Positions 1-64,000 of a stretch of 64,000 nucleotides of DNA are shown here, in pieces (the first letter of the stretch is position 1; every line of letters begins with the position of its first letter). Both the position numbers and the translations under genes were made by a program. This DNA comes from Candidatus Woesearchaeota archaeon (GTDB lineage Archaea > Nanobdellota > Nanobdellia > Woesearchaeales > DSVV01): positions 5,687 through 69,686 of the forward strand of contig JACPTB010000006.1 in NCBI GenBank assembly GCA_016192995.1, written 5' to 3'. The notes beneath the pieces were generated by a model. That model saw only the letters and a program-made list of their open reading frames with translations. It did no database searches and was not told the origin of the DNA.

Positions 1-10
1 AAAGCGAGAA

Positions 11-18
11 TTTTATAA
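11..18 (+). promoter_or_regulatory. TATA-box-like element upstream of aglB paralogue 1
   Basis: TTTTATAA ends 23 nt before the ATG at 41. The same spacing recurs before many genes in the window. Confidence 0.5.
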
Positions 19-40
19 GGAAGTAATTATCCACAAATTT

Positions 41-3000
41 ATGTTCGAAGATACGTCAAAACTAAACTCATTGTCTAAATATTCATATCTTTTAATTTTA
101 TTAATACTGATAATGATAAGTGTCTTTCTTAGAATATTACCAACGTTCTTTTTAGGTGAAGAAGAGAAAGCTGAACAATATATTCATCTTCAGTTAAAAG
201 AGAAGATAACTCAACAAGTTAAGCTCCAATATCCACAACTCTCTCGTGAAAAGCAAAGTGCCTTCGTTGAACGAGAGGTACGTAATTATCTCAGGGATAA
301 TGCTGAAAAAATAAAGCAGTTGGTTAAAACTCAAGCTTTAGTAAACAAAGCAAAATTTCAAGATCCTTCTGGTCAAACATATCTGTTTGCAATAGATCCA
401 TGGCATTGGTATAGATTGGTTAAGAACTATCTTGATCATGGTTATGAAGGCGATGTAGAGAAAAAGGGGAGATATTATGATACCTATATCTATGCAAATC
501 TTCCTGATTTTTTCCGACCATCAGGCACAAGTAAAGTTAATAGTTTTCATGTATTCATAACAAGTATATTGTATAAAATAATTCACCTTTTGAATAAGGA
601 TATAAGTTTACTAGCGGTTTTATTTTATCTGTCGGTGTTCTTTAGTGCGCTTGCAGTAGTGCCTGCATTTTTCATAGGAAGAAAGTTTGGAGGCGCAATA
701 GGTGGTTTCTTCGCCGGTTTAATAGTAGCATTTCATAAAATAATATTACATAGAACCATGGTTGGTCTTTACGACACTGATGCTTATACAATATTATTTC
801 CTTTGATAATAATCTGGTTTTTTATTGAAGCATACCAGGGCTCTTTGACGAAGAGATTATTATTGATCCTAGCATCTGGTTTCTTAATGGGCGTTTATAG
901 TTTTGCATGGATTGGTTGGTGGTATACATTCTATCTAGTATTTTTTGGATTTATGTTAATTATGGTCTATAAATATATGAACAGTATAAAGCTAAAATTA
1001 ACACAATTCAGGGAATTTTTAAACGTCAGTGATATCTTTGGTGATATCTTTACTGGTTTTAAAAAAATTAAATTTGAAATGCTGTTGTCGCTAGTTTTTA
1101 TAAGCTCTTCAGCATTATTTGTTTTTCTTTTCAAAGGTTTTGAAGGATTAAAAGCAGGATTTCTTGGACCATTTGGTTTTTTGACTATCAAAGAGATATC
1201 TGCAGAAAACCTCTGGCCAAATATATTTTCAACAGTAGATGAATTTCAAACCGTAAATCTCATCGAGTTAATTAATGGCATTGATGGCCAGCTCTTTTTT
1301 TTCTTAGCTCTGGTTGGTTTTTTATTATTAAGTTATAATATTAAAAACATTAAAAGTATAACTTTGCTCGGAGGTTTAGGGTGGATAATGTTTTGGATGT
1401 TTGCGATTAAATATATTCTTAAAAAAGGTTTAGCTAATCTTTTTTTTATAATCCCCCTAGTGATTCTTTTATACGTTATGTATAAAAAAGAATATTTAAA
1501 AGAAGAGCATGATCCTCATTATAACCCCTATTTGAATGATTTTATACTGTTATGGCTCATGTTATATTTAGGGGTCGTCATCTTTTTAACCTATCTTTTT
1601 ACAAATATTATTTTCTTTTTAGCATTATTAGGACTTCCGTTTATATATATCTATCTCGTGAAAATAATTAAGGAAAGCGGTAGTGACTATGAAACTACCT
1701 TTGAGCCCTGTTTTGCCATGTTTTTTTTGTTATGGTTATTTATTACTATGTATTCAAGTACGCTTGGAAATCGGTTTGTTTTATTAGTTATTCCTCCTTT
1801 TGCATATGGATTCAGTTTTTGTATCAGCTATCTTATAGAAATGATTACACCAGCACTTAGTTCAGCGCTCTATCTCACAAAAACAGTAGTCAAAATCATA
1901 ATGGTCATATTTTTTATTGCTCTTTTGACGCCACCTCTGATAAGTGCTTACACCCTGGTAAAATCTGCCACACCTGCGGTTACAGATACATGGTATGATA
2001 GTCTTACCTATATCAAAGAGAACTCGGCAAAAAATGCAGTTATTATTTCATGGTGGGATTTTGGGCATTGGTTTAAAGCAATCGCTGATAGGCCAGTGGC
2101 TATAGATGGTGGTACACAAAGTGCTCAGCAAATTGTGTACATTGGAAAACTTTTGTTGACTTCAGATGAAAAAGAAAGCGCAGCCATTTTACGAGTATTA
2201 AGTTGCGCTTCATATGGAGCTTTTGAAACAATGAAAATCTTTTTCAAGTACGATGAAATCAAAACTCGTGATGTTCTGGAACAAATAATGATGCTGCCTA
2301 AGGATCAGGCGACAGAAGTTCTTAAAACAGAAGGATTCGCCCAAGACAAAGTAGAACAGATCTTGGACTATACTCATTGTAAGCCGCCGCAAACTTTTCT
2401 TATCCTTAGTTATGACATGATATTTAAGACGTTTGTTTGGGCTCAAGTAGGTTCATGGGATATAAAACGTGCGCAAATATTACAATATGCTAACAAAAAC
2501 AAACAAACTGAAGCAATAGCTTTTATGGAAACAAGCATGAATATGACTGAAGAGCAGGCGCAAACATCCTATGCAGAACTAAAAAAAATAAAAAATGCTG
2601 AAGAAAAAAATAAATGGGTCTCGCCGCAACTAAGATATCATGGCGTTGATACTTACTGTGAGAAAAAGAATGAAGCTGTTGTTTGTAAAAATAAAATTAT
2701 ACTTAACCTAACAACAGGAGAAGTCTATATTCAAGACGGTGATAAAAAATTCTATGCTTCCTATGCATCATATCTCAATCAAAATAATTCTGAATTTACC
2801 ATATTTAAATCCCAAGTAAATGATACAGATCTCAAACTTAACAAACTTAATGCAAGTGAATCTGGCATATCAATTTTCAAAGGAGCTGATAACAAGTATT
2901 CTCTCGCAGTTATGGACAATCAATTAGTAGGGAGCATGTTCAATAGGTTGTATTTCTACAATGGTACAGGATTAAAATGCTTTAAATTATTTCATGAAGC

Positions 3001-3064
3001 TCAAATACCTGCGAGTAACGAGAAACTCTCAATATGGGAAGTTAACTGGAGCTGTTTGGAATAA
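41..3064 (+). CDS. aglB: Oligosaccharyltransferase AglB/STT3, paralogue 1 (full length)
   Basis: 1007-aa ORF that is multi-TM. Motifs seen: EL1 DPWHWY, second acidic motif GLYDTDAY, TVDEF (TIXE-like), and a C-terminal domain with the WWDYG-type motif ISWWDFGHWF. Confidence 0.9.
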   Translation: MFEDTSKLNSLSKYSYLLILLILIMISVFLRILPTFFLGEEEKAEQYIHLQLKEKITQQVKLQYPQLSREKQSAFVEREVRNYLRDNAEKIKQLVKTQALVNKAKFQDPSGQTYLFAIDPWHWYRLVKNYLDHGYEGDVEKKGRYYDTYIYANLPDFFRPSGTSKVNSFHVFITSILYKIIHLLNKDISLLAVLFYLSVFFSALAVVPAFFIGRKFGGAIGGFFAGLIVAFHKIILHRTMVGLYDTDAYTILFPLIIIWFFIEAYQGSLTKRLLLILASGFLMGVYSFAWIGWWYTFYLVFFGFMLIMVYKYMNSIKLKLTQFREFLNVSDIFGDIFTGFKKIKFEMLLSLVFISSSALFVFLFKGFEGLKAGFLGPFGFLTIKEISAENLWPNIFSTVDEFQTVNLIELINGIDGQLFFFLALVGFLLLSYNIKNIKSITLLGGLGWIMFWMFAIKYILKKGLANLFFIIPLVILLYVMYKKEYLKEEHDPHYNPYLNDFILLWLMLYLGVVIFLTYLFTNIIFFLALLGLPFIYIYLVKIIKESGSDYETTFEPCFAMFFLLWLFITMYSSTLGNRFVLLVIPPFAYGFSFCISYLIEMITPALSSALYLTKTVVKIIMVIFFIALLTPPLISAYTLVKSATPAVTDTWYDSLTYIKENSAKNAVIISWWDFGHWFKAIADRPVAIDGGTQSAQQIVYIGKLLLTSDEKESAAILRVLSCASYGAFETMKIFFKYDEIKTRDVLEQIMMLPKDQATEVLKTEGFAQDKVEQILDYTHCKPPQTFLILSYDMIFKTFVWAQVGSWDIKRAQILQYANKNKQTEAIAFMETSMNMTEEQAQTSYAELKKIKNAEEKNKWVSPQLRYHGVDTYCEKKNEAVVCKNKIILNLTTGEVYIQDGDKKFYASYASYLNQNNSEFTIFKSQVNDTDLKLNKLNASESGISIFKGADNKYSLAVMDNQLVGSMFNRLYFYNGTGLKCFKLFHEAQIPASNEKLSIWEVNWSCLE

Positions 3065-3073
3065 AACAAAAAA

Positions 3074-3232
3074 AGAACTTTGCAAAATTATGGTTACTGC
3101 CAATTTTGTGAGCATTTTCGAAATACTTATCGAGCAATTTTCGGAGTTCCAGAGAGAAAATTGCTTTGTTAAACAGAGATCTAAATGCGAACTGGCAGTA
3201 ACCCGAGCTATGCGAGTATTTTGCAAAGTTCT
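3074..3232 (+). mobile_element. Palindromic MITE-like element, copy A (AGAACTTTGCAAAAT termini)
   Basis: Outer stem is AGAACTTTGCAAAAT / ATTTTGCAAAGTTCT. Second stem is GGTTACTGCCA / TGGCAGTAACC. Apical hairpin GCAATTTTC-GGAGTTCCAGAGA-GAAAATTGC lies at 3134-3164. It fills the whole convergent gap between aglB and the tri-domain gene. No TSD was seen. Confidence 0.75.
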
Positions 3233-3240
3233 CTGAAGAA

Positions 3241-6200
3241 TTATTGCATTCCAAGATGTTCCAAAGCAATCAATGCATCCTTCTTGACTGCGGTTGTAAG
3301 CTTTTTTCCAAGTAATTCTTGTATCTTTCTTGGATCAGTAATGCCTTTAAAATCTGCTCTTTTCATATCAATATCTTGTTCTGTCAAAATATGCCCGGCA
3401 GATAAATCATTAGTATAAATCAAGCTTTTTTGCGCCACTTTTTTCACATCTAACTCACTTTGATGAAATGTTTTTCGATAGTTGCCAGGAGCAACTTCTG
3501 CTTGTCTTTTCTCTTCTGGAGTGATGAGGAGTTGGGCAAGTTTTTCAGGTGTTTGGTGCAAGATTTTTGCGCCTTGTAAAATTCTTCGTAATTCGTCTGG
3601 TTCAGCAGAAAATCTATGGTCGGGTCCTTTGTCAAATTTATTTAAGGTAAAATGTTTCTCTATAACTGAAGCTCCCAAAGTCACAGCTTTTAAAGGTACA
3701 GCTACACCAGGAGTATGATCTGAAAAACCAGTTGGTATATGATAGGTATCATGAAGATATTTCATCGCATTAAGATTTACCATTTCTGCGGTTGTAGGAT
3801 AAGCACTGACACAGTGAAGGAGAATTAATTGTTTATTTCCCGCAGCATAAATTGATTCAACAGCTCCATGGATTTCTAGATCATTCGAATACCCAGTTGA
3901 TAAGATAATTGGTTTTCCTTTCCTTGCGACATAGGACAAAAAAGGATAGTTGGTTAGATCATCAGATCCAATCTTATAAGCATCAACGCCAATTCTTTCA
4001 AGGATTTCAACGCTTTCCTTATCTCCTCCTGGCGTAGAAATAAAGATAAGCCCTTTTGCTTCAGCATATGCTTTGAGTTCAACAAAATCTTTTTCAGTTA
4101 ATTCATACCTCTTAAACATATCATATTGTTTTTCAGTAATTTTTGTTCCATCGGCTAGTTCATAGCTATATTCAAGATTTTTATCAGAAATAAATGCTTC
4201 TGTTTTAAATGTTTGAAATTTAATGCACTCGGCTCCTAAAGCAGCTGCAGTATCAATCATTTTTTTTGCTTGCTGAACGCTTCCATTATGGTTTAAGGTT
4301 GTTTCAGGTATAATAAAACATGGTTCGCCTGGTCCAATTCTTCTTTTACCGATATAAATATGCTGTGGCATAATATCACCTTCTTTAGTCCTTGACATTT
4401 TTTCTAGTTCACTGATAACTTCTTTGATGCATGCTACTACTTGTCTAACATCTTTAACGTCCATAGTTGGAAATAAAGGCAGTGTTATAATTCGAGCAAA
4501 GATGTCTTCAGTATGAGGATAATTAAGGGGATTAACAAGTTCAGTGCTGTAAAATTTTTCTTTATAATACGTGAAGTGATAGATGGGCGTATAATGGACA
4601 TTGACCCCTATATTTCTCTCGCGCATTTTTTTGAAAAAAAGATCTCGATCTAAAAAAGGATATTTTCTAGTATTAAGAAATATGGTAAATAGATGCCATG
4701 CATGTTTGATAGTATCGGAATAGTTGGGTGTATTTATTTGAGGCACATCTTTGAAAAGTTGTTGATATTCATGTGCTAACTCAGTCCTCTTTTTAATAAA
4801 TAATTCTAATTTATTAAGTTGTGAAATTCCCAATGCTGCCTGAAAATCAGTAATGCGATAATTTCTTCCTAAAGCAACATGGTCGTACTGCCAGGAAGAA
4901 TCTTTACTGCATCGTTCGCGTGTCTCTTTAGTAATACCATGATTTCTCAGAATTTTTAATTGTTTATGCCATTGTTCATTGTTAGTGGTTATAGCGCCGC
5001 CTTCACCAGTAGTAATATGTTTAACAGGGTGAAAGCTGAATATCGTCAAATCAGCAGCGGTTCCTACGTTTCTCTTTCCTAAGTTGTCGTAAGATGCGCC
5101 CAAAGCATGTGCAGCATCTTCAACTAAATAAAGATTATATTTTCGCGCAATTTCTTTGAGCTGATCAAAAGCAGCAGGATAACCTGCAAAATCAACATAG
5201 AGTATGGCTTTTGTGTTTGGAGTTATTTTCGCTTCAATTTTATTGACGTCAATAGTTAATGTTTCTGGAGAGATGTCTACAAATACAGGTTTGCATTTGT
5301 TATAAATAATGCTATTTGCTGTTGCAACAAAAGTAAAGGGCGTTGTTATAATCTCAGAATCTTCAGGCAAATCAAGAGCTTGGAGGGCTAATTCAAGCGC
5401 AGCTGTTCCAGAATTAACAGCTACTGCATAAGTACATCCAATAGTAGAACACAACGCTTTTTCGAATTCCTCAATTTTTGGTCCAGTTGTTATCCATGAT
5501 GATCGTAAAACTTCAGTAACTGCTGTTATGTCATCTTCTTCAATACAATGACGACCATAGGGTAAGAGTGAGGTAAATCGAGTGTAAGAAGAGGAAGGGC
5601 TCTTTTGATTTCTATCGTTTATATTTAATTCCATACAACTTTGATCTTTAATCCATGCTTCAGTTTTTTTAATACCATCTGTTAATGATGTTTTTGGTTC
5701 CCAATTAAGAAGAGTATGTGCTTTGGTATAGTTGCAAACAAGTTTCATGATTTCAGCTTGGGGGTGATGATGAGGAATATGTTTTATTTTTGATGGAACT
5801 GGTTCAATGGAAGCTGCAAGTTCATTAATCCTTATATCCTTGCCAGTACCTGCGTTTAATATTTGTCCAACAGCTTTTTGTGAAAAAGCAGCTTTTACAA
5901 TAAACTCAGCACAGTCTTCAACATAGAGTAAATCCCTTGTTTGTTCGCCGCTGCCAAAAATATTAAGGTCATGTCCTCGGACATGACTGCTAATAAAAAT
6001 GCTTACAACTCCTCCTTCAAGATTTGTTTTTTGAAATGGACCATAGGTATTGAATGGTCGTAAAATAACAACGGGCAATCCTAATCCATAATAATAAGAT
6101 AATGCTAGTTGTTCTCCTGCTAATTTAGTTCCTGCATATGGCGAGGCAGGTTTTACAGGATGTTCCTCAGTAATGCCTTTACCTATCTCTTCAGGAGCAA

Positions 6201-6597
6201 CAGTGTCATACACCATGCAGGTGCTGATAAAAACAAACGTAGTTTTTTGTTTCATGCAACCTTCTAATAAATTATACGTTCCAAGGATATTGCTATTAAA
6301 ACTCTTTTTGGTGTTATCCAAACTATTTTGCACTTCTATTTGCGCAGCTAAATGAATGCAAACATCAAAATTATTTTCGAATAATTTTGATGTTTGTTTA
6401 TAATCAACAATATCTCCTTGAATTAAACCTTTGAAAAGGGAGTGATTATTAAATTCAGCGAGGTTTTCAGCAGAGCTATTGCTCAGATTATCAATAACCC
6501 AAACAGTATGATTTTCTTGAAGCAGCTTTTTAACTACAGCTCTTCCAATAAATCCAGCTCCGCCAGTTACAAGCACATTCATATACTGAAGGAACAA
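3241..6597 (-). CDS. Tri-domain fusion: extended SDR epimerase/dehydratase + DegT/PseC-type PLP aminotransferase + NeuB/PseI/LegI-type nonulosonate synthase with SAF domain
   Basis: Uninterrupted 1118-aa ORF. Residues ~6-330 carry GGAGFIG and YAGTK. Residues ~345-735 carry LPYGRHCIEEDD and SFHPVKHITTGEGG. Residues ~750-1118 carry KFQTFK, GFSDHTPG and EKHFTL..GPDH, with a SAF-like C-terminus. An alternative start (M6) lies at 6582. Confidence 0.85.
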   Translation of the reverse strand: MFLQYMNVLVTGGAGFIGRAVVKKLLQENHTVWVIDNLSNSSAENLAEFNNHSLFKGLIQGDIVDYKQTSKLFENNFDVCIHLAAQIEVQNSLDNTKKSFNSNILGTYNLLEGCMKQKTTFVFISTCMVYDTVAPEEIGKGITEEHPVKPASPYAGTKLAGEQLALSYYYGLGLPVVILRPFNTYGPFQKTNLEGGVVSIFISSHVRGHDLNIFGSGEQTRDLLYVEDCAEFIVKAAFSQKAVGQILNAGTGKDIRINELAASIEPVPSKIKHIPHHHPQAEIMKLVCNYTKAHTLLNWEPKTSLTDGIKKTEAWIKDQSCMELNINDRNQKSPSSSYTRFTSLLPYGRHCIEEDDITAVTEVLRSSWITTGPKIEEFEKALCSTIGCTYAVAVNSGTAALELALQALDLPEDSEIITTPFTFVATANSIIYNKCKPVFVDISPETLTIDVNKIEAKITPNTKAILYVDFAGYPAAFDQLKEIARKYNLYLVEDAAHALGASYDNLGKRNVGTAADLTIFSFHPVKHITTGEGGAITTNNEQWHKQLKILRNHGITKETRERCSKDSSWQYDHVALGRNYRITDFQAALGISQLNKLELFIKKRTELAHEYQQLFKDVPQINTPNYSDTIKHAWHLFTIFLNTRKYPFLDRDLFFKKMRERNIGVNVHYTPIYHFTYYKEKFYSTELVNPLNYPHTEDIFARIITLPLFPTMDVKDVRQVVACIKEVISELEKMSRTKEGDIMPQHIYIGKRRIGPGEPCFIIPETTLNHNGSVQQAKKMIDTAAALGAECIKFQTFKTEAFISDKNLEYSYELADGTKITEKQYDMFKRYELTEKDFVELKAYAEAKGLIFISTPGGDKESVEILERIGVDAYKIGSDDLTNYPFLSYVARKGKPIILSTGYSNDLEIHGAVESIYAAGNKQLILLHCVSAYPTTAEMVNLNAMKYLHDTYHIPTGFSDHTPGVAVPLKAVTLGASVIEKHFTLNKFDKGPDHRFSAEPDELRRILQGAKILHQTPEKLAQLLITPEEKRQAEVAPGNYRKTFHQSELDVKKVAQKSLIYTNDLSAGHILTEQDIDMKRADFKGITDPRKIQELLGKKLTTAVKKDALIALEHLGMQ

Positions 6598-6626
6598 GAA
6601 ACTATTCTTAAATCTTTCTTAATCAT

Positions 6627-6868
6627 GTACGTAATAAGTCTGGGGTTTTAGCGCCTACTTTTGTGAAGCTCCTCGATATCTTTATTAGGGATTTTTCGGG
6701 GTTCCTTGCCGATAGGCAAGTCTTATAATCCCAGACGCAAGCCAACTTATGAATCCTTGATTTATATTATTGAGGGAGTCGGGATTATATTTATAGAGAG
6801 AAAAATCCAATTGATGTACGCTTCCAAAGCTGAACCGGCGCTAAAACCATAGAGGACTTATTACGTAC
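6627..6868 (+). mobile_element. Palindromic MITE-like element, copy B (GTACGTAATAAGTCT termini) carrying a nested 89-nt insertion
   Basis: Termini, second stem GGTTTTAGCGCC/GGCGCTAAAACC and apical stem GGATTTTTC/GAAAAATCC match copies D, F and G. The conserved loop is split between ..GGTTCC and AGAGAG... It abuts the stop codon of the gene at 6869. Confidence 0.8.
6706..6794 (+). other. Structured 89-nt insert inside the apical loop of copy B
   Basis: Absent from D, F and G at the homologous position. It contains hairpin TTGCC-GATA-GGCAA and the imperfect stem ATAATCCCAGAC / GTCGGGATTAT. Confidence 0.65.
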
Positions 6869-7912
6869 TCAAGTAAGGTACTGTTCAAAATGAGATTCTG
6901 AAAGAAGCGTATCAATTTCAAGTTTAGTTAAAGGTATTTCATCAGCAGAATCGTATCCTTTAACATGGGCTTTTTTTAGGTTTAAAGAAGATGAAACTAG
7001 TTGTTGTTGAAACAAAACAATCTCAGGAGGTATAATAAACAGATCATCAAACTCATAAGCGCGCTCTGCTTCCTGCTCAGTCATGAGTTCTTCGCTCATA
7101 GTTTCTCCAGGTTTAAGCCCAATGATATTAATTTGAATCTTTTTCGGATCATAATGGTAATAATTTGCAAATTTTTCTACAAAAACCTCACCAAAATCTT
7201 TTATCTTAACAACAGGCATTTTAAACACAAAAATTTCACCGCCTTGCATAATACTTAAACATTTAAACAAAAGGGTAACTGCTTTTTCTGGCGACATAAA
7301 AAATCGCGTCATAGCTGGATCAGTAATAGTAAGAGGTCCGCCTTTTGCAAGCTGTTTTTTAAATAAAGGTCCTACTGATCCTCTGCTCCAGAGGATATTC
7401 CCAAACCTTACTGAGGAAAAAATAGTTTTTTTGCTGCCTTTGTAATGATTTGCAGCAATAATCAGGCGTTCAGCAAGAAGCTTTGTTGCACCCATAGTAT
7501 TATTAGGATTAACTGCTTTATCACTGCTGGTGTAAATAACCCTGCTAACACCTGTTTCAAGTGCAGTATTAATAACATTTTGTGTGCCAATAATATTTGT
7601 TTTAACAGCTTCAAAAGGATTGTATTCACAGGCTAAAACATGTTTTAATGCAGCGAGATGGAAGACCACATCAATATTTTCCATAGCAGTTTTTAATCGC
7701 TCTCTATCGCGGATATCACCTAATAAATACCTCAATTTATCACTGTTAAAATCCTGCTGCATCTCAAACTGTTCAGTTTCATCAATATCCAGAATTCGAA
7801 TTACTTTTGGATTAAATTGAAGGAGTTCTGTAATAAGAGGTCTTGCCAGTGATCCTGTGCCTCCGGTAATGAGTATGTTTTTATCTTGGACTAAATTATC
7901 AATAACAACCAC
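6869..7912 (-). CDS. UDP-N-acetylglucosamine 4,6-dehydratase, CapD/FlaA1/PseB-like
   Basis: 347 aa. Motifs seen: NILITGGTGS, LGDIRDRERL, HLAALKHV..EYNP, SSDKAVNPNNTMGATK, VRFGNILWSRGSV and MTRFFMS. Confidence 0.85.
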   Translation of the reverse strand: MVVIDNLVQDKNILITGGTGSLARPLITELLQFNPKVIRILDIDETEQFEMQQDFNSDKLRYLLGDIRDRERLKTAMENIDVVFHLAALKHVLACEYNPFEAVKTNIIGTQNVINTALETGVSRVIYTSSDKAVNPNNTMGATKLLAERLIIAANHYKGSKKTIFSSVRFGNILWSRGSVGPLFKKQLAKGGPLTITDPAMTRFFMSPEKAVTLLFKCLSIMQGGEIFVFKMPVVKIKDFGEVFVEKFANYYHYDPKKIQINIIGLKPGETMSEELMTEQEAERAYEFDDLFIIPPEIVLFQQQLVSSSLNLKKAHVKGYDSADEIPLTKLEIDTLLSESHFEQYLT

Positions 7913-7982
7913 CTTTTGTAATTAACTTTTCACAACTAAACAATGGGAACTATCTGTTTATTTATAAAGGTTCTCAACAAGT

Positions 7983-8146
7983 GGCGATATTGAAAAGCTT
8001 ATGTTGCCATCAATATCGCGAAGCTTATCACCTAAAAATATTGAGTACTTTTCGGAGTGCCAGAGAGAAAAGTACTATCTATAAACTACGCCAAAGCTGA
8101 GCCGATGGCAACCTTTGCTTTGCAAAGAGAGCTTTTCAATATCGCC
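7983..8146 (+). mobile_element. Palindromic MITE-like element, copy C (GGCGATATTGAAAAGCT termini)
   Basis: Outer stem is GGCGATATTGAAAAGCT / AGCTTTTCAATATCGCC. Second stem is GTTGCCATC / GATGGCAAC. Apical hairpin is GTACTTTTC-GGAGTGCCAGAGA-GAAAAGTAC. A perfect 8-bp direct repeat CAACAAGT flanks it at 7975-7982 and 8147-8154. Confidence 0.85.
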
Positions 8147-9797
8147 CAACAAGTTGAAGAACTCTATCAGCAACTTTTCCATCAATCTTATATACTTGTT
8201 TTTTAAGGAATTCTTGGGTATTTTTCTTAAGTTCTTGCTGGATATCTTTGCCATATAAAATGGCAAAGATATTCCGAGTAAGATTCTGTTTTTTTTCAGT
8301 AACCACTACAGCATTGCTGGCAATGTATCCTTGATCACGAATGTTTGAAGAAAAACAAATTAATACTACGGGTACACCAAACATAATTGCTTCTAAAACA
8401 ATAGTAGAGCTTTCTGCAATAAGGGCGTCAGTGATCGCAAAGAGTTCGTAGATAGGGGTATCTTTAATAAAAATAACATCATCTAAATTTTGTTGATGAG
8501 CAAGCTTTCGATACCATGCTTCATGAGGATCTCGCGGATGTAATTTTACTACCAACCTAAGTTGCTTTTTATCTTGATTTTGTGTTTGCGCTACAGCAGC
8601 AACACTTTTAAAGAGTTCCGTTGCAAGATCATAAGTTTTCCATGGTTCTTTATCAATGCTTGTTGCATAAACAACAACTTTTTCTTCAGGATTGATGCCT
8701 AAACGCTGTTTAAGTTCCTGACTTTTATTTTTCTTTTGCATGCTGTTTTTTATAATAACAAGGTTATCACTTGCTAATTGTCCAACGATATGAATCTTCT
8801 CTTGAGGAAAAGAGCCTTGTTTTACAAGAAACTGTTTGGTATGTTCACCATAAACTGCAATAAGATCAGCAAGTGGATAATGATCAGCAATATCTTTTTG
8901 GGTATGAACATAATCCAGATCGTATCCTATCAGTCCTTCTTGAATTTCAAGGACAGGAATACCTAACCTTTTTGCAGCAACAATCACAGACTTTCCTGGT
9001 GTTGTATTCCCTGACATGGTGACAACAATTTTTGGTTTTGTTGCTTTGAGCATTTCTTTGCTTAACAGAATATACGTGATTGCTTCAGGTAAAATTTTAG
9101 AAAACATAAGTTGAAATTTCTTATATAACGAGGTGTACAAATCAAGCTCTTTTCCCTTAAATCTTGTTTGGAGCGCTTTCTTAAACTCAGGGCTTGTTAA
9201 GATTTTTTTTCCAAGAGCGGCATATTTCTTTTTCTCTTGAGAAACTTTTCTCATTATTTCTATTGAATAAAATTTTTCAATAGGATTAGTATCAGAATAC
9301 ATTGAAGTTTGCAGTTTTGTTTTTCCTCCCCATGAAGCTAAATCGTCGTAATAAAAAACAAAGAGTTTTTTATGCTGCTGACGAATTTTTTCAATAAGCG
9401 GTCCGATTCTTATGTTATTGGCTGCTACACAGTATGAGGGATGTGTTGTAACAACAATAGTATCCTCTTGATTATTAAGGTCAAGAGAATGTTGAGGAAT
9501 AATATATTTTCTTACAACAAACCGGGCTTGTTCAAGATGGTTAAGCAGAAAAGTATAGAGTAGTGAGAAAATATTCTTTTCTGGCAAAGGTTCTCCTTTG
9601 AAAATACCTTTCAATGAAGGATAATGGTAAAAAGAAGCATCTGCTAACCATCGTTCAGCAAACCACCATAGTGATGTTTGTTCATATGTTAATAATTGTT
9701 TTATATTTTTACCGTCAAGGATAGTTTTATCTGCAAACTCTTTTAAAAAAATCATTTCAGGATAATCTTGATTAATAGTGGTGTTATTTTTTTCCAT
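8136..9797 (-). CDS. GT-B-fold protein of uncertain function (TagF / epimerase_2 / PseG-like C-terminal half)
   Basis: 553 aa. The C-terminal pattern is KLHPRDP ... ESSTIVLEAIMFGVPVV. It lies next to nonulosonate genes. Its last 3 codons plus the stop are encoded by element C. Confidence 0.4.
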   Translation of the reverse strand: MEKNNTTINQDYPEMIFLKEFADKTILDGKNIKQLLTYEQTSLWWFAERWLADASFYHYPSLKGIFKGEPLPEKNIFSLLYTFLLNHLEQARFVVRKYIIPQHSLDLNNQEDTIVVTTHPSYCVAANNIRIGPLIEKIRQQHKKLFVFYYDDLASWGGKTKLQTSMYSDTNPIEKFYSIEIMRKVSQEKKKYAALGKKILTSPEFKKALQTRFKGKELDLYTSLYKKFQLMFSKILPEAITYILLSKEMLKATKPKIVVTMSGNTTPGKSVIVAAKRLGIPVLEIQEGLIGYDLDYVHTQKDIADHYPLADLIAVYGEHTKQFLVKQGSFPQEKIHIVGQLASDNLVIIKNSMQKKNKSQELKQRLGINPEEKVVVYATSIDKEPWKTYDLATELFKSVAAVAQTQNQDKKQLRLVVKLHPRDPHEAWYRKLAHQQNLDDVIFIKDTPIYELFAITDALIAESSTIVLEAIMFGVPVVLICFSSNIRDQGYIASNAVVVTEKKQNLTRNIFAILYGKDIQQELKKNTQEFLKKQVYKIDGKVADRVLQLVGRY

Positions 9798-11286
9798 AGT
9801 GAAAACCTAATGAGTTGAACAGCGATGTAATTTCATGAAGAGTGATAATTTTACTGGCAAACAATAAGAGCAGGTATAACAATAGTGAAATAAATGAAGA
9901 GACAAGAATGCTCATATAAATATTAGCGCTGAAAATGTTTCTCAAGAGCGCTAATGAGGCATAAAATATTCCTGAAATAAAAATAAGTTTAATCCAGTTC
10001 CAAAAAGGATTCTGGAACTGAAGTGTTTTTCTCAAAAAATAATACGCTAAAATAAACATGCAAAGATAGCTTATTGATGTAGCGAGCGCGGCTCCTCCTG
10101 TTGAAAATTGAGGAATAAGAAGAGCATTAAGGATAAGATTAATGAAACCAGAACTGATAATAACAACAGCATCGTATTTTGGTTTTCCTATAGCAACCAG
10201 CGTTGTGGTGTACATAAGCGCTAAGGAGAGAGCAATATTTCCAAAGAGCAGAATTCTCAAAGGCATGGTTGCTGGAAGATATTCTTGTTTAAACAGAACA
10301 GTTATAATGACAGGAGCAAATTCAAAAATAAGAAGTGAAAGCGGCAAAAGAAGAAGCGGTACATATTTATTAAATAAATATATTCCACTAAGGAGTTTTT
10401 CTTTTTCGTTTTTTGTCCATAATTCAGAAATAGTTGGGAAGAAAACATATCGTAGTGACATGCCAATATAACCAATCAGTGCTGCGGTCGGAAACGCAAC
10501 ATTATAAACAGCAGCTTCTTTAACTCCTTGCAAATAGGTCAAAAATATAGTATCAATATAATTAGCAAAAATTCCTCCAAAAATAGTCATCGTAGCGGGA
10601 AGTGAAAAGTAGATCAGTTCTTTGACAAAAGGTTTTGTAAGGCTATACTTAACTTGGAATAAATCAGGGAATACTAATTTCCAAAAAATGTAGGCATAGA
10701 TAATTAAGACTACCAAAAAAGAAAAAATGTACCCGAGTACCGGCGAAAAAATATTATTGAAAAATATAAAGAAAATAAAGGTAGTCACCCATAACAAAAT
10801 TATTTTTGTTAATTCAATGCTTGAAAAGAACCCAATCTTTTGAAAGCCAAGAAATGTTTGCCTGAGCAATAACACTCCTGATGAAAAAACAAAAGAAATG
10901 CTTAATCCAATAATCACCAGTTTTGCAGTTTCATCTTTAAAATAAGAAGTGCTAAGAAAAGGTGCAAGTAAGAAGAAAACAATAACGCTGATCAGCGCAA
11001 CAATGAGAATAATGCTTCCTACAAATATAATGCTTGCCTTGACCAGGTCTTTTCGTTTTTCAACAAGATATTGAGGGATATATTTTACCATGGTCCGCGA
11101 AAAACCTAGATCAACAAATCCCATAAAAAACCCTAAAAACGCAAAAACACTGTAAAACAGCCCAAATTCAGTTATAGATAGATTTCTGCTGAGGTAAATC
11201 CGATAGCCATAGGTAAGAAACGCAACAACAATAGAGGTAATAAAAGTAATAGAAAATCCCTTGATAATATGCTTTAAATAACCCAT
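9784..11286 (-). CDS. Wzx-like polysaccharide flippase (MOP superfamily)
   Basis: 500 aa with about 14 hydrophobic segments. It sits within the glycan cluster and overlaps the downstream gene by 14 nt. Confidence 0.75.
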   Translation of the reverse strand: MGYLKHIIKGFSITFITSIVVAFLTYGYRIYLSRNLSITEFGLFYSVFAFLGFFMGFVDLGFSRTMVKYIPQYLVEKRKDLVKASIIFVGSIILIVALISVIVFFLLAPFLSTSYFKDETAKLVIIGLSISFVFSSGVLLLRQTFLGFQKIGFFSSIELTKIILLWVTTFIFFIFFNNIFSPVLGYIFSFLVVLIIYAYIFWKLVFPDLFQVKYSLTKPFVKELIYFSLPATMTIFGGIFANYIDTIFLTYLQGVKEAAVYNVAFPTAALIGYIGMSLRYVFFPTISELWTKNEKEKLLSGIYLFNKYVPLLLLPLSLLIFEFAPVIITVLFKQEYLPATMPLRILLFGNIALSLALMYTTTLVAIGKPKYDAVVIISSGFINLILNALLIPQFSTGGAALATSISYLCMFILAYYFLRKTLQFQNPFWNWIKLIFISGIFYASLALLRNIFSANIYMSILVSSFISLLLYLLLLFASKIITLHEITSLFNSLGFHYGKK

Positions 11287-11330
11287 GACCTATAAAAGTG
11301 GCTTCTTATTTATAAAATTATAACTGAAGA

Positions 11331-11483
11331 GTACGTAATAAGTCTGGGGTTTTAGTGCCTATTTCGTGAAGCTCTTCTTAGTCAACATCGGGGATTTTTC
11401 GGAGTGCCAGAAAGAAAAATCCAATGTTAAATAACCTTTTGAAGCTGAACTGGCACTAAAACCATAGAAGACTTATTACGTAC
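11331..11483 (+). mobile_element. Palindromic MITE-like element, copy D (GTACGTAATAAGTCT termini)
   Basis: Same architecture as F and G. Its second stem carries a compensatory change, GTTTTAGTGCC / GGCACTAAAAC. The loop is GGAGTGCCAGAAA. Flanking 8-bp repeats are ACTGAAGA (11323-11330) and ACTGAAAA (11484-11491). An extra right-end fragment AAGACTTATTAC lies at 11491-11502. Confidence 0.8.
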
Positions 11484-11498
11484 ACTGAAAAAGACTTA

Positions 11499-12449
11499 TT
11501 ACCTATCATAAGCTGTTTTAGATGTTCTGGATTTAGGATGAGTATCTATTGTTTTTTCTTCACCGCAGCTATACAGCGTTTCACTGTATTGTTTCATAAA
11601 ACTATGAAAACCATAAAAATATTGATAAAAAAAGCTAATCAACACAAGTATAGGAAACGTTAACGCATAAAATAAAAGCAATGGTTTAAAGCTTCCAAAC
11701 AAAGCAGATATTAAAATAAAAAAATTAATAGTATTAAAATAAAACAGTGTTGAGATAGTCTTAAAAATAATACTTCCGCATTTTTTTATAAATGGTTGAT
11801 GATCACTATATACATTTGTTTTTGTTTTCTTAGTAGAGGAAGGAGTTTTATACAAAAATCCAAAACTTAATCCTGCTTTATACAATTGTTCAAAGCTTGG
11901 TTTTTTAGGTAAGTGATATTTTTCATATAATGCTGGGATTGTTTTCACCTTGATAAGTTCTTGAACAAGGCAGCTGTATTTTAACATTAAAAATGAATTA
12001 TACACCAGGATAGATGAAAAAATAATAATTCCCGCTAAAAAAAGCAGAGGTGAATTAGGTGAATCATATCTGACAAAAGCATTATATCCTAATCCGAGAA
12101 AAACAGTCACTCTAATGATGTTTGTTCCCATGCCATCAAGATACCCTCCCCGCTGGGAAGATAAATTTCTAAAACGTGCAATTTCTCCATCAACACAGTC
12201 AATAGTAAACCATAACTGCAGGAGAATTGCTCCAATAATATTCAGCGTGTAATCAGGAAATGCAAGAAATACGCTTGCAAGAATGCCAGTAAAAATCTCA
12301 GCAAAAGTGACTTGGTTAGGTGTTACTGATGTGTGGACTAACACCCACGTAATATAGCGAGAAATCCTTCGGTAATAATAATACATAAAAAACGACTGTT
12401 TTTCTTTAGGGAGCTGAGTTCGTTCAACAACTTCTCGCAAGCTTATCAT
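11499..12449 (-). CDS. CDP-alcohol phosphatidyltransferase family membrane protein
   Basis: Motif DCVDGEIAR...GGYLDGMGTN (D-G-x2-A-R..G..D) plus multiple TM segments. The start is chosen at MISLREV. In-frame upstream ATGs at 12497 and 12569 are possible, but they run into the divergent promoter and neighbouring gene. Confidence 0.7.
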   Translation of the reverse strand: MISLREVVERTQLPKEKQSFFMYYYYRRISRYITWVLVHTSVTPNQVTFAEIFTGILASVFLAFPDYTLNIIGAILLQLWFTIDCVDGEIARFRNLSSQRGGYLDGMGTNIIRVTVFLGLGYNAFVRYDSPNSPLLFLAGIIIFSSILVYNSFLMLKYSCLVQELIKVKTIPALYEKYHLPKKPSFEQLYKAGLSFGFLYKTPSSTKKTKTNVYSDHQPFIKKCGSIIFKTISTLFYFNTINFFILISALFGSFKPLLLFYALTFPILVLISFFYQYFYGFHSFMKQYSETLYSCGEEKTIDTHPKSRTSKTAYDR

Positions 12450-12532
12450 TTTAATGGAAATTAAAGGTGAGTTTAAATATTTTCTTAAACTAAACATATA
12501 TAAATCAATCAAATATTCGATAAGCGTATAAC

Positions 12533-13231
12533 ATGGTACATATAGTAGGAACAATTGGTCCAGCTTCATGGAATGAAAACGTATTAAACATCCTTAATGA
12601 AAAACTAGGCTTGGTGCGATTTAATGGTTCATGGTTGGATTATGATACGTTTAAAGTAGTGAGGCAGAAAATTAAGAAACCTATTCTTTTAGACATCCCA
12701 GGTGACAGAAAAAAACCACGCCAAAAAACATTAACTGATGATATGTTAATTAACCTTGCTATTCAAGAAAAACTTAATTACATTGGCTTGTCATATGTGC
12801 GAAGTGCAGAAGAAGTTCATGCTATGAGAAAAAGGCTTGAAGGGAGTAATGTAAAAATAGTTGCAAAAATTGAAACGCAGGAAGCATTGCAATATTTGCC
12901 GGAAATTGTAGCTGCAGCTGATATGTTATTAGTTGATCGCGGTGATTTAGGCACTGCAATAGGTTTTGAAAAAGTGCCTATTGCTCAAGTAAATATCTTA
13001 AAAGAATGCAATAAGCAAAACAAGCCAGTGATTACAGCAACTGAAATGATGATGTCAACATTAGCTTCCCATAAGCCGAATTGCGCTGATGTCTCAGATG
13101 TATTTTTTGCGGTGTATCATGGTACAAATTATGTTATGTTGTCTGAAGAAACTGCAATCGGTCAGAATCCTATTCAAACCGTTGAAGTAATGCAGAAAAT
13201 TATTGATGAAGCAGTAAAACATAAAAAATAA
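12533..13231 (+). CDS. Minimal pyruvate-kinase-like TIM-barrel protein (A domain only, no B or C domain)
   Basis: 232 aa. Motifs seen: IVGTIGPAS, VRFNGSW, LLDIPGDR, AKIETQEA, VDRGDLG, PVITATEMMMS and MLSEETA. These line up with PK active-site segments. Confidence 0.7.
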   Translation: MVHIVGTIGPASWNENVLNILNEKLGLVRFNGSWLDYDTFKVVRQKIKKPILLDIPGDRKKPRQKTLTDDMLINLAIQEKLNYIGLSYVRSAEEVHAMRKRLEGSNVKIVAKIETQEALQYLPEIVAAADMLLVDRGDLGTAIGFEKVPIAQVNILKECNKQNKPVITATEMMMSTLASHKPNCADVSDVFFAVYHGTNYVMLSEETAIGQNPIQTVEVMQKIIDEAVKHKK

Positions 13232-13236
13232 ATTTT

Positions 13237-14967
13237 TTATTCAATAAAACTCTCTGGATCATCCATAATTATTTTGGCAATTTCAGGCCGCATAAATTCT
13301 TTAGGGGGAAATTGTTTCTTCAATAACATTTTTCGCGCTTCTGTTCCTGAAATGACAAGGTGATGCTCTTGATCATGAGGGCAAGTATGTTCAGTAGCAA
13401 TATTTTCGCATTTCTTGCAATAATATGGACCATGAAGTTTCATAATAGTTATCCCTAAATCTGAAAACAAGTCGGCGTACGCGTGGCCAGCATATTTAGC
13501 ATAATAATTGCCAACACCTGCATGATCTCTGCCAATAATAAAATGTGTGCAGCCAAAGTTTTTCCTAATAATCGCATGAAATACTGCTTCTCGAGGACCT
13601 GCATAACGCATAGCTGTCGTTAATATCCCAAAGACAACTCTGTTTTTATTGTAAAAATGAGCAACAGCATGCTGATAGGCTTTGATAATAACTCGTGGTG
13701 AAAAATCTCCAGGTTTTTTCCATCCTACTAATGGTTGAATAAACAATCCATCAACATGTTCAAGCGCTGTTTTTTGCAAATGTTCATGAGCGCGATGAGG
13801 CGCGTTTCTTGTTTGAAAACCAACAATGGTTTTCCATCCTTTCTCAGCAAACATTTTTCGCGTTTGCATGGGATCATAATTAAACCCTTGAAAATCACCA
13901 ATCGGATAGCGATTAATAAGTTCTATCTTTCCTGAAATAAGGATATTGCTTCTATTGAAAAGCCTTTTTACTCCGGGATGATTAACATCTGTTGTGCCAT
14001 ACACTTGCTGAGCTTCTTTTTGTTTATCATAAGTAAAAATATCATCCACTTCTAACAAGGCAATTGGTGTTGTATCTTCTGCTCGAAGAATCACCTGATC
14101 TTTCTTATGAAATTGTTGCGCTTGTTCTTGAGGAACTGGAAGTACTATGGGGATAGTAAAGGGAACATTATTGGTTAATCTTCCTTTTTCAACAACAGAT
14201 TCGTAATCTGCTTTATTCATAAATCCTTGTAAGGGACTAAACACCCCTGTCGCAATATTTTCAGCGTCAAGAATAGAGTCTCTGCCAATGATAAGCTGTT
14301 TAAAATTAGTAAGCTGAGAAAGAATATTTTTCTTCTTTTTATCATCCATAAACCCTTGGACGAGATTCCCTCCATGTGCCTGAAGAGAAATATTATTATT
14401 ATTTGAAGCAGTAATATTATTGACAAGGATTCCTTGTTGTTTAAGATATTCCAATATATGATGGGCAGATTCTTCAACAGGAAGTTTATCAGTCTCTAGA
14501 ACAAGCTCCGGATGATCAGATTCTTGATATGGTTGATCAACGCCAACAAAATTAGTCATAGTTCCTTGTTGCACTTTTTTATAATGTCCTTGAGGATCTC
14601 GCTCAGCGCAAATTTGAAAAGGGCATTTAACATAAACCTCTATAAATTTTCCTGCAGTCTCAATATTCTTTCTAATAGTTTTTCTAACTTCTCTATCTCC
14701 TGAAACAAAAGCTGCTAACACAAGCTGATTGTTTTGAGCAAGAGTTGTTGCAAGATACGTTACCCGTTGAAGATGTTTTTTTCTATCTTCAGGAGAATAT
14801 CCTAAGTCAGGAGACAGCACTTTACGTACCTCATCTCCATCCAATACAACATGGGCAATAGCATGTCTTTTAAGCTTCTCACTTATGAAGCGTGAGATGG
14901 TTGTTTTCCCAGCTCCGCTTAACCCAGTAAACCAAATAACAGTGCCTTTCGGTGTATGATTATGCAT
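13237..14967 (-). CDS. Bifunctional PAPS synthase: N-terminal APS kinase + C-terminal sulfate adenylyltransferase
   Basis: Kinase motifs: GLSGAGKTT, LDGDEVR and ERDPQGHYKK. Sulfurylase motifs: FQTRNAPHRAHEHL, MRYAGPREAVFHA and HFIIGRDHAGVG. The start is chosen at MHNHTPKG, which has an upstream A/T-rich box. The ORF track extends to 15021. Confidence 0.85.
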   Translation of the reverse strand: MHNHTPKGTVIWFTGLSGAGKTTISRFISEKLKRHAIAHVVLDGDEVRKVLSPDLGYSPEDRKKHLQRVTYLATTLAQNNQLVLAAFVSGDREVRKTIRKNIETAGKFIEVYVKCPFQICAERDPQGHYKKVQQGTMTNFVGVDQPYQESDHPELVLETDKLPVEESAHHILEYLKQQGILVNNITASNNNNISLQAHGGNLVQGFMDDKKKKNILSQLTNFKQLIIGRDSILDAENIATGVFSPLQGFMNKADYESVVEKGRLTNNVPFTIPIVLPVPQEQAQQFHKKDQVILRAEDTTPIALLEVDDIFTYDKQKEAQQVYGTTDVNHPGVKRLFNRSNILISGKIELINRYPIGDFQGFNYDPMQTRKMFAEKGWKTIVGFQTRNAPHRAHEHLQKTALEHVDGLFIQPLVGWKKPGDFSPRVIIKAYQHAVAHFYNKNRVVFGILTTAMRYAGPREAVFHAIIRKNFGCTHFIIGRDHAGVGNYYAKYAGHAYADLFSDLGITIMKLHGPYYCKKCENIATEHTCPHDQEHHLVISGTEARKMLLKKQFPPKEFMRPEIAKIIMDDPESFIE

Positions 14968-15063
14968 ATCTAAGAGAATTATTAGTTGTTTTAAAAAGAT
15001 TGCCTTTGTTAGAAAAAACATATATATCTAACTAAGTTTTGCACTAGTAACGAGCTGTTATTT

Positions 15064-16836
15064 ATGAGTGAAGATATAAAACAAGATGCATCTGCTATAA
15101 CATGGAATAAAAAGTATTCTTTCTTGCTTCTTTTGTTGATACCAATTATCTTGAGCATGTATCTTAGGGTCATGCCTGCTTATTTACCATTTATTGATGA
15201 AAAAGCTGAAGACGATGTTCTGTTAGGGTTGAAAAACCAAATCTCGAAAGCAGTGGATAAACAATACTCTTCTCTGCCTCAAGAAAATAAAGACGTATTG
15301 ATCAAAAAACAATATGATGAATATCTTAAACAACACCAGAGTGAAATTGATCAAGTTATTTATCAACAATCAAAGAAATACAAAGATAATTTTCAGGATG
15401 ATACTGGGCATACCTATCTATTAGAGGTAGATCCTTGGCATTGGTATAGGCTTGCAAGAAATTATATTGATCATGGTTATGATCGTAATGTAGCATATGA
15501 AGGAAAATATTATGATACCTATATATCCGCAGGTTTGCCATTAGTGCTCTTGTTTGGAATAACAGTGAGTACTATCTATAAATTATTTGTTCCAGGACTG
15601 ATTTCTTTTTCAAAAGAGAAGTTCTTTCTTTCTGAAATAGTTACCAAGGTTTTAGTCGTTATTATTTTTTTGGTATTATTGTTGATATTATTAATCCACC
15701 CATTTAAACAAACGTCTGTAACTATCCACTCTGAGACAAAAGCTATTTTGGTAAACGATCAATGGTACAACATTCTTGTCAACATCAAAGATAAGTCTGC
15801 TCCTGATGCAATTATTACTTCGTGGTGGGATTTTGGGCATTTTTTTAAAGCAATTGGTGATCGAGCTACAACGTTAGATGGGGGAAATCAGAATTCTCCA
15901 CAAGCGCATTGGATAGGAAAACTATTATTAACTGATAATGAAAAAGAAAGTGTTGGTATTTTACGAATGCTTGCGTGTGGTGCGACAGTAGCATTTGATG
16001 AGTTAGAGCAACTATTTAACCATGATCAAGTCAAAACTAAAAAAGTTGTTGATCATATTATTTTATTATCAAAGAATGAGGCGAAGAAGTACCTCCTTCA
16101 ACAAGATTTATCTGAACAACAAGCTGAACATATTCTGCAATACACCCATTGCCAGCCGCCAGAAAATTATCTTATCGTCAGTTCCGATATGATTCCTAAA
16201 TCATCATCTTGGGCGCATTTTGGCAGCTGGAACTTCTCACGCGCTCAAGTAATCTATTTAACGAATAAGAACATGAAAGAAGAAGCTGTCACCTTTATGC
16301 GAGAGGATATGGCACTTACGAAAGAACAAGCTGAAGAAACTTATACACAAATAAAATCGTATAGCTCTGGTGATAAAGCTACTGCATGGATCGCTCCATG
16401 GTACAGTTATAGGCCGCTCCTTAATCTTTGTAAAAAAATAGATAATAATTTTGTTTGTCTGGATGCTTTGATGGTAAATCTCACTGAACATCAAGTGTAT
16501 AAACCAAAAATAAATGGCGATAAAGTATATTCTATAATTAGTTCATTTATAGATGAAGATGGTAACTACACTGTGGAGAATTTAGAATACTCAAATAAAA
16601 CATTTTTTACAACAAAAGAAGATGAGATGCTTGGTGTTTCAATATACCTGGATCGAAATAGGAACTACTACAATTTTTATATGGATCCAATACTGGTAAA
16701 TAGCATGTTTAATAAGATGATGCTTTTTAGTGATCATATTCATTTTAAGTGTTTTGATTTATTTGATAATACGGGATCTATCTCAGAGCAAAATAAAATA
16801 CAAGTATGGAAAGTAGACTGGAATTGCACATCTTAA
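15064..16836 (+). CDS. aglB: AglB/STT3 paralogue 2 lacking the membrane core (TM1 + EL1 start fused to the last TM + C-terminal WWDFG domain)
   Basis: 590 aa. Residues 1-160 and ~161-590 align closely with the N-terminal ~200 aa and C-terminal ~400 aa of the 54456-57521 paralogue. The junction is ..YISAGLPL|VLLFGI.. near 15543/15544. GxxDxDxY and TIXE-like motifs are absent; TSWWDFGHFF is retained. Confidence 0.8.
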   Translation: MSEDIKQDASAITWNKKYSFLLLLLIPIILSMYLRVMPAYLPFIDEKAEDDVLLGLKNQISKAVDKQYSSLPQENKDVLIKKQYDEYLKQHQSEIDQVIYQQSKKYKDNFQDDTGHTYLLEVDPWHWYRLARNYIDHGYDRNVAYEGKYYDTYISAGLPLVLLFGITVSTIYKLFVPGLISFSKEKFFLSEIVTKVLVVIIFLVLLLILLIHPFKQTSVTIHSETKAILVNDQWYNILVNIKDKSAPDAIITSWWDFGHFFKAIGDRATTLDGGNQNSPQAHWIGKLLLTDNEKESVGILRMLACGATVAFDELEQLFNHDQVKTKKVVDHIILLSKNEAKKYLLQQDLSEQQAEHILQYTHCQPPENYLIVSSDMIPKSSSWAHFGSWNFSRAQVIYLTNKNMKEEAVTFMREDMALTKEQAEETYTQIKSYSSGDKATAWIAPWYSYRPLLNLCKKIDNNFVCLDALMVNLTEHQVYKPKINGDKVYSIISSFIDEDGNYTVENLEYSNKTFFTTKEDEMLGVSIYLDRNRNYYNFYMDPILVNSMFNKMMLFSDHIHFKCFDLFDNTGSISEQNKIQVWKVDWNCTS

Positions 16837-18843
16837 CTATTTTTTATTAAGAACTTTAACCAGAAACAATCTGTTATTTTTACTACCAAATTCTTTCTCA
16901 AGAGCAAACATATCAACTGAATTATTAAGATTTTCAAAAAACAAACTCTGAGGTTTGTAAAATTGCTCAGAAAATTCATCTGGTTCAGTAAATGAAGCAG
17001 GAGTATAAACCAGATTATTACTATCTGCAACAGCAACATAGGTAACGTTATTATCATCTAAAAATTTGATAAACGCTGTTTCAGATTTTAAAGCAGCGTA
17101 TGGTATTTGTTGAAGTCGTATAATTGGAGTATCAATTCCATAATGGACACGATAAAAGTCGATATGCTGGATGAGAAATAGCACTTTTTGATCAGGCGAA
17201 ACATCTTCTCCGATATACTGATACAATTCATCATACGGCCAATAATGATCTTCAATATGTTGATAGGTCATGGCCATACTATAAAGTATGACCATGAAGA
17301 GGAAAATACTGTACACTATTCTTCGAAGCAAAAGAGAAGAACATAATCTAAAAATAAAAATGCTTAATAACACGACAACAGGTGGAATAAGTACCACTAT
17401 AAACCGAAGTACAGGCTCTCGCCAGTTATACATAACATAGATGCTAAGCAGTATCAAAATCCATAACAGCGAAAATCTAACAGCAAAAAAATCTTTATCT
17501 AAAAATATATTTTTAAAATGCATGGTTAAAAAGTATACAACACTTAACAGAAACAATAGTAACAGCGGCCAGGTGAGTAGTTCTGGAAAAAGGGCAAGGT
17601 ACTTTATCCAAGTATTGAATGAAAATAGTTTCAGGAAGACAAGGTACTGCTGCTGTGAGTTAGTTAAAGTAAAAAATGTTGACCTAATAATAATCCATAC
17701 TCCTGCAAATACCAACACTAATAAGGTCAGCAGCCAAAATGCTTTGAACTCTTTAAAAACTTGTCTGCTCTTTTCCCAATTCCATTGATATAGAATGCTG
17801 TATTCAAAAACTAAACTTACTGCAAAAACAGGTACTATAAACAAAACAGGTTCTTTATAGAAAACTCCAAGTAACAGCAAGAGAAATAATAATCCTAATT
17901 CGTGGAGTGCATGCTTTTGTTGAGTAAGATACGTATGAATATATTTAACAAAATAATAGCTTGCTGCAAGAAGGAAAAAAACTTCTCCACCGGTCATAAA
18001 GGCAAGATTGCTGAAGTAAAAAATGCCAGGAACAAATAAAAATAATATACTGCTTATCGCGGCAGTTTCTTTATCAATAAATAAGCTGAGAAGTTTATAG
18101 AGATAAAGTGCAGCAAAAAATAAGAATACTAGTTGGATAACTCTTGCAAAAAAAACTTCTTCAAAACCGAGTAAACTAACAAAGCCATTAGTGATAGTTC
18201 CAAGGGGTGGAAATCGAATAAGCCATCCTAATAATGATGCCGGGTCAGAAGATCCAAAAACTGTTAAACCAACTTTTTCAAACAAAAGACGCAAAGTGAT
18301 AACATAGACATTAACCGTGAGTATTCCACAAAAAACAAAGAATATTTTTGAAGAGATTTTCAATTTTTTCCAACGATCTTGAAGGTAGTCCTTATTTTTT
18401 ATCAGGAGATAGCCAATACCCAACAGAAACAATAAACTAACAATCACTTGAAACAAATAATTTTGAATCAAATACATAACTACTAACCTAATACTTTCAG
18501 CAAAATAAACTCCTTTGCTTACATGAAAATGCTCGTCATCACTCGGTTGAATGGGAAATGAAAGGCTATAAGCGTGAATTCCTAACAACAGCAAAAACAA
18601 TACTACGAGGAGTAAAATTCTGCAGTGGGTATTTTTTTCTTTCTTTTTTGAAGGAAGAACAGTAACTCGTCTAGTATCTTGAAACATTTCTCTGAGAATA
18701 TAATATCCTCCTATAATCAATACTAATATTATATTAACTATAACCATTCCTTTAGGGAATGAGTCTATTAACAACCACCACGGATAAACAATAAAACAGA
18801 GAAACAAAACCAGTGCATACCAAAGAGATATTTTTTTGAACAT
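16837..18843 (-). CDS. GT-C-fold membrane glycosyltransferase (ArnT/PMT GT39/GT83-like)
   Basis: 668 aa and multi-TM. The first loop carries the acidic motif PSDDEHFH, and there is a ~130-aa C-terminal soluble domain. Its stop codon directly abuts the stop of the convergent gene. Confidence 0.55.
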   Translation of the reverse strand: MFKKISLWYALVLFLCFIVYPWWLLIDSFPKGMVIVNIILVLIIGGYYILREMFQDTRRVTVLPSKKKEKNTHCRILLLVVLFLLLLGIHAYSLSFPIQPSDDEHFHVSKGVYFAESIRLVVMYLIQNYLFQVIVSLLFLLGIGYLLIKNKDYLQDRWKKLKISSKIFFVFCGILTVNVYVITLRLLFEKVGLTVFGSSDPASLLGWLIRFPPLGTITNGFVSLLGFEEVFFARVIQLVFLFFAALYLYKLLSLFIDKETAAISSILFLFVPGIFYFSNLAFMTGGEVFFLLAASYYFVKYIHTYLTQQKHALHELGLLFLLLLLGVFYKEPVLFIVPVFAVSLVFEYSILYQWNWEKSRQVFKEFKAFWLLTLLVLVFAGVWIIIRSTFFTLTNSQQQYLVFLKLFSFNTWIKYLALFPELLTWPLLLLFLLSVVYFLTMHFKNIFLDKDFFAVRFSLLWILILLSIYVMYNWREPVLRFIVVLIPPVVVLLSIFIFRLCSSLLLRRIVYSIFLFMVILYSMAMTYQHIEDHYWPYDELYQYIGEDVSPDQKVLFLIQHIDFYRVHYGIDTPIIRLQQIPYAALKSETAFIKFLDDNNVTYVAVADSNNLVYTPASFTEPDEFSEQFYKPQSLFFENLNNSVDMFALEKEFGSKNNRLFLVKVLNKK

Positions 18844-18851
18844 AGTGCAAA

Positions 18852-19895
18852 TTATTTACTTCTTTGTAATACATTCATTGTATCAGGGTAATTTGGCGCA
18901 TCCCAGGGAAATGGCTTGCCCTGAAGATGTAATTTCCATCTGCGTAAATCTTCAGTAACCATAATTGAAACAAGTTCTTTAAAGGTAGTTTTTGGCTTCC
19001 ATCCAGTTTTCTCCATAAACTTTCGAGCATTACCTTGGAGGACATTAACTTCTTTTGGTCGTATCAGCAATTTCGATGTTTTTACATAATCAGTTGGATT
19101 TAGACCAACAACCTTAAATGCTTCATCAACAAATTCTTTTACCGTGTGTGTTTCACCAGTTGCAATAACAAAATCATCTGGTTTGTCAAGCTGGAGCATC
19201 TTCCACATTGCTTCGCAATATTCAGGTGCGTATCCCCAATCGCGCTTCGCATCTAAATTACCAAGGACAAGTTCTTTTTGCAATCCTAATTTAATCCGCG
19301 CAACTCCGTTGCTGATCTTTCTGGTCACAAATTCTAAACTTCGAAGCTCACTTTCGTGGTTGAACAATATGCCGTTGCAGGCAAACAATCCATATCCTTC
19401 CCGATAAATTCGCGTATTATGAAATGACATTAATTTTGCAGCAGCATAGGGAGAATTCGGCATAAAAGGAGTATGTTCATGCTGAGGTGTGATCTCTGTT
19501 GCGCCATATAATTCACTAGTTGATGCCTGATAAAACCGAATGTTTTTATTCAAATGCCTGATAATCTCCAGTAATCGTAATGAACCAGAACCATCAATTT
19601 CTGTTGTTAATAATGGTTGGTCAAAACTTGCGCCAACAAAGCTTTGCGCAGCTAAGTTATAAACTTCATCAGGTTGTGAAACAGATACTGCTTCAAGCAG
19701 CGATGCCATATCTGCTAAATCTGCAGGAATCAAGGTAACCTTTTCAAAAACATCCAATGCTTGTAAGCGCCAGAAATTTGGTGTAGATGTTCTTCTATAC
19801 GTTCCAAACACTTTATATCCTTTTTTCAAGAGCAGTTGAGCTAAATAAGCTCCATCCTGGCCTGTTATTCCCGTAATAAGTGCTTTTTTACCCAT
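18852..19895 (-). CDS. gmd: GDP-mannose 4,6-dehydratase
   Basis: 347 aa. Motifs seen: KKALITGITGQDGAYLAQLLLKKGY, STSELYG, SPYAAAKL and LFNHES. Confidence 0.9.
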   Translation of the reverse strand: MGKKALITGITGQDGAYLAQLLLKKGYKVFGTYRRTSTPNFWRLQALDVFEKVTLIPADLADMASLLEAVSVSQPDEVYNLAAQSFVGASFDQPLLTTEIDGSGSLRLLEIIRHLNKNIRFYQASTSELYGATEITPQHEHTPFMPNSPYAAAKLMSFHNTRIYREGYGLFACNGILFNHESELRSLEFVTRKISNGVARIKLGLQKELVLGNLDAKRDWGYAPEYCEAMWKMLQLDKPDDFVIATGETHTVKEFVDEAFKVVGLNPTDYVKTSKLLIRPKEVNVLQGNARKFMEKTGWKPKTTFKELVSIMVTEDLRRWKLHLQGKPFPWDAPNYPDTMNVLQRSK

Positions 19896-19941
19896 ATTCC
19901 AGCAAAAGTACCAAGACCCTTTTAAATTTTTCCTCTAAGTT

Positions 19942-20103
19942 GGCTCTGTAGAAAATGTAGTTTTTGGCATCTTTTGGTGAGGCTCTTCACGTTTATATGT
20001 GGGGATTTTTCGGAGTGCCAGAGAGAAAAATCCAATAAAATATACTCTTTAACAGCCGAACTGATGCCAAAACCGAGGCTATGCCGAGATTTTCTACAGA
20101 GCC
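19942..20103 (+). mobile_element. Palindromic MITE-like element, copy E (GGCTCTGTAGAAAAT termini)
   Basis: Outer stem is GGCTCTGTAGAAAAT / ATTTTCTACAGAGCC. Second stem is GTTTTTGGCATC / GATGCCAAAAC. Apical hairpin GGATTTTTC-GGAGTGCCAGAGA-GAAAAATCC lies at 20003-20033. The right-arm bulge is CGAGGCTATGCCGAG. It sits in a divergent promoter gap. No TSD was seen. Confidence 0.8.
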
Positions 20104-20159
20104 CTACCAAAAAGTATTTTAATAAGTAAAACAAGATGCTATGATAATGAGGTAGTAAC

Positions 20160-20471
20160 ATGGTAGATGAATCACTTAATAACCTTCAATCAAAACAACA
20201 GCTTCAAGATAATAAATCAGGCAATAATAAAAGATGGCTATTCCAAGCATTGCCGCTATTCATAGGTATAATTATAATAGTTTCCTTACTCACCATTGAC
20301 TTTACAGGTTCAGTTTCTCAAGGTGATATTACGGGAATGTCAGTTGCAACAGGTATGACACCCAAACCAATGCCTAAACAATGCAGATCAGATGTTGATT
20401 GCAATCCTGATGAAATTTGTTATGATTCAGGAGCTATTAAAGTCTGTATGAAACTAACTTTTATAAAATAG
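20160..20471 (+). CDS. Small N-terminally anchored Cys-rich protein
   Basis: 103 aa with one TM segment. It then has ITGMSV..CRSDVDCNPDEICYDSGAIKVC, a motif shared with the N-terminus of the 23091 protein. Confidence 0.5.
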   Translation: MVDESLNNLQSKQQLQDNKSGNNKRWLFQALPLFIGIIIIVSLLTIDFTGSVSQGDITGMSVATGMTPKPMPKQCRSDVDCNPDEICYDSGAIKVCMKLTFIK

Positions 20472-20489
20472 TTCATTCTTTAATAATCA

Positions 20490-21698
20490 ATGCAAGGTAA
20501 AAAACTCACCAACGTACTATTCTTCACCAATGGATTAGTTGGCTTAGGAGGTCAGGAGCGTGTTTTATTAGAAGCAGCTTCCTATTTTCAAAAAGAAAAA
20601 AAAATAACAACAAATGTTGCAACCTTTGTTTTGGACAAAGATATTCTTGAAAACTATCAGCATCTTGCAGTTACTGAGATCAGCAACTGCTCATATATTC
20701 AAAGAATAAAGTTATTGAGAAATTATTTGAAGCAAACAAAACCAGCTTTAATTATTGCATCATCATCACTCGATTGTATGTATGTATTCTTAGCATCATA
20801 TGGTTTAAACATTCCTTACATCAGCTACATTCATGGTTCTTTATTCTGGCTTGAAAACGAAGAACTCAAATATACTCTTCTTCATAAAAATTGTTTTCAT
20901 CGTATTAGAAATTCAGTCCAAGGTCATAAAGAATTTGTTCCAGAAAAAATCAAGAATACTTTCACGAAAAAAATCTTCAATAACCTAGTTGCAGTTCTCG
21001 ATTATATTGCTGTTAAAAGAGCGCGGGCAATAGTCGTATTAACAAAACAGATTGCATGGGAAATTGAAGAATTATATAACAAATATTCGATAGTGGTGAG
21101 AGGTTGTCTTGACAAAAAATTATTTAACTATCAGCCAAAGGTTGATATCAGGAAAAAATACCATATTAATAAAAAAACAAAAATTATTATGAATATTGGC
21201 AGATTAGATCCAAGAAAAAGAATTGATGTTTTAATCAAGGCATTTGACCATGTTGCAGAAAAATACAACGATAAAAACAATGATGTTGTTCTCTTAATAG
21301 GCGGCAAAGGTCCAGATAAAGAACGGTTAGATAACATCCATAAAACATTGAAGCATAAAGAAAAAATCAAATTTCTTGGTTTTATTCCAGACAACGAATA
21401 TTATGATCATCTTGCAGGCTGTGATATTTTTGCATTTCCAAGCTGGACAACGTCCGGAATTCCGCCGTATGAGGCATTAGCGTTAGGAAAGAAAGTTGTT
21501 TGGACAACTGAAGCAGAAGAGCCAGTCTTGACAGATCCCTTAGTGTTTCTTGCAGATCCAAATGTTGAAGCATTCACTCAGGCAATGAACAAAGCATTAA
21601 CAATGAAGGTGAAGGAAAAACCTCCAACATATCTTAAAGATCATATATGGGGGAAGTATTTTGAAACGTTATATGAAATTGCCATAAAAAATGTTTAA
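20490..21698 (+). CDS. GT4-family glycosyltransferase
   Basis: 402 aa. Motifs seen: GRLDPRKRIDVLIKAF and FPSWTTSGIPPYEALALGKKVV (an E-x7-E-like region). Confidence 0.8.
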   Translation: MQGKKLTNVLFFTNGLVGLGGQERVLLEAASYFQKEKKITTNVATFVLDKDILENYQHLAVTEISNCSYIQRIKLLRNYLKQTKPALIIASSSLDCMYVFLASYGLNIPYISYIHGSLFWLENEELKYTLLHKNCFHRIRNSVQGHKEFVPEKIKNTFTKKIFNNLVAVLDYIAVKRARAIVVLTKQIAWEIEELYNKYSIVVRGCLDKKLFNYQPKVDIRKKYHINKKTKIIMNIGRLDPRKRIDVLIKAFDHVAEKYNDKNNDVVLLIGGKGPDKERLDNIHKTLKHKEKIKFLGFIPDNEYYDHLAGCDIFAFPSWTTSGIPPYEALALGKKVVWTTEAEEPVLTDPLVFLADPNVEAFTQAMNKALTMKVKEKPPTYLKDHIWGKYFETLYEIAIKNV

Positions 21699-21707
21699 GC
21701 TTTTTTA

Positions 21708-21861
21708 GTACGTAATAAGTCTGGGGTTTTAGCGCCTACTTTTGTGAAGCTCTTCTTAAATTCACTTTGGGGATTTTTCGGAGTTCCAGAGAGAAAAATC
21801 CAATTGATATATGCTTGAAAAGCTGAACCGGCGCTAAAACCATAGAAGACTTATTACGTAC
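21708..21861 (+). mobile_element. Palindromic MITE-like element, copy F (GTACGTAATAAGTCT termini)
   Basis: Complete architecture with loop GGAGTTCCAGAGA. A perfect 8-bp direct repeat CTTTTTTA flanks it at 21700-21707 and 21862-21869. Its right terminus supplies the stop codon (21854-21856) of the convergent GT4 gene. Confidence 0.85.
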
Positions 21862-23005
21862 CTTTTTTAAGAACTTTATTATACACACCAATATATTTTT
21901 CTATGATCTTTTTCCAGTCATATTCTTTCTCAACATTTTGCTGAATAGCTTTTCCTAAATTAAGGCGTAATGATCTAATTCTTAAACGAAGAATTCTATT
22001 CGCAATTTGTTCAGGTTCATCTTTAACAACAAAACCATTTTTGCCATTTTCAACAATATCATTGACTATGCCGACGGGCGTGCAAACTAATGCTAATCCA
22101 GATGCACCAGCCTCAAGAATAGTTTGTCCAAAATTTTCAGATAATGAAGTATAAACAAATATATCAGCTTTTTTGTATTCATCAATTAATTCTTTGCCAT
22201 ATTTAAGTCCAGCAAACGTAATGTTCTCACCTACATCAAGCTCCTTAACGAGTTCTTTCATTTCATCAAGATAGCCAGGTTTATCAGTTGCGCTGTTAAC
22301 AATTTCTTCTCCAACAATCCGAAGAACAATAGCTTCTTTCTTCAATAAAGACATAGCTCTAATCAATGGTGCAATATTTCTATTTCTTGATATTCTCCCA
22401 ACAAACAGCAGGGTCAATATTTTATTTTTTCTTTTAGTTCTATCAACATAATATTGTTGTGCATCAATTCCCATAGGAATAACCTGTATTTTATCTTCAG
22501 CAACGCCATACTTTAGTGCTTCTTTTTTTTCGAAATGCGATGAAACAATAACAGCATCTGCTTTTTTTGCTACCATTTTCATAGTCAGGACATCATATAA
22601 TCTATACGGCAGTTTAACCCAACTATTTTTCAAATATTTGTCATACCCTAACAACCCACCATGGGTATTCAGCACAAAGGGTTTTCTCAATAATTTTGCC
22701 ATAACAAAGCTGAGATCTGTTTGAAAACTTCTATAATTATGAGCATGAATAATATCAGTGTTCTTAAACACAGATATCATGCTCGGTGTTATAATATATT
22801 GTAAAAATCTAAACCATGGTTTGCATCGTTCAACAGAAACCCCTTTATAATGTTCACATTCAGGAGCATCTTTCGCTTTAAAGGTGGTTGTTGTAATAGG
22901 AGAATGTATTCCTTGTTGTTCAAGTCTAAGAGAAATTTGATAAGCTTGATTAACAGGACCTGTTACATTTGGATAAAATGTTTCAATAACCCTTATAACC
23001 TTCAT
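21854..23005 (-). CDS. GT4-family glycosyltransferase
   Basis: 383 aa. Motifs seen: GRISRNRNI and TSLSENFGQTILEAGASGLALV. Confidence 0.8.
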   Translation of the reverse strand: MKVIRVIETFYPNVTGPVNQAYQISLRLEQQGIHSPITTTTFKAKDAPECEHYKGVSVERCKPWFRFLQYIITPSMISVFKNTDIIHAHNYRSFQTDLSFVMAKLLRKPFVLNTHGGLLGYDKYLKNSWVKLPYRLYDVLTMKMVAKKADAVIVSSHFEKKEALKYGVAEDKIQVIPMGIDAQQYYVDRTKRKNKILTLLFVGRISRNRNIAPLIRAMSLLKKEAIVLRIVGEEIVNSATDKPGYLDEMKELVKELDVGENITFAGLKYGKELIDEYKKADIFVYTSLSENFGQTILEAGASGLALVCTPVGIVNDIVENGKNGFVVKDEPEQIANRILRLRIRSLRLNLGKAIQQNVEKEYDWKKIIEKYIGVYNKVLKKGT

Positions 23006-23054
23006 GGTTATAAGGGTTAATCGAAATCTTTATAAATATGTTTTTTCAAAGTAT

Positions 23055-23070
23055 GGTTTATATATAAACC
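23055..23070. promoter_or_regulatory. Palindromic TATA element GGTTTATATATAAACC
   Basis: Perfect 16-nt palindrome centred about 29 nt upstream of the ATG at 23091. A second box, TTTATAAATA, at 23029-23038 fits the divergent gene. Confidence 0.45.
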
Positions 23071-23090
23071 ATAATTAGAGGTGTATTTCA

Positions 23091-25019
23091 ATGGTAAAAA
23101 AGTCAATGAATTCTTCAGAAGCAAATTCAAAGGAATCTCTTTACACTCCGATTGGAGCGATTGTTGCGTTATTATTGATTACTCTTATTGCTGTTTATTC
23201 TACAGGGTCAAATACGAGTAATTCTTCTAGTCCTACTGGTCTAGCGATAGGTATGTCGTGCCAAGCAGATGCAGATTGCGGAAATGTAAAAGAAGTGTGT
23301 TATAGTAATGTATGTGTCAGTAAAGCATGGGTATATAAATTAAATAAAATGTCAGCTAGCGGAAAACAAAAAGCATTACAGACCTTTCAAGCAAATTATA
23401 AAAAGTCTCAGGAGAAAAAATCTCAGGAGCAGCAACCTACTCCACCAGTTCCACAACCAAGTGAACAGCCTAAAGAACAACCCTCTTCAGCAGTGCCTTC
23501 AGGTGGAAGTCCTTCAGGTGGCAGTGGTGGCAGTGGTAGTAAAAAACTTGAGTGTAATCCTAATTTTGATTATAATGGTGATGGTTGGGTTGGTAAAAAA
23601 GACAGTGATTTTCTTATTCAAATAGTTATGAAAAAACAATCATGTCCTTCAGGAAAGACCTGTGATGTTGATGGTGATGGAAACGTAAACACCAATGACC
23701 TGCAGGCATTTGTCAATGCAAACCAGAAATGTTTAGACACAGCTTTAGCTGATCCAAGTTTGGAGAAATCAGTTTGCGGCAATAACTTCCTTGAAACTGG
23801 AGAAGTATGTGATGGAACTCAATTACAACCTACTAGTTGCCCGACAGGAACAACAGGAACAGTAACTTCTTGTAAAACTGACTGTTCTGGTCCTGATACC
23901 AGTAAGTGTTTAGCTCCGCCTAAATGCACTAAAGGTCAATGGGGTGGTTCATATTATGGCACTAAAATGTGTGCGAATAATGATGATTTGTCATGGTATG
24001 CAAATATGAATACACCAGTATGCAATGATGATCCAGCAAAAGGCACCTTGGGATGTTGTCAACTGACGAGTAAATCAGTAACCTGCGATGGTAATTCATG
24101 GGTTAATGTATCGGTAAGTTCATGTACAGGTCAAGAAGTTGTCCAGAAATATGATTGCAGCAGTAAATCTCCTCAAACCTGTGGAACATTATCTAATGGC
24201 AAGATTGATTGTGTACCAGTTAAACTTAATAAATGTACTAAACTATCAAGTGGGTGGTACATATATGGTTCAAATAACTGTGGTTTCTCTCCCGAAAGTT
24301 GTAATGATGATCCATCAAAAGGCAAAGTTGGGTGCTGTACTGAAAAATTAAATTCATGGGTATGTGATGCTGCTATAAATCAAACTTTAGTATGTACTAC
24401 AGCTGGTTCATATGGAAATCAGTATTGCGGCAGTACACCAGGTTCTTGTAATGATAATCCAGCAAAAGGTAAAGTTGGATGTTGCACTTTAGACTTAGTT
24501 CCTGATTCACTACATTGTGAAGGGAATATCTTAGTCAATCAAACCATAAATAGTTGTACTAATGAAAAAACAACGAATAAGCTTGACTGTACAATCCCTG
24601 AATGGAGCGGTTCTCCATCAAGAGTATGTGACACAATTGGTAGCAAACCTGGTTGTTATCAAACATGCACTGAAAAAGGTTTACCTCTTGGCTCTAGCAC
24701 TAAAATTATGCTTAATACGACGCAGAGCAATGTGGCTCTACCTTTCAACCAGTATAGTTCCTACTGCTCTTTAGACGGATTAAAAATAGGAAAATGGTTA
24801 TTTGTTGATGCATCAGGAAAGCTCTGTGATAAAGATGAGAAACTAAAAGGTTGTTACTTTGACACTCAGAAAGATTGGTCCGGTAAATCCTATACAAATG
24901 CCTATTATTATACTTTTAGTTGCAGTGACTCTGGTAAGGCTTACATAACAGAAACTAATAAATGGTGCGGTGATAGTGTGAATTCCTGTAATCCATCTAC
25001 AGGTTGTGTAAAGAAATAA
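23091..25019 (+). CDS. Anchored/secreted Cys-rich repeat protein with a dockerin-like Ca-binding pair
   Basis: 642 aa. It has an N-terminal TM segment, a P/S/G/Q linker, and DYNGDGWVGKKD / DVDGDGNVNTNDLQAF. It also has three copies of CND[DN]P[AS]KG[KT][VL]GCC at nt 24021, 24300 and 24447. Confidence 0.65.
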   Translation: MVKKSMNSSEANSKESLYTPIGAIVALLLITLIAVYSTGSNTSNSSSPTGLAIGMSCQADADCGNVKEVCYSNVCVSKAWVYKLNKMSASGKQKALQTFQANYKKSQEKKSQEQQPTPPVPQPSEQPKEQPSSAVPSGGSPSGGSGGSGSKKLECNPNFDYNGDGWVGKKDSDFLIQIVMKKQSCPSGKTCDVDGDGNVNTNDLQAFVNANQKCLDTALADPSLEKSVCGNNFLETGEVCDGTQLQPTSCPTGTTGTVTSCKTDCSGPDTSKCLAPPKCTKGQWGGSYYGTKMCANNDDLSWYANMNTPVCNDDPAKGTLGCCQLTSKSVTCDGNSWVNVSVSSCTGQEVVQKYDCSSKSPQTCGTLSNGKIDCVPVKLNKCTKLSSGWYIYGSNNCGFSPESCNDDPSKGKVGCCTEKLNSWVCDAAINQTLVCTTAGSYGNQYCGSTPGSCNDNPAKGKVGCCTLDLVPDSLHCEGNILVNQTINSCTNEKTTNKLDCTIPEWSGSPSRVCDTIGSKPGCYQTCTEKGLPLGSSTKIMLNTTQSNVALPFNQYSSYCSLDGLKIGKWLFVDASGKLCDKDEKLKGCYFDTQKDWSGKSYTNAYYYTFSCSDSGKAYITETNKWCGDSVNSCNPSTGCVKK

Positions 25020-25035
25020 TTTTTTTCTTTTTTTC
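25020..25035 (+). terminator. Oligo-T tract (archaeal-type terminator candidate)
   Basis: TTTTTTTCTTTTTTTC lies immediately after the stop at 25017-25019. The TATA-like box TTTTATAAAT follows at 25041-25050. Confidence 0.5.
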
Positions 25036-25071
25036 TTAAATTTTATAAATAAGTAATCTCTAGGATAAGCT

Positions 25072-26091
25072 ATGGCATCAAAGCAACCATTAGTTTCAAT
25101 AGTAATTCCTTCTTACAACGCTCATAAAAAAATAGCAAGTGTTTTAGATGCTATTATCGCAAATAACTATCCACATTTAGAAGTGATAGTCATAGATGAT
25201 AATTCTGCTGACCATACCTTAGAAATCGTTGAAACCTACCAGCATAAACTCTCTATTAAAATTATCAAAAAACCAAAATCAATGAAAAAAGGAGCTGCAA
25301 TAAGCACAAATCTAGGGATCAAAAAAGCAAAAGGTGAGATTGTTTGTTCTATTGATAGTGATGCTGTTATTTCTAATAATTGGATTAAAGAAGTAGTTAA
25401 GCAATTCAGAACAAACAGGAAATTAGGCGCAGTTGCAGGTTATATTTATACCGGCAACAAAGAAAATCTCTGGGCTAATTTCATGGGCGCTGAATTAGAA
25501 GATCGTTATGATAACATAACCAGCGATTATGTAGAACATATTAGTACGTGTAACACTGCTTATCGGAAAAAAGCATTAGAAGAAGTTGGTTTATTTGATG
25601 AAAAATTCTATTATGGTTATGATGTTGATCTTAGCTACAAACTAAGAAAAAAAGGCTATCAGTTAAAACTGCTTAAAACAATCTCTTGTGAACATTATTG
25701 GAAAGAAACATTAGGGGGATATTTAAAACAACAATATGATGTAGCATATGCGCGTTTACAGCTTCTTAATAAATATCCGCAAAAAAAAACAGGCGACGAT
25801 GTAGCAAATTGGTTTATGTTCATGCAAGTGCCTTTAACAGGATTATTTTATGCATTTTTAGGCTTAGGGCTGCTTTTCTATCTAACATTTGGAGCAACTA
25901 CTTCAAGCATACTTATGAAAATCAGCCTTATTCCTCTTGCATTTCTCATGTTATTAGAAATACCTCAAACATTAAGAATCCTTATTAAGCGTGAAGACGT
26001 ATCATTTATACTATTTCCTCTATTTATTCTTCTTAGAAACACTGCGTGGTGTTACGCAGCAGCAAGGTATGTGATGAAGCTAGTATTTTAG
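25072..26091 (+). CDS. GT2-family glycosyltransferase with C-terminal TM segments
   Basis: 339 aa. Motifs seen: SIVIPSYNA, VIVIDDNSAD and DSDAV. Confidence 0.8.
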   Translation: MASKQPLVSIVIPSYNAHKKIASVLDAIIANNYPHLEVIVIDDNSADHTLEIVETYQHKLSIKIIKKPKSMKKGAAISTNLGIKKAKGEIVCSIDSDAVISNNWIKEVVKQFRTNRKLGAVAGYIYTGNKENLWANFMGAELEDRYDNITSDYVEHISTCNTAYRKKALEEVGLFDEKFYYGYDVDLSYKLRKKGYQLKLLKTISCEHYWKETLGGYLKQQYDVAYARLQLLNKYPQKKTGDDVANWFMFMQVPLTGLFYAFLGLGLLFYLTFGATTSSILMKISLIPLAFLMLLEIPQTLRILIKREDVSFILFPLFILLRNTAWCYAAARYVMKLVF

Positions 26092-26244
26092 GTACGTAAT
26101 AAGTCTGGGGTTTTAGCGCCTACTTTTGTGAAGCTTTTCTATCTTTACGTTGAGGATTTTTCGGAGTTCCAGAGAGAAAAATCCAATATTTAAATCACTT
26201 TGGAGCTGAACCGGCGCTAAAACCATAGAAGACTTATTACGTAC
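26092..26244 (+). mobile_element. Palindromic MITE-like element, copy G (GTACGTAATAAGTCT termini)
   Basis: Starts at the nucleotide after the TAG stop of the GT2 gene. The architecture is complete, with loop GGAGTTCCAGAGA. There is no clean TSD. Confidence 0.8.
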
Positions 26245-26432
26245 TAATTTGTGGACAATACTTTATTCATGATACCTCCCTTATATCATCGAAGAATATG
26301 ACCTTATCCATGTAATTATTTAATATTATTAATGGCTATAAAGTTGATTTTATCAATTTTAAACGCTTATAACCTAAATCTAAATATTTAAATAACTATG
26401 CTGTTTTATGCCTTAAAACAAAGGTGATCAAT

Positions 26433-27866
26433 ATGGTTAAAAAGGTTATATTTGCCGTTGCTCCTAATATTGAGGGGAGGCGTCCTGAACGCTCATTTGG
26501 CTGTTCATTTACTAACTATCCTATGCCAAATCTGGGGTTATTAACGGTAGCTGCTCTTCTGGATAAAGAAGGACATAATGTTGAAATTATTGACGATCCT
26601 AATTATACCTGGAGTGAATTCTATGAAAAGCTCTTTGAGCAAAAAGCAGATTATTATATTTTTCACACGCCTATTTTAGCAACAAATATTGATTTAGGAA
26701 TTGCCAAAAAATTATTAGAGCAGATTCCTTCAGCAGGTATCATTTTTTTTGGTCCGCACCCAACTTATACGCCAGAAAAATTCCTTTTTGATGAGCGTGT
26801 TGTTATTGCGCGAGGCGAAGCAGATTATATTATTCGCGATCTTGTTGCAGGTAGACCAATCGAAGAAGTCAAAGGAATAAGTTATCTTAAGGAAGGCAAA
26901 CTGCTTGAAAACGAAACAGCAGGTATCATCAAAGACATAGATCAGCTGCCAATTCCTGCTCGGTGGTTGGATAAGCATGGATATGCAAACCCTAAAATGA
27001 GTGGTAAAAAATATACTAATATTTTAACAACGCGTGGTTGCGCATATCAATGCTATTATTGTGTTCCTAATTCAGTAAGCTGGGCAAGGGAATTAGAATG
27101 GAAGCGGTTTAACAAAGGCAAGCCTCCAGTAACAAAACGCTCTCCTGAAGCAGTGCTTGAAGAAGTAAAGCAATTAGTTGCTCAAGGATATCAAGAATTT
27201 TCATTTATTGATGATCAGTTTGTCTGGGAAAAAGAAAGAACATTGAAAATGCTCAATGGCTTAAAACAACTTAACATCAAATATGGTGTTCTTGCAAGAG
27301 CTGATCGCTTATGTGATGAAGATATTGTAAAAGCAATGGCTGAAAGTGGTTGTCAATATATTGACATAGGTGTTGAAAGTTTTGATCAAGAAGTGCTTAA
27401 TTATATTAAAAAAGGGATGCGCGTAGAATCTATCTACAAAGCAATAGAGTTATTGAATAAATATAACATTACGCCCAAAGTCAATATTATGTTTGGAACT
27501 TCCCCTAATGAAACTAAGGAATCAATCATAGCAACGATAAAAAAGACCAAAGCATTGCCGATTGATTACTGTATGTTTTCGATTGCAACGCCTTTTCCAG
27601 GAACGGAATTTGAAAAGCATTGTGAAGAAAAAGGTTGGCTTACAGAAAATGCAAAAGACGAGCGCATTTACGAAAATCTTAATCCAGCAAAGCGTTCATT
27701 GATCAAGCATCAATATTTAACACCGGAAGATTTAGAAAGGTTAACAAAACAAGCAAACCGCGAATTTTATTTAAGGCCAAGTGTTATTGTCAAGCAGATC
27801 AGAAAAACTAAAACAATTAAAGGCTTCAAAGAAGGAGCAAAAACCTTACTTAAACTAATCAAATAA
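26433..27866 (+). CDS. B12-binding-domain radical SAM enzyme (class B-like)
   Basis: It has an N-terminal Rossmann-like B12-binding region and then TTRGCAYQCYYC (CxxxCxxC). The start is taken at an ATG preceded by AAGGTGA. The track begins at a GTG at 26424. Confidence 0.8.
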   Translation: MVKKVIFAVAPNIEGRRPERSFGCSFTNYPMPNLGLLTVAALLDKEGHNVEIIDDPNYTWSEFYEKLFEQKADYYIFHTPILATNIDLGIAKKLLEQIPSAGIIFFGPHPTYTPEKFLFDERVVIARGEADYIIRDLVAGRPIEEVKGISYLKEGKLLENETAGIIKDIDQLPIPARWLDKHGYANPKMSGKKYTNILTTRGCAYQCYYCVPNSVSWARELEWKRFNKGKPPVTKRSPEAVLEEVKQLVAQGYQEFSFIDDQFVWEKERTLKMLNGLKQLNIKYGVLARADRLCDEDIVKAMAESGCQYIDIGVESFDQEVLNYIKKGMRVESIYKAIELLNKYNITPKVNIMFGTSPNETKESIIATIKKTKALPIDYCMFSIATPFPGTEFEKHCEEKGWLTENAKDERIYENLNPAKRSLIKHQYLTPEDLERLTKQANREFYLRPSVIVKQIRKTKTIKGFKEGAKTLLKLIK

Positions 27867-27922
27867 ACATAGAGATTGTATATAATCAGTAGTATTACTC
27901 GTAGCTTATGGGATAACTTGAA

Positions 27923-28020
27923 GGAGAGAAAAAATAATATTGGCGCAAACGGCATGTATCATGCCGAGCTTTTACCGCAGTAAAAGCGGTTTGCCTGCCA
28001 ATAATATTATTTTTTTCTCC
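27923..28020. repeat. 98-nt Y-shaped palindromic element (short relative of the MITE-like superfamily?)
   Basis: Outer arms are GGAGAGAAAAAATAATATTGGC / GCCAATAATATTATTTTTTTCTCC. The inner stem is GCAAAC / GTTTGC. It encloses two hairpins, GGCATG-TAT-CATGCC and GCTTTTAC-CGCA-GTAAAAGC. Confidence 0.6.
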
Positions 28021-28069
28021 AACATATATTGCGCATGATATATCCAATATAACAATATAAAACGGTGGA

Positions 28070-29161
28070 ATGATGTCAGTTACTTTAGGCAAGAAAAACA
28101 TTGCTGTTGAAACAGTAAGAAGGCTGCTGTATCTAGTTCCAGAACTTCCTTCCTATGTTCAAATTGAAATTACGAATGACTGTAATCTGTCATGCAAAAT
28201 GTGCCCGAGGGAAGTGCTGAATGTTAAATTTGTCAGCATGCCGCTCGAAAAATATAAATTATATATTGATAAAATTGCAGCAGTTGGTGTTGAACAGATT
28301 TCTTTAACAGGCTGGGGCGAACCATTAGTGCATCCACATTTGATTGAATGTTTAAGTTATGCAAAATCAAAAGGATTAATCACTAAATTTACGACGAATG
28401 GAGTTCTTATCAGGAAGGATGTTGTCGAGCCGATTATTGCTACGGGTGTTGATGAAATTACTTTTTCTATAGATTCTATTAATATGGATCCAAAAAATGA
28501 CTGGGCGCATTTGAATAAAGTGGCTTTAAAAAGAATTGAGGATTTCATCAGGTTGCGAAAAGAGAAAAATCAGCAGAATCCTAAAATTATTCTGCAAACC
28601 ATGCTCCAGAAAAATCATAGTGAAGATATATTTGACGTAATCAAATGGGCAGGAAAAACTGGCTGTGATGCAGTTAATCTTGGCAGATTAAACCTTAGTT
28701 TTGATCCAAACCTTGATCGGCCTAATCTGGAAGAAGAAAAGTTTATATTGGATAAAGCAGAATCACTAGGAACAGAATATAACATTCAGGTTGATTGTGT
28801 GCAAGGAGGGATGTTTTCAGGTATTGCGCGATTTGCTTACAAAAAATTAAAAAAATATTTGCATCGCGGTGGAAAAACATGCCTTAAAACTTATGATTAT
28901 TGTTATATTAATGTTCATGGAAAAGTGACTCCTTGTTGCTTGCTCCCGAACACTGAAATGGGAGATTTAAATACAGGAGAGTTACATGATATATGGAATA
29001 ATGATGCATTTAAATCATTCAGAGAACATGAAACAGCTTTTTGTGGAAGCTGTGATGTGATGAGAGTTGATATGCTTGAACAAAAGAAAGAGCAGCAAAA
29101 TGCCCAAAAAGCAGTTGAAGAAGGAAAATTGTACGGTATCCGTCGTAGTTCCCACGTATAA
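28070..29161 (+). CDS. Radical SAM enzyme with a C-terminal SPASM/twitch-like Cys cluster
   Basis: 363 aa. Motifs seen: EITNDCNLSCKMCP near the N-terminus and TPCCLLP...FCGSCD near the C-terminus. Confidence 0.75.
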   Translation: MMSVTLGKKNIAVETVRRLLYLVPELPSYVQIEITNDCNLSCKMCPREVLNVKFVSMPLEKYKLYIDKIAAVGVEQISLTGWGEPLVHPHLIECLSYAKSKGLITKFTTNGVLIRKDVVEPIIATGVDEITFSIDSINMDPKNDWAHLNKVALKRIEDFIRLRKEKNQQNPKIILQTMLQKNHSEDIFDVIKWAGKTGCDAVNLGRLNLSFDPNLDRPNLEEEKFILDKAESLGTEYNIQVDCVQGGMFSGIARFAYKKLKKYLHRGGKTCLKTYDYCYINVHGKVTPCCLLPNTEMGDLNTGELHDIWNNDAFKSFREHETAFCGSCDVMRVDMLEQKKEQQNAQKAVEEGKLYGIRRSSHV

Positions 29162-29846
29162 TGAACGTAAAAATATAGTTCTTTTAGTTGACGAGTTATC
29201 TCAAATTTACAATAAGCATTTGTATGCTTATTGTAAATTTGAGATAATTATTGTTGATGATAATTCCCCTGATGGTACTGGTAAAGTCATTGATGATTTA
29301 GCAAAAAAATATCAGGGTAAAAAATACCGTGTTATTGCTCTTCATCGTCAAGGAAAGCTAGGATTAGGAACTGCAGTTGTTGCAGGTTTTAAACAAGCAA
29401 AAGGCTCAATAGTTGGTGTTATGGACGCAGATCTAAGCCATCCTCCTGAAATTATTCCCAATATGATTGAACCCATTCTAAAAGGCAAAGCAGAACTTAC
29501 GGTGGGAAGTAGGTACGTTCAAGGCGGCGGTGTAGAAGTCTGGCCTTGGCATAGAAAATTAATGAGCAGAATTGCAACATTGTTGGCAAGTCCTTTAACT
29601 AAAATCCATGATCCGATGTCTGGATTGTTTTTCATTAAAAAAGATCTTCTTAAAGGAATAGACTTAGGAACTGAAGGTTATAAGATAGGTTTAGAAATAT
29701 TTGTAAAAACAAATTATAAAACTTTTGAAGAAGTGCCCTATCTCTTCAGGAATCGAGAATTTGGTCAAAGTAAGTTAAATACTAAAGAAAATATGCGTTA
29801 TCTTCAGGAATTAGGCAGATTATATTGGTATAAACGGCTCCGGTGA
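29100..29846 (+). CDS. Dolichyl-phosphate hexose synthase-like GT2 (DPM1/AglD-like)
   Basis: Motifs seen: VSVVVPTYNERKNI, IIIVDDNSPDGTG and MDADLSHPP. The first plausible ATG overlaps the previous gene by 62 nt. The last three codons plus the stop lie in element H. Confidence 0.8.
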   Translation: MPKKQLKKENCTVSVVVPTYNERKNIVLLVDELSQIYNKHLYAYCKFEIIIVDDNSPDGTGKVIDDLAKKYQGKKYRVIALHRQGKLGLGTAVVAGFKQAKGSIVGVMDADLSHPPEIIPNMIEPILKGKAELTVGSRYVQGGGVEVWPWHRKLMSRIATLLASPLTKIHDPMSGLFFIKKDLLKGIDLGTEGYKIGLEIFVKTNYKTFEEVPYLFRNREFGQSKLNTKENMRYLQELGRLYWYKRLR

Positions 29847-29997
29847 AAATGTAGTTTTTGGCATCTCTTTGTGAGGTTCTTTAATTTCATAAGTGAGGAT
29901 TTTTCAGAGTGCCAGAGAGAAAAATCCAATAAAATAAATCCATCAAAAGCCGAACTGATGCCAAAACCGAGGCTATGCCGAGATTTTCACCAGAGCC
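29836..29997 (+). mobile_element. Palindromic MITE-like element, copy H (GGCTCCGGTGAAAAT termini)
   Basis: Same subfamily as E, with compensatory outer-stem changes. The loop is AGAGTGCCAGAGA. A direct repeat TATAAAC flanks it at 29829-29835 and 29998-30004. Confidence 0.85.
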
Positions 29998-30041
29998 TAT
30001 AAACTAAAAAGTATATAAATAAGTGATAATGAGACATATCT

Positions 30042-31505
30042 ATGGATGTTAAGAAGAACATGAAAGAATGGTTTGCTATAGACAAGCATACATTGCTATT
30101 TATCTTAATCCTGCTTCTTTTTATTGGCTCAAATGCTTATTTTCTTAACAATCAATTTGCTTACAATGAGAGAAAACATGCGCAAGTGGCATTAGATGTT
30201 TTTTCAGAAGATAAAACTCATATAAATTATTTTTATGAATCAAGCGCTTCTCCTCATACTAGTTTCATTCCTATTGCTTTCATCAAAGGAATATTCAAAA
30301 ATGATTTGGTAGTTGCCTCAAGAACCTATATATTTACTATAAGCATTTTATTTCTTATGATAGTGGTTCTTTTTGTGAGTAAAATACTTAACCCAAAAAC
30401 TGCCCTTCTTGCAATGCTCTTACTAGCTGTTCATCCGATGTTTATGGTTTATGGGAAGTATGTTGTTGCTGATGTTCCTTTTGTATTTTTTGCAACACTT
30501 GCGTTAGTACTTTTCTATCTCGGTCGTGAACAGCAAAAAGACAAGCTTGTTTGGAAATACGATATCTTCGGAGTGCTTTGTTTAGGAATTGCATTTCTTA
30601 TCAAGTACAATGCTATTATCCTTTATCCAATTATAGGCATATATCTTTTCATCCTTCTTAAATGTACCTGGTCAGATATAAGAACATGGAATAGAGAGAA
30701 ACTATATCCTCTGATAAAAATATCATTGTTTTATGGGTTAATCTCTGTTGCCATGGTGCTTCCCATGATAATCTGGATAAAAACAAAATATGGCAGTCTT
30801 ATTCCAGCAAAATGGCATGATTCATTATTTTATGAAGCATGGAAATATAGTATTCCCCAGTTTTCATCGTATTTGTTATGGTTGGGATTATTTGCTGGTG
30901 TAGTCTCATTATTTCTCTTGGTTGATCTTTATCACCGCATAGTCAAATTATCTTTTTTTAAGAGTGAGAAAAATAAGAAAAATCTTATCATTGCATTTAT
31001 TGGTCTGCTGGTATTGCATTCAGTATTATTTTACGTTGTCCACACACAATTAAATCCTCTTGGTATCCGGGGGGAAATGAATCTTGGTTGGCTTGAGAAA
31101 TATATCCCTGTAACTTATTTGACCATAGGATTTTATTTCATTCTTTTATTAGGGGAATTGTTATTTATTAATTTCCTTATGATAATAGTCCATGAGAAAA
31201 ATAACTTTAATAGATTTCTCTCGTTATGGATCGTGGTGTCCATGGTTGTTATGTCATTTACAAGACCAGCAAATCGTTATATGATGATTATCTTTTTTCC
31301 CTTAGTAACCTATACAGCTCAGGTTGTTAATCGTTATTACCAAAAAAAATACAATGCCATCATCAATAAAAAGGTAGTTATAACCCTCGTTGTCCTGCAC
31401 GTCATCATATTTCTTGCTCTTGGGGTGTTATCAAATATCTACCTGAGAAAATTAGGGATAGAAATGCTGCCTAAAGTAACAGTTTCTTTGGATGCTTTAA
31501 GTTAA
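30042..31505 (+). CDS. GT-C-like multi-TM glycosyltransferase (ArnT/GT39-like)
   Basis: 487 aa with about 12 TM segments. It is flanked by two dolichyl-phosphate sugar synthase-like genes. Confidence 0.5.
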   Translation: MDVKKNMKEWFAIDKHTLLFILILLLFIGSNAYFLNNQFAYNERKHAQVALDVFSEDKTHINYFYESSASPHTSFIPIAFIKGIFKNDLVVASRTYIFTISILFLMIVVLFVSKILNPKTALLAMLLLAVHPMFMVYGKYVVADVPFVFFATLALVLFYLGREQQKDKLVWKYDIFGVLCLGIAFLIKYNAIILYPIIGIYLFILLKCTWSDIRTWNREKLYPLIKISLFYGLISVAMVLPMIIWIKTKYGSLIPAKWHDSLFYEAWKYSIPQFSSYLLWLGLFAGVVSLFLLVDLYHRIVKLSFFKSEKNKKNLIIAFIGLLVLHSVLFYVVHTQLNPLGIRGEMNLGWLEKYIPVTYLTIGFYFILLLGELLFINFLMIIVHEKNNFNRFLSLWIVVSMVVMSFTRPANRYMMIIFFPLVTYTAQVVNRYYQKKYNAIINKKVVITLVVLHVIIFLALGVLSNIYLRKLGIEMLPKVTVSLDALS

Positions 31506-31522
31506 ATTATTTATTTAATAAT

Positions 31523-32866
31523 TTATTTTCTAGAATTAATCATCTTAATAATAAATGCCATGCCTCTCCAATAGTGGATAAAGCGTTTAATAGTAAAATA
31601 TTTTTTAAATAACTGAACCCATTTCTGAGGTGTCATAACATGAACATGTGTTTCATGCCATTGTCCTCCAAAGGTTCTCTCCCAAAACCACCAGAATGTT
31701 TTCTGAAACCAGGAATCAGTTGGCGATGACATAATAAAAATACCGTTTTTTTTCAAACACCGTTTTACTTCAGAGATTGCTTTTTCAGGTTCATCAATAT
31801 GCTCGAAAATTTCCATGGCAACAATGACGTCAAAGTGATTATCTTTGAAAGGCATCTGATAAATGCTTCCTTGGTTAAAGGGAAAATCAATAGTCATGTC
31901 AGTTCGGATATCTAATCCTTGCGCATGAAATCCTTTTTTTGTAATAAACTTAACAAAACTGCCGTCTTCCATGCTGTCGCAGGGTCTTCCGCAGCCAATA
32001 TCCAATAAAACAGGGTGATTATGTTCTTTGCTTTCTTTAATAAGATTATAAACAATTCCATAACGAGTATAATGGACATGTTCTCTCACTTTGTCAACAA
32101 AAGAAATAAAACGCAGTTTAAGAATGGTTAAAGGATAATTTACAATCACAGCCCAGGTTCCTTTAGATTCACCATAAACTCTATTTCTAAAAACAATAGG
32201 AATTTCCTTTATGCGTAATTTTCGTTGTCGTGCTCTAAATAATAACTCTGCGCCAATCGAATATTCTTTTGAAATAAGATAATTAAGATTTATTTTTTGA
32301 AGAGCAGATCTACGATAACACTTAAATCCTCCTGTATTATCCTTAACAGGAAGTCCTAAAAGAATTCGATTATAGATATTTGCGACAGAGCTGATAAAGC
32401 GATGAAACATAGTGCATCGCAGTTGTTTGCCGCCAGGAACATTTCTGCTTCCAACAACAATATCGCAGTTTTTTATAGCTTCAAGCATACGAGGAATATC
32501 TTTTGGATCATGGGAGAAATCAGCATCCATCTCAATAATACAATCAACATCCTGTTTAAGGCAAAATTTAAAGCCGTCAATCCCTGCAGAACCTCTTCCT
32601 CGTTTTTTCCGGTGAATAACAAAAATTCTTCCGGTATGTTTTTTTGCTAAGTCATCTGCAAGTTGCCCGGTGCCATCAGGACTGGAATCATCTACTATCA
32701 CAATACCAAGGTGTTCATTCTGAGCAAGAATTTGAGGAACAATGTTCTCTATATTTTCGCGTTCATTATAGGTTGGCAGCATGACTAAGGTTCTTGCAGA
32801 AAAAACTGTTTGTTGTTTTCTTTTGGTAGAAATTATATCTTTAGTTTTTTTTACCGTTGTTGCCAT
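31523..32866 (-). CDS. Fusion of a DPM1-like GT2 and a class I SAM-dependent methyltransferase
   Basis: N-terminal half: VMLPTYNERENI, VIVDDSSPDGTG and MDADFSHDP. C-terminal half: VLLDIGCGRP and FDVIVAMEIFEHIDEPEKAI..LKKNGIFIM. Confidence 0.75.
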   Translation of the reverse strand: MATTVKKTKDIISTKRKQQTVFSARTLVMLPTYNERENIENIVPQILAQNEHLGIVIVDDSSPDGTGQLADDLAKKHTGRIFVIHRKKRGRGSAGIDGFKFCLKQDVDCIIEMDADFSHDPKDIPRMLEAIKNCDIVVGSRNVPGGKQLRCTMFHRFISSVANIYNRILLGLPVKDNTGGFKCYRRSALQKINLNYLISKEYSIGAELLFRARQRKLRIKEIPIVFRNRVYGESKGTWAVIVNYPLTILKLRFISFVDKVREHVHYTRYGIVYNLIKESKEHNHPVLLDIGCGRPCDSMEDGSFVKFITKKGFHAQGLDIRTDMTIDFPFNQGSIYQMPFKDNHFDVIVAMEIFEHIDEPEKAISEVKRCLKKNGIFIMSSPTDSWFQKTFWWFWERTFGGQWHETHVHVMTPQKWVQLFKKYFTIKRFIHYWRGMAFIIKMINSRK

Positions 32867-32889
32867 CTATTTTTGGCAAAGGGGTATCA

Positions 32890-32947
32890 TTTATAAATCT
32901 TGTTTCGGTATGGGCTTCACAGCCCATACTAGAACAAGATTTATAAA
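32890..32947. promoter_or_regulatory. 58-nt near-perfect palindrome whose two ends are TTTATAAA boxes of a divergent gene pair
   Basis: Sequence is TTTATAAATCTTGTTTCGGTATGGGCT-TCAC-AGCCCATACTAGAACAAGATTTATAAA, with 2 mismatches. The boxes lie 24-31 nt from the ATG at 32866 (minus strand) and 42-49 nt from the ATG at 32989. Confidence 0.55.
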
Positions 32948-32988
32948 ATAACTACTTATTCTAAGTAACGGGTGAGGTAGCGATAATC

Positions 32989-34053
32989 ATGAGCAATATA
33001 TTTACTAAAATCATACGTTCACGAGCGCCAGTCCGGCTGAGTTTTGGCGGTGGCGGAACAGATTTATCTCCATACACTGAAGAAAAAGGCGGAGCTGTCA
33101 TTAGTACAACGATCAATAAATATGTCTATGGCACGTTGATTCCTAAACAAGATAAATCAATTAAAATAATCTCAACAGACTATAAAAAAACATATACTTT
33201 TGCAGATATTAACAACATTGAATATAATGGTGATTTGGATTTAATTAAGGCAGTGATCAAATTAATGAAGCCTGATTTTGGTTTTGAGCTTTTTTTAAGA
33301 TCTGACGTTCCGCCAAATACAGGGCTTGGTTCATCAGGAAGCGTTGCAGTAGCAATGATTGGGTTGTTTAATCATCTCAGAACAAAGGATAAATTAAATA
33401 GTTATGAAATTGCTGAATTAGCATTTAAAGTTGAAAACGAAGAAATAAAAAACAAAGGCGGCAGGCAGGATCAATATGCTGCAGCATTTGGCGGGTTTAA
33501 CTTTATAGAATTTAAAGGCAATAATTTTGTCAGAGTTTCACCAGTTAAAATTCCTCATCATTCATTGCTTGAATTGGAAAAACATATCGTGCTTGCTTTC
33601 GTAGGAAAAAGGCTGGCATCAGGTGGTATGCAGGAATTACTGATGAAAGAACAGCAATCGCATTTAAAAGAAGAAAAACAGCGTCATCTTGATGCGATTA
33701 AACAGGCAGCGTATGATATGTATCATGCATTAATGTCAGGAAAATTAGATGAGTTTGGAAGATTGCTAGCTAAAGGTTGGGAAGAAAAAAAACTGCTCAC
33801 TCCTCAAGCCACAAATTCGCATATTGATGAATTATATGACGTAGGAATCAAACATGGCGCTTTAGGCGCAAAAATCACTGGTGCAGGTTCAGGCGGTTGC
33901 ATGATGTTTTACTGCAAATCAAACACTGAACAGATTGTAGCAAATAAATTAGAAGAAGCAGGTGCAAAAGTCGTTGATTTCAGCTTTGAAACTTCAGGTT
34001 TGCAAACATGGGAATTAAATCGTGAAGATAGGGAAATTACTGAATATGGTTAG
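32989..34053 (+). CDS. hddA: D-glycero-alpha-D-manno-heptose 7-phosphate kinase (GHMP family)
   Basis: 354 aa. Motifs seen: RAPVRLSFGGGGTDLSPY, PPNTGLGSSGS and GAGSGGCMMF. It sits in a heptose operon. Confidence 0.8.
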   Translation: MSNIFTKIIRSRAPVRLSFGGGGTDLSPYTEEKGGAVISTTINKYVYGTLIPKQDKSIKIISTDYKKTYTFADINNIEYNGDLDLIKAVIKLMKPDFGFELFLRSDVPPNTGLGSSGSVAVAMIGLFNHLRTKDKLNSYEIAELAFKVENEEIKNKGGRQDQYAAAFGGFNFIEFKGNNFVRVSPVKIPHHSLLELEKHIVLAFVGKRLASGGMQELLMKEQQSHLKEEKQRHLDAIKQAAYDMYHALMSGKLDEFGRLLAKGWEEKKLLTPQATNSHIDELYDVGIKHGALGAKITGAGSGGCMMFYCKSNTEQIVANKLEEAGAKVVDFSFETSGLQTWELNREDREITEYG

Positions 34054-34057
34054 GTTA

Positions 34058-34108
34058 TAGGCTCTGCTCCGAATGTATTGCGTAGCAATACATTCGGAGC
34101 AGAGCCTA
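34058..34108. repeat. 51-nt perfect hairpin resembling the bare termini of the GGCTCTG-type element
   Basis: Sequence is TAGGCTCTGCTCCGAATGTATTGC-GTA-GCAATACATTCGGAGCAGAGCCTA. Compare the copy J terminus GGCTCTGTCCCGAATG. Confidence 0.7.
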
Positions 34109-34150
34109 ATTATAATAAACTTTAATAATAACACAGAAAACATACTCACT

Positions 34151-34777
34151 ATGGACTCATCAAAAATGCAATCAATTATTGGAGAGCGAATTAAGCAGAG
34201 TATTGCTGTCAAACAAGCAGTTTTAGATAAACTTGTTCCTCAGATTGAGCAGCTTACAACGAAAGTTATAGAGAGTTATAAAAAAGGTGGCAAATTAATT
34301 TTATTTGGCAATGGCGGCAGTGCATCAGATGCTCAGCACATTGTTGCAGAACTTGTCAATAAGCAATATTTTGACCGGCCAATGCTGGATGCGATAGCAT
34401 TAAATGTTAATACTTCAGTTATCACTGCCATTGGCAATGACAGCAGTTATGATTATGTTTTTTCCCGGCAGATCGAATCATTAGTGAAACCAAATGATGT
34501 ACTGATCGCAATTACTACTTCAGGTAATTCCATTAATATTATTAACGCTGTCAAAAAAGCATGCGAGAAAGGGATTTACACCGTGTTGTGGACAGGATTA
34601 ACTGGTGGAAAGCTTGTTGCAGAGCATAAAGATAAACTAAATCTGATTATTAATGTTCCCTCTCAAGACACTGCTCGTATACAGGAAAGCCATATTATGG
34701 TTGGTCATATCATGTGCGAATTAATTGAAAAAGAATTGTTTAAAGAATATATCGGTAGTGACTATAAGGTCACTTGA
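34151..34777 (+). CDS. gmhA: Phosphoheptose (sedoheptulose-7-phosphate) isomerase, SIS domain
   Basis: Motifs seen: GNGGSASDAQHIVAELV and ITTSGNS. The start is taken at MDSSKMQ. The track start at 34073 lies inside the hairpin. Confidence 0.85.
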   Translation: MDSSKMQSIIGERIKQSIAVKQAVLDKLVPQIEQLTTKVIESYKKGGKLILFGNGGSASDAQHIVAELVNKQYFDRPMLDAIALNVNTSVITAIGNDSSYDYVFSRQIESLVKPNDVLIAITTSGNSINIINAVKKACEKGIYTVLWTGLTGGKLVAEHKDKLNLIINVPSQDTARIQESHIMVGHIMCELIEKELFKEYIGSDYKVT

Positions 34778-34787
34778 GGGTACTATT

Positions 34788-35726
34788 ATGTCTAATACAG
34801 TTTACTTAACAGCGAGTACTAATGCGATTGATGCTTTTCTTTACCGAAAAAGCGATGGTATTGAAGCTAAAATCAGCAGAGGTGGAATTGACCGTAGGAA
34901 TGTTGTTGTTATTGGTGATGGTGATAATGACTTAGATATGTTTGTCATACCTCAAGTTTTTTCACGTGGGTGTCCTAGAAATGCTTTGGATTCAGTAAAA
35001 GAGGTTGTTCGTCAGCTTGGAGGACATGTGTCTCAATATCCTGTAATGGATGGTTTTTTTGATATTGTTGCTGATGTAAAAATGCACGCACAGCAACAAG
35101 GATATAATTCACGCGATCTTGTTGTGTTTACTGATAGAGATGGGGTTCTAACAGCAAAAAGAAATTATAGTGAAGGTGATAGATTTGCAGATTTTATTAA
35201 GGGTAGTGGCATAGATCAACCAAGAACGTATATACTAACGGGATCTTCAGTAGCGCAAAATAAAGACTCTGGTTTTATGGCAGCATATGGTTTAACACCT
35301 GAGAATTTGCGTGATAACTATTTTATTCAACAAGATCCTTATCTAATTGGTTGTGAGAATGGCACGCTTTGGATAAATGTTCTTGACGACAACGATGTAA
35401 GAAGTGTTGTTGATAAATTACATCCTGATACTTTAAGAAAGTTAATGCAAGATTTTAAAGAAGAAGTATTAGATAAATTACAAAAACAAGTATTGCCGGT
35501 GATGGATTTAACTTTTATTGAAAAATATGGATCACGGAGAAATCCTCGAGGTGTTTATTGTTCACCAAAGCAGTCAATGGTGACATTAAATATTCCACAT
35601 GCTATAAGGGGAACAGATCAAGAAAAAGAGTATGTATCGAGAGTATTAGACGTTATGCAGGAAGTTGCGAAACAAGTAGGTTTACAAGTAGATTTATTAG
35701 CATCCACGGTTAAACAATATTCATAA
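34788..35726 (+). CDS. HAD-IIB (Cof)-like protein with motifs in permuted order
   Basis: VVVIGDGDNDLDMF and the NA..K..DG tail (C-terminal-type HAD motifs) come first. FTDRDGVLT (motif I), YILTGSS (motif II) and a cap-like region follow. GAGGG lies before the ATG. Confidence 0.45.
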   Translation: MSNTVYLTASTNAIDAFLYRKSDGIEAKISRGGIDRRNVVVIGDGDNDLDMFVIPQVFSRGCPRNALDSVKEVVRQLGGHVSQYPVMDGFFDIVADVKMHAQQQGYNSRDLVVFTDRDGVLTAKRNYSEGDRFADFIKGSGIDQPRTYILTGSSVAQNKDSGFMAAYGLTPENLRDNYFIQQDPYLIGCENGTLWINVLDDNDVRSVVDKLHPDTLRKLMQDFKEEVLDKLQKQVLPVMDLTFIEKYGSRRNPRGVYCSPKQSMVTLNIPHAIRGTDQEKEYVSRVLDVMQEVAKQVGLQVDLLASTVKQYS

Positions 35727-35752
35727 ACTTAATTACAGCAGAGGTAAAGATT

Positions 35753-36502
35753 ATGCAACTCTTAATCAACACTGGCGGCAAAGGAACACGATTATATCCA
35801 TTGACTATTGATCTGCCAAAACCAATGCTGCCGATTGAAGGCAAACCAGTCCTCGAGCATTTAGTAGCATGGGCAAAAAAATATGGGGTAACAGAGATTG
35901 TTATGCTGAATGGTTTTAAACATGAAATGATTGAAGAGTATTTTGGCGATGGACAAAAATTTGGGATAAAAATCAAGCATTCCAATGAACCAAAACCTCT
36001 TGGCAGCGGTGGGCCATTAAAATATGCGTATGATCAGGGATTAATCAGCAAAAAAGAACCAGTTATTTTTATTTCAGGCGATGTTATTTGCCATGTTAAT
36101 TTAACGAAGATGATGGAGTTTCATAAAAAGCATCATGCAGTTCTCACTATTCTTATCCATAAATCTGATCATCCTGAAGACAGCGATTTAATTCAAATAG
36201 ATCAAAATGCACGAGTTACCAGTATGATTAAAAAAGGAACTTTGCAGCCAAATCAGAAATTCCAAAATCTAACCAATGCAGGTTTAACGATACTTGAACC
36301 AAAAGTATTTGAATATTTGACTGATGAAGTATTCACGTATGAACATTATGTCTATCCTAAATTAATCAAGGCAGGAGAATCAGTATATGGTTATGATACT
36401 GATGAATATATCAAAGACATGGGAACTCCGCAACGTTTGGAAAAGGTAACCAAATACTTGCAGGAATTACAGGATAAAGAAATGGAGAGAGAAGAGAAAT
36501 AA
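35753..36502 (+). CDS. hddC: D-glycero-alpha-D-manno-heptose 1-phosphate guanylyltransferase (sugar nucleotidyltransferase)
   Basis: 249 aa. Motif seen: LINTGGKGTRLYPLTIDLPKPMLPIEGKPVLEHLV. Confidence 0.8.
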   Translation: MQLLINTGGKGTRLYPLTIDLPKPMLPIEGKPVLEHLVAWAKKYGVTEIVMLNGFKHEMIEEYFGDGQKFGIKIKHSNEPKPLGSGGPLKYAYDQGLISKKEPVIFISGDVICHVNLTKMMEFHKKHHAVLTILIHKSDHPEDSDLIQIDQNARVTSMIKKGTLQPNQKFQNLTNAGLTILEPKVFEYLTDEVFTYEHYVYPKLIKAGESVYGYDTDEYIKDMGTPQRLEKVTKYLQELQDKEMEREEK

Positions 36503-36643
36503 GTAATATATTGTTCACACGATCATTAATAGTAAAGAAAAAATGAGAATAAATATAAACGAGAAACATACTCTCTTCCTGTATACATTTAGTTGTATAG
36601 ATTTACAAAATTATATCACATAAAAATACAATAGGTGGTAGTA

Positions 36644-37621
36644 ATGTCTGAAGAAAATAAAACAGTTTTACAAATACAAAACACACAATCCGCATTAGAT
36701 GTTGTATTTCAAGGAGTTACCATTGACAGGCAAGTCCCAGATCATATAATTACAACAGGAGTTACGCTTGATCAAGTGCTACTCATAGATAAAACAGCAG
36801 GTGCATTAACTGAAAGAATTCTTCGTGAAGGAGGATATGTTGCATTTCCAAGCCACGCAGCAACAACTGTATCAAATGAGCTTCTTCAACAGTATGGAGA
36901 TAGAATCATGCTAAGCGAACATCCCTATGCTAAGGGAACTCGTCAAATTTTAGAAACTCATCCTGAAATTAAAAGTGGAAGAATACAAAGAGTTCTGCTT
37001 CACACCGGAGCAGCATACGAAAGAGGAAATATGGCAGACCAAGATATAGATATTCGAGGAATAGCTATCTTTGTTTCTAATGAAGATCTTCCTGATCAAC
37101 CATATGTTAGAATGGTAACGGGTAGGTCAGCTGATCAGATGCTGGTTAGACCTTATGCAGCTGCAGAAGAGGATCCAGCAGATAGACTTGATCAAGGAAT
37201 GCTTAGTTCTTTTGGAATGCTTCTGTATACAAATAAGGAAGGACAACAACTGCCAAATTATCTTGAAGACGGCGCTGTCCTTCTTAGGAAAGCAAAAGAA
37301 GGAAGAGATAATTCTGAAGTAGAAACTGAATTAAATCTACTTCAAGGTGTTGATGGACAAGTAATGACCGGGTTAATTCAAAGATTAAATTCGATGCTTA
37401 CTGGATTGAATGAACAATATGCAGCATTTACTGACAATGGCAAAGATCCATTTTATATTCCAGTAGGAAAACAAACACGATTTACGTTGAATTTACCTAA
37501 AGCACTTCGTAATGATCCTAAAAGAGCTGAAGTTGAAGCAGAAATTATTAAGCATATTACAAAATATGCAACTAATCAAGGAGCTGCAGTAACTGACAAG
37601 AGAACATATCAAGTAAGATAA
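36644..37621 (+). CDS. Hypothetical protein, degenerate paralogue of the 34788 HAD-like protein
   Basis: Aligned segments are AIFVSNEDLP..DQPYVRMVTGRS versus VVFTDRDGVL..DQPRTYILTGSS, and KQTRFTLNLPKALR versus KQSMVTLNIPHAIR. The nucleophile Asp position reads Ser. Confidence 0.4.
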   Translation: MSEENKTVLQIQNTQSALDVVFQGVTIDRQVPDHIITTGVTLDQVLLIDKTAGALTERILREGGYVAFPSHAATTVSNELLQQYGDRIMLSEHPYAKGTRQILETHPEIKSGRIQRVLLHTGAAYERGNMADQDIDIRGIAIFVSNEDLPDQPYVRMVTGRSADQMLVRPYAAAEEDPADRLDQGMLSSFGMLLYTNKEGQQLPNYLEDGAVLLRKAKEGRDNSEVETELNLLQGVDGQVMTGLIQRLNSMLTGLNEQYAAFTDNGKDPFYIPVGKQTRFTLNLPKALRNDPKRAEVEAEIIKHITKYATNQGAAVTDKRTYQVR

Positions 37622-37657
37622 ATAAATCAATTAATAAAGTAATTCAACTACATTATC

Positions 37658-38221
37658 ATGAACAAATTAACCAAGTCAATTTTCATAGATAGGGATGGAG
37701 TTATTAATGAAGATGTTGGCTTTGCCCATAAAAATCATGAGCTTGTATTTATTCCCCGTTCCTTGCAGGCATTAAAACTTCTTGCAGCGTCAGATTACAA
37801 AATATTTATTGTTACCAATCAGCCGGTTATAGGAAGAGGTATGTGCAGTGAAGAAGAATACTTAGAATTTGAAAAATACCTTCTAAAACAGATCAAAGAC
37901 GCAGGCGGCAGAATCGATAAATGCTATTATTGCCCTCATCATCCAACAGCAGGCAAAGGGAAATACCTTCTTGATTGCAGTTGTCGCAAGCCAAAACCGG
38001 GTTTGCTACTCCAAGCAAAGAAGGAATTTAATATTGATATGCAGCATAGTTTTATGATCGGTGACAAACGCAGCGACATAGCAGCAGGAAAAGCAGCTGG
38101 TTGTAAAACCATCCTTGTTAAAACAGGTCATGCTGGAGAAGGCGGCAATACTGAACAAAAAATTACACCAGATTATATTGTTGATGATTTATACGCAGCC
38201 ATACACAAAATAACTTTATAA
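37658..38221 (+). CDS. gmhB: D-glycero-D-manno-heptose 1,7-bisphosphate phosphatase (HAD)
   Basis: 187 aa. Motifs seen: IFIDRDGVINED, VTNQP, CSCRKPKPGLL and MIGDKRSDIAAGKAAG. Confidence 0.85.
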   Translation: MNKLTKSIFIDRDGVINEDVGFAHKNHELVFIPRSLQALKLLAASDYKIFIVTNQPVIGRGMCSEEEYLEFEKYLLKQIKDAGGRIDKCYYCPHHPTAGKGKYLLDCSCRKPKPGLLLQAKKEFNIDMQHSFMIGDKRSDIAAGKAAGCKTILVKTGHAGEGGNTEQKITPDYIVDDLYAAIHKITL

Positions 38222-38243
38222 ATAATAACAACATAACAATATT

Positions 38244-38405
38244 ATGAGCGGTAATAAAGGTTTGTTAGGAGAGTTATGGGATTTTCTTAAAATAAGGAAA
38301 ATGTGGTGGCTTGCGCCTATTATAATTATGTTGATATTAGTAGGTATCTTAATAATTTTTAGCCAAAGCAGTGCAATTTCTCCCTTTCTTTATGCATTAT
38401 TTTAA
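38244..38405 (+). CDS. 53-aa single-TM protein, DUF5989-like (not in the supplied ORF track)
   Basis: My hand translation is MSGNKGLLGELWDFLKIRKMWWLAPIIIMLILVGILIIFSQSSAISPFLYALF. From memory, this matches the small family that accompanies NodU-type carbamoyltransferases. Confidence 0.55.
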   Translation: MSGNKGLLGELWDFLKIRKMWWLAPIIIMLILVGILIIFSQSSAISPFLYALF

Positions 38406-38450
38406 AATAACAGGTTAAACTTTATAAACCTGTTATTTGTTTCAGGCAGT

Positions 38451-38654
38451 ATGGAGTTTGAATCAACAGATGCCTATGAAAAAACAGGAATGTATCTTGG
38501 TTTTCTGGTAAGTTATCTTATCTTTACTACCATTCTTTATGGACTATTATATTTTCTTAAAAAACTCCCCTTATCATGGTCTTTTGTTCATATCGGAAGC
38601 ATAACCTTGGTAATTGCAAGTGTAGGGTTAATCATACGGTGGTTGTTAAAATGA
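38451..38654 (+). CDS. Small 2-TM membrane protein
   Basis: 67 aa. Its stop overlaps the next start (ATGA at 38651-38654). Confidence 0.4.
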   Translation: MEFESTDAYEKTGMYLGFLVSYLIFTTILYGLLYFLKKLPLSWSFVHIGSITLVIASVGLIIRWLLK

Positions 38655-38902
38655 GCAATTTTAAATTATTTTTTAGAGGTTTTAAAAAAGGTACAACATT
38701 GTTTGGCTATACTATCGCAGGAATAGTAAATACTCTATTGTTGATGATAGCCTATGTTCTTGGAGTAGGTATAACTTCTATTATTGCAAAGATCTGTAAA
38801 AAGCATTTTTTAGAATTAAAACTTAACAAACAGGCAAAAACATATTGGCAGGATTTGAATCTTAAAACAAGCTCTCGTGAGGAATATGTAAGGCAATTTT
38901 AA
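38651..38902 (+). CDS. Small membrane protein, possibly SxtJ-like
   Basis: 83 aa from MSNFKLFF, with one or two TM segments. It lies directly upstream of the carbamoyltransferase. Confidence 0.4.
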   Translation: MSNFKLFFRGFKKGTTLFGYTIAGIVNTLLLMIAYVLGVGITSIIAKICKKHFLELKLNKQAKTYWQDLNLKTSSREEYVRQF

Positions 38903-38917
38903 AGAGGCGAATAATAA

Positions 38918-40678
38918 ATGTATATTTTAGGAATAAGTTGTTATTATCATGATGCGTCAGCAGCATTATTAAAAGACGGCAAAGTAGTTGCAGCTGCAGA
39001 AGAAGAACGTTTCACCAGAAAAAAACATGATAAATCATTTCCCATCAATGCACTCAAGTTTTGCTTAAAAAGCCAAAATATCTCTAGTAAAGACATTGCA
39101 TTTATTGGTTTTTATGAAAAGCCGTTGTTAAAATTCGAACGGTTGTTAAGTCAGCATCTTGAATGTTTTCCATTAAGCTTGAAAACCTTCTTAAAATCAA
39201 TGCCGCAATGGATTACTTCTCGGTTAAGAATCACAAAAACAATAAAAAAGAACTTGCAATATACGGGCGATGTTTTTTTTGTCGAGCATCATCTTGCCCA
39301 TGCAGCAAGCGCTTTTCTTGTTTCGCCGTATGAAAAAGCAGCGATTGTAACTATTGATGGCGTAGGCGAATGGTCAACAGCAACATTTGGGGTAGGAAAT
39401 AAAAATGAGATTAATTTAATCAAAGAGATAAGATTCCCCTCATCGCTTGGTTTATTATATTCAACGATCACAGCGTATTTAGGATTCAGTGTTAACAATT
39501 CAGAATACAAAGTAATGGGTTTAAGCCCTTATGGAGAAATGAATAAAGAAAAAAATGTGTATTATCCCAAATTAAAGCAAGTTATTGACATTAAAGAGGA
39601 TGGAAGCTTTCGTTTGGATATGGATTATTTCAAATTTCATTTCAGTGATAGAATGCCCTCCAAAAAACTCTGCATGCTTCTCGGCAGTAATCCGAGAAAA
39701 GGATATGAAGAAGTTACGCAGCGTCATAAAGATATTGCTGCAGCATTGCAGTTGATTACTGAAGAAGTCATGACTAAAATACTGCATCATGTTCATCAAG
39801 TTACTAAGGAAGATGCGATAGTTCTTGCAGGAGGGGTAGCCTTAAACAGCGTTTACAATGGGAAAATTCTAAAGACTACGCCTTTTAAAAAAATTTGGAT
39901 TCAGCCAAATGCTTCAGATGGTGGAACAAGTATTGGTGTTGCAGCATATGTCTATCACACAATTCTAAAACACAAACGCACTTTTGTTGAAAGTTCAGCG
40001 TATCTCGGGCCATCGTATACTGATGAAGAAATAAAACAATTTCTCGATAATAATCATATTAAGTACACAGCCTTTTCTAATCAAGAACAGTTAATAAAAA
40101 CAACGGCAAAGTTGATTTTCGAAAACAAGGTTGTTGGTTGGTTTCAAGGAAGTATGGAATGGGGTCCAAGAGCTTTAGGGAGCAGGAGTATTTTGGCAAA
40201 TCCCTGTAATCCCAAAGCAAAAGAATTATTAAATGAAAAAGTAAAACATCGTGAGAAATTCAGACCTTTTGCGCCAGTAGTTTGCGAAGATGAAGCATTA
40301 ACCTATTTTGACTGTGATGAACCGATTCCAGAGCCAACAGATTATATGTTGATGGTGTATCCTGTTAAGAAGCAATGGCAAAAGAAAATTCCTTCAGTAA
40401 CTCATGTTGATGGGTCGGGAAGACTGCAAACTATTCGCCGCCATCAGAATCAGCTGTATTATGATCTTATTAAAGAATTTGGAAAACTCTCAGGTATTCC
40501 CATTTTAATTAACACGTCTTTTAATATTCGCGGAGAACCAATTGTCTGTACACCTTATGATGGTTATAAATGTATGATGGGAACAGGAATAGATTGTCTT
40601 GTCATTGGGAAATTTCTCGTCAAACGGGAAGATAATTCTCAAGACAAATGGGATAGTGAAAAATATGCAACTGATTGA
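38918..40678 (+). CDS. Carbamoyltransferase (NodU/CmcH family)
   Basis: 586 aa. Motifs seen: MYILGISCYYHDASAALLKDGKVVAAAEEERFTRKKHD, VEHHLAHAASAF, WGPRALGSRSILANP and TSFNIRGEPIV. Confidence 0.9.
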   Translation: MYILGISCYYHDASAALLKDGKVVAAAEEERFTRKKHDKSFPINALKFCLKSQNISSKDIAFIGFYEKPLLKFERLLSQHLECFPLSLKTFLKSMPQWITSRLRITKTIKKNLQYTGDVFFVEHHLAHAASAFLVSPYEKAAIVTIDGVGEWSTATFGVGNKNEINLIKEIRFPSSLGLLYSTITAYLGFSVNNSEYKVMGLSPYGEMNKEKNVYYPKLKQVIDIKEDGSFRLDMDYFKFHFSDRMPSKKLCMLLGSNPRKGYEEVTQRHKDIAAALQLITEEVMTKILHHVHQVTKEDAIVLAGGVALNSVYNGKILKTTPFKKIWIQPNASDGGTSIGVAAYVYHTILKHKRTFVESSAYLGPSYTDEEIKQFLDNNHIKYTAFSNQEQLIKTTAKLIFENKVVGWFQGSMEWGPRALGSRSILANPCNPKAKELLNEKVKHREKFRPFAPVVCEDEALTYFDCDEPIPEPTDYMLMVYPVKKQWQKKIPSVTHVDGSGRLQTIRRHQNQLYYDLIKEFGKLSGIPILINTSFNIRGEPIVCTPYDGYKCMMGTGIDCLVIGKFLVKREDNSQDKWDSEKYATD

Positions 40679-42089
40679 AAATATGATCTATACAAAATAT
40701 TTATTTAACGCGTTGAAAGTAAGCATCGTGTTGCTAGGAATATTTCTTATTATAAAATCATTAATTACTCCTCTTGAAGTTGGAACAAAATCACTATACT
40801 TGCTGTTGGTTGTCTTTAAAGGAATTGTTTTTTTAATGGGTTTTTTCCTTACAGGGATAGGAATAGCATCATTATTGTTTGCCCAACATTGGTCAGGCTT
40901 TGTAGAGAGGAAAAAAGAAGTAATAAAAAATCTTTTCACGTTGTTGATTGCCTGCGTTGTTATCTTTTTTATGATGGAAGGTTTTTTAAGAATAATAGAT
41001 TTTCTAGAACCTCGCAGTGTAGAAACCTACCGAACAACTGATGATGTTATGCATCATGCGTTTCTCCCTAATAGTTCAGGGGTATTTACTACCCCTGAAT
41101 GGAATGTATCATACAAAATCAATAGTTTGGGATTGCGTGATTATGAATATGAACTTTATGAATTTGATAACCAAGAAAAACAGAGGACAAGAATTCTTAT
41201 GTTGGGTGATTCGTTTATTGAAGGTTATGGCGTTGAACTTGAGCAAAGTGTTTCAAAAGTGCTGGAAAAGAAATTAAACAAAAATCAATTAAGTAAAGAC
41301 AAAAAATACGAAGTAATTAATGCTGGAGTCTCAAGTTATTCGCCTATCTTAGAGTATCTTTACCTTAAAGAAAAGGGTCTTAAGCTGAAGCCGGATATTA
41401 TTATTCTTAATCTTGATCTTCTTGATGTGAGCAATGATGTTGAATACAAAAGCAAGGCTCTCTTTAATGAGCAAAAAAAGATAATTGCAGTTCCTGGGAG
41501 CAAACATGAACAAGCAGCTGTAGAGAAAGGCGTGATAGGAACACTGTTCTCACTAAAAATAATACAAAAAACAAAAAATCTTTATGACCATCTGCTTTTT
41601 TACAAATTTCCTTTTCTGTTTAATAAACGGTTTAATAATGCAATTAAAACTAAAAACATTCTTATTGATCCCTATGTAATTTCACGGACTGATAATATAA
41701 TTGAGTTTAAGGAAGAGATTGATATCACTAAACAATACATTCAAGAAGTAGCAGCTCTTTCAAAAAGCAACAATATTACTTTTATCCTGCATATTTTTCC
41801 GCGTCCTCATCAAGTCAGCGCTACTGAATGGAAAAGCAGAACTTTGAATGGATTTGATCTTGGGGAAATTTATTCAACAAAAGTTCTTGAAGAGTTTGAA
41901 GTATTTGCAAGAGAGAATAACATTCTCGCAATTAACTCAATGGATTATTTCAAAAATACCACTGAGCATGGTGTTTTCTTTACCTATGATTATCATTGGA
42001 CAGAAAAAGGTCATGAAATTGCAGCTCAGGCATTATATGAATACCTTTATAAAATCACGTCTGTTTCTTTAAAACATGTACCAAAATAA
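40665..42089 (+). CDS. Membrane-anchored SGNH/GDSL-like hydrolase or acyltransferase
   Basis: It has N-terminal TM segments, then LMLGDSFIEGYG (a GDS block), and a C-terminal DYHWT. Its start overlaps the carbamoyltransferase stop. Confidence 0.55.
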   Translation: MQLIENMIYTKYLFNALKVSIVLLGIFLIIKSLITPLEVGTKSLYLLLVVFKGIVFLMGFFLTGIGIASLLFAQHWSGFVERKKEVIKNLFTLLIACVVIFFMMEGFLRIIDFLEPRSVETYRTTDDVMHHAFLPNSSGVFTTPEWNVSYKINSLGLRDYEYELYEFDNQEKQRTRILMLGDSFIEGYGVELEQSVSKVLEKKLNKNQLSKDKKYEVINAGVSSYSPILEYLYLKEKGLKLKPDIIILNLDLLDVSNDVEYKSKALFNEQKKIIAVPGSKHEQAAVEKGVIGTLFSLKIIQKTKNLYDHLLFYKFPFLFNKRFNNAIKTKNILIDPYVISRTDNIIEFKEEIDITKQYIQEVAALSKSNNITFILHIFPRPHQVSATEWKSRTLNGFDLGEIYSTKVLEEFEVFARENNILAINSMDYFKNTTEHGVFFTYDYHWTEKGHEIAAQALYEYLYKITSVSLKHVPK

Positions 42090-43020
42090 AAAAGTTTGTT
42101 TAGTAATTCCTGCTTATAACGAAAAAAGATTAATAAAACCAACCCTAACTCATGTTCCAGATACTATTGATAGAATCTATGTTATTGATGATGCTTCTAC
42201 TGATGGGATGGGAGATGTTGTTAAAGAAGTGATGAAGAAAGATAAAAGAATTTCTCTGATTCAGCATAAGAAAAATAAAGGTGTTGGTGCAGGTATTATT
42301 ACAGGATATAATTATGCTCTTAAAGAAGGTTATGATATTGCAGTAGTTATTGGCGGAGATTATCAAATGGATTTAGGGGATTTGCCGAATTTTTTAGATC
42401 CTCTGATTAATGATGAAGCAGATTATACAAAGGGAAATAGGTTTTTGTACGCAAAAGGGATTCCTGACGTTATGCCAAGTCATAGATTATTTGGAAATTC
42501 AATGTTATCATTAATGACTAAAATTGCTTCGGGGTATTACAAAGTGTTTGACACCATGGATGGGTACACAGCAATTAATAAAAAAGCCTTAGAAGTTGTT
42601 GATTGGAAAAATGCTTGGAAAGGATATGGGTATCCGGCAGAATTTCTTATTAGATTAAATGCTTATGGATTAAAGGTAAAAGATGTTCCTCGACGGGCTA
42701 TTTATTTAAAAGGTGAACGACAGTCGCAAATTAAGGTAGTGAAATATATGCTGAAAGTAATGCCTATGCTGATGAGAGGTTTTTTTTGGCGTTTAGGAAA
42801 CAAATATGTTTTGCGAGATTTCCATCCCCTGGTATTCTTTTATATTATGGGTTTAATGCTTTTTCCGTTAGGATTATTATTAGGGTTTTGGATAATGTAT
42901 CGTTTAACCTTCAATTTGGGTATTTCTATTAATTGGGCAATTTTATGTGCATTATTAGTGATAACAGGTTTTCAATCAATTCTTTTCGCAATGTTTTTTG
43001 ATATGGAACAAAGCAAATAG
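42076..43020 (+). CDS. GT2-family glycosyltransferase with C-terminal TM segments
   Basis: 314 aa. Motifs seen: CLVIPAYNE and YVIDDASTDG. Confidence 0.8.
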   Translation: MYQNKKVCLVIPAYNEKRLIKPTLTHVPDTIDRIYVIDDASTDGMGDVVKEVMKKDKRISLIQHKKNKGVGAGIITGYNYALKEGYDIAVVIGGDYQMDLGDLPNFLDPLINDEADYTKGNRFLYAKGIPDVMPSHRLFGNSMLSLMTKIASGYYKVFDTMDGYTAINKKALEVVDWKNAWKGYGYPAEFLIRLNAYGLKVKDVPRRAIYLKGERQSQIKVVKYMLKVMPMLMRGFFWRLGNKYVLRDFHPLVFFYIMGLMLFPLGLLLGFWIMYRLTFNLGISINWAILCALLVITGFQSILFAMFFDMEQSK

Positions 43021-43032
43021 GCGAGTAATAAA

Positions 43033-43608
43033 TTATGGTTTATTACCGCTTATTTGCTTTGTTCCAATATATAACAGTTGATACCGCAAATTTCGCGGAA
43101 TTGGCAGGGGAAGATAAGGAATGCCTTCTCGTCTGATAATTTTCAATCCGCAATAATGAAACATCCGGTCAAGCATCCGGGGAGTAAAATGGTGGAGATG
43201 AACTTCTCCGCTGTACAATCCATATTCACGTTGAAAGTAAAATCGTTTGATCATGAACAGATCACAGAAAAAAATAGGAAGATAGCAGGAATTAGGTGTG
43301 GTAATAATAACACGCCCTCCTTTTTTCACAACGCGTTTGCATTCTCGTAAAAAGGCAAAAGGATTTTCAAGATGTTCAAGGATTTCTCCTGCAACAACAG
43401 TGTCAAAAGTATTATCTTTGAAAGGAAATTTTTCATGAACATTGTGTGATACTAATTTAATATAATTGCTCGGTAGTTTAACCTTATCATTTAAATCCAT
43501 GCCAATGACGTTTTTAAGATAAGGATTAGGGTTTGCAGCGCAACCAATATCAAGCACGTTGCCGGAAGCATAACTCCCTATTCTTTTTAACCTAATTCTT
43601 TCATCCAT
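43033..43608 (-). CDS. Class I SAM-dependent methyltransferase
   Basis: 191 aa. Motifs seen: VLDIGCA, FDTVVAGEILEHLENP and KKGGRVIITTP. Confidence 0.75.
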   Translation of the reverse strand: MDERIRLKRIGSYASGNVLDIGCAANPNPYLKNVIGMDLNDKVKLPSNYIKLVSHNVHEKFPFKDNTFDTVVAGEILEHLENPFAFLRECKRVVKKGGRVIITTPNSCYLPIFFCDLFMIKRFYFQREYGLYSGEVHLHHFTPRMLDRMFHYCGLKIIRREGIPYLPLPIPRNLRYQLLYIGTKQISGNKP

Positions 43609-43631
43609 TCTCTAGCAAAATAAGGTATGTT

Positions 43632-44945
43632 TTATATATTTTTATGAGTGGAAGGAATAATTTTACTACTTTTTATAGACAAATATCCTACCATAAACAA
43701 AAATGCAATAATAGTTGCAACTATAGCTCCATAGAGTTCAAATAAGGGAATAAGGAGCCAATTAAGAGCAATATTAATAACAGCTGCGATAACAATGGCA
43801 ATCGTAGCATAACGAGAGCCAGGTAAGCTGGTAGCATTAAAAAAAGAGGCATATAAATAATAAACAAGGCTAATGGTTGCCGATAGGGTAAAGAGAAGAA
43901 TATACCATATATTGTAAGGATATTCTTTTCCAAACAATAAAACCAATAAACTGCTTACTATTCCGATAAGAAGATACAGTCCAGGAAGGATTCTGAACAA
44001 CTTATTAATTCTCTCCCAGATATTCTTTTTATCCCTTGTAGTTGTTTCAGGAAAAAGGATCGTAGTAAAAACACTGACAAATAGCTCGACAAAGATCATG
44101 GTTCCAAGATAATAAACTTGATATAATCCTAATGCTTTGCTTCCAAGGAAATAATGGACAAAGACATTATCAATATAAGTTAAAATCACAATAGAAATAA
44201 CACTTAGTCCATTATAACTTCCGTAAGTAAACAATTTTTGCATAAGAGGATAATTCCATGACCATTTCCATAAACGAAAAAAATCAGGAATAAGGAGGGC
44301 AAAGGAAAAAATGTATCCAGAAAATAACGCAATTATTGACGGAAGTAGCGAATAATTCTCAAAATAAAAAAAGACTACCATAATAACTGCAAAAGCAATA
44401 AGAGATCTTAAAAGTACAATGTTAGTGAGGAGATAATATCTTTTTAATCCCTGCGCTACATGCCGTGCAAAGGTAAATAAGGTGTTTCCAAGAGCAAGGA
44501 GGATTGCAAATATAAACAATGATTTATCAATGTTAAGGACAGTTGAAATCTCTTGAGAAAGAATATAGAACAGCGCTGAAAATAAAACAGTAAACAATCC
44601 AACAATAATAGTAGAATTACTAACAATTCTAGAAAGTTCTTTATGATTAGTTGTTTCTGAAGCATATTTTGTCAGACTGACATTAACTCCCCATAAGAAT
44701 GGCACAAACAAGAATGAAGCAATAGTTTGCACAAGCGTTAAATCGCCAAATAAGCTTGCTCCTAAAAACCGCGCAGTTACCAACTGGAAAAGAAATGCAA
44801 AGAGTCGAGAAAGACCAAATCCTATAAATACAAAGCTCATGCTTTTACCTAAGATCAGGGCTGTTGATGATGGTTCTTCCCCAAAAATAAGAAAATACGC
44901 TTTTCTCAACAGAGAATCCAACGGTTTCATCCACTTGTTTTCCAT
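43632..44945 (-). CDS. Wzx-like polysaccharide flippase (MOP superfamily)
   Basis: 437 aa with about 12 TM segments. Confidence 0.7.
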   Translation of the reverse strand: MENKWMKPLDSLLRKAYFLIFGEEPSSTALILGKSMSFVFIGFGLSRLFAFLFQLVTARFLGASLFGDLTLVQTIASFLFVPFLWGVNVSLTKYASETTNHKELSRIVSNSTIIVGLFTVLFSALFYILSQEISTVLNIDKSLFIFAILLALGNTLFTFARHVAQGLKRYYLLTNIVLLRSLIAFAVIMVVFFYFENYSLLPSIIALFSGYIFSFALLIPDFFRLWKWSWNYPLMQKLFTYGSYNGLSVISIVILTYIDNVFVHYFLGSKALGLYQVYYLGTMIFVELFVSVFTTILFPETTTRDKKNIWERINKLFRILPGLYLLIGIVSSLLVLLFGKEYPYNIWYILLFTLSATISLVYYLYASFFNATSLPGSRYATIAIVIAAVINIALNWLLIPLFELYGAIVATIIAFLFMVGYLSIKSSKIIPSTHKNI

Positions 44946-44990
44946 AGAGGTTATAAATTGAATGTGCTTTTAATGTTTTATCGTTTTCAA

Positions 44991-45156
44991 GGCTTCGTCG
45001 AAAAATAAGGTTAGCGCCCTCAGGTCGAAACTCTTCACAGTAACGGTTTAAAGAGGTCAGAGGGACGGCTCCTTCGGAGCGTGACCGTTTATGCGATTGA
45101 AATATGCAAAGTTTCGAAGGCGCTAACCTGGCGACAGCCATTTTTTGGATGAAGCC
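44991..45156 (+). mobile_element. GC-rich 166-nt rod-like element, copy K (divergent member of the palindromic superfamily; stand-alone ncRNA not excluded)
   Basis: Five nested helices are visible: 44991-44999/45148-45156, 45009-45018/45119-45128, 45025-45031/45111-45117, 45042-45047/45084-45089 and 45068-45072/45076-45080. The terminus GGCTTCGTCGAAAAAT resembles that of E. The second stem GGTTAGCGCC/GGCGCTAACC resembles that of B, F and G. A right-arm-only bulge is present, and the core GTCAGAGGGA resembles GCCAGAGAGA. TTTTCAA occurs at 44984-44990 and 45159-45165. Confidence 0.55.
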
Positions 45157-45212
45157 CATTTTCAATCAGTAAACTATATATAGGGTAGTTTAGCACTAAC
45201 AACTAAGAATCG

Positions 45213-45241
45213 AATTAAAATAAATTAAAATAAATTAAAAT
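45213..45241. repeat. Tandem repeat (AATTAAAATA) x 2.9 in a promoter region
   Basis: Read directly from the sequence, 19 nt upstream of the ATG at 45260. Confidence 0.7.
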
Positions 45242-45259
45242 CTTTTAAAAGGGAATGAG

Positions 45260-46351
45260 ATGTTCAAAGTTGTTACTGTTGTAGGAACAAGGCCAAATTT
45301 CAATAAAGAAATGCTGATACACAAGTATCTTATAGATGCAGGAATAACGGAAATTATCATTCACACGGGTCAGCATTACGATATTGAAATGAGTAAAGTA
45401 TTTTTTCAAGATTGTGATTTACCTGAACCAGATTATAATTTAGAAGTTGGGTCTTTAAGTCATGCAAAACAAACAGGACTTATGATGGAGAAAATAGAAG
45501 AAATTCTCCTCAAAGAAAAGCCAGACCTAGTCGTAGTGTATGGTGATGTTAACTCAACTATGGCTACAGCATTAGCAGCAGCAAAATTGCGAATCCCTAT
45601 TGCTCATATTGAGGCTGGGCCGCGAAATAAAATGCAATACATGCCTGAAGAAATTAATAGGGTGGTTACTGATAGAATTTCAACCTTATTATTTGCTCCA
45701 ACAAAAGAGGCATACAATAACCTGCTGAAGGAAAACTATGCTCGTGAAAATATTTTTTTTACTGGTGATATTCTCAAAGATAATCTCTTGTATATTATGA
45801 AAAAACACCATATTGAATGTATACCTTCTGCTAAAAGTACGTATCTTCTTGCTACAGTCCATAGATGTGAAAATACTGATGTTCGAGAAAATATTCAGGA
45901 AATCATAGAGGGGTTTATAGATTCCAAAGAAAAGATTATCTTCCCTCTTCACCCAAGAACAAAGAAACAATTAGAGCGCTTTGGTCTCTTTGAAAAATTG
46001 AAACAAACGCCAAACATAGAACTAAAACCTCCGTTAGGCTATGTTGAATTTGTAAAATATTTAGCTGGCTCAAGAAAAGTACTGACAGATTCCGGCGGTG
46101 TTAGGAGAGAAGCATATATGTTAGGCAAGCCCGTGATCACAGTTATTAGTGAAGACGGTGAGTGGTGGCCTGAAATTGTTACTGCAGGCTGGAATAAAAT
46201 TACTGGTCCAAATAAAAAGAACATCATTGATGCTATCAAACATTTTGACCCAACATCATTGCCACAGCCAGAAATTTTCGGTGATGGAACTGCGGCAAGA
46301 AAGATTGTTAACATTATTATTGATTTTCTCAAAAACCATGGTAAAAAATAA
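45260..46351 (+). CDS. wecB: UDP-N-acetylglucosamine 2-epimerase (non-hydrolysing type)
   Basis: 363 aa. Motifs seen: VVTVVGTRPNFNK, HTGQHYD, VYGDVNST, HIEAG and PEEINR. Confidence 0.85.
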   Translation: MFKVVTVVGTRPNFNKEMLIHKYLIDAGITEIIIHTGQHYDIEMSKVFFQDCDLPEPDYNLEVGSLSHAKQTGLMMEKIEEILLKEKPDLVVVYGDVNSTMATALAAAKLRIPIAHIEAGPRNKMQYMPEEINRVVTDRISTLLFAPTKEAYNNLLKENYARENIFFTGDILKDNLLYIMKKHHIECIPSAKSTYLLATVHRCENTDVRENIQEIIEGFIDSKEKIIFPLHPRTKKQLERFGLFEKLKQTPNIELKPPLGYVEFVKYLAGSRKVLTDSGGVRREAYMLGKPVITVISEDGEWWPEIVTAGWNKITGPNKKNIIDAIKHFDPTSLPQPEIFGDGTAARKIVNIIIDFLKNHGKK

Positions 46352-47126
46352 TCAACTTGAATCTGAAAATAATCAGTATGATACTAAAGCAGAATTTATA
46401 AAAAAATCTAGGCATAATCACGACTGGGATTATCTTTGGAAAAAGACAAGAAAACAGATGCAGTATTCTATAAAAAAAGCAAATTATATGAGTCAAAGAA
46501 TGGTAAAAGAAATTAAAAAACATACTCTACTAAATAATAAAGACTGTTTTGAAATCGGTTCAGGTTCTGGAAGATTATCATGGATGTTATTAAAAGCAGA
46601 TGTGCGATCAGTAACCTTGCTTGACACCTCAAAAGAGGCATTAGAAATTGCTAAGACTTTATTTACCGAAAAAGAAAAAGAAACTAAAGTTTCTTTTTTG
46701 CAAAAAAGTATTTTTGAATTTCCCACACATAAAAAATACGATATCGTGGTAAGCGGCGCTACCATTCAGCATTTTAAAGAGGAAGATGTGCAGTTGATCT
46801 TAAAAAAGCATCTTGATCTGACCAGAAAAGGGGGTGTTTGTTGTATAATCTTTCCTTCAAGCAATTATTTTAATGTTCAGCGCGAGAAAACAGAAAGCAA
46901 TCGAAAACTCTATGGCTGGTTTGATACGCAATTAGAAAAAAAAATACATACTCTTATGCCGATACAACAATATGTTCATTACCGCTTTGATTTCTTTTAT
47001 GGAAAGCCAAAATTCATATTATATCTCCATCGAATTATCTTTTATCTTTTTGGTATAGATTTAAATGTAGCATGCTTAGAAAAACGTTTTGGTGGGCTTG
47101 TTTTCTTGGCATTTAAAAAATCATAA
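46338..47126 (+). CDS. Class I SAM-dependent methyltransferase
   Basis: Motifs seen: CFEIGSGSGRLS and a later GGVCCIIFP. The start at MVKNNQ overlaps the wecB stop by 14 nt. Confidence 0.65.
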   Translation: MVKNNQLESENNQYDTKAEFIKKSRHNHDWDYLWKKTRKQMQYSIKKANYMSQRMVKEIKKHTLLNNKDCFEIGSGSGRLSWMLLKADVRSVTLLDTSKEALEIAKTLFTEKEKETKVSFLQKSIFEFPTHKKYDIVVSGATIQHFKEEDVQLILKKHLDLTRKGGVCCIIFPSSNYFNVQREKTESNRKLYGWFDTQLEKKIHTLMPIQQYVHYRFDFFYGKPKFILYLHRIIFYLFGIDLNVACLEKRFGGLVFLAFKKS

Positions 47127-48031
47127 AGCTCTCCTAAAGTGCAAAACCACGTATTTCTTTTCTTACCTTCAAGAAGTAGTTTCTCATATAACTCAAAATA
47201 TCCCGGATAATCCTTTTTACTAAACGCAGTATTATGCCAAATAATGACCAAAGGTAAACTTTCCTGTTCAGCGAGGTCATAAAGTGCAATAATTTTCTTC
47301 CAAAGTTCTTCGGTGGCAATAAGGTGTTGAGGAAGAGCAGAATCCATTAATGCAATCGGGAAAACCATAAATCTATCGCCTTCTTTGGAAAATGGTTTAA
47401 ACGGAGTTTTATGCTGAAGCTCTTTAAAACCAATTCCTCTTGTTAAACCAAAACTGCTGTCATACTGAAAACCTGCTTTTTTCTGCAATTCCCATGTTTT
47501 TTCAAAATCAAAGTTCAAATAATGTTGTCGAATCCCTTTAATCTTATGTCCAACAATGCGTTCTAAGAGTTGTTTTTGAGCGGTAAGCAACTTAATTTGA
47601 TCATAAGAATGGTAAGATCCATGAACGCCAATTTCCCATCCCTCAGCATCAAGTTTTTGAATAAGCTCGGTTATTTTTTTTTGTTGAATATTATATCTTC
47701 CTACAAACAACATTATATCTCTTAACGACAAAGGGAATTTTCGTTGTTCTTGAAGGAAGAAAAACGTTGATTTAATATTATGGAACTTTTCAAGTTCCAT
47801 AATGGTATCAAAAGTCCAATAAGGATTATGGAAATAAGAACTTAGATGATACCATGCATTCTTGAAATTAAAGTTATATAACTCTTTTAAAAAATAATAG
47901 GGGCATTGGTAAGTTTTTTTAGTTCGATCAATATCATGGGTTAGACAAACAGCAAATCTGCTTTTTCCTGGGTACTGTAGTTGTTGTTTCATAAGTTTAA
48001 GCATCGAGCTTTTTATAGAGCAATTCAACAT
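47042..48031 (-). CDS. Polysaccharide deacetylase (CE4 / NodB-homology)
   Basis: 329 aa. Motifs seen: CLTHDIDR, GVHGSYHS and RQHY. Its 3' end overlaps the convergent methyltransferase gene by 85 nt. Confidence 0.65.
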   Translation of the reverse strand: MLNCSIKSSMLKLMKQQLQYPGKSRFAVCLTHDIDRTKKTYQCPYYFLKELYNFNFKNAWYHLSSYFHNPYWTFDTIMELEKFHNIKSTFFFLQEQRKFPLSLRDIMLFVGRYNIQQKKITELIQKLDAEGWEIGVHGSYHSYDQIKLLTAQKQLLERIVGHKIKGIRQHYLNFDFEKTWELQKKAGFQYDSSFGLTRGIGFKELQHKTPFKPFSKEGDRFMVFPIALMDSALPQHLIATEELWKKIIALYDLAEQESLPLVIIWHNTAFSKKDYPGYFELYEKLLLEGKKRNTWFCTLGELYDFLNAKKTSPPKRFSKHATFKSIPKR

Positions 48032-49205
48032 TTTTCATTTGTGAATCCCAATTATATGTTTTCTCTACTAATAATCGTGATTTTTCTCCAATAGCTGTAA
48101 GTTTTTTTCTATCAGTTGCTAAAACAGTGATAGCGTCAGCTATTTCTTGAGCTGAGCCAGGAGTAACAGTACATCCTAATTGATTATGTTCAACAACACT
48201 GCGCATTCCAGGAAGGTTACTGATGATTAAAGCGCATGCTCCAGCCATATACTCAAACAGCTTATTTGGGCTGCAAAATTCATTGTTTCGAGTAAGATAT
48301 TGAACATGAAGACCTATGTCTGCTAAAGCTGAATAAGTAGGAACTTCATCATAAGGAATCTTGCCAATAATATGAACATTTTTCGCATTTTGGTCTTGAG
48401 CAAAAGCAACTAATCGTTGATAATAGGGGCCATCACCTACAATGAAAAAAACAACGTTGTCTCGAAGCGCAGCAGGGAGAAGCTTCGAGGCAATAACAAT
48501 CTCTTTCACACCGCGTATTTCTTTAATGATCCCACAATACATCGCAACAATGGTGTCTTGTTTAATACCATACTTTTTCTTCAGAAAAGATATTTTCTTA
48601 TGATTCTTATAAGTATCGAACCAGGTGAGATCAATATAATTAGCTGCTACAACAACTGGCTTGCCAAATCGTTCCAATTTCTGAGCAAATTCTTTGTTGA
48701 TGGTAATAATACCATTAACAAAGTAGCTGCATATTTTCTCAAGAAACAAGCCAGGTAGCCATAATAAAATAGACATGTCTCTCAAAAGATTAGGGTAATC
48801 TTCATGCGAATCATAAATTAACGTTTTTCGTTTGAACCATTTCAATATAACTCCTAAGGGGAGTGCTGTTAAATCATGAGCATGAATGATATCACATGGC
48901 TTTTTTAATGCATAAAAAAAAGCATGAGCCATAAATCCAATAATGCTATACAACACCGAGATTATTTTTAGAAAAATATTTCTTTTTTCAAAGTTTTGTA
49001 TCAAGGCAGGACCAAGATGAACTACCTTAAAATGTTTATACTCCTCTTGGGGATAATCTCCTCTATACTTCCACGCTATAATTTCAATATCATAGCCTTT
49101 TCTTGCAAGGTAATTAGCTTCTTTAAGAACTCTTGGATCAGGAGCAAAGTCTTTCAAGAGAAGCATCAAAATCTTTTTCTTTTTTTCTTTTTGTTGCGGT
49201 ATCAT
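47997..49205 (-). CDS. GT4-family glycosyltransferase
   Basis: 402 aa with typical GT-B halves. Motif seen: SPNKLFEYMAGACALIISN. Confidence 0.8.
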   Translation of the reverse strand: MIPQQKEKKKKILMLLLKDFAPDPRVLKEANYLARKGYDIEIIAWKYRGDYPQEEYKHFKVVHLGPALIQNFEKRNIFLKIISVLYSIIGFMAHAFFYALKKPCDIIHAHDLTALPLGVILKWFKRKTLIYDSHEDYPNLLRDMSILLWLPGLFLEKICSYFVNGIITINKEFAQKLERFGKPVVVAANYIDLTWFDTYKNHKKISFLKKKYGIKQDTIVAMYCGIIKEIRGVKEIVIASKLLPAALRDNVVFFIVGDGPYYQRLVAFAQDQNAKNVHIIGKIPYDEVPTYSALADIGLHVQYLTRNNEFCSPNKLFEYMAGACALIISNLPGMRSVVEHNQLGCTVTPGSAQEIADAITVLATDRKKLTAIGEKSRLLVEKTYNWDSQMKNVELLYKKLDA

Positions 49206-49211
49206 GATGGA

Positions 49212-50336
49212 TTATAGCTGAGCTTCTAAAACTTCCTTAACATTCGAAATAATATACTCTTGTTGAGCAGATGATAATTCTGGATAAATTGGCAGTGAGA
49301 GAATTTCATCAGCGATTTTTTCGCTTATAGGATAACTTCCTTTTTTTAATCCTAAACAAGAAAATGCAGGCTGGAGGTGGAGAGGAATGGGAAAATATAT
49401 CTGTGTAGGAATTCCTCTTTTTTCAAGCTCAGACATAACTGCTGATCTCTGTTTTACACGAACAGTATAGACGTAATATACAGGTTTCGCATGAGCTTCT
49501 TCATAAGGTAATATTATCTTTCCCTGGCTAGAAATATCTTTAAACGCTGCAGTATAACGTTGGGCAAGAGTTCTTCTTTTCTCGTTGACAAACTCCAATG
49601 CTTTTAATTTAACTCGAAGCACAGCTGCTTGCAAACTATCCATTCGTTCGTTATACCCTAAATAATTATGTTCGTATTTTTGTCCTGGCAATCTCCCATG
49701 GTTGCGAAGAGCAATAAGCATATTTTTAATGTTGCTATTATTAAATACAATAGCTCCTCCATCGCCAAAACAACCAAGATTTTTTGCAGGATAAAAAGAA
49801 AAGCAGCCTATATCTCCTTGAGGTACCTTCTTATCATGATACATGCATCCATGAGCCTGAGCGCAGTCTTCAATAACAAATAAATTATGTTTTCGAGCAA
49901 TCTCAATGATCTTATCCACAGCACAAGGATAACCATACAAATGTACGGCAATAATTGCTTTTGTTTTTTTTGTTATAGCTGCTTCAAGTTTTGATGAATC
50001 TATGTTGTAGGTTTTTTGGTCAATATCAACGAGCTTAATGCTTGCTCCGCTATGGATAATCACTTCCCCTGTTGCGATAAACGTATGCGGTGTTGTAATA
50101 ACCTCATCGCCTTCTTTAATGTCAAGAACTTTTAATGCTAAAAAAAGAGCGCTTGTTCCAGAGTTAGTACTTACACAATATTTGCTTTCACAATAATCAG
50201 CAAATTCTTGTTCAAACAAAGAAACATCTTTGCCATTGACAAAATCAGTTTGTTCTATTACCTGGGCAAGCGCAGCATCTATTGCTTCTTTCTGGCTGAT
50301 ATATGATGCTTTCAAATCAACAAAAGGGATTTTCAT
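49212..50336 (-). CDS. DegT/DnrJ/EryC1/StrS-family sugar aminotransferase
   Basis: 374 aa. Motifs seen: NSGTSALFLAL, FSFYPAKNLGCFGDGGA and NSRLD-like YNERMDSLQAAVL. Confidence 0.9.
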   Translation of the reverse strand: MKIPFVDLKASYISQKEAIDAALAQVIEQTDFVNGKDVSLFEQEFADYCESKYCVSTNSGTSALFLALKVLDIKEGDEVITTPHTFIATGEVIIHSGASIKLVDIDQKTYNIDSSKLEAAITKKTKAIIAVHLYGYPCAVDKIIEIARKHNLFVIEDCAQAHGCMYHDKKVPQGDIGCFSFYPAKNLGCFGDGGAIVFNNSNIKNMLIALRNHGRLPGQKYEHNYLGYNERMDSLQAAVLRVKLKALEFVNEKRRTLAQRYTAAFKDISSQGKIILPYEEAHAKPVYYVYTVRVKQRSAVMSELEKRGIPTQIYFPIPLHLQPAFSCLGLKKGSYPISEKIADEILSLPIYPELSSAQQEYIISNVKEVLEAQL

Positions 50337-50356
50337 GTCCTCGCCTCTTTTTCTCC

Positions 50357-51340
50357 TTATTCAACATCTAAATCTCTTTTAAAATGTGCTGATTGTAATG
50401 CTAATTGGCAAATTTTTGTGGTATAATATTCTTCTTCGCCAATATTAACAATCTGTTGATACTCTCCATTATTATTTTTATGTTTTTTAATCACTTCAAC
50501 AAAATATTTTAATTCTTCTTTCAAAGGTTCATTTTTATGCATCTCTAAATTTTCTTCAGCACTTTTAACAACACAGCCCTGTTCTATGCTGATAGGGAAT
50601 ATTTTCAATGTTTGTTCAAGAAAATCAGCATAGAGTTTCTTTTTGCTTCCAATAACCCATAGGTCTCTTTTTTTCAAAGGATGGCAGCAGCTTACTTCAA
50701 TTTCAGCAAAAAAAGAGCCATAGTCGAAAATAATCACTGCTGAATCTTCGTGTTTTTGGTCTATAATGTTTACTCTTTTGCAATACACTTTTTTCGGGAA
50801 TTGTCCAAGAACAAAATTAAGAATATCAATCATGTGAATGCCTAAATTAAAAATAACTCCAGAGTCTGAGCGTGGTGGTTTGCTTGAATGAATATATCTG
50901 CTGTGGATATAGTGGAGTTTTCCTAGCTCTCCTTTCGCAATCAATTCTTTTAATGCTATTACTGAAGGATTAAATCTGAATAAATACCCAACTGATAAGA
51001 TCAAATTTTTTTCTTTTGCTAGGCTAACAAGTTCACGTGCTTGGTCTGCATCGAGGGTAATAGGTTTTTCTACAAGAACATGCTTTCCAGCTGCAAGGCA
51101 TTCTTTAACAATAGGGTAATGAAGTGTCGTTGGTACAACAACAGAAACAGCATCAACTAACGGTAATAATTCTTTATAATTCTGCATAAACAAAATTCCA
51201 TAACTTTCTGCGAGAGTTTTTTTTGAAGCATCAATATCTGCTAATCCAACAAGCTGGCAGTCCAGCTCTTTAAGTTCAGCATATACTCTGAGATGATTTT
51301 CTCCCCATTTTCCAGAACCTATAACCCCTATTCTAACCAT
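50357..51340 (-). CDS. Gfo/Idh/MocA-family NAD-dependent sugar dehydrogenase (WbpB-like)
   Basis: 327 aa. Motifs seen: RIGVIGSGKWGENH and VLVEKPI. Confidence 0.85.
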   Translation of the reverse strand: MVRIGVIGSGKWGENHLRVYAELKELDCQLVGLADIDASKKTLAESYGILFMQNYKELLPLVDAVSVVVPTTLHYPIVKECLAAGKHVLVEKPITLDADQARELVSLAKEKNLILSVGYLFRFNPSVIALKELIAKGELGKLHYIHSRYIHSSKPPRSDSGVIFNLGIHMIDILNFVLGQFPKKVYCKRVNIIDQKHEDSAVIIFDYGSFFAEIEVSCCHPLKKRDLWVIGSKKKLYADFLEQTLKIFPISIEQGCVVKSAEENLEMHKNEPLKEELKYFVEVIKKHKNNNGEYQQIVNIGEEEYYTTKICQLALQSAHFKRDLDVE

Positions 51341-51359
51341 AATAAGCTAGATTTATGGT

Positions 51360-51422
51360 TGATTTATATAGTTTATTACGATCTTGGGTATCGCCAAAGA
51401 TCGTAATAAACTATATAAATCA
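51360..51422. promoter_or_regulatory. 63-nt palindrome (26-bp perfect arms) containing the TATA boxes of a divergent gene pair
   Basis: Sequence is TGATTTATATAGTTTATTACGATCTT-GGGTATCGCCA-AAGATCGTAATAAACTATATAAATCA. The TATA-like ends lie about 23-30 nt from the ATGs at 51340 (minus strand) and 51442 (plus strand). Confidence 0.6.
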
Positions 51423-51441
51423 TTGAAAATCTCATAATTCT

Positions 51442-53412
51442 ATGATGAGTATTGATGCAATATTAGTCTTTTTTATCATGATCTATTGTTTTGGATATTC
51501 AGTTACTTTCTTTTTGAAGCGTTCTTCGTTATCACTTGAAGATATTTTGATGAATTTAGGCATTGGTCTGGGTGTATTTCCCATCATTGCAACAATATTT
51601 ACTATGCTGAGAATTCCCTTGAGCTGGTGGATTTTTCTTGGTGTAGGGCTTATAGTGCCGGTGTATAGTTTCTTTCAACATTTGAAGCAAAACACGAATA
51701 TATCGCCTCAATTCAATCTCAAAGAAAGATATAAAAAATTGACAAAATATCATCTCTATGTTTTTCTGGTTATTCTCATTGCAGGATTTTCGTTCTACAC
51801 AAATCATAAAGGTGCATTTTCTTATCCATGGCTCGAAGATGATGATCCATGGATTCATGCAATGGGGGTAAGTTATATCTCTGAGTACAGAACTGCCCTT
51901 GAACCAGTTACCGGAGAAAATGCTTTTCAATATTTAGATGCGTATCCAGTTGCGTATGATGTGCTGATGTCACTGCTTCATCAAATAAGCAGCAACATGA
52001 TTTGGACATTAAAATTTTTTAATGCATTATTGATTGCGCTTGGGTTTATTTCATTATTCTTTTTTGTCAGGGAATTCACCAGAAGTGATGAAAAAGCTTT
52101 ATGGTCAACATTTATTTTAGCAATGTTGCCTTCATATCTTACTCATTTTATTTGGGCGCACGTTCTTATTATCATCAATATATTTCCTCTGTTGTATAGC
52201 TTTGAAAAAACTCGGACCAATCATCAGTGGTGGTATGTCTCCTTATTATTAGTCGTAGGTATTTTTCTTGTGCAGCCAGATCAGCCTATAAAAATTATAG
52301 TTATGATCGGTTTATACTGGCTGGCAAGGGCTTTGTTAGAACGATCATGGCATAAATATATTCTTCTAAGCTCATTTGGTGGTTTTTTGGTATCATTTCT
52401 TGTATGGTGGGGGCCAATGCTCTTAAAATACAAGAGTAAATTTATGTGTTTGGGTTTGACGCAGGGTTCTTGTGGAGCAGAAGTAAGTTCAAAATTTGTT
52501 GACAAAGGTGTTATTGGCGCGTTAGGTGGCGCGACAAGAAAATATACTTTCAATGATTTTTTTATAGCAGAAAAAGCAGGTTTGATTAACAACTCTGTTG
52601 GTATTGGAATTGTTGTTTTTATACTTGTGGTTATAGCATTAATTGTTTTTATCGTCAAATGGAGGAGTCTCATACAAAAAGAACAATACTGGAAACTAGT
52701 TACAGTACTGTGGTTTATTTTTACCGTGATGGGTTTATACGGTGGAACAGTATTTCCAGTTGCATTATTCACGTTCAGATTTTGGATGCTTTTTTCAATT
52801 CCTGTGGCTCTCCTTGGTGCTGAAGCAATAGTGTTTATTTTAGAAATAATAAGATGTTTGGAGCATGATCTTCATCATTATCTAAAGCAAGGTTTTTTTG
52901 CTGTTGTTCTCAATAAAATAAAACCTTTTCAAGTGATCATCATTATCCTCTTAGTTTTTGGAATTTGGCATACTTCAGGGTTGCAGCGCTATTCAATTAA
53001 CACTTCTATGTGGCCATTTAACGCTCAGTTCTCTTCTTTCGAACAAATTAATGGTTATAATTGGATGAAAGACAATATTGGCAGTCATAAAAATGTTTTT
53101 CCCTTGTGTGATTCAGCGATGAAGCCATTAACTTATGACAAACAGTTTACCTGGAACAATGCCTCAATTGCTGCTTGGAAAAGAACAATACTCAGCAAAG
53201 ATTCTTATTTTAAAGATTTGCAGGCAGGTGATCTCCGTAATCTTCTTGTAGAGAATAACTTTGATTATCTTGTACTGGGATATAGTTGCATCTATGTGCA
53301 TGGTTTAAATGAAACGCAAAAAGTATTGAATGAATTGATGTCAATCCCTGATCAAATCATTCTAGAATATCAAGGCAAGGACGGCTTGCCATTTATATTT
53401 AAGATACAATAA
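51442..53412 (+). CDS. GT-C-like multi-TM protein with a C-terminal soluble domain
   Basis: 656 aa. The first loop carries the acidic motif YPWLEDDDPWIHA. No WWDYG motif was seen. Confidence 0.5.
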   Translation: MMSIDAILVFFIMIYCFGYSVTFFLKRSSLSLEDILMNLGIGLGVFPIIATIFTMLRIPLSWWIFLGVGLIVPVYSFFQHLKQNTNISPQFNLKERYKKLTKYHLYVFLVILIAGFSFYTNHKGAFSYPWLEDDDPWIHAMGVSYISEYRTALEPVTGENAFQYLDAYPVAYDVLMSLLHQISSNMIWTLKFFNALLIALGFISLFFFVREFTRSDEKALWSTFILAMLPSYLTHFIWAHVLIIINIFPLLYSFEKTRTNHQWWYVSLLLVVGIFLVQPDQPIKIIVMIGLYWLARALLERSWHKYILLSSFGGFLVSFLVWWGPMLLKYKSKFMCLGLTQGSCGAEVSSKFVDKGVIGALGGATRKYTFNDFFIAEKAGLINNSVGIGIVVFILVVIALIVFIVKWRSLIQKEQYWKLVTVLWFIFTVMGLYGGTVFPVALFTFRFWMLFSIPVALLGAEAIVFILEIIRCLEHDLHHYLKQGFFAVVLNKIKPFQVIIIILLVFGIWHTSGLQRYSINTSMWPFNAQFSSFEQINGYNWMKDNIGSHKNVFPLCDSAMKPLTYDKQFTWNNASIAAWKRTILSKDSYFKDLQAGDLRNLLVENNFDYLVLGYSCIYVHGLNETQKVLNELMSIPDQIILEYQGKDGLPFIFKIQ

Positions 53413-53413
53413 A

Positions 53414-53773
53414 TTATTTATATTCTTCATTTGCTTTATCAAATGCTTGCTTTCGAACAAGGTGTTCTATTTTCCGCTGGTTTTTTCTTACTAAAGCATA
53501 TAAATAAAAAATAACAACAGAGAAAAATAAAAATCCGCACATAATGATAAAGTCAACAGTTCTTTTAATCTTTAATTGTCCCATAATGCCATAGAGTCCT
53601 TGGGGAAAAAGCATCACTAAAATAAAACTAATCCAGACAACTAACCACACTGCAAAATCACCAAACTTATAGTCGCCTTTGCGATAATAAAGAAGGGTTA
53701 AATAAGTCATAAACAAACCAAATAAAATCCCAATAATTTGAACTCCTAAAATCATCTTGATAATCTCCACCAC
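53414..53773 (-). CDS. DUF2304-like small 4-TM protein (typical partner of a GT2)
   Basis: 119 aa. It overlaps the upstream GT2 gene by 22 nt. Confidence 0.55.
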   Translation of the reverse strand: MVEIIKMILGVQIIGILFGLFMTYLTLLYYRKGDYKFGDFAVWLVVWISFILVMLFPQGLYGIMGQLKIKRTVDFIIMCGFLFFSVVIFYLYALVRKNQRKIEHLVRKQAFDKANEEYK

Positions 53774-54444
53774 AAAATATAAAGCACTACTTTGATGCCA
53801 TCGATGATGGTAGTGCCTTTATATTTATCTAAATATATTGTTTGAATCGGAATCTCAGCATAGCTGAGGTTGTTTTTGCCAACCCTTGCAATCATTTCAG
53901 ATTCCATACTATAATCAGATGCATGCCATCTGATTTTTTTATAAGCTTCTGCAGTAAAACATCTAAATCCTGATTGGCTGTCTTTAAGATTGACATTATA
54001 CAGCCAGTTAATGAGCAGACTCATAACATTATTGCCAAATTTCAAGATTAAGGGCATGGTTTTATTAAGTTTTCTATAGCTGAAAACAATATCCTGTTTT
54101 TTCTCTTCAAGAATTTTTATAAGGCGTGGAATATCTTCAGGTTGGTGCTGTCCATCAGCATCCATAACTACCAAAACCTTTGCATTTTTTTGTAACGCAT
54201 AGTCGCATCCTGTCCGTAAGGCAGCTCCTTTGCCTAAATTAATCATCTGGTCAAGAACAAGCACTCCTGCTTCCCGAGCAACACTGCTGGTAGCATCTTT
54301 TGAGCCATCATTTACAACAATGATATGTTGAGTAAACAGCTTTGTTTTCTCAAGCACATGCTTTATTCTCTCAGCCTCATTATATGCAGGAATGACAACC
54401 CATACAGATGACGGCAATAAAGACTGGTTTTTCTTCCTGATCAT
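53752..54444 (-). CDS. GT2-family glycosyltransferase (dolichyl-phosphate glucosyltransferase-like)
   Basis: 230 aa. Motifs seen: WVVIPAYNEAERI, VVNDGSKDAT and MDADGQHQP. Confidence 0.8.
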   Translation of the reverse strand: MIRKKNQSLLPSSVWVVIPAYNEAERIKHVLEKTKLFTQHIIVVNDGSKDATSSVAREAGVLVLDQMINLGKGAALRTGCDYALQKNAKVLVVMDADGQHQPEDIPRLIKILEEKKQDIVFSYRKLNKTMPLILKFGNNVMSLLINWLYNVNLKDSQSGFRCFTAEAYKKIRWHASDYSMESEMIARVGKNNLSYAEIPIQTIYLDKYKGTTIIDGIKVVLYILWWRLSR

Positions 54445-54455
54445 CCTATATCATC

Positions 54456-57400
54456 TCAATTACTGGTATTTTTTTGACTGCAATCCCAATCAACCTTCCA
54501 TATTGCAATCTTTTGTTGTGAAGTAATTCCAGAAAATTGAAATAGATCAAAGCAGGCAAGATCCTGATTGCTGAAATAAAACATTCTATTAAACATGCTT
54601 TTTGCCAAAACGGGATCCATAAGCACGGTATAATACTTGCCATTTTCATCAATAAATAGCGATGCGCCAAACGGCTGACCGTCAGTAGTTCGTAAGAGTG
54701 TTTTATTTGAGTCTTCCATATTTTGAACAGTATACTTACCCGTAGCATCTATGAATGAACCTACGAGAGGAAATAATTTACCGCCATCAGGAGTAGGTGC
54801 GTAAAATTGGTTTTCAGTGAAGTTAACAAGTAACCCGTTTTCACAAATAATATCTTTTTCTCTTTTGATGCAAGGGACTTTATCAGATCTATAACTTGGC
54901 CAAGGAGCAATCCAGGTATTGGCTTTATCTCCTGAACCATACGGTTTTATTTGCGCATAGGTTTCCTCAGCTTGTTCTTTCGTAAGCTTCATATCTTCCT
55001 GCATAAAGGTTATAGCTTCTTCTTTCATATTCTTATTCGCTAAATAAATTACTTGAGCGCGTGAAAAATTCCAGCTGCCAAAATGCGCCCATACTCCTGC
55101 TTTTCCAATCATATCCCAGCTTACAACGAGATAATCTTCTGGTGGTTGGCAATGAGTATATTGGAGAATATGTTCAGATTGTTCTTGAGATAAGCCTTGC
55201 TGAAGCAGATAGTTTTTTGCCTCGCTTTTTGACAATAAAATAATATGGTCAATGACATTCTTGGTTTTTACTTGATCTAAATTAAACATACTCTGTGATT
55301 CATTAAACGCAGTATTTGCTCCGCAATCTAACATACGTAGTATTCCCATGCTTTCATATTCATTATCAGTGAGCAATAATTTTCCTAACCAATGCGCTTG
55401 CGGAGAATTCTGATTGCCGCCGTCAAGTGTCGTTGCCCTGTTGCCAATCGCTTTAAACCAATGTCCCATATCCCACCATGAATTAATGATTGCATCAGGA
55501 GCAGATTTTTCTCTGAGATCTACTAACAGATTATACCACTGATCATTAATGCTGGGGATCATATTTATGGACATAGTATAACCTTCTTTAAATGGTTGTA
55601 TCAAAAGGAGCAGGAATAAAATAATCAGCGCTATTTTGCTAATAATATTTGGAATGAAAAGCATATTTTTCAATACAGGCACGAGGAGGTTATAAAGAGT
55701 ATAAAGCGCAATGCCAAAACAAAGCACTAACGGCACAACAAGTAATAAGGTAAAGCGCACGCCTTTGATAGAAGCATAAAATGTAGCAAACAACCACATA
55801 ATTAAAAGGCTTGTATAAATAATATGGCTGCTGGCTTGTTGATTATGCCATGCTCCAAATGCCATCTGCAGGATAAAAGGAATAGTTAACAAAATAATAT
55901 AATAAATAACATTATCAAAATAAGCGCCATTGATTATCGTCAGATTCAACCACAACAAAAGTATGATGGTGAATGGATTTTCATGCAAAAATGTTTTATA
56001 TGTTTTATAAAGTAAAGAAATACAAATAAGAGGCACTGAGAGAAATAAGATATAAAACAAAACTTTGCTGGTGAAATATTTGTTTAACCAAAAGAGCAAA
56101 AACATCCATAGATAACTCAATACAATCATCGGTGAGTAATCTTTATAACTCTTATGACTTAAAGCAAGATATAATAAAACACCCGTAATTGCAAGAAAGA
56201 ATAAAATAGGTCCGCCGGTTAATGAAATAGCTTCTGAAATAGAAGAACTGTTTTGTTCTGCGACGGTGGTAAAGACATTAGGCCATAAGGTAGAGGTTGC
56301 TACAGCTTTAAAACGAACAAAATTAAGTGGTGCTAAAACGAGATTTAAGAAGGTAGCGGCTATTTTTGAAAAACCCATAGACATGCTTACACTAAATATT
56401 CCACCTGCAATAAATACAAAAAGCACTAATAGCTGCATTTTGATAAGATTGTAACTTTTCTTAATAGTCTCAGCCAATGCAAAGCATTGGCTGAAATGGC
56501 AGACAAGAATATACAGCAAGGTTATTAAGACAGCAGCAATAATAAAATAGAAAATATTCCACCAGCCAGACCATGCATAGCTGTATACTCCGACAAGAAG
56601 CCCGGCTCCTGCGCTAAGAAGTATTTTTGCTAATTTTTTTTCAGCATCCCACGCTTCTATGAACAGCCAAATGATCATGAGGGGGAAAAATATACTATAA
56701 CCATCAGTATCTGAAAATCCGGCAGAGGTTCTTAAAATAAGAGCTTTGTGGATCGAAAGCAGGAGTGCGGCAAAAAATCCGCCAATATTGCCGGCAAATT
56801 TTCTTCCGATAAAAAATGCAGGTATAATAAACAATGCGCCAAAAATCATAGGGACATAAAAGGCAACAGTTGTTAATGCAACAGAAGGATTAAAGAATGA
56901 AGCGATTTTATAGAAAACAATAATCATCAAAACATGAAATGTTCCTATTTTCTTAGGCGAGCTGCTCCTTTTATCTAAAGGCAGACCCGCATAAATATAA
57001 GTATCATAATATCTTCCGTTGTATTCTAAATCTCCTTCATAACCATGGTCAAGGTAGTTTTTTGCTAGCCTATACCAATGCCAAGGATCAAGTTCAAAAA
57101 GATAGGTATGTCCTGTAGCATCTTGATAGAAATCTTTATAGCTCTTTGATTGCTGATCAATAACTTGATAAATCTCCTCCTTATGCTCTTTAAGGTATTC
57201 ATCATGTTGTTTTTTGATCAATTCATCTTTATTTTGTTGGGGCAAGTTAGGATATTGCGCCTCAACAGCATTTGAAACTTGTCCTTTAAGTCCCAAAAGC
57301 ACATTTTCTTCAGCCCGTATATCAGTGAGAGGTAAATAAGCAGGCATAGTCCTAAGATAAATGCTCATCACTATAGGGATGAGCAAGAGAAGAATAAAAT

Positions 57401-57521
57401 AATGTTTTTTAATCCATTGCCAAACCTGCTGGCTTGCAAGTTTTTGCTCTTTTTGTTCTTGGTGATGTGGCTCTGAAATAGGTTGTGGAGCATGCTTATC
57501 TGATGGTAAATGATTGCTCAT
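54456..57521 (-). CDS. aglB: Oligosaccharyltransferase AglB/STT3, paralogue 3 (full length)
   Basis: Motifs seen: ELDPWHWY, AGFSDTDGY, TTVAEQ and NSWWDMGHWF. The start is taken at MSNHLPSDK, with TTTATAAA 41-48 nt upstream. The track's start at 57578 is a TTG inside a repeat fragment. Confidence 0.9.
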   Translation of the reverse strand: MSNHLPSDKHAPQPISEPHHQEQKEQKLASQQVWQWIKKHYFILLLLIPIVMSIYLRTMPAYLPLTDIRAEENVLLGLKGQVSNAVEAQYPNLPQQNKDELIKKQHDEYLKEHKEEIYQVIDQQSKSYKDFYQDATGHTYLFELDPWHWYRLAKNYLDHGYEGDLEYNGRYYDTYIYAGLPLDKRSSSPKKIGTFHVLMIIVFYKIASFFNPSVALTTVAFYVPMIFGALFIIPAFFIGRKFAGNIGGFFAALLLSIHKALILRTSAGFSDTDGYSIFFPLMIIWLFIEAWDAEKKLAKILLSAGAGLLVGVYSYAWSGWWNIFYFIIAAVLITLLYILVCHFSQCFALAETIKKSYNLIKMQLLVLFVFIAGGIFSVSMSMGFSKIAATFLNLVLAPLNFVRFKAVATSTLWPNVFTTVAEQNSSSISEAISLTGGPILFFLAITGVLLYLALSHKSYKDYSPMIVLSYLWMFLLFWLNKYFTSKVLFYILFLSVPLICISLLYKTYKTFLHENPFTIILLLWLNLTIINGAYFDNVIYYIILLTIPFILQMAFGAWHNQQASSHIIYTSLLIMWLFATFYASIKGVRFTLLLVVPLVLCFGIALYTLYNLLVPVLKNMLFIPNIISKIALIILFLLLLIQPFKEGYTMSINMIPSINDQWYNLLVDLREKSAPDAIINSWWDMGHWFKAIGNRATTLDGGNQNSPQAHWLGKLLLTDNEYESMGILRMLDCGANTAFNESQSMFNLDQVKTKNVIDHIILLSKSEAKNYLLQQGLSQEQSEHILQYTHCQPPEDYLVVSWDMIGKAGVWAHFGSWNFSRAQVIYLANKNMKEEAITFMQEDMKLTKEQAEETYAQIKPYGSGDKANTWIAPWPSYRSDKVPCIKREKDIICENGLLVNFTENQFYAPTPDGGKLFPLVGSFIDATGKYTVQNMEDSNKTLLRTTDGQPFGASLFIDENGKYYTVLMDPVLAKSMFNRMFYFSNQDLACFDLFQFSGITSQQKIAIWKVDWDCSQKNTSN

Positions 57522-57576
57522 AATGATAACACCTTCTTTCAGCAATTGGCATATAGTTTCCTTTATAAAAGTTGCC

Positions 57577-57602
57577 AAAACCTAAGAAGACTTATTACGT
57601 AC
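57577..57602 (+). mobile_element. Solo right-end fragment of the GTACG-type element
   Basis: AAAACCTAAGAAGACTTATTACGTAC matches the right terminus of D, F and G (AAAACCATAGAAGACTTATTACGTAC). No left half is present. Confidence 0.7.
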
Positions 57603-57604
57603 TT

Positions 57605-58714
57605 CTAAAAAAGTAATTTCCTTGCAAACAACGCTAGTCGAGGTTCTTTTAAGAGAAGTTTTATTGCTAATTTCTTTGCATTGTCTCGAGTTATAGTGAG
57701 CAGATCTTGTTTTAATCGCTCTTGATTCAATAATTTTACTAGAGTATCATAATCTTTATTATCAAATTTATCCAGCATCTTTCTAATGAGTAAATGCAGT
57801 TTCAATTCTCTTGTTACATTTTTAATCTCGTTTTCATAGCAAGTATTATTATGTAATGCTCGCGCTAAACCAGCAGCAGCTTCCATGCCAGGGATAATGC
57901 CTCCGCCAGTTGTTGCTTTAACCTGGAGCGCAGCATCTCCGACAACAGCAAGATGAAGCTTATGAACAGCATCAAAACAAGTTAATTTCACGTTTGGATC
58001 ATAGATGGGTATTAATCCTCCCTGGAATTCAACAATATCTTTTTTATCAACCTTCATTCGTTGTAAAAGCATATCAAAATATTTTCCTGGGTTTTCTAAA
58101 GTGGCAATTCCTATCCTGGAAAACTCCTCATTTTCAGGGACACTCCAACCAAAAAATTTAGGCGCAATATCATTGCCTAAAAAAACTTGAAAAAGATCTT
58201 TCTGAAAGCGCCCTCGGGCAAGCCCTTGTTTTCCTAAATAAAATTGCGGTTGTTTATTGCCAATTAATTTTGACACAGGACTATTAGGTCCATCAGCTCC
58301 AATCAGATGGGTGAATCCAGTTTCAGTAATAATCTTTCCATGAACTTTAAACTCAAGTTTTCCGTTGTTAACACTAAGAAATTTATGGCCTGTTTTAATA
58401 ACAGCGCCTTGTTGTTTTGCAAGATTGCCAATATGTTGATCGAACAAAGTTCGATCAACGATAATATCATCACATTTTGCTTTGAAATAATTATGTTGAG
58501 AAAACACTTCAACATAATTCATTTGATTGACAACAAATTCATCACTCAACGTAAGATGGTTTTTAATAGATGAAGTTAGTATGCCAGTGCATTGTATCGG
58601 CTTGCCAATATCGATGTTTTCTTCATAAATGGTGACTGCATGGCCATTTTTTGCAAGTAAATACCCAAGATAATTCCCGCAAGGTCCAGCTCCGATAATA
58701 GCCACAGTGTGCAT
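57605..58714 (-). CDS. Geranylgeranyl reductase family FAD-dependent oxidoreductase
   Basis: 369 aa. Motifs seen: VAIIGAGPCGNYLGYLLAKNGH and VGDAALQVKATTGGGI. Confidence 0.8.
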   Translation of the reverse strand: MHTVAIIGAGPCGNYLGYLLAKNGHAVTIYEENIDIGKPIQCTGILTSSIKNHLTLSDEFVVNQMNYVEVFSQHNYFKAKCDDIIVDRTLFDQHIGNLAKQQGAVIKTGHKFLSVNNGKLEFKVHGKIITETGFTHLIGADGPNSPVSKLIGNKQPQFYLGKQGLARGRFQKDLFQVFLGNDIAPKFFGWSVPENEEFSRIGIATLENPGKYFDMLLQRMKVDKKDIVEFQGGLIPIYDPNVKLTCFDAVHKLHLAVVGDAALQVKATTGGGIIPGMEAAAGLARALHNNTCYENEIKNVTRELKLHLLIRKMLDKFDNKDYDTLVKLLNQERLKQDLLTITRDNAKKLAIKLLLKEPRLALFARKLLF

Positions 58715-58759
58715 AGTAACTATGGTTATTAAGAAGTATTATTTAATTAATATGGTTTT

Positions 58760-59236
58760 TTATGAAAGTTCCTGTATTATTTTCAAATAAAGTTCAGGAG
58801 ATAAATAATATCCTTGTTGCACTAATTGCTCGATATATTCTTTACCTTGTTTTTTTGTTATATATTTTTGTTGTACATTCCAAAAAATAATTCCTAACGT
58901 GCCTAAAACAGGGATGTTATGTAACCTCGCATAGGTTCTCGCTTTTTTATCATCAGTGAGAAAGCACATTTTTTTCTCAAGAGCTAAACTTAATGCAGTA
59001 TTTTCTCCTGCGCCGAGGTTTGAGGTGAGTATTTCTTGAGGGTTTGAGACTATAAGGAACGTATTTATTTCTCGGGTGATATATTGTGTATTGATGATGT
59101 ATTTTTGTGACGAAGTAAGCTCCTCGAGAACTATTGAAGGAATAAACACTGTTTGGTATTTCTTTTTGAGTAAATCGAGCTTATTAATTTTACTAAGAAG
59201 TATTAACGCCGTTGTGTTGCTTACTGCTTCTTCCAT
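58760..59236 (-). CDS. DUF3368 PIN-like nuclease domain protein (toxin-like partner of UPF0175)
   Basis: 158 aa. Motif seen: LTDDKKARTYARLHNIPVLGTLGIIF. It overlaps the upstream gene by 16 nt. Confidence 0.75.
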   Translation of the reverse strand: MEEAVSNTTALILLSKINKLDLLKKKYQTVFIPSIVLEELTSSQKYIINTQYITREINTFLIVSNPQEILTSNLGAGENTALSLALEKKMCFLTDDKKARTYARLHNIPVLGTLGIIFWNVQQKYITKKQGKEYIEQLVQQGYYLSPELYLKIIQELS

Positions 59237-59550
59237 GCAATCAACTTAAGATCTTTTTCCAATTCATCTACATCGTAATTAATTGAGATTTTATACTGCT
59301 TTAATACATCAAAGAATTCCCACGGTGAAATGCCAGCAAACACAGAAGCTTGTTCTAATGAGAATATCCCTGTTTGGTATTGTTCTAAAGCTTTTTTCAA
59401 TCTCCATTGTTTTATAGCTTCTGCTAATAATCTTCTCACTACTTCAGATTTCTCTAAATGTTCTGCTTTTGCAATCTCTTGCAGGTCATTCACAAAACTC
59501 TCTGATAACCTTGTTGTTAAGACTTCACCCATGTATTCATTGTAATACAA
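59221..59550 (-). CDS. RHH + UPF0175 antitoxin-like protein
   Basis: 109 aa. It has an RHH-like segment, LEKSEVVRRLLAEAI, and then YQTGIFSLEQASVFAGISPWEFFDVLKQYKI. Confidence 0.75.
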   Translation of the reverse strand: MYYNEYMGEVLTTRLSESFVNDLQEIAKAEHLEKSEVVRRLLAEAIKQWRLKKALEQYQTGIFSLEQASVFAGISPWEFFDVLKQYKISINYDVDELEKDLKLIAWKKQ

Positions 59551-59577
59551 TGTAATATATATGTTTTTTGTTTTTGC

Positions 59578-59740
59578 GGCTCTGTCCCGAATGAAGTTTT
59601 TGGTGCCATGCTTGTGATTATCTTAAGAATAAATAATCGAGAAAAAAGGGAATTCCAATGGGAATTTTTTCCTTCTTATCAACAAGTGGGATAATCACGG
59701 CACCAAAACCGAGACGTAAGCCGAGATTCGGGACAGAGCC
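59578..59740 (+). mobile_element. Palindromic MITE-like element, copy J (GGCTCTGTCCCGAAT termini, different apex)
   Basis: Outer stem is GGCTCTGTCCCGAAT / ATTCGGGACAGAGCC. Second stem is GTTTTTGGTGCC / GGCACCAAAAC. The right-arm bulge is CGAGACGTAAGCCGAG. The apex is GAAAAAAGGGAATTCCAATGGGAATTTTTTC. A perfect 8-bp direct repeat GTTTTTGC flanks it at 59570-59577 and 59741-59748. Confidence 0.85.
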
Positions 59741-59926
59741 GTTTTTGCCATCAATCACTTTAAATACCACCTCTCACTCACCATTATAATATATACTCAT
59801 TATAAAGTGGCAACAAAATCAAAAGCTTTAAATATCCCCTATGATTTTACCCTTTATAATACTGTCACTTTATAGTTGTAATAACTATACTACATATAAT
59901 AATGGTATCCAATAGGTGAACAACAT

Positions 59927-61174
59927 ATGGGTAGGTCATTAACTGGTCTTGTTACATCATTGTTTGCAGCATCGACGCTAGCGGTTGCTCCTGGATGTAA
60001 CAAAGTAGGTCAATGGTTAGATGAGGATTCTCCTGGTTCTTCTAATTTAAATTTAGAAAACAATCCATTGGCTCCAGCTTTAAAAACACTCGACACTGCA
60101 ATTAAAAGTGTAGGGGGTACTATAACTTATTACAGAGGATCAGATGGCAAACTTTACGTCGAAAATGTTACTTTACCAGAATCTTGTAACAGAGCAAAAG
60201 ATTCCCCACAATCAACTAGAGATGTTCCAAGTCCTGTACCAGGTCCTGCAAGCAGCATAGTTCCAGGTTTAACGGAGAGAGTTATGACACAAGGTGAAAG
60301 TAATTATGATGACGCTAAAGCTGCATTAACAGATGATAAAAGAAATATTCATATTCGTGTTGTAACTCATTCAGATAAAGATCCAGAATTTTCAAAAGCT
60401 ACAGTAGAGGAAGATCCAGCAACAATTATTTGTTATGTTCAAGGTCCGCCAGGTAAACCTAAAGAGCCAGAAAAACCAAAAGCACCTCCGGAAGGATGTC
60501 CTTATACTATTTGGAAAGAATATCCACGTCCTAGTCGTCAAAATATAATTGATGATATCTTTAATGCAGTGTTACGAGGTAAAACAATCAAAGGAATTGA
60601 AGCTTTAACTGCAGATTCTGCAGATAACTTATATTCACAACTAGCAGCAAAATTTATGATGGAGTATACTGATGCTATTGATAACGCAATTAGTAAGAGG
60701 GTAGATGAAGTAAGATTGTATGATAATTTGAGAGAAAAGAGTGAAACCAGAGATGTAAATGGCGTTAATGTAAAAGTAGGTTATTCTGTTCAGGGAGATA
60801 GATACACTGCAAATGGAAAAGATTTTGCATCAAAAGTAAATATAGATAAAATTAATGACAGTAATGTCCGTGCAGGAATCAAAGGTAAATTAATTGCAGC
60901 ATTAAAAGGCGGAGCTTTAAGATTTTATAATAATCACTTTTACCATAAATATAATTTCAATTCAAATGGAGAGCCAACTACTTCTCCAGCAACAGCAGTA
61001 ACCATTCCAAATGCTAATTATTCAAATAAATCATTCGACTATGCAGCGCAAGATAGAATCGTCTTGGATACAACAAGTCTATTATGTAAACCACAATCAG
61101 TTGATCCAACTTCAACTCCTTTAGATCAATGTGGTGTTGGAGTAACTACACAATGCCAGACAGATGTCAAATAA
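59927..61174 (+). CDS. Secreted hypothetical protein with a lipobox-like signal end
   Basis: 415 aa. The N-terminus is LFAASTLAVAPGC. It has P-rich linkers (PPGKPKEPEKPKAPPEG). AGGTGA lies before the ATG. Confidence 0.5.
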   Translation: MGRSLTGLVTSLFAASTLAVAPGCNKVGQWLDEDSPGSSNLNLENNPLAPALKTLDTAIKSVGGTITYYRGSDGKLYVENVTLPESCNRAKDSPQSTRDVPSPVPGPASSIVPGLTERVMTQGESNYDDAKAALTDDKRNIHIRVVTHSDKDPEFSKATVEEDPATIICYVQGPPGKPKEPEKPKAPPEGCPYTIWKEYPRPSRQNIIDDIFNAVLRGKTIKGIEALTADSADNLYSQLAAKFMMEYTDAIDNAISKRVDEVRLYDNLREKSETRDVNGVNVKVGYSVQGDRYTANGKDFASKVNIDKINDSNVRAGIKGKLIAALKGGALRFYNNHFYHKYNFNSNGEPTTSPATAVTIPNANYSNKSFDYAAQDRIVLDTTSLLCKPQSVDPTSTPLDQCGVGVTTQCQTDVK

Positions 61175-61188
61175 CGAGGTTTTCGAAA

Positions 61189-62313
61189 ATGGTTTTAGAT
61201 GATATTGTGAGTGCAATCAGAAATTGGTATGGAGCAGGAAAAATAGCTCGTGTAATGGAAGCAACAACATTAGCTGCAGCTCCAGTTACAGCGTATGCAG
61301 TTGATACTCAATCAGCAAGAGCAGAACCTCCAGCAGGATGTCATGATCAAGAAAAATGTCGAGAATATGATACAAGTGAACATTTAACTGTTGAAGTAGG
61401 ACGAGGAAAACCTCTTCCGCCTCCCGATACTTCAGGCAATGAACCTATTCTTGCTCTTTATGCTTTAATAGGTGGAGACTTTAAAAATTATGAAGATGTT
61501 AGGACTGGTAATTTGGAGTCTTCTCGAGCAGGAATGGGATGGGCGTTTGGTGCAGGTGCTGATTTACGATTAGTTACATCATATCTTCTTACACAAGTTG
61601 GTTTATATTATTTATATAAATCAGTTCATGTAAATATTTCTCCAGAAGGTAAAGATGGTGGAGAATCTGGATCATTGGAAGGAACTGAACATAATCTCGG
61701 TGCTAAACTTAGATTTGTTCCTGGATGGAATGGAAACGTTTTTACTGGACCATTTTTGTTTGAAGGTAATGCTCGATTCTCATTTCGTGATTACTCAGGA
61801 TCAAAAATTAATTCAGATACAGGTGATTCTTTTCCCGAAGAAAAGAGTGCAACAAATTATAGTTTAGACGCAGTACTTGGAGGATATTTTGGTATTAATT
61901 TTAGTGGTGAACTAGGACGAGGAGACTATCTTGGGTTATTGATTGGTTGGAGTCCAAAGATGTGGTACTTTGATAATACAAAAGCCTCAACATTGGATGG
62001 AATGAAATTTGGTGCGCGTCTTAGATTAAATCCAGTATTGTTTGAGGCAGTTGCCGGTCTTTATGGTTTGCGTGGCTTAGATAACATAGATGCATCGTAC
62101 GGAGATGGTGTTTCAGTTAAACCAACAGGTTTGTTGTATGATGTTGACGCAAAACTAACGCTTGAATTATTACAAGGCGACAAAGGTTGCTTATACGTAT
62201 TAGCATTTTATCGTGGAAATAACCATAACTTTAAACCAGAGGCAGGTAGTCAAGCAGAAAGAAATTGGACTAATCATGAAGTTGGTGTTGGTGTAGGTGG
62301 TTGTGTAAAATAA
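61189..62313 (+). CDS. Beta-strand-rich hypothetical protein (barrel-like alternating pattern)
   Basis: About 12 amphipathic alternating segments are visible, e.g. GWAFGAGADLRL, VGLYYLYKSVHVNI, LGAKLRFVP, FLFEGNARFSF, AVLGGYFGINF, KFGARLRLN and CLYVLAFYRG. GAGGT lies 8 nt before the ATG. Confidence 0.45.
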   Translation: MVLDDIVSAIRNWYGAGKIARVMEATTLAAAPVTAYAVDTQSARAEPPAGCHDQEKCREYDTSEHLTVEVGRGKPLPPPDTSGNEPILALYALIGGDFKNYEDVRTGNLESSRAGMGWAFGAGADLRLVTSYLLTQVGLYYLYKSVHVNISPEGKDGGESGSLEGTEHNLGAKLRFVPGWNGNVFTGPFLFEGNARFSFRDYSGSKINSDTGDSFPEEKSATNYSLDAVLGGYFGINFSGELGRGDYLGLLIGWSPKMWYFDNTKASTLDGMKFGARLRLNPVLFEAVAGLYGLRGLDNIDASYGDGVSVKPTGLLYDVDAKLTLELLQGDKGCLYVLAFYRGNNHNFKPEAGSQAERNWTNHEVGVGVGGCVK

Positions 62314-62411
62314 TTATGATCGCAAGGTAAGATTTTGAGGTGTTTAGAGAGTGTTAAGAAACAAAGATGTGTTAAGAAGAAACAAGAATTACAATCACGA
62401 GGTAAAAACAC

Positions 62412-64000
62412 ATGAAACAAAAACAACTCTTTGGAACACTTTTGGCATTTTTATTAGTTCTCAGTACCATCGCAAGCGCATTCGCAGCTCCGCCATTTGA
62501 TAATAGTAATCCTAACAATTTCTATGGATTTAATAATTTAAATGATAAATCAAACAATGGCCAAGATAAAGATTCTGATTTAATCGATGACGGTAATGAT
62601 TTATGTCCATTTATCAAAAATCCAACAGATAAAAATGTTGATACTTTTGCTGGAGTAGATCAAGATATTGATAATGACGATTTAGGTAATCTTTGTGATC
62701 CTAATAATTATGACCCTTATGTTTTAGCAACAAGCAACAAAGGAACTGGAAAGTTGCAAGATCCTTTTGTCGGTAAAGAAGGGGAAACCTTAGTTATCAA
62801 TCTTGAAGGTAAATATGGTGGTAGTACAGTAAAAGATCCTGATGTTCAGGCACATCATGGTGTTAATAATCCAGAACTTCTTAATATTCCAGAAGATCCT
62901 TTTGTTATTGGATTTAATGCGATTCCATTACTCATAACACTGGATAAGTTAATCAAGGATAGTAATAATGATAATACCTTTGATGAAAAAAAAGAGCAGG
63001 TTGGTATGCTCATTTCCGGCATAGATCAGGGCAATAATAAAAAAGAATTACAATGGACTCCTGATTTTGATGAGGCTGGCATGTATGTTCTTTTAGTTAA
63101 AACACTTGATGGTGGAGATGATTTAGCTCAACACGACAAACAACGAACAACTACCGATAGGATTTTTATTAAAATTGAAGAAGGCGTTCCTCCTAATGAA
63201 TGTCCTGTTGTTAATGATATTGTTATGAACCCAAATCAAGCTACAGTCGGTGAACCAGTAACCTTCTCAGCATTATTTAATGACGCTGATGGTGATGCTG
63301 TTTCATGTACTTGGGAAGTTGATGGCGCTGTAGTTCCAGGAGTTTCAACCTGTACATTTGATTTCACCTTCACCACAGCAGGAGATCACAGTGTTAAGGC
63401 AACTGCGAGCGATGGTAAAAAAGATAATGATGGAAACGATTGTGCAAAATCATTAACTAAAACATTCAAAGCAAACGAAGCTCCAAACAGCTGTCCAACG
63501 GGTCAAATAGAATATGATATTAAAAATCCAGAACAAGGCGATGTTATTAACTTCAATGCAATTAATGTCGTTGACGCAGAAGGTGATGCACCAGTTGCCT
63601 GTACCTGGGAAATTAATAATGTTGTTGTCTCAAATCAATGTTCATTCCAATACACGGTGCCAGACCAGAATGATTTGCACGTAGAATTATATCTTTCAGA
63701 TGGTAGTGATGAATGTGCTTATCCTTTGAATTTAGCAGACGAAGAAGACATTCCTGTTGAGAAAAATCAGTGTCCAGTCGTGGAAATATTCCCAAAAGTT
63801 ACAACGGTTGTCGAAGGCGACTCAGTAACCTTTACTGCTCTTACTGATGATCCACAAAACGATCAAGTTAGTTGTACATGGGAAGTAGATAACCAGGTTG
63901 TTTTTACTAATCAGGCAGTGAATGGCGTATGTACATTTACCGCCCAGTTTAATACTGTTGGTCAAAGCGCAGTCACCGTTACGGTTACTGATAACAAAAA
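62412..64000 (+). CDS. Large secreted surface protein, 5' partial (signal peptide, TSP3-like Asp-rich Ca-binding repeats, at least 3 PKD-like repeats); runs off the window
   Basis: I translated the frame by hand from the ATG at 62412 through 63240 with no stop, and read the remainder to 64000 by eye with no stop seen. The N-terminus is MKQKQLFGTLLAFLLVLSTIASAFA. The Asp-rich run is DKDSDLIDDGNDLCP..DQDIDNDDLGNLCD. Repeats start at 63201, 63492 and 63771, each with C..CTWE[VI][DN]. It is absent from the ORF track because it has no stop. Confidence 0.7.
   Translation, partial: MKQKQLFGTLLAFLLVLSTIASAFAAPPFDNSNPNNFYGFNNLNDKSNNGQDKDSDLIDDGNDLCPFIKNPTDKNVDTFAGVDQDIDNDDLGNLCDPNNYDPYVLATSNKGTGKLQDPFVGKEGETLVINLEGKYGGSTVKDPDVQAHHGVNNPELLNIPEDPFVIGFNAIPLLITLDKLIKDSNNDNTFDEKKEQVGMLISGIDQGNNKKELQWTPDFDEAGMYVLLVKTLDGGDDLAQHDKQRTTTDRIFIKIEEGVPPNECPVVNDIVMNPNQATVGEPVTFSALFNDADGDAVSCTWEVDGAVVPGVSTCTFDFTFTTAGDHSVKATASDGKKDNDGNDCAKSLTKTFKANEAPNSCPTGQIEYDIKNPEQGDVINFNAINVVDAEGDAPVACTWEINNVVVSNQCSFQYTVPDQNDLHVELYLSDGSDECAYPLNLADEEDIPVEKNQCPVVEIFPKVTTVVEGDSVTFTALTDDPQNDQVSCTWEVDNQVVFTNQAVNGVCTFTAQFNTVGQSAVTVTVTDNK

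Follow-up and report, generated by a model that had tools for sequence, protein, structure and literature searches.

The window, the whole stretch of 64,000 nt analysed here, contains ten copies of a rod-like palindromic element, all on the plus strand, together with two shorter related segments. The ten palindromes listed in the initial annotation all lie where they had been placed, with the termini, stems and loop described. A covariance model built on 25 copies and run over the window without filters returned exactly these ten, and the plus strand scored far above the minus strand for every copy: copies A and C to H reached 117-146 bits, J 55.8 bits and K 38.3 bits, and B was matched in part. 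The loop pattern TTTTCRGAGTKCCAGARAGAAAA occurs seven times in the window versus 0 expected (100 shuffles), and the loop is retained in eight of the ten copies, as claimed. External copies were fetched using the loop as the search pattern, and their loop conservation is therefore by construction; the unbiased evidence for the loop comes from the window and from divergent copies with a different apical domain found by the model.

Copy A (3074-3232; terminal repeat AGAACTTTGCAAAAT, apical stem GCAATTTTC/GAAAATTGC, loop GGAGTTCCAGAGA) scores 129.8 bits on the plus strand and 20 bits on the minus strand, and its flanks show no clear target-site duplication (4/8 match only). In copy B (6627-6868; type II ends, GTACGTAATAAGTCT; 83.2 bits at full length), the apical loop is split between GGGGTTCC and AGAGA by an unrelated, hairpin-rich insertion of 89 nt (6706-6794) that occurs once within the window. 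Copy C (7983-8146; type I ends, GGCGATATTGAAAAGCT; 139.1 bits) is flanked by the perfect 8-bp duplication CAACAAGT (7975-7982 and 8147-8154), with the TATA-like box TTTATAAA in its left flank (7961-7968). The same box is found at 11309-11316 beside copy D (11331-11483; type II ends; duplication ACTGAAGA/ACTGAAAA, 7/8 match; 116.9 bits), 30 nt away from where the leftward gene 9784-11286 starts (11286). Copy E (19942-20103; type III ends; 145.5 bits), inside which short-read assemblies in public data break off, a sign of mobility, has the TATA-like TTTTAAAT at 19921-19928, 33 nt from the start of a leftward gene (19895). Copies F (21708-21861; 119.6 bits) and G (26092-26244; 122.7 bits) both have type II ends; F carries the perfect 8-bp duplication CTTTTTTA (21700-21707 and 21862-21869) and holds the stop codon of the leftward ORF 21854-23005 in its right terminal repeat, and G begins immediately 3' of the stop codon of gene 25072-26091. 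Copy H (29836-29997; type III ends; duplication TATAAAC, 7/8; 142.3 bits) is accompanied by TATATAAA at 30012-30019, 30 nt ahead of the start of a rightward gene (30042). Copy K (44991-45156; type III-like ends, GGCTTCGTCGAAAAAT; 10.9 bits on the minus strand) shares the P1/P2/right-arm architecture described below with the other copies but differs in its apical domain, which contains a C(TTCG)G hairpin; its P4 is entirely Watson-Crick, and CTTTTAAT lies at 44967-44974, 29 nt from the start of a leftward gene (44945). Copy J (59578-59740; type III ends; 9.9 bits on the minus strand) is flanked by the perfect duplication GTTTTTGC (59570-59577 and 59741-59748) and has the alternative form of the apical domain, AAAAAAGGGAATTCCAATGGGAATTTTTT. 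The two shorter segments are a strandless 47-nt mini-palindrome (34060-34106) consisting solely of type III terminal repeats (GGCTCTGCTCCGAATGTATTGC-GTA-reverse complement), which scores about 25 bits on both strands and represents either a family member that has lost its interior or a footprint left by the family, and a solo type II right end on the plus strand (57568-57602; CCAAAACC-TAAGA-AGACTTATTACGTAC), the remainder of its element being absent.

In copy E, the exemplar for anatomy, P1 pairs 19942-19956 with 20089-20103, P2 pairs 19962-19971 with 20063-20072, P4 pairs 19977-19984 with 20054-20061 (GTGA-GGCT/AGCC-GA-AC, including a tandem G·A), and P5 pairs 20003-20011 with 20025-20033. 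The apical loop GGAGTGCCAGAGA occupies 20012-20024, the internal loops 19985-20002 and 20034-20053, and a mini-hairpin, P3 (GA-GGC-TAT-GCC-GA), lies within 20073-20088 on the right arm. The tandem G·A of P4, the GA-flanked right-arm mini-hairpin and the apical motif GGARTTCC are conserved asymmetries found on one strand. Across 28 copies, Watson-Crick pairing is kept in 97.1% of cells, changes on both sides were found in 31 of 41 pairs, and 194 cells carry double changes; none of 500 shuffles matched any of five measures, and sliding the partner columns by 1-3 reduced pairing to only 28-45%. The covariation is thus very strong, with double substitutions that keep pairing, and the compensatory pairs named in the initial annotation (D versus B, F and G in stem 2; H versus E in the outer stem; J versus E and H in stem 2) are correct. 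Mismatches comprise 14 G·T and 13 A·C, with G·U not in excess.

Copies F and G are identical at 116/116 positions of the arms and apical hairpin and at only 23/40 positions of the internal loops; both internal loops are hypervariable in sequence but conserved in length, even where copies otherwise match exactly. The double substitutions, the conserved non-Watson-Crick and one-arm-only features and the identity of F and G bear out the earlier view that the interior is constrained rather than decaying. The loop itself is missing from J, K, L017:5575, L021:4172 and L008:4198, which keep a related apical motif, GGAATTCC...GGGA.

Target-site duplications were scored in 50 non-redundant copies from the window, archaeal MAGs and metagenomes. 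Duplications matching at 8/8 positions were found in 20 copies and at 7/8 positions in 11, and the duplicated sequence differs at each site. Because they combine terminal inverted repeats with 8-bp target-site duplications, the elements are MITEs, and the contrast with a MITE that had been drawn initially does not hold. The superfamily consists of dispersed, many-copy, non-autonomous DNA transposons of 150-165 bp without coding capacity, in which at least five terminal-repeat types surround one common interior. Besides the solo end and the terminal-repeat-only derivative, which are traces of mobility, truncated or interrupted copies include B, L020, L043 and L061. The hosts are DPANN-type archaea of about 34% G+C, whose MAGs carry Woesearchaeota or Nanoarchaeota labels. 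In genomes the loop pattern was matched 21 times, always in archaeal MAGs (17 labelled Nanoarchaeota, Nanoarchaeia or Woesearchaeota and 4 Methanosarcinales), and about 35 true matches in metagenomes; no copies were found in the viral contigs searched. No recurrent neighbouring protein was found beside the elements, and Pfam detected no transposase among the 28 window ORFs scanned, a set that does not include 27 further ORFs of 100 aa or longer. A search of 0.56 Mb of related DNA found neither an autonomous element nor a transposase with ends that match, and the transposase family is therefore a guess. Recognition of the ends by sequence is awkward to reconcile with the occurrence of four or more terminal-repeat types in one small genome.

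A BRE/TATA box starts 14-19 bp outside an element end in 39 of the 50 elements; the other 11 have no TATA box at this spacing. Starts of TATA-like hexamers peak at +15 to +17 outward, with 13-19 per position versus 0-5 elsewhere to +65, and 41 of 98 flanks carry such a hexamer versus 10 expected (binomial 1e-15). Outward positions 9-14 are A-rich, and the order from the element end is the 8-bp duplication, the A-rich BRE and the TATA box. Among 31 flanks with an outward ORF, 20 have the start codon 27-36 nt past the TATA start. This spacing and the start codon position put the elements immediately upstream of promoters directed away from them, near position -45 of genes that are mostly leaderless. 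The duplication length and the TATA spacing are the same across all terminal-repeat types, and the TATA distance is fixed whereas the distance to the stop codon of the upstream gene varies from -113 to +11. Orientation is random with respect to both the flanking promoters (24 versus 21) and the upstream gene ends (15 versus 11). In the commonest setting, a gene ends on one side and a promoter lies on the other. Selection in a compact genome, rather than targeting, may account for part of the promoter adjacency.

With moderate confidence, we favour an account in which these elements form a promoter-adjacent MITE superfamily mobilized by a transposase supplied in trans and acting on a DNA-level hairpin. 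A DDE-type transposase would make 8-bp staggered cuts, and the near-full-length palindrome would function at the DNA level, as a hairpin or cruciform, and not as RNA. The P4 tandem G·A, the right-arm mini-hairpin and GGARTTCC may mark one strand and one end for the transposition machinery, with stems held strictly Watson-Crick and unpaired internal loops free to drift or mutate fast.

The initial annotation had offered a structured RNA or a structure-specific DNA target, and the latter appears to fit better. The elements could instead be mobile genes for a structured non-coding RNA, in which the plus-strand transcript adopts the rod fold, L7Ae or a similar protein recognizes K-turn-like G·A motifs, the conserved apical loop is the functional site and mobility is secondary. 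The one-strand-only features are in keeping with such an RNA, among them the tandem G·A, which is flanked by a covarying pair (C-G 16 : U-A 12) and adjoins CUGA, and the right-arm hairpin, with its GA...GA flanks, GAAA/GAGA loops and covarying stem. GNRA-type loops in small hairpins and C(UUCG)G and UNCG-type loops in alternative apical domains point the same way, as do purine- or A-rich unpaired regions on the plus strand (in the right loop, A 52% versus T 26%, p=1.6e-5) and slightly better folding of that strand than of the minus strand (31/50, p=0.06). However, the P4 motif has neither the 3-nt bulge of a K-turn nor a C box, the tandem G·A gives way to Watson-Crick pairs in J, K and L017:5575, and no consistent BRE-preceded internal promoter was seen in the elements. 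A DNA-level hairpin is favoured over a plus-strand RNA because G·T and A·C mismatches are equally frequent, orientation is random and the comparison with Rfam gave no match even at E<=5, and we regard the RNA reading as rather unlikely.

We consider it very unlikely that the elements are exapted host cis-elements kept by host-level selection, with the hairpin serving as a bidirectional terminator or insulator or GGARTTCC as the site of a dimeric regulator. The stems do bear T4-T5 runs on both strands, the commonest arrangement is suitable, the apical motif is quasi-palindromic (GGAATTCC of the alternative domain is fully palindromic), and caulobacterial CIR repeats, which expose a conserved GANTC motif in the terminal loop, provide a precedent (PMC2229807). 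The fixed TATA spacing and the duplications indicate insertion specificity rather than retention, though, and the truncated and interrupted copies, the 11 copies away from promoters and the failure to find a conserved neighbouring regulator gene also count against host function. A functionless interior, with arms kept complementary by hairpin-templated repair or gene conversion and a core reflecting recent common descent, would suit the strictly Watson-Crick pairing without wobble tolerance and the identical stems beside diverged loops, but it is highly improbable, since arm-to-arm homogenization would wipe out the tandem G·A, the right-arm-only hairpin and the asymmetric junctions, which persist over at least five terminal-repeat types and many MAGs, while loop lengths are conserved and the core is common to lineages with stems changed at most positions.

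For the trans-acting transposase of the favoured MITE account, an ISL3-like enzyme is a possible lead. The ISL3 family generates 8-bp target duplications. ISL3 ends resemble the type III start, GGCTCT, and ISL3 elements can have a second subterminal inverted repeat (PMC5398504, Table 3); their replication-linked orientation bias in Firmicutes (PMC3971601) recalls the placement of all ten window copies on one strand. Unlike ISL3, types I, II and IV and copy A start without GGCTCT, and no ISL3 transposase was found in the related DNA examined. The link suggested by the ends and the 8-bp repeats may be taken only as a lead.

Bacterial stem-loop MITEs (Correia/NEMIS, ERIC/IRU, RUP and CIR) are likewise non-coding, intergenic, multi-copy elements of 100-200 bp that have target-site duplications as well as terminal inverted repeats and are imperfectly palindromic over their whole length (PMC2229807, PMC3184786). 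They mostly duplicate TA and reside in bacteria, whereas the present family duplicates 8 bp in archaea, has one conserved core within many terminal-repeat types and lies at a fixed distance upstream of BRE/TATA. The action of ERIC as RNA depends on its orientation, whereas the orientation of the present family is unrelated to neighbouring genes. The archaeal MITEs described, such as the Sulfolobus SM elements and the palindromic repeats of Methanocaldococcus jannaschii (cited in PMC2229807), are also small and non-autonomous, with terminal inverted repeats. A 2024 census reported one MITE-dense Woesearchaea genome with 105 MITEs per Mb (PMC11602168), compared with about 156 elements per Mb in the window, and elements of this kind were probably among those counted. 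The family matched no described archaeal MITE or IS end, and no description of the family, its conserved core or its promoter-adjacent position was found in the literature on archaeal MITEs.

Integron attC sites are imperfect palindromes conserved more in structure than in sequence, in which asymmetric extrahelical bases mark the recognized folded single strand. The present elements share the imperfect palindrome and, as proposed above, the strand-marking asymmetry, but attC sites are recombined by a tyrosine integrase, lack variable target duplications and lie inside bacterial cassette arrays. Ty3 is guided to Pol III start sites by TFIIIB, whose components include TBP and Brf1, the homologue of TFB/TFIIB. 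It resembles the present family in its fixed distance from a TBP-bound promoter element and in the safe harbour that such a site may offer in a compact genome; as an LTR retrotransposon, Ty3 brings its own integrase, whereas the present element is a DNA MITE with a hypothetical TBP/TFB tether. The fixed promoter-adjacent position is absent from the published descriptions found and is a new result. Targets may be chosen through promoter sequence, shape or bound TBP/TFB, and a site just upstream of a promoter would offer these elements a safe harbour in a very compact genome.

The ten rod-like palindromic elements described in the initial annotation (A, 3074-3232; B, 6627-6868; C, 7983-8146; D, 11331-11483; E, 19942-20103; F, 21708-21861; G, 26092-26244; H, 29836-29997; K, 44991-45156; and J, 59578-59740) were all confirmed in the sequence together with their termini, stems and loop, and the compensatory pairs named for them were correct on inspection. 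A covariance model (R1) constructed from 25 copies and scored over the entire window without filters retrieved exactly these ten copies, B as a partial match in this run and at full length in a further run; an extra R1 match corresponds to a 47-nt palindrome composed only of type III ends (34060-34106). A solo right end was also identified (57568-57602). The + strand score was far above the - strand score for every copy, including the divergent copies J (55.8 versus 9.9 bits) and K (38.3 versus 10.9 bits), and the window contains the loop pattern TTTTCRGAGTKCCAGARAGAAAA seven times, always on the + strand, against an expectation of 0 in shuffled sequences. The elements are 153-166 bp in length, or 242 bp with a nested insertion. 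This insertion, found in copy B and unique in the window, is an 89-nt segment (6706-6794) residing exactly within the apical loop and containing the hairpins TTGCC-GATA-GGCAA and ATAATCCCAGAC...GTCGGGATTAT. Copies outside the window contain nested insertions in stems P3 (locus L020), P2 (L043) and P5 (L061).

The anatomy is described here from outside to inside using copy E as the exemplar. P1, the terminal repeat of about 16 bp, is separated from P2 (10-12 bp) by 2-5 nt on the left side only, and P2 is separated from P4 by a bulge of 5-7 nt on the left versus 0-1 nt on the right. P4 pairs G-Y-G-A-R-G-C-T with A-G-C-Y-G-A-R-C, the opposed G-A steps forming a tandem G·A/A·G mismatch. Next come two internal loops, free in sequence but constant in length (18-20 and 19-22 nt), then P5 (9 bp) and a 13-nt apical loop, GGAGTKCCAGAGA. 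P3 is confined to the right arm, where it lies between P2 and P1 as a mini-hairpin of 2-5 bp within GA...GA, with a loop that is often GAAA, GAGA or GAA; it is absent from type II elements (B, D, F and G). The divergent members (J, K, L017:5575-5739, L021:4172-4337 and L008:4198-4394) share P1, P2 and the asymmetric right arm with the other copies but have another apical domain, in which a GGAATTCC/GGGA-type motif is retained.

Perfect 8-bp direct repeats flank 20 of the 50 non-redundant full copies collected from the window, archaeal metagenome-assembled genomes (MAGs) and metagenome contigs, and 7-of-8 repeats flank another 11. The duplicated target sequence is different at every site (e.g. 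CAACAAGT for copy C, CTTTTTTA for F and GTTTTTGC for J). The terminal inverted repeats (15-17 bp) are perfect or near-perfect, and the elements are dispersed, with ten copies in 64 kb and further copies in many MAGs and metagenome contigs. No coding capacity is common to the copies, the sole ORF of at least 100 aa over any copy being a 106-aa ORF across K (44845-45165, - strand), and an all-against-all comparison of the ORFs around 50+ copies revealed no recurrent neighbour protein. Because of these features, and with a MITE (a small non-autonomous DNA transposon) taken as a non-coding element of <500 bp with terminal inverted repeats and a fixed-length, variable-sequence duplication that is dispersed in multiple copies, the elements are MITEs. 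The initial annotation had argued against a decaying MITE, but the flanks had been overlooked. REP/PATE elements, which are associated with IS200/IS605 and RAYT and have subterminal hairpins without terminal repeats or duplications, are excluded by the terminal repeats and the 8-bp duplications. In public short-read assemblies, all contigs carrying the neighbour gene of E break inside E, as expected of a repeat, and an empty allele is therefore unreadable. ORFs adjoining F (21854-21861), C (8136-8146) and H (29836-29846) terminate a few bases within the element, so that the terminal repeat provides their last codons and stop codon.

At least five end types were distinguished, namely GGCGGCATTGAAAAG, GTACGTAATAAGTCT, GGCTCTGT..., GGGTTGTTGCGAAATT and AGAACTTTGCAAAAT, and the duplication length is identical across all of them. 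A 317-nt element (L004:4797-5113) has type I ends, the right-arm GA motif and a 7-of-8 duplication, and its G+C-rich interior, which folds very stably (-135 kcal/mol, with UNCG/GNRA-like loops), has no Rfam match; type I ends may carry other cargo. In another subfamily (L014:4438-4635, L023:4011-4168 and L054:529-686), a further inverted repeat, GTCAAGTTAAGTG...CACTTAACTTGAC, encloses the copy from outside; here the true element is about 200 nt long, and the simple 8-bp duplication test fails. Several other palindromes occur in the window. An inverted repeat with 27-nt arms (32890-32947) lies in the intergenic region of two divergent genes, one ending at 32866 (-) and the other starting at 32989 (+); both arms open with TTTATAAA, so that a palindrome of two facing TATA boxes results. 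Short strong palindromes with arms of 17-36 nt (51360-51422, 29196-29247, 22965-23041, 43004-43066 and 6359-6396) are unrelated to the family in sequence; that at 29196-29247 is a perfect hairpin with a 24-bp stem located just beyond ORF 28070-29161 and within ORF 29067-29846, and that at 6359-6396 lies within the fused ORF 3241-6597.

In the genome collection, the loop pattern was found on 21 contigs, 17 from MAGs labelled Nanoarchaeota, Nanoarchaeia or Woesearchaeota and four from MAGs labelled Methanosarcinales, and about 35 true contigs were found in metagenomes. Ten further metagenome matches (L028, L034, L038, L042, L052, L055, L056, L059, L060 and L064) arose by chance and have no relation to the elements; nine of them are a single identical stretch. 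In viral contigs, the loop pattern had no match, and the terminal-repeat and P2-P4 patterns matched only at chance level (the former judged by number alone, the latter with 0 of 10 matches confirmed by the model). The host is probably a DPANN archaeon, judging from the distribution of the elements rather than from phylogeny. The Methanosarcinales-labelled copies (L001, L005, L016 and L019) are typical type I copies, and one protein adjoining them is 51% identical to a protein on the Nanoarchaeia-labelled L011; these copies could reflect mis-binning or a host-symbiont link. The window itself is archaeal, with a G+C content of about 34%, and encodes two AglB/STT3 oligosaccharyltransferases. The 28 ORFs scanned against Pfam encode mostly glycosyltransferases, sugar-nucleotide enzymes and flippases, as well as radical-SAM enzymes, a PAPS-synthesis fusion, an FAD-binding protein, a UPF0175 protein and some products without assignment. 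A 1118-aa ORF (3241-6597, -) combines an NAD-dependent epimerase/dehydratase, a DegT-type aminotransferase and a NeuB-type synthase with an SAF domain, an unusual three-enzyme fusion of a nonulosonic-acid-type pathway. The fusion of APS kinase and ATP sulfurylase (13237-15021, -; PAPS synthase-like), located within the glycosylation island, suggests sulfated glycans. Neither tRNA nor Rfam RNA was detected in the window, and a scan for bacterial promoters and terminators was set aside as irrelevant to an archaeon.

No transposase was found among the 28 Pfam-scanned ORFs of the window, which has 27 further ORFs of 100 aa or more. In 0.56 Mb of related DNA, the only long element with matching ends and duplications was the 317-nt relative, and tblastn searches with IS3, IS5, Tn3 and ISL3 transposase seeds from plasmid pWW0 gave no match; ISPpu12 TnpA (ISL3) had no credible match in the related loci (best E-value, 0.15). 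ISL3 elements make 8-bp duplications, and the duplication length observed here agrees with an ISL3-derived MITE. The GGCTCT start, as in ISL3 ends, is restricted to type III ends (E, H and J, with K type III-like). In Fervidobacterium, an ISL3 element bears a second inverted repeat in subterminal position (PMC5398504, Table 3), and ISL3 elements of Firmicutes show a replication-linked orientation bias (PMC3971601). An ISL3-type partner is no more than a lead. All ten window copies, which represent four end types, lie on the + strand (two-sided p=0.002), and neighbouring pairs on other contigs are on the same strand in two cases and on opposite strands in three.

Among 28 aligned copies, standard pairs occupy 97.1% of cells, and changes on both sides were observed at 31 of 41 pairs (194 cells). 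None of 500 shuffles reached the observed values, and slid partners pair at only 28-45%, indicating that pairing is maintained. The initial annotation had read this conservation as a structured RNA or a structure-specific DNA target; the DNA fold is the preferred reading, and the RNA is mostly unsupported. In an RNA helix under selection, G·U is tolerated far better than A·C, but the unpaired cells include 14 G·T and 13 A·C. Orientation is also independent of transcription: flanking promoters lie at the left end in 24 cases and at the right end in 21, and an upstream gene points into the + strand in 15 cases and into the - strand in 11; a function in read-through RNA was rejected on this ground. 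No Rfam model matched at gathering thresholds, and at permissive cut-offs (E<=5 for the window, E<=1 for four loci) the elements were still without a match, so that a known RNA family can be dismissed. TATA-like strings in the right loop reflect mere A-richness, with no BRE before them, and do not represent an internal promoter. Taken together, the equal G·T and A·C counts, the orientation, and the lack of an Rfam match and of an internal BRE/TATA speak against an RNA from the + strand. In favour of such an RNA, which we regard as a minority possibility, are the GNRA/UUCG-type loops and a weak preference of folding energy for the + strand (better in 31 of 50 copies, p=0.06). Archaeal box C/D sRNAs combine a C box (RUGAUGA) and a D box (CUGA) in a K-turn with a 3-nt bulge, and carry 10-12-nt guides beside the D/D' boxes; the elements have CUGA on the right arm and GA on the left, but the two bases preceding GA are paired (covarying 16:12), and with no 3-nt bulge and no C'/D' boxes, this class and a canonical K-turn were rejected. 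A relation to tRNA or tmRNA was sought and none was found.

The evidence also speaks against purely passive palindromes, and here the earlier argument against a decaying MITE stands: features of one strand or one arm are conserved that arm-to-arm repair would erase. One is the tandem G·A, next to which a pair covaries (C-G in 16 copies and U-A in 12, with no intermediates); another is P3, whose stem also covaries; and the unpaired segments are purine- or A-rich, the right loop containing 52% A versus 26% T and this bias appearing in 24 of 28 copies (p=1.6e-5). The constrained object would be a folded single DNA strand or a cruciform recognised during transposition or replication. The internal loops are hypervariable: between F and G, the arms and apical hairpin agree at every position (116 of 116), whereas the two internal loops agree at only 23 of 40, and B behaves alike. 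Speculatively, the exposed loops of an extruded hairpin would mutate fast and its stems would be corrected against each other. Bridge-RNA- or CRISPR-like guides are dismissed, because the match of the loops to the site where their own copy inserted is at the level of permuted pairings (6.40 versus 6.35); matches elsewhere in the 0.56 Mb were only of chance length (10-13 nt).

The flanks, counted outward from either element end, have a regular composition: the target duplication takes up positions 1-8, an A-rich segment follows at 9-14 (66% A at 12), and positions 15-19 are T-rich, followed by A. Starts of TATA-like hexamers peak at +15 to +17 (13-19 per position, versus 0-5 elsewhere up to +65), and 41 of 98 flanks contain a TATA-like box at +13 to +19, where about 10 are expected (binomial 1e-15); 39 of the 50 elements have one on at least one side. 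An outward ORF starts within 150 nt in 31 of the 41 box-bearing flanks, and in 20 of these 31 the start codon lies 27-36 nt past the TATA start, as it does in leaderless archaeal genes. In the window, such arrangements are seen at D (TATA, 11309-11316; gene start, 11286), E (19921-19928; 19895), H (30012-30019; 30042) and K (44967-44974; 44945). The elements are thus located at about -45, directly upstream of the BRE, and the promoter fires outward, away from the element. On the opposite side, the stop codon of the upstream gene falls anywhere from -113 to +11, and this contrast with the fixed TATA distance indicates promoter hugging rather than random filling of spacers. Because the target is duplicated, a promoter would survive insertions far closer than those observed. 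Both points make a targeting mechanism more probable than selection alone, although selection may have contributed. The promoter spacing is identical for all end types. A tentative and rather doubtful extension is that the transposon is guided during integration to the edge of the archaeal BRE/TATA on its upstream side, in the simplest case by the bend that TBP/TFB impose on the promoter, and that the machinery reads the folded DNA hairpin (the conserved sheared G·A and loop motifs) instead of the end sequence. Such a mechanism would explain the many ends with one core, the strict Watson-Crick stems and the hypervariable unpaired loops, and it would parallel Ty3/TFIIIB targeting in an archaeal setting. 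The literature yielded no report of insertion next to BRE/TATA in archaea; if true, this fixed-distance family would be, to our knowledge, the first described case of promoter-architecture-directed transposition in archaea.

The closest kinds of elements are the bacterial hairpin-forming MITEs (Correia, ERIC, RUP and CIR), of which CIR has a conserved motif in its terminal loop (PMC2229807, PMC3184786); what sets the present MITEs apart is the conserved folded core together with the promoter-adjacent position. A 2024 census noted a MITE-dense Woesearchaea genome and left the elements themselves undescribed (PMC11602168), and a 2026 survey of archaeal IS elements contains nothing specific on them. 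DPANN archaea have been counted among the archaea of highest MITE density despite their small genomes. The case also teaches that strong covariation in a palindrome is, on its own, no evidence for an RNA. The elements explain assembly breaks, provide a small substrate of defined structure with which the responsible transposase could be sought, and mark the real promoters of mostly leaderless genes in uncultured lineages. Landing at a fixed distance upstream of promoters would explain how they are tolerated by the very small, gene-dense genomes of DPANN archaea.

Follow-up and report, generated by a model that had tools for sequence, protein, structure and literature searches.

Ten co-oriented copies of an archaeal MITE with an asymmetric centre in a glycosylation island of a woesearchaeal genome

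IS200/IS605 elements (IS608, ISDra2) and the REP/RAYT system depend on essential hairpins, are strand-specific and have an orientation that follows replication via the lagging-strand template; they lack TIRs and target duplications, insert next to a specific 4–5-nt sequence and use an HUH transposase. IS6-like elements are abundant in archaea, their proteins sharing only ~25% identity with bacterial counterparts, and IS6/IS26-type arrays contain internal copies without a duplication of their own, or duplications split between neighbours. In the IS6/IS26 family, TIRs follow the consensus GGTTCTGTTGCAAA (PMC6807381), insertion produces an 8-bp target duplication (PMC7986276), and MITE derivatives exist (PMC6807381; PMC7986276). 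Elements of this family are found "invariably as flanking direct repeats", owing to cointegrate transposition (PMC7986276). Among autonomous bacterial IS, Gomez et al. (2014) described an orientation excess relative to the replication fork that is family- and phylum-specific, strongest in Firmicutes, tied to the beta clamp and unexplained by post-insertion selection; it covers DDE elements that make target duplications, and IS6 in Firmicutes (PMC3971601).

Here we analyzed a 64-kb stretch of a Candidatus Woesearchaeota genome, hereafter the window, which is a mosaic glycosylation (sugar-gene) island. The element repeated in it is a MITE, a non-autonomous DNA transposon of ~160 bp. Its copies are 152–167 bp long, intergenic and without an ORF, and their TIRs mostly start with GG and are 15–18 bp long and perfect in several cases. 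The target-site duplication measures 8 bp; among 37 elements it is perfect in 17 and matches at 7 or more of the 8 positions in 25. The sites are unrelated loci with unrelated flanks in many MAGs, assigned to Woesearchaeota/Nanoarchaeota and, in some cases, labelled Methanosarcinales; the family is widespread in DPANN archaea. Searches of viral contigs gave 0 matches, those of plasmid and phage collections likewise came back empty, and literature searches with strings of the element sequence returned only unrelated primer matches.

The whole element is a foldback whose arms covary: pairing holds in 95.4% of cells, compensatory changes occur in 28 of 38 pairs, and none of 500 shuffles reached the observed covariation. 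At its apex lies an asymmetric centre, TTTTC-GGAGTKCC-AGAGA-GAAAA, that is invariant across all end classes; a tandem GA/GA mismatch and, on the right arm only, a mini-hairpin are likewise kept, and together these features give the element a defined polarity. The asymmetry proposed in the preliminary description is thus borne out, although what was taken there for a loop is the invariant centre of a foldback running the whole length, and the supposed K variant of that loop in copy 44991 (also 59578) is an apical domain of a second type, ..GGGAATTCC..GGGA... Conservation is highest in the centre rather than at the ends. Loops differ strongly between copies with nearly identical stems, implying a role for the stems and the centre in propagation or function. 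The tandem GA is not a K-turn, as it has Watson–Crick pairs on both sides and lacks a 3-nt bulge, and guide-like use of the two variable internal loops was rejected, their identity or complementarity to the flanks being like that of shuffles (mean longest match 6.5 vs 6.38).

Compared with the structured bacterial MITEs and palindromic elements (Correia/NEMIS, ERIC, RUP, bcr1 and the Rickettsia palindromic elements), this family shares the intergenic location, a length of ~100–170 bp, TIRs, long hairpins and many copies per genome, often abutting genes. These bacterial MITEs differ in host, sequence and duplication (e.g., TA for Correia), and we know of none with an invariant asymmetric centre common to several end classes. 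IS6/IS26-derived MITEs (e.g., MITEBth2 and MITEHarch3 in ISfinder) are likewise short, without an ORF, bounded by TIRs mostly starting with GG, and flanked by an 8-bp target duplication. Judged by sequence, the duplication length and some of the ends appear to resemble the IS6/IS26 group: end classes GGCTCTGTAGAAAAT, GTGGTTGTTGCAAAAT and AGAACTTTGCAAAAT resemble GGTTCTGTTGCAAA, and in a comparison over the 14-bp TIR (G1, G2, G7) the GGCTCTGT.. and GGCTTTGT.. classes fit, whereas GGCGGCATTGAAAAG and GTACGTAATAAGTCT fall outside the consensus. The family further differs from IS6/IS26-derived MITEs in that its centre is the most conserved part, its arms covary over their full length and its length stays close to 153–165 bp, and in that a cognate transposase or full-length IS was not found. 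No autonomous element with the same ends was found across the window and ~0.45 Mb of related loci, and a TIR-motif scan gave no parent IS or transposase. A search for TIR and duplication pairs 250–3000 bp apart returned only a 317-nt relative in locus L008, and no parent; this relative folds with z = −8. A phmmer search with an IS26 transposase query found no match among six-frame ORFs of the window and related loci.

We trained a covariance model on 37 copies; run over the whole window with filters off, it found exactly ten elements, all on the + strand (Table 1). Loci that were also reported on − scored 10.8–28 bits there, against 57–137 bits on +; for seven copies (115–137 vs 20–28 bits) orientation is unambiguous. 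The GGAGTGCCAGAGA motif, allowing up to 2 mismatches, matched seven times, always on + (chance expectation 0.56), and nhmmer revealed no additional fragments in the window. The co-orientation of ten full copies reported in the preliminary description was therefore confirmed, and its estimate of about 1 in 500 agrees with our two-sided probability of 1/512, a value whose apparent significance is inflated because the run was noticed post hoc. Of its two terminal fragments said to share this orientation, the one at 57577–57602 is clearly +, as its match (AAAACC-TAAGAAG-ACTTATTACGTAC) is specific to the right arm, while the call for 11491–11502 hangs on a single base. The ORF list counts 14–16 gene strand switches rather than the roughly 18 given earlier. 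Copies lie 2–15 kb apart with genes on both strands around them. This spacing, the absence of an integrase and ends that do not fit the R''/R' core sites (RYYYAAC ... GTTRRRY) argue against integron attC sites.

Table 1. Copies, fragments and a related hairpin of the MITE family in the window (CM, covariance model).
Feature	Position	Strand	Evidence and remarks
MITE copy, TIR class AGAACTTTGCAAAAT	3074..3232 (CM match 3073-3233)	+	CM 132 bits vs 19.8 on −; between convergent genes; 15-bp perfect TIR; target duplication not recognisable
MITE copy, class GTACGTAATAAGTCT	6627..6868 (CM core 6660-6836)	+	CM 44.7 bits for core; ~90-nt structured insertion in apical loop, between GGGGTTCC and AGAGA; both halves matched on + by nhmmer; repeat families D2, D4, D6, D7
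MITE copy, class GGCGATATTGAAAAG	7983..8146	+	CM 137.3 bits vs 28.2 on −; perfect 8-bp duplication CAACAAGT
MITE copy, class GTACGTAATAAGTCT	11331..11483 (CM match 11328-11486)	+	CM 114.9 bits; duplication ACTGAAGA/ACTGAAAA, 7/8
12-nt TIR fragment AAGACTTATTAC	11491..11502	+, weakly defined (single base)	Sequence; TIR-motif match at 11506; shortly downstream of copy 11331
MITE copy, class GGCTCTGTAGAAAAT (IS6-like end)	19942..20103	+	CM 137.2 bits vs 27.6 on −; flanked by divergent genes; 87% identity to copy 29836
MITE copy, class GTACGTAATAAGTCT	21708..21861 (CM match 21707-21862)	+	CM 120.9 bits; perfect 8-bp duplication CTTTTTTA; convergent genes either side
MITE copy, class GTACGTAATAAGTCT	26092..26244 (CM match 26091-26245)	+	CM 124 bits; first base directly after stop codon; public short-read (Logan) contigs end inside element
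MITE copy, class GGCTCCGGTGAAAAT	29836..29997	+	CM 134.9 bits; duplication TATAAAC
47-nt perfect hairpin, arms GGCTCTGCTCCGAAT... like MITE end	34060..34106	no orientation (symmetric)	Inverted repeat I4
Divergent MITE copy, GGCTTCGTCGAAAAA ends, second apical type	44991..45156	+	CM 35.8 bits, nothing on −; between divergent genes
5'-truncated copy, right-arm end AAAACCTAAGAAGACTTATTACGTAC	57577..57602	+	Family D6; in 26-bp intergenic gap; 83% identity to right ends of class-A copies
MITE copy of class GGCTCTGTCCCGAAT with apical domain of second type (GGGAATTCCAATGGGAATT)	59578..59740	+	CM 56.9 bits vs 10.8 on −; 16-bp perfect TIR; perfect duplication GTTTTTGC

The ten copies are independent insertions. 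They fall into at least six end (TIR) classes, and at least six carry a duplication of their own, perfect in 7983, 21708 and 59578 and near-perfect in 11331, 29836 and 44991; copies 3074, 6627, 19942 and 26092 lack one. No left flank of a window copy matches the right flank of another. Local copy-and-paste spread, one of the explanations offered in the preliminary description, thus loses its segmental-duplication form, which the end classes, the unrelated flanks and the individual 8-bp duplications rule out as the source of the co-orientation; local transposition may still have played a part. An empty-site comparison was precluded by the divergence of the closest genome with synteny (L077), at 41–47% protein identity.

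We then considered replication. Because raw GC skew is dominated by gene direction, we used an estimate corrected for gene orientation. The + strand has a G excess of +0.037 ± 0.010 over the whole window, positive in all three thirds, and an intergenic skew of +0.068. This is the composition of a single replichore and suggests that the window lies within one, with the top strand of every element on the G-rich strand. We tentatively attribute the uniform polarity to a replication-linked insertion bias, to which we give a probability of about 40%. A DDE-type transposase supplied in trans would make a staggered cut that leaves the 8-bp duplication. Polarity would most likely be imposed at insertion by the direction in which the replication fork moves, where an asymmetric transposition complex may meet an asymmetric replisome; the top strand would then always land on the G-rich strand of the replichore. 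The same polarity is what a lagging-strand model of the IS200/IS605 or REP/RAYT kind predicts; membership in these groups is ruled out by the TIRs and the varied 8-bp duplications, the target pattern is mirror-symmetric as for double-stranded DNA, and no transposase gene (HUH included) or integrase gene was found in the window. In contrast to the replication-biased bacterial IS (PMC3971601), the element is an archaeal MITE, and the support comes from one 64-kb replichore segment of one genome.

An orientation set by replication, as the preliminary description had suggested, is consistent inside the window and was not reproduced elsewhere. Six pairs of neighbouring copies on other contigs comprise three with the same and three with opposite orientation, among the latter two strong copies only 2 kb apart (L036) and pairs in L056 and L030. 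Read in element orientation, the gene-corrected skew pooled over 44 independent loci comes to −0.0004 ± 0.007, with per-locus corrected values positive in 8 and negative in 15 cases, and raw skew positive in 18 and negative in 23. It is almost as probable, in our view, that the element inserts in either orientation with equal likelihood and that a run of 10/10 (~1 in 500) was picked out post hoc as striking from many read-throughs. Chance would also suit the mirror-symmetric flank pattern, which gives no orientation cue and fits a symmetric complex on double-stranded DNA that by itself would impart no polarity, as well as two strands that fold equally well with helices bearing no strand signature. 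Against it stand the agreement of ten full copies and a truncated eleventh from at least six end classes (p ~0.001–0.002) and the consistent strand asymmetry of the window, which is what a replication-linked model would need. Should chance account for the run, what remains is a well-defined new MITE family from a lineage known to be rich in MITEs.

Both orientations at short range in other genomes also count against selection after insertion, in which a strand-specific product or effect, such as a structured RNA from the + strand or the purging of inversion-prone inverted pairs from a dense cluster, would leave one orientation. The strand-specific function raised in the preliminary description does have a basis in conserved non-palindromic features (GGAGTKCC-AGAGA, GA/GA and the right-arm mini-hairpin), present in all classes, and selection would also accommodate loops that vary strongly on nearly identical stems and the folding of the 317-nt relative (z = −8). 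We consider it improbable, as an RNA-type signature, an Rfam match and a link to gene direction were all absent. Helix mismatches are balanced (G-T 17 vs A-C 12, p = 0.46) and folding energies are equal for the top and bottom strands; Rfam 15 gave 0 matches over the window at gathering score and, on L008 with its two elements, nothing relevant at E up to 5; a conserved internal promoter is missing; and orientation bears no relation to the way flanking genes or promoters point. Of the copies lying between tandem genes, 8 run with the genes and 10 against them, so that comparison with transcription direction, proposed earlier, gave no link. The mismatches, energies and gene contexts likewise argue against a functional RNA from one strand. 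Less probable still is assembly of the island by IS6/IS26-type transposition, with cointegrates or translocatable units bringing in gene blocks flanked by direct repeats and co-orientation as a by-product. The cointegrate mechanism of that family does yield flanking direct repeats (PMC7986276), the element is similar to it in its 8-bp duplication and its GGCTCTGT../..TTGCAAAAT ends, and the window is a mosaic island. Yet a matching duplication of 8 bp (or 7 bp) individually flanks at least six copies, with no cross-copy flank matches, the copies span at least six end classes, and an IS6-type transposase was not found in the window or related loci; the individual duplications largely refute this account, and we rejected a direct-repeat array of the IS26 type.

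A different question is what the enzyme recognizes. The invariant centre, the full-length covarying arms and the free loops suggest a mode of recognition undescribed for DDE-type MITEs. The element might even be mobilized at the replication fork in folded, single-stranded form, by an enzyme reading the apical motif and foldback geometry instead of the ends. This would explain how one small genome comes to have at least six active end classes and why the centre is more conserved than the ends, along with the fixed length and a polarity that follows the replichore. We regard it as unlikely. In contrast to every single-strand transposon known to us, such an element would leave an 8-bp target duplication.

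If the polarity is indeed set by replication, this would be the first archaeal case of fork-coupled transposition, and the first involving a MITE; to our knowledge, replication-biased orientation has been shown for neither archaea nor MITEs. The elements could then serve as replichore or origin markers in genomes of uncultured DPANN archaea, whose origins are difficult to locate.

The hairpin at 34060–34106, whose 24-nt arms match at 100% and to which the covariance model gives 21.6 bits on one strand and 21.3 on the other, is possibly an internally deleted remnant of the MITE. The family also leaves its mark on short-read assemblies of these genomes, which are broken at every copy: Logan contigs matching the region reach at most 4.3 kb and end inside elements.

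The preliminary description had held that all copies of the element in the window point the same way. The motif GGAGTGCCAGAGA, allowing up to two mismatches, occurs seven times in the window, 7/7 on the + strand (0.56 expected by chance), and inspection of these copies revealed a surrounding nested inverted repeat of ~160 nt. We built a covariance model on an alignment that combined window copies with those on public contigs, 37 distinct ones in all. A filter-free scan of the window with this model returned exactly ten elements, 10/10 on the + strand, seven of them scoring 115–137 bits. Minus-strand scores at these loci, where reported at all, were only 10.8–28 bits, so the polarity is unambiguous. 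nhmmer added no further pieces in the window, and no second co-oriented repeat family was found there. The shared orientation of the ten full copies thus holds, as does its estimated chance of about 1 in 500 (two-sided 10/10, 1/512); of the two fragments said to conform, one does and the other cannot be safely oriented, and the ~18 gene strand switches claimed become 14–16 in the ORF list.

Lower-scoring copies and fragments of the element in the window
Feature	Position	Strand	Remark
MITE copy	59578-59740	+	56.9 bits, covariance model
MITE copy	6627-6868	+	core 44.7 bits, covariance model
MITE copy	44991-45156	+	35.8 bits, covariance model
MITE fragment	57577-57602	+	specific match to right arm
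MITE fragment	11491-11502		12 nt, too short for safe orientation

All copies are intergenic, lack an ORF and measure 152–167 bp; they often begin 0–10 nt from a stop codon or sit ~45 nt away from the start of a gene. Outside their terminal inverted repeats (15–18 bp, with GG at the start in most) lie direct repeats of 8 bp that differ in sequence, such as CAACAAGT, CTTTTTTA and GTTTTTGC in the window, which are perfect in 17/37 and match at ≥7/8 positions in 25/37. Together, the duplications, the terminal repeats, the size and the lack of an ORF identify the element as a MITE. The element recalls the IS6/IS26 group in its 8-bp duplication, its GG termini and some of its ends, like GGCTCTGTAGAAAAT or GTGGTTGTTGCAAAAT. 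That group is abundant in archaea, includes known MITE derivatives, duplicates 8 bp of the target and has the consensus GGTTCTGTTGCAAA (PMC6807381; PMC7986276). Other end classes of the element depart from that consensus. Neither a transposase nor a full-length parent element was found in the window and ~0.45 Mb of related DNA, and the IS6/IS26 group is a candidate relative, not an established one.

From the outside inward, the element consists of terminal repeats (P1) of at least six sequence classes; a P2 helix of about 10–12 bp (..TGCCATC / GATGGCA..); a 2-bp helix, then a conserved tandem GA/GA followed by P3 (AGCT/AGCT or GGCT/AGCC); a large internal loop with ~17 nt per side; P4 (GCAATTTTC / GAAAATTGC); and, at the apex, 13 invariant nucleotides, GGAGTKCCAGAGA. 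The right arm alone carries a mini-hairpin (CGA-hairpin-GAG). Unusually for a MITE, the centre is better conserved than the ends across classes. In the 37-copy alignment, 95.4% of cells in the consensus structure are paired and 28/38 pairs show compensatory changes; 0/500 shuffles reached the observed pairing, and slid controls dropped to 30–45% paired. Helix mismatches comprise 17 G-T versus 12 A-C, and the top and bottom strands fold equally well. The pairing is therefore kept at the duplex level, not at that of one strand, and the polarity rests solely on the non-palindromic parts.

The internal loops (alignment columns 50–68 and 100–120) diverge strongly between copies with near-identical stems and do not match the flanks; about half of the positions in both ~17-nt loops differ within the pairs 21708/26092 in the window and L010/L025 and L012/L018 among public contigs, and a weak motif (..CACAT/ACAG..) precedes P4, with AAT after it. 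A second apical type (..GGGAATTCC..GGGA..) is carried by copies 44991 and 59578 and some public copies. The apical loop tolerates inserts: copy 6627 holds a structured one of ~90 nt (6706–6795, between GGGGTTCC and AGAGA), and a 317-nt relative on public contig L008 (4797–5113), with the same ends and its own 8-bp duplication, has GC-rich added hairpins (fold z-score −8). The apex may once have been the seat of cargo or of the parent element's gene.

Scanning public genomes and metagenomes for the exact centre TTTCRGAGTKCCAGARAGAAA yielded full elements in MAGs under a Nanoarchaeota or Woesearchaeota label, as well as in three MAG contig sets under a Methanosarcinales label; the viral contigs, plasmids and phages of the collections searched gave none. 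The near-canonical Methanosarcinales-labelled copies (L005, L010, L025 of CAYVTQ01 and L028 of CAYNCK01) lie at loci of 39–43% GC, and this distribution could reflect episymbiont–host transfer or binning contamination. Rfam held no match, and nothing in the literature matched the sequences. Density in the window is ~156/Mb; a woesearchaeal genome with 105 MITEs/Mb already figures in a published census (PMC11602168). Logan contigs of the groundwater samples SRR121134xx, from the same organism (L001–L004, L076), end 20–25 nt inside the elements from both sides; the family breaks short-read assemblies of the source genome at every copy. The closest syntenic relative of the window, a Woesearchaeota MAG with 41–47% protein identity (L077; GCA_016219865.1, JACRKF010000033.1), carries at ~5852–5975, syntenic to window copy 29836, a decayed element that the covariance model does not pick up; its start, AGAACTTTGCAAAATT, is of the same end class as window copy 3074, and its terminus reads ..CGAACGAAGTGAGAATTT. 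This synteny, together with the gene content described below, makes a Woesearchaeota-like DPANN archaeon the most likely host of the window.

The ten window copies are confirmed to be separate, independent insertions of one structured MITE family and to share their orientation unambiguously. Local segmental duplication, named beforehand as a possible source of the common orientation, is contradicted by the six or more end classes, the unrelated flanks and the individual duplications of most copies. In an IS26-type array, internal copies would lack a duplication of their own. Assembly of the island in that manner is very unlikely, as six window copies own one and no left flank equals another copy's right flank. 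Nor did transcription direction, against which a comparison had been proposed, show any link: in tandem-gene contexts, the only informative ones, pooled over the window and public loci, 8 copies are co-oriented and 10 anti-oriented. Target asymmetry also fails as a cue, because A/T-only 8-mers are mirror-symmetric outside both ends and the duplications are not polar in composition. These TATA-box-like 8-mers (for example TATTTAAAT and TATATAAAT) peak sharply 15–24 nt beyond both ends (window and L005–L075) and are largely promoters of adjacent genes; since neighbouring gene starts cluster 44–50 nt away, the insertions lie just upstream of promoters. Such placement could reflect targeting, or the intergenic regions may be so short that they offer no other neutral spot. 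Selection for a strand-specific function, also proposed earlier, is unlikely.

The replication link proposed earlier agrees with the window but gains no support from other contigs. Separating gene-direction from strand effects, with errors bootstrapped over genes, gave a corrected G excess of +0.037 ± 0.010 on the + strand. It is +0.045 at third codon positions and keeps a positive sign in every third of the window; intergenic DNA has a skew of +0.068. This composition suggests that the window belongs to a single replichore in which the top strand of the MITE coincides with the G-rich strand, by the usual rule the lagging-strand template. The arrangement is the one a fork-coupled model predicts. 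Orientation biases of bacterial IS are documented as family- and phylum-specific, DDE families included (PMC3971601). On other contigs, adjacent copies form three same-orientation pairs (L058, L026, L056 5371/13759) and three opposite ones (L030, L056 4199/5371 and L036, where two strong copies stand 2 kb from each other), six pairs still compatible with an orientation bias of ~85%. Over 44 independent loci, which are short, represent other lineages and end classes and may have weak replication skew, the corrected skew in MITE orientation was −0.0004 ± 0.007, with 8 positive and 15 negative per-locus signs. This wider evidence does not support the replication link. We tentatively favour, at a probability of roughly 0.4, a genuine bias at insertion that is linked to the direction of replication and may be specific to this lineage; chance, aided by post-hoc selection, is nearly as likely.

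The window is a glycosylation island, coding for several STT3/AglB oligosaccharyltransferases and dozens of sugar-modifying enzymes. Three STT3/AglB-like paralogues lie at 41–3064, 15064–16836 and 54456–57578, the first two sharing stretches of DNA that are ~75% identical and consistently offset by 13,772 nt. An ORF of 1118 aa (3241–6597, − strand) fuses a 4,6-dehydratase/epimerase domain, a PseC-type aminotransferase and a NeuB/PseI-type sugar synthase. A perfect hairpin with 24-nt arms (GGCTCTGCTCCGAATGTATTGC gta GCAATACATTCGGAGCAGAGCC) lies between two + genes at 34060–34106; its arms look like a GGCTCTGTCCCGAAT-class MITE end, so the hairpin could be what an internal deletion left behind, or else the product of an excision. 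Near-perfect intergenic hairpins with arms of 17–29 nt and loops of 4–5 nt occur at 6359–6396, 29196–29247, 32890–32947 and 51360–51422; they may be terminators or decayed elements, and the arm of the one at 51360–51422 (GATCGTAATAAAC..) resembles the GTACGTAATAAGTC end class.

Follow-up and report, generated by a model that had tools for sequence, protein, structure and literature searches.

Canonical pseudaminic acid synthesis in Helicobacter and Campylobacter involves PseB, PseC, PseH, PseG, PseI, and PseF, six proteins that are all separate. The Bacillus thuringiensis route to CMP-pseudaminic acid (Li et al. 2015; structures 6BWC and 6BWL) is a seven-enzyme pathway consisting of Pen, Pal, Pam, Pdi, Phy, Ppa, and Pcp; the functions of Pen and Pal are relayed, with reference to Li et al. 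2015, in PMC5109656 and PMC7439481. On the B. thuringiensis plasmid the genes are unfused and ordered pen-pal-pseC-cytidylyltransferase-pseG-pseH-pseI, such that pal abuts pseC. The B. subtilis sps pathway to legionaminic acid (SpsM, C, D, G, E, and F; PMC7439481) also relies on unfused proteins and has no Pal. In archaea, nonulosonic acids are seldom documented in N-glycans (PMC6137143), and a full-text literature search for DPANN combined with pseudaminic acid yielded a single paper, in which either term occurs one time. An archaeal cluster, known from pipeline annotation only, is present on the Halorussus aquaticus plasmid NZ_CP100401.1, with PseG-like, SpsF-like, and sialyltransferase-family genes near consecutive Pal, DegT, and NeuB-family genes.

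Here, we discuss a 64,000-nucleotide stretch of a Woesearchaeota genome ("the window"), in which Pal, a PseC-type aminotransferase, and a NeuB-family synthase form one chain [Table 1]. We consider it probable that this fusion is a trifunctional enzyme of a Pen/Pal-type nonulosonic-acid pathway and that the sugar made is pseudaminic acid-type. The conversion predicted for the cluster, UDP-GlcNAc to a CMP-5,7-diacetamido nonulosonate, is that of the canonical pathway, and the aminotransferase scores above the PseC equivalog cut-off. In contrast to the canonical pathway, two enzymes would take the place of PseB, no PseH was found, and none of the equivalog cut-offs for PseI, PseF, and PseB is reached. 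With B. thuringiensis the locus shares a Pen-like enzyme and Pal in place of single-enzyme PseB (plasmid-cluster identities of 59% for Pal, 48% for Pen, and 44% for PseC) as well as an SpsF-like cytidylyltransferase and a PseG-like hydrolase. It differs in that it belongs to an archaeon and lies next to AglB, that cytidylyltransferase, hydrolase, and an aldo-keto reductase make up a second chain, that the synthase is 31% identical and not PseI-type by HMM, that no PseH GNAT was found, and that the Pen-like enzyme has Mx3K where B. thuringiensis Pen has Yx3K. The Halorussus cluster is likewise archaeal, its divergent Pen-like gene also encodes Mx3K, and its Pal, DegT, and NeuB-family products (51%, 36%, and 34% identical to the fused domains) are encoded in the order of those domains; however, the three genes are separate, with a 4-nt overlap followed by a 46-nt gap, and a GNAT acetyltransferase is present. 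Like the sps system, the locus has an Mx3K enzyme for the first step and also includes an SpsE-like synthase, an SpsF-like cytidylyltransferase, and a PseG-like enzyme; its aminotransferase, however, scores as PseC.

Table 1 Features of the fusion gene and its surroundings (positions in the window; residues of the fusion in the numbering of the 1118-codon frame)
Feature	Position	Strand	Basis
AglB/STT3 oligosaccharyltransferase	41..3064	+	Pfam STT3 117 bits, STT3-PglB_core
Pal-PseC-synthase fusion, whole open frame	3241..6597	-	1118 codons counted from TTG; stop 3241-3243
Domain 3, residues 760-1118, NeuB-family nonulosonate synthase	3244..4320	-	TIM barrel 760-1014 and SAF 1058-1112
Linker 2 and N-terminal extension of synthase, residues 728-759	4321..4416	-	81% identity to P0007, 2-residue in-frame indel
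Domain 2, residues 345-727, PseC/Pam-type PLP aminotransferase	4417..5565	-	NCBIfam PseC and Pfam DegT
Linker 1, residues 318-344	5566..5646	-	Poorly conserved connector; 30% identity to P0007, 7-residue in-frame indel
Domain 1, residues 6-317, Pal-type extended SDR	5647..6582	-	PDB 6BWL best match; 59% identity to B. thuringiensis plasmid Pal
Palindromic MITE-like element	6618..6877	.	Inverted arms 6618-6640/6855-6877 and 6639-6655/6837-6853
Pen-like Polysacc_synt_2 enzyme, predicted pathway step 1, separate gene	6869..7912	-	Pfam Polysacc_synt_2; closest PDB 6BWC (Pen)
GT-B glycosyltransferase, candidate CMP-nonulosonate transferase	8136..9797	-	BFO_1060 family 89 bits (cut-off 200); TIGR04396 60 bits
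Wzx/MurJ-type oligosaccharide flippase	9784..11286	-	Pfam Polysacc_synt 93.9 bits, MurJ 44.6 bits
CTP_transf_3 domain, residues 11-220 of 922-aa protein			Pfam 86.5 bits; PseF equivalog 25 bits
PseG domain, residues 279-551 of 922-aa protein			148.3 bits vs cut-off 153.55
Aldo_ket_red domain, residues 623-901 of 922-aa protein

The fusion protein

A first-pass annotation described a single uninterrupted frame of 1118 residues comprising three domains, the third with SAF, and read it as three nonulosonic-acid pathway enzymes fused into one chain. The frame indeed lacks stops throughout its 1118 minus-strand codons, and the Pfam matches follow one another at full length: Epimerase/GDP_Man_Dehyd (residues 8-312), DegT_DnrJ_EryC1 (351-724; 404 bits), NeuB (780-1014; 269 bits), and SAF (1058-1112; 28.6 bits). 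The length, however, applies to a count from TTG. Translation probably begins at ATG 6582 (MNVLVTGGAGFIG), giving 1113 residues, since the only orthologue, P0007, begins at the equivalent Met. The recurrence in an independent assembly (see below) supports the fusion, and we regard it as a genuine three-enzyme protein, predicted to be a real trifunctional enzyme.

Domain 1 was originally read as a generic epimerase/dehydratase, an assignment that does not agree with its motifs. In the PDB search it matched B. thuringiensis Pal (6BWL) over the full length (residues 1-314; E 2.5e-121, 408 bits), while the runner-up, a GalE, reached 156 bits. The domain has the NAD-binding GxxGxxG, the Ser/Thr-Tyr-Lys triad, and Cys-Met at the place of the Asp-Glu/Asp-Lys acid/base pair of 4,6-dehydratases (for dehydratase fingerprints, see Table 1 of PMC8987622). 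Moreover, GGAGFIG, the Pal signature TCMVYD, and YAGTK (YAxxK) are unchanged in an alignment of four Pal orthologues. Judged by its sequence, domain 1 is an orthologue of B. thuringiensis Pal, and it is predicted to act as a UDP-6-deoxy-GlcNAc-5,6-ene 4-oxidase/5,6-reductase/5-epimerase yielding UDP-4-keto-6-deoxy-L-AltNAc.

The PseC equivalog model TIGR03588 gives domain 2 442.6 bits (cut-off 423.5) and covers profile positions 2-379 of 380; the LegC model gives it just 250 bits against a cut-off of 420. The SFHPVKHITTGEGG motif, including K526, is invariant in alignment A1, and we take K526 to be the Schiff-base (PLP-binding) Lys of the DegT/ArnB family. In a PseC tree, domain 2 clusters with the stand-alone PseC of a genome of the same family.

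Domain 3 has the barrel, the C-terminal SAF, and the conserved active-site segments of the NeuB family. N. meningitidis NeuB (1XUU) can be aligned with it across IIPETxxNH, SDHT, and EKHFT, and SpsE (1VLI) ties as top PDB match; the ETxxNH, SDHT, and EKHFT segments presumably carry the metal-binding His of NeuB. The NeuB_NnaB model reaches 330.4 bits (cut-off 399.65) and the PseI equivalog TIGR03586 249.5 bits (cut-off 340.25). Domain 3 is an intact NeuB-family synthase that by HMM score is not PseI-type. The higher NeuB_NnaB score, with neither cut-off passed, and the low identity to B. thuringiensis PseI count against a pseudaminic acid product.

The Pen-like enzyme and the rest of the cluster

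The neighboring gene, noted earlier as encoding a PseB/CapD-like dehydratase, is confirmed as Polysacc_synt_2 (PseB/CapD-type). Its product scores 319 bits with Pen (6BWC) and 259 bits with H. pylori PseB in the PDB search, and its PseB equivalog score falls short of the cut-off. The Pen fingerprint is [ST]DK...Yx3K, and Mx3K is the dyad of retaining PglF/WbpM-type 4,6-dehydratases (PMC8987622). In the archaeal enzyme SDK is kept, but the catalytic Tyr is replaced by Met (NNTMGATK relative to TNNYGATK in Pen), which counts against the Pen/Pal reading.

PseH, PseG, and PseF counterparts had not been recognized in the window, and within it none are present; PseF- and PseG-type domains are, however, found just upstream of the window start in a second fusion protein of 922 residues (PseF-PseG-AKR; genome contig C16:2866-5634). 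Its cytidylyltransferase is SpsF-like, with hardly any match to the PseF equivalog, and 27% identical to the SpsF-like counterpart in the B. thuringiensis pseudaminic acid cluster. The SpsF-like character and the PseG score below the cut-off argue against a pseudaminic acid product, as does the result for PseH, whose model TIGR03585 matched nothing in this genome, which is 99.6% complete. Since no PseH-type GNAT was found, the sole candidate found, a hexapeptide-repeat (LbH) acyltransferase at C16:513-983, probably fills the PseH-type N-acetylation step; the contig ends there and further genes may follow. Directly upstream there are also genes for a further DegT protein, an SDR, and a formyltransferase. 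As a whole, the set is unusual in combining early enzymes of the Pse type with a Neu/Leg-like synthase, an aldo-keto reductase, a formyltransferase, and a second aminotransferase.

The GT-B protein was earlier offered as a possible PseG or PseF stand-in, a role that finds no support: PseF- and PseG-type domains occur outside the window, and the protein itself is not PseG-like but resembles the BFO_1060 family in its C-terminal half. BFO_1060 is a homologue of Tanf_01245, the T. forsythia transferase of a pseudaminic acid derivative [for Tannerella Pse/Leg transferases, see PMC5420450]. The glycosylation context includes three STT3/AglB genes, Wzx, and many glycosyltransferases. The AglB and fusion genes are convergent, and AglB and the PseF-PseG-AKR gene are divergently oriented. 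The sole 2-epimerase in the window is of the non-hydrolyzing WecB type, which makes a canonical Neu5Ac or Leg route unlikely.

Proposed pathway and sugar product

In the proposed pathway, the separate Pen-like enzyme would act on UDP-GlcNAc (step 1), the Pal domain would generate UDP-4-keto-6-deoxy-L-AltNAc (step 2), and the PseC-type domain would aminate C4 at once (step 3). A separate acyltransferase, probably the upstream hexapeptide-repeat protein, would follow (step 4), and the PseG-like domain of the PseF-PseG-AKR protein would remove UDP (step 5). The free 2,4-diacetamido-2,4,6-trideoxyhexose would return to domain 3 of the fusion for condensation with phosphoenolpyruvate (step 6), and the cytidylyltransferase domain of the second fusion would form the CMP-sugar (step 7). 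Transfer to a lipid-linked glycan by the GT-B protein, flipping by Wzx, and transfer to proteins by AglB would complete the process.

The fused enzymes would thus catalyze steps 2, 3, and 6 of the seven-enzyme Pen/Pal route and not three consecutive steps, as first thought, because N-acetylation and UDP hydrolysis intervene between aminotransferase and synthase. The accompanying idea that labile 4-keto/4-amino intermediates are channeled is therefore plausible for the Pal-aminotransferase pair but cannot account for the whole fusion, since the synthase would act three steps later. The pathway is non-canonical, as had been surmised, in being a Pen/Pal variant without single-enzyme PseB; this variant is, however, already described.

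Based on sequence comparison, the most likely product is pseudaminic acid or an N-acyl/N-formyl derivative. The same fusion could instead serve a B. subtilis sps-like route, with the PseG-like enzyme, SpsE-like synthase, and SpsF-like cytidylyltransferase, leading to legionaminic acid or a different 5,7-diamino nonulosonate isomer, which we consider unlikely. Consistent with it are the scores and joint-best PDB match of the synthase, the SpsF-like cytidylyltransferase, and the hexapeptide-repeat type of the acyltransferase candidate; PglD and LegH are hexapeptide-repeat acyltransferases. The Mx3K of the Pen-like enzyme (P0002) is also that of SpsM, PglF, and WbpM (PMC7439481; PMC8987622), a B. 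subtilis mutant lacking functional spsM regained legionaminic acid production when given Pen together with Pal (PMC7439481), N-formyl-legionaminic acid is on record from an archaeal N-glycan (PMC6137143), and the cluster contains a formyltransferase. Against these stand the aminotransferase, which passes the PseC and fails the LegC cut-off and groups with PseC from a same-family genome whose PseB-PseC-PseI cluster is canonical, and the bona fide Pal, which the sps route does not use. Moreover, an SpsF-like cytidylyltransferase likewise belongs to the B. thuringiensis pseudaminic acid cluster, and Halorussus too combines an Mx3K Pen-like gene with Pal.

A bolder and rather doubtful proposal is that the two fusion proteins flanking AglB form one nonulosonate megasynthase complex, and that the enzyme mix gives an undescribed nonulosonate isomer or derivative capping surface N-glycans. 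If so, selection for such complexes across the lineage would lie behind the variety of fusions in related genomes.

It is quite improbable that one domain of a real fusion is a non-catalytic scaffold or has changed function, e.g., Pal acting on a different nucleotide sugar. This might apply to the one further Pal orthologue among 401 genomes of the phylum, a stand-alone gene (genome G358) that lies amid three SDR genes and has neither Pen nor PseC nor NeuB as a neighbor, and the synthase passes neither cut-off; however, cofactor-binding motifs and conserved active-site motifs are intact in each of the three domains. The domains of P0007 are 76-90% identical to those of the fusion, which also argues against such a change and points to purifying selection on each domain.

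Rarity, relatives, and origin of the fusion

The triple fusion was seen in one other protein, P0007 (1109 residues, 80% identity), so the triple architecture is not a common, already annotated one, which the first-pass annotation had named as grounds for rejecting its reading; the Pal-PseC part, by contrast, is of that kind, being widespread in metagenomes. The organism is uncultured, its genome is assembled in 16 contigs, and relatives have the genes apart, which might suggest that assembly or sequencing errors erased stops or frameshifts between three adjacent genes, but this is extremely unlikely given that P0007 stems from an independent assembly and differs by in-frame linker indels of seven and two residues without stops, and that the PseF-PseG-AKR-type fusion too recurs in three other assemblies. 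P0130, a 645-residue homologue of the 922-residue protein, covers the first two-thirds only (60% identity) and lacks the AKR domain; it is probably encoded on one contig with P0007, since each derives from a 14,227-nt contig.

Forty relatives and one haloarchaeal plasmid have the genes unfused, the plasmid in the same gene order. The order pal-pseC-neuB exists unfused in a haloarchaeon; the fusion most probably arose when the stops separating such neighboring genes were lost. It would fix a 1:1:1 stoichiometry and might allow the aminotransferase to capture the labile 4-keto sugar before epimerization. Three metagenomic proteins (P0008, P0009, and P0010; ~700-740 residues) match domains 1 and 2, in that order, with 41-49% identity, the Pal motif CMVY (STCMVY in two of the three), and no synthase domain; one of them is labelled PseC transaminase by JGI. 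P0008 falls outside the clade that holds the fusion protein in the PseC tree, which indicates that Pal-PseC junctions arose independently, more than once.

Within the same family, one genome (G006) has PseB-like, PseC (56% identity), PseI-like, and cytidylyltransferase genes separately in a row. Fusions in this family (G019, G009, and G006) are CTP_transf_3-NeuB-SAF-PIG-L (902 residues), Formyl_trans-Epimerase_2 (665), CTP_transf_3-NeuB-SAF (579), and CTP_transf_3-NeuB (634); partners and domain order are different, and none includes Pal or PseC.

Implications and an adjacent repeat element

The fusion is very rare, yet it rearranges known parts, and the individual enzymes involve no new chemistry. 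Its presence would extend the Bacillus-type Pen/Pal route to sialic-acid-like sugars into DPANN archaea, and the position of the cluster beside AglB provides a testable prediction for Woesearchaeota surface glycans. The repeated Pal-PseC junctions, together with the many alternative fusions in the same family, constitute a small natural experiment on the fusion of sugar-pathway enzymes. For biocatalysis, a natural single-chain Pal-PseC-synthase and its PseF-PseG partner might offer a compact start for enzymatic synthesis of pseudaminic acid-type sugars.

The MITE-like element fills the space separating the Pen-like and fusion genes, and the stop codon of the former lies partly or wholly within its right arm.

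Domain architecture of the triple fusion

The minus-strand frame at 3241-6597 is open throughout and comprises 1118 codons when counted from a TTG. An ATG at 6582, after which MNVLVTGGAGFIG follows, lies five codons 3′ of this TTG. Because P0007, the only orthologue found, begins at exactly that Met, the start was taken as 6582 (1113 aa). The frame and its four Pfam modules (see the table) bear out the first-pass annotation, which described a single-frame fusion of three enzymes with a SAF domain. The GC content of the gene (0.34-0.37) is no different from that of the flanking DNA. An AlphaFold2 model of the full protein, built on a 5-sequence alignment, was of too low quality to be used (mean pLDDT 45, pTM 0.40).

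Domain 1 had been described as a generic epimerase/dehydratase, a description that has to be replaced. Searched against all PDB sequences, it matches "Pal" of Bacillus thuringiensis (6BWL) over its whole length (408 bits, E 2.5e-121), while the second-best match is a GalE with 156 bits. Identity to Pal genes of Bacillus megaplasmids is 59%, and the motifs GGAGFIG, TCMVYD and YAxxK are invariant between domain 1 and the Pal orthologues of B. thuringiensis, a haloarchaeon and another DPANN genome. Moreover, Cys-Met occupies the site of the Asp-Glu/Asp-Lys pair of 4,6-dehydratases (fingerprints in PMC8987622). According to the passages of PMC5109656 and PMC7439481 that cite Li et al. 2015, Pen is a UDP-GlcNAc 4-oxidase/5,6-dehydratase/4-reductase, Pal is a UDP-6-deoxy-GlcNAc-5,6-ene 4-oxidase/5,6-reductase/5-epimerase, and the two jointly substitute for PseB.

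Domain 2 passes the NCBI PseC equivalog cut-off (442.6 bits; cut-off 423.5), scores far under the LegC cut-off and is 44% identical to B. thuringiensis PseC. Judged by its sequence, domain 3 is a complete synthase of the NeuB family that includes a SAF domain, and its ETxxNH, SDHT and EKHFT motifs align with N. meningitidis NeuB. It scores 330 bits on the NCBIfam model NeuB_NnaB and 249 bits on PseI, each under the model's own cut-off. Identity is 31% to B. thuringiensis PseI, 36-39% to plasmid genes that annotation pipelines named neuB and 33-35% to those named pseI.

Features of the fusion proteins
Feature	Position	Strand	Remarks
Epimerase/GDP_Man_Dehyd	residues 8-312 of triple fusion		full-length module, Pfam
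DegT_DnrJ_EryC1	residues 351-724 of triple fusion		full-length module, Pfam 404 bits
NeuB	residues 780-1014 of triple fusion		full-length module, Pfam 269 bits
SAF	residues 1058-1112 of triple fusion		full-length module, Pfam
Second fusion, 922 aa	C16:2866-5634 (L002:2866-5634)	-	just upstream of window position 1
CTP_transf_3	residues 11-220 of second fusion
PseG-like domain	residues 279-551 of second fusion		148.3 bits vs cut-off 153.55
Aldo-keto reductase	residues 623-901 of second fusion
CTP_transf_3-NeuB-SAF-PIG-L, 902 aa	L013:1774-4479, genome G019		fusion in same archaeal family
Formyl_trans_N-Epimerase_2, 665 aa	L013:4506-6500, genome G019		fusion in same archaeal family
CTP_transf_3-NeuB-SAF, 579 aa			fusion in same archaeal family
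CTP_transf_3-NeuB, 634 aa			fusion in same archaeal family
RmlD-DegT, 744 aa			fusion in same archaeal family

Authenticity and rarity of the fusion

Across 5.8 billion protein clusters, a word-indexed search brought up a single further triple fusion. This protein, P0007, has 1109 aa, is 80% identical and comes from a different assembly. Identity is 78% in the Pal, 82% in the PseC, 90% in the NeuB and 76% in the SAF segment. Linker 1 (residues 318-344) is 30% identical with an in-frame 7-residue indel, and linker 2 is 81% identical with an in-frame 2-residue indel. At the sequence level, this pattern across domains and linkers is that of a multidomain protein under selection and not of an assembly error, and the fusion is therefore taken to be genuine.

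In an exhaustive phmmer search of 1.84 billion representatives, the 150 best matches included no additional triple fusion; since the protein's own cluster was not returned either, this result supports rarity without proving it. The top match, P0248, aligned in two stretches as a PseC-NeuB fusion might, but Pfam shows it to be a DegT-DegT tandem. Scanning named genomes with the whole protein returned only two stand-alone PseC loci, and the window's own genome was likewise not returned. Pal is itself rare, being present in 2 of 401 genomes of the phylum (E <= 1e-60). The other instance, in a genome of the same order (G358; L021:8392-11341), is a stand-alone protein, 60% identical, in which TCMVYD is kept. 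Its gene sits in a stretch of three SDR genes; Pen, PseC and NeuB are all missing from the neighborhood, suggesting that Pal-type enzymes also serve another pathway.

Every enzyme considered here comes from a known family, the Pen/Pal route is published and Pal-PseC bifusions are common in metagenomes. What is new is the three-domain architecture, with two known instances, along with the fact that it is paired with another three-domain protein and located within a DPANN N-glycosylation island. The 64-kb window is, as a whole, a glycosylation island. The mechanism is unsurprising, and we regard the fusion as moderately interesting for glycobiologists and enzyme engineers.

The Pen-like neighbor and the second fusion

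The product of the adjacent gene (P0002; 6869-7912) best resembles Pen (PDB 6BWC, 319 bits; H. pylori PseB, 259 bits) and is 48% identical to that encoded by the B. thuringiensis pen gene. Its Met140 occupies the position of the catalytic Tyr (NNTMGATK vs TNNYGATK in Pen), and the resulting Mx3K dyad is the one known from PglF, WbpM and SpsM (PMC8987622, PMC7439481). The same Tyr to Met change, with Mx3K, is seen in the Pen-like gene beside pal in Halorussus aquaticus (L022:6741-7757). Pen-like enzymes that partner Pal in archaea may constitute a subgroup with Mx3K, and their product may be either the 5,6-ene or the 4-keto-6-deoxy sugar. The gap separating the P0002 gene from the fusion gene is filled by a palindromic MITE-like element (6618-6877) whose right arm overlaps the P0002 stop codon. 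Just past the left end of the element, a TATA-like TTTAAG precedes the ATG at 6582 by ~24-30 nt.

Candidates for the missing steps were located by a whole-genome search for a cytidylyltransferase. The match, part of the second fusion, is encoded just outside the window, upstream of its first base and in divergent orientation to AglB. The first-pass annotation had recognized no PseF, PseG or PseH equivalents. For PseH this stands, as a PseH-type GNAT was not found in the organism's own genome (99.6% complete); candidate PseF and PseG equivalents are present as domains of the 922-aa protein. Six pathway domains are carried by two polypeptides, one on each side of AglB. Behind the second fusion follow a short-chain dehydrogenase, a second DegT aminotransferase, a hexapeptide-repeat acyltransferase and a formyltransferase truncated by the contig end. 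The second fusion recurs in two other assemblies (P0128 and P0129, 74% identity), and P0130, at 645 aa, is a shorter version that lacks the AKR domain. P0130 and P0007 each come from a 14,227-nt contig and are therefore probably encoded on the same one.

Proposed pathway and possible substrate channeling

From the domain identities, motifs and gene context, we infer the following sequence of activities. UDP-GlcNAc would be handled by the Pen-like enzyme (step 1), and the Pal domain would generate UDP-4-keto-6-deoxy-L-AltNAc (step 2), to be aminated by the PseC domain (step 3). A separate acyltransferase, probably the hexapeptide protein, would acylate N4 (step 4), and the PseG-like domain of the second fusion would release the free sugar (step 5), which the synthase domain of the first fusion would condense with PEP (step 6) and the cytidylyltransferase domain would activate (step 7). 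Transfer would be carried out by the candidate GT-B protein at 8136-9797 (step 8), and Wzx (9784-11286) and AglB (41-3064) would complete N-glycosylation (step 9). The fused domains correspond to steps 2, 3 and 6, and the earlier description of three consecutive pathway enzymes does not hold.

The GT-B protein had also been proposed as a possible stand-in for a missing step. A role as PseG or NeuC is rejected, as its matches to Epimerase_2/NeuC are weak and its C-terminal half better fits the BFO_1060 family, whose members are homologous to Tanf_01245, the Pse-derivative transferase of Tannerella (PMC5420450).

In vitro, Pen and Pal yield both L-altro and D-gluco keto sugars (PMC7439481), and rapid capture by PseC would therefore fix the configuration. 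Channeling from Pal to PseC is plausible on these grounds; it cannot account for the attachment of the synthase. The attached synthase is more likely explained by co-stoichiometry or by formation of a larger complex, given that SDRs, aminotransferases of fold type I and NeuB all form dimers.

Identity of the sugar

The product is probably Pse-configured. This assignment draws on the Pal domain, the equivalog score and tree position of PseC, the PseG-like domain and the SpsF-like cytidylyltransferase, a type used in the B. thuringiensis Pse cluster as well. Legionaminic acid or another isomer is an unlikely product, although several features count in its favor: the Mx3K of the first enzyme, the hexapeptide acyltransferase in the cluster and a synthase that by score is nearer to the model of NeuB/LegI type than to that of PseI and, among PDB entries, is on par with B. 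subtilis SpsE. The B. subtilis sps system provides a precedent (PMC7439481). Moreover, a Halorubrum N-glycan with N-formyl-legionaminic acid is known (PMC6137143), and a formyltransferase is present in the cluster studied here. The canonical Neu5Ac/Leg route via a hydrolysing 2-epimerase is unlikely: no such enzyme was found in the window, where the sole Epimerase_2 gene is of the non-hydrolysing WecB type, which also argues for the Pse-configured product.

Relatives and origin of the fusion

The genome is archaeal. Its aEF-2 scores above the equivalog cut-off, and the nearest named EF-2 relatives (72-76% identical) are all from Candidatus Woesearchaeota or Nanoarchaeota. The fused form is absent from all 40 genomes of the same family or order. 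In one genome of the same family (G006), PseB-like, PseC (56% identical), PseI-like and cytidylyltransferase genes are separate and follow one another. A maximum-likelihood tree of the PseC domain places both triple fusions in one clade (100/98 support), whose remaining members, that of G006 included, are stand-alone PseCs. The metagenomic Pal-PseC bifusion P0008 is placed outside this clade, and Pal-PseC junctions thus arose more than once.

In the B. thuringiensis plasmid cluster, the order is pen-pal-pseC-cytidylyltransferase-pseG-pseH-pseI; the genes are unfused, and pal and pseC abut. On a Halorussus aquaticus plasmid, pal, DegT and NeuB-family genes are consecutive and in the order of the fused domains, but remain separate (a 4-nt overlap, then a 46-nt gap), and a divergent Pen-like gene with Mx3K adjoins them. 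Comparison of these arrangements suggests, as the simplest origin of the fusion, that two stop codons were lost in a Halorussus-like gene arrangement.

Other fusions occur in the same archaeal family (see the table). The 902-aa and 665-aa proteins lie side by side, a pairing which suggests that this relative has a pathway of the legionaminic/neuraminic type, with tailoring by a deacetylase and a formyltransferase. Metagenomes also contain PseB-PseC, NeuB-cytidylyltransferase, NeuB-hexapeptide-SDR and Pal-class III aminotransferase fusions. In the representative library, a PseC-like DegT aminotransferase (P0267, 770 aa) is split by an intein with Intein_splicing and PT-HINT domains at about residues 207-581. 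Two loci, L003 (JAXGTM010000012.1) and L004 (LNJE01000017.1), one labeled Atribacterota and the other Candidatus Methanofastidiosum, share a common gene order and a near-identical PseC (branch lengths 0 and 0.005); one of these bins is probably mis-assigned.

Within the window, a separate sugar module at 45260-51340 encodes methyltransferases, a non-hydrolysing UDP-GlcNAc 2-epimerase that scores as a WecB equivalog, a Gfo/Idh/MocA enzyme similar to UDP-GlcNAc 3-dehydrogenase, a further DegT aminotransferase (the third) and a second Wzx-like flippase; at 54456-57578 lies a third STT3/AglB gene.
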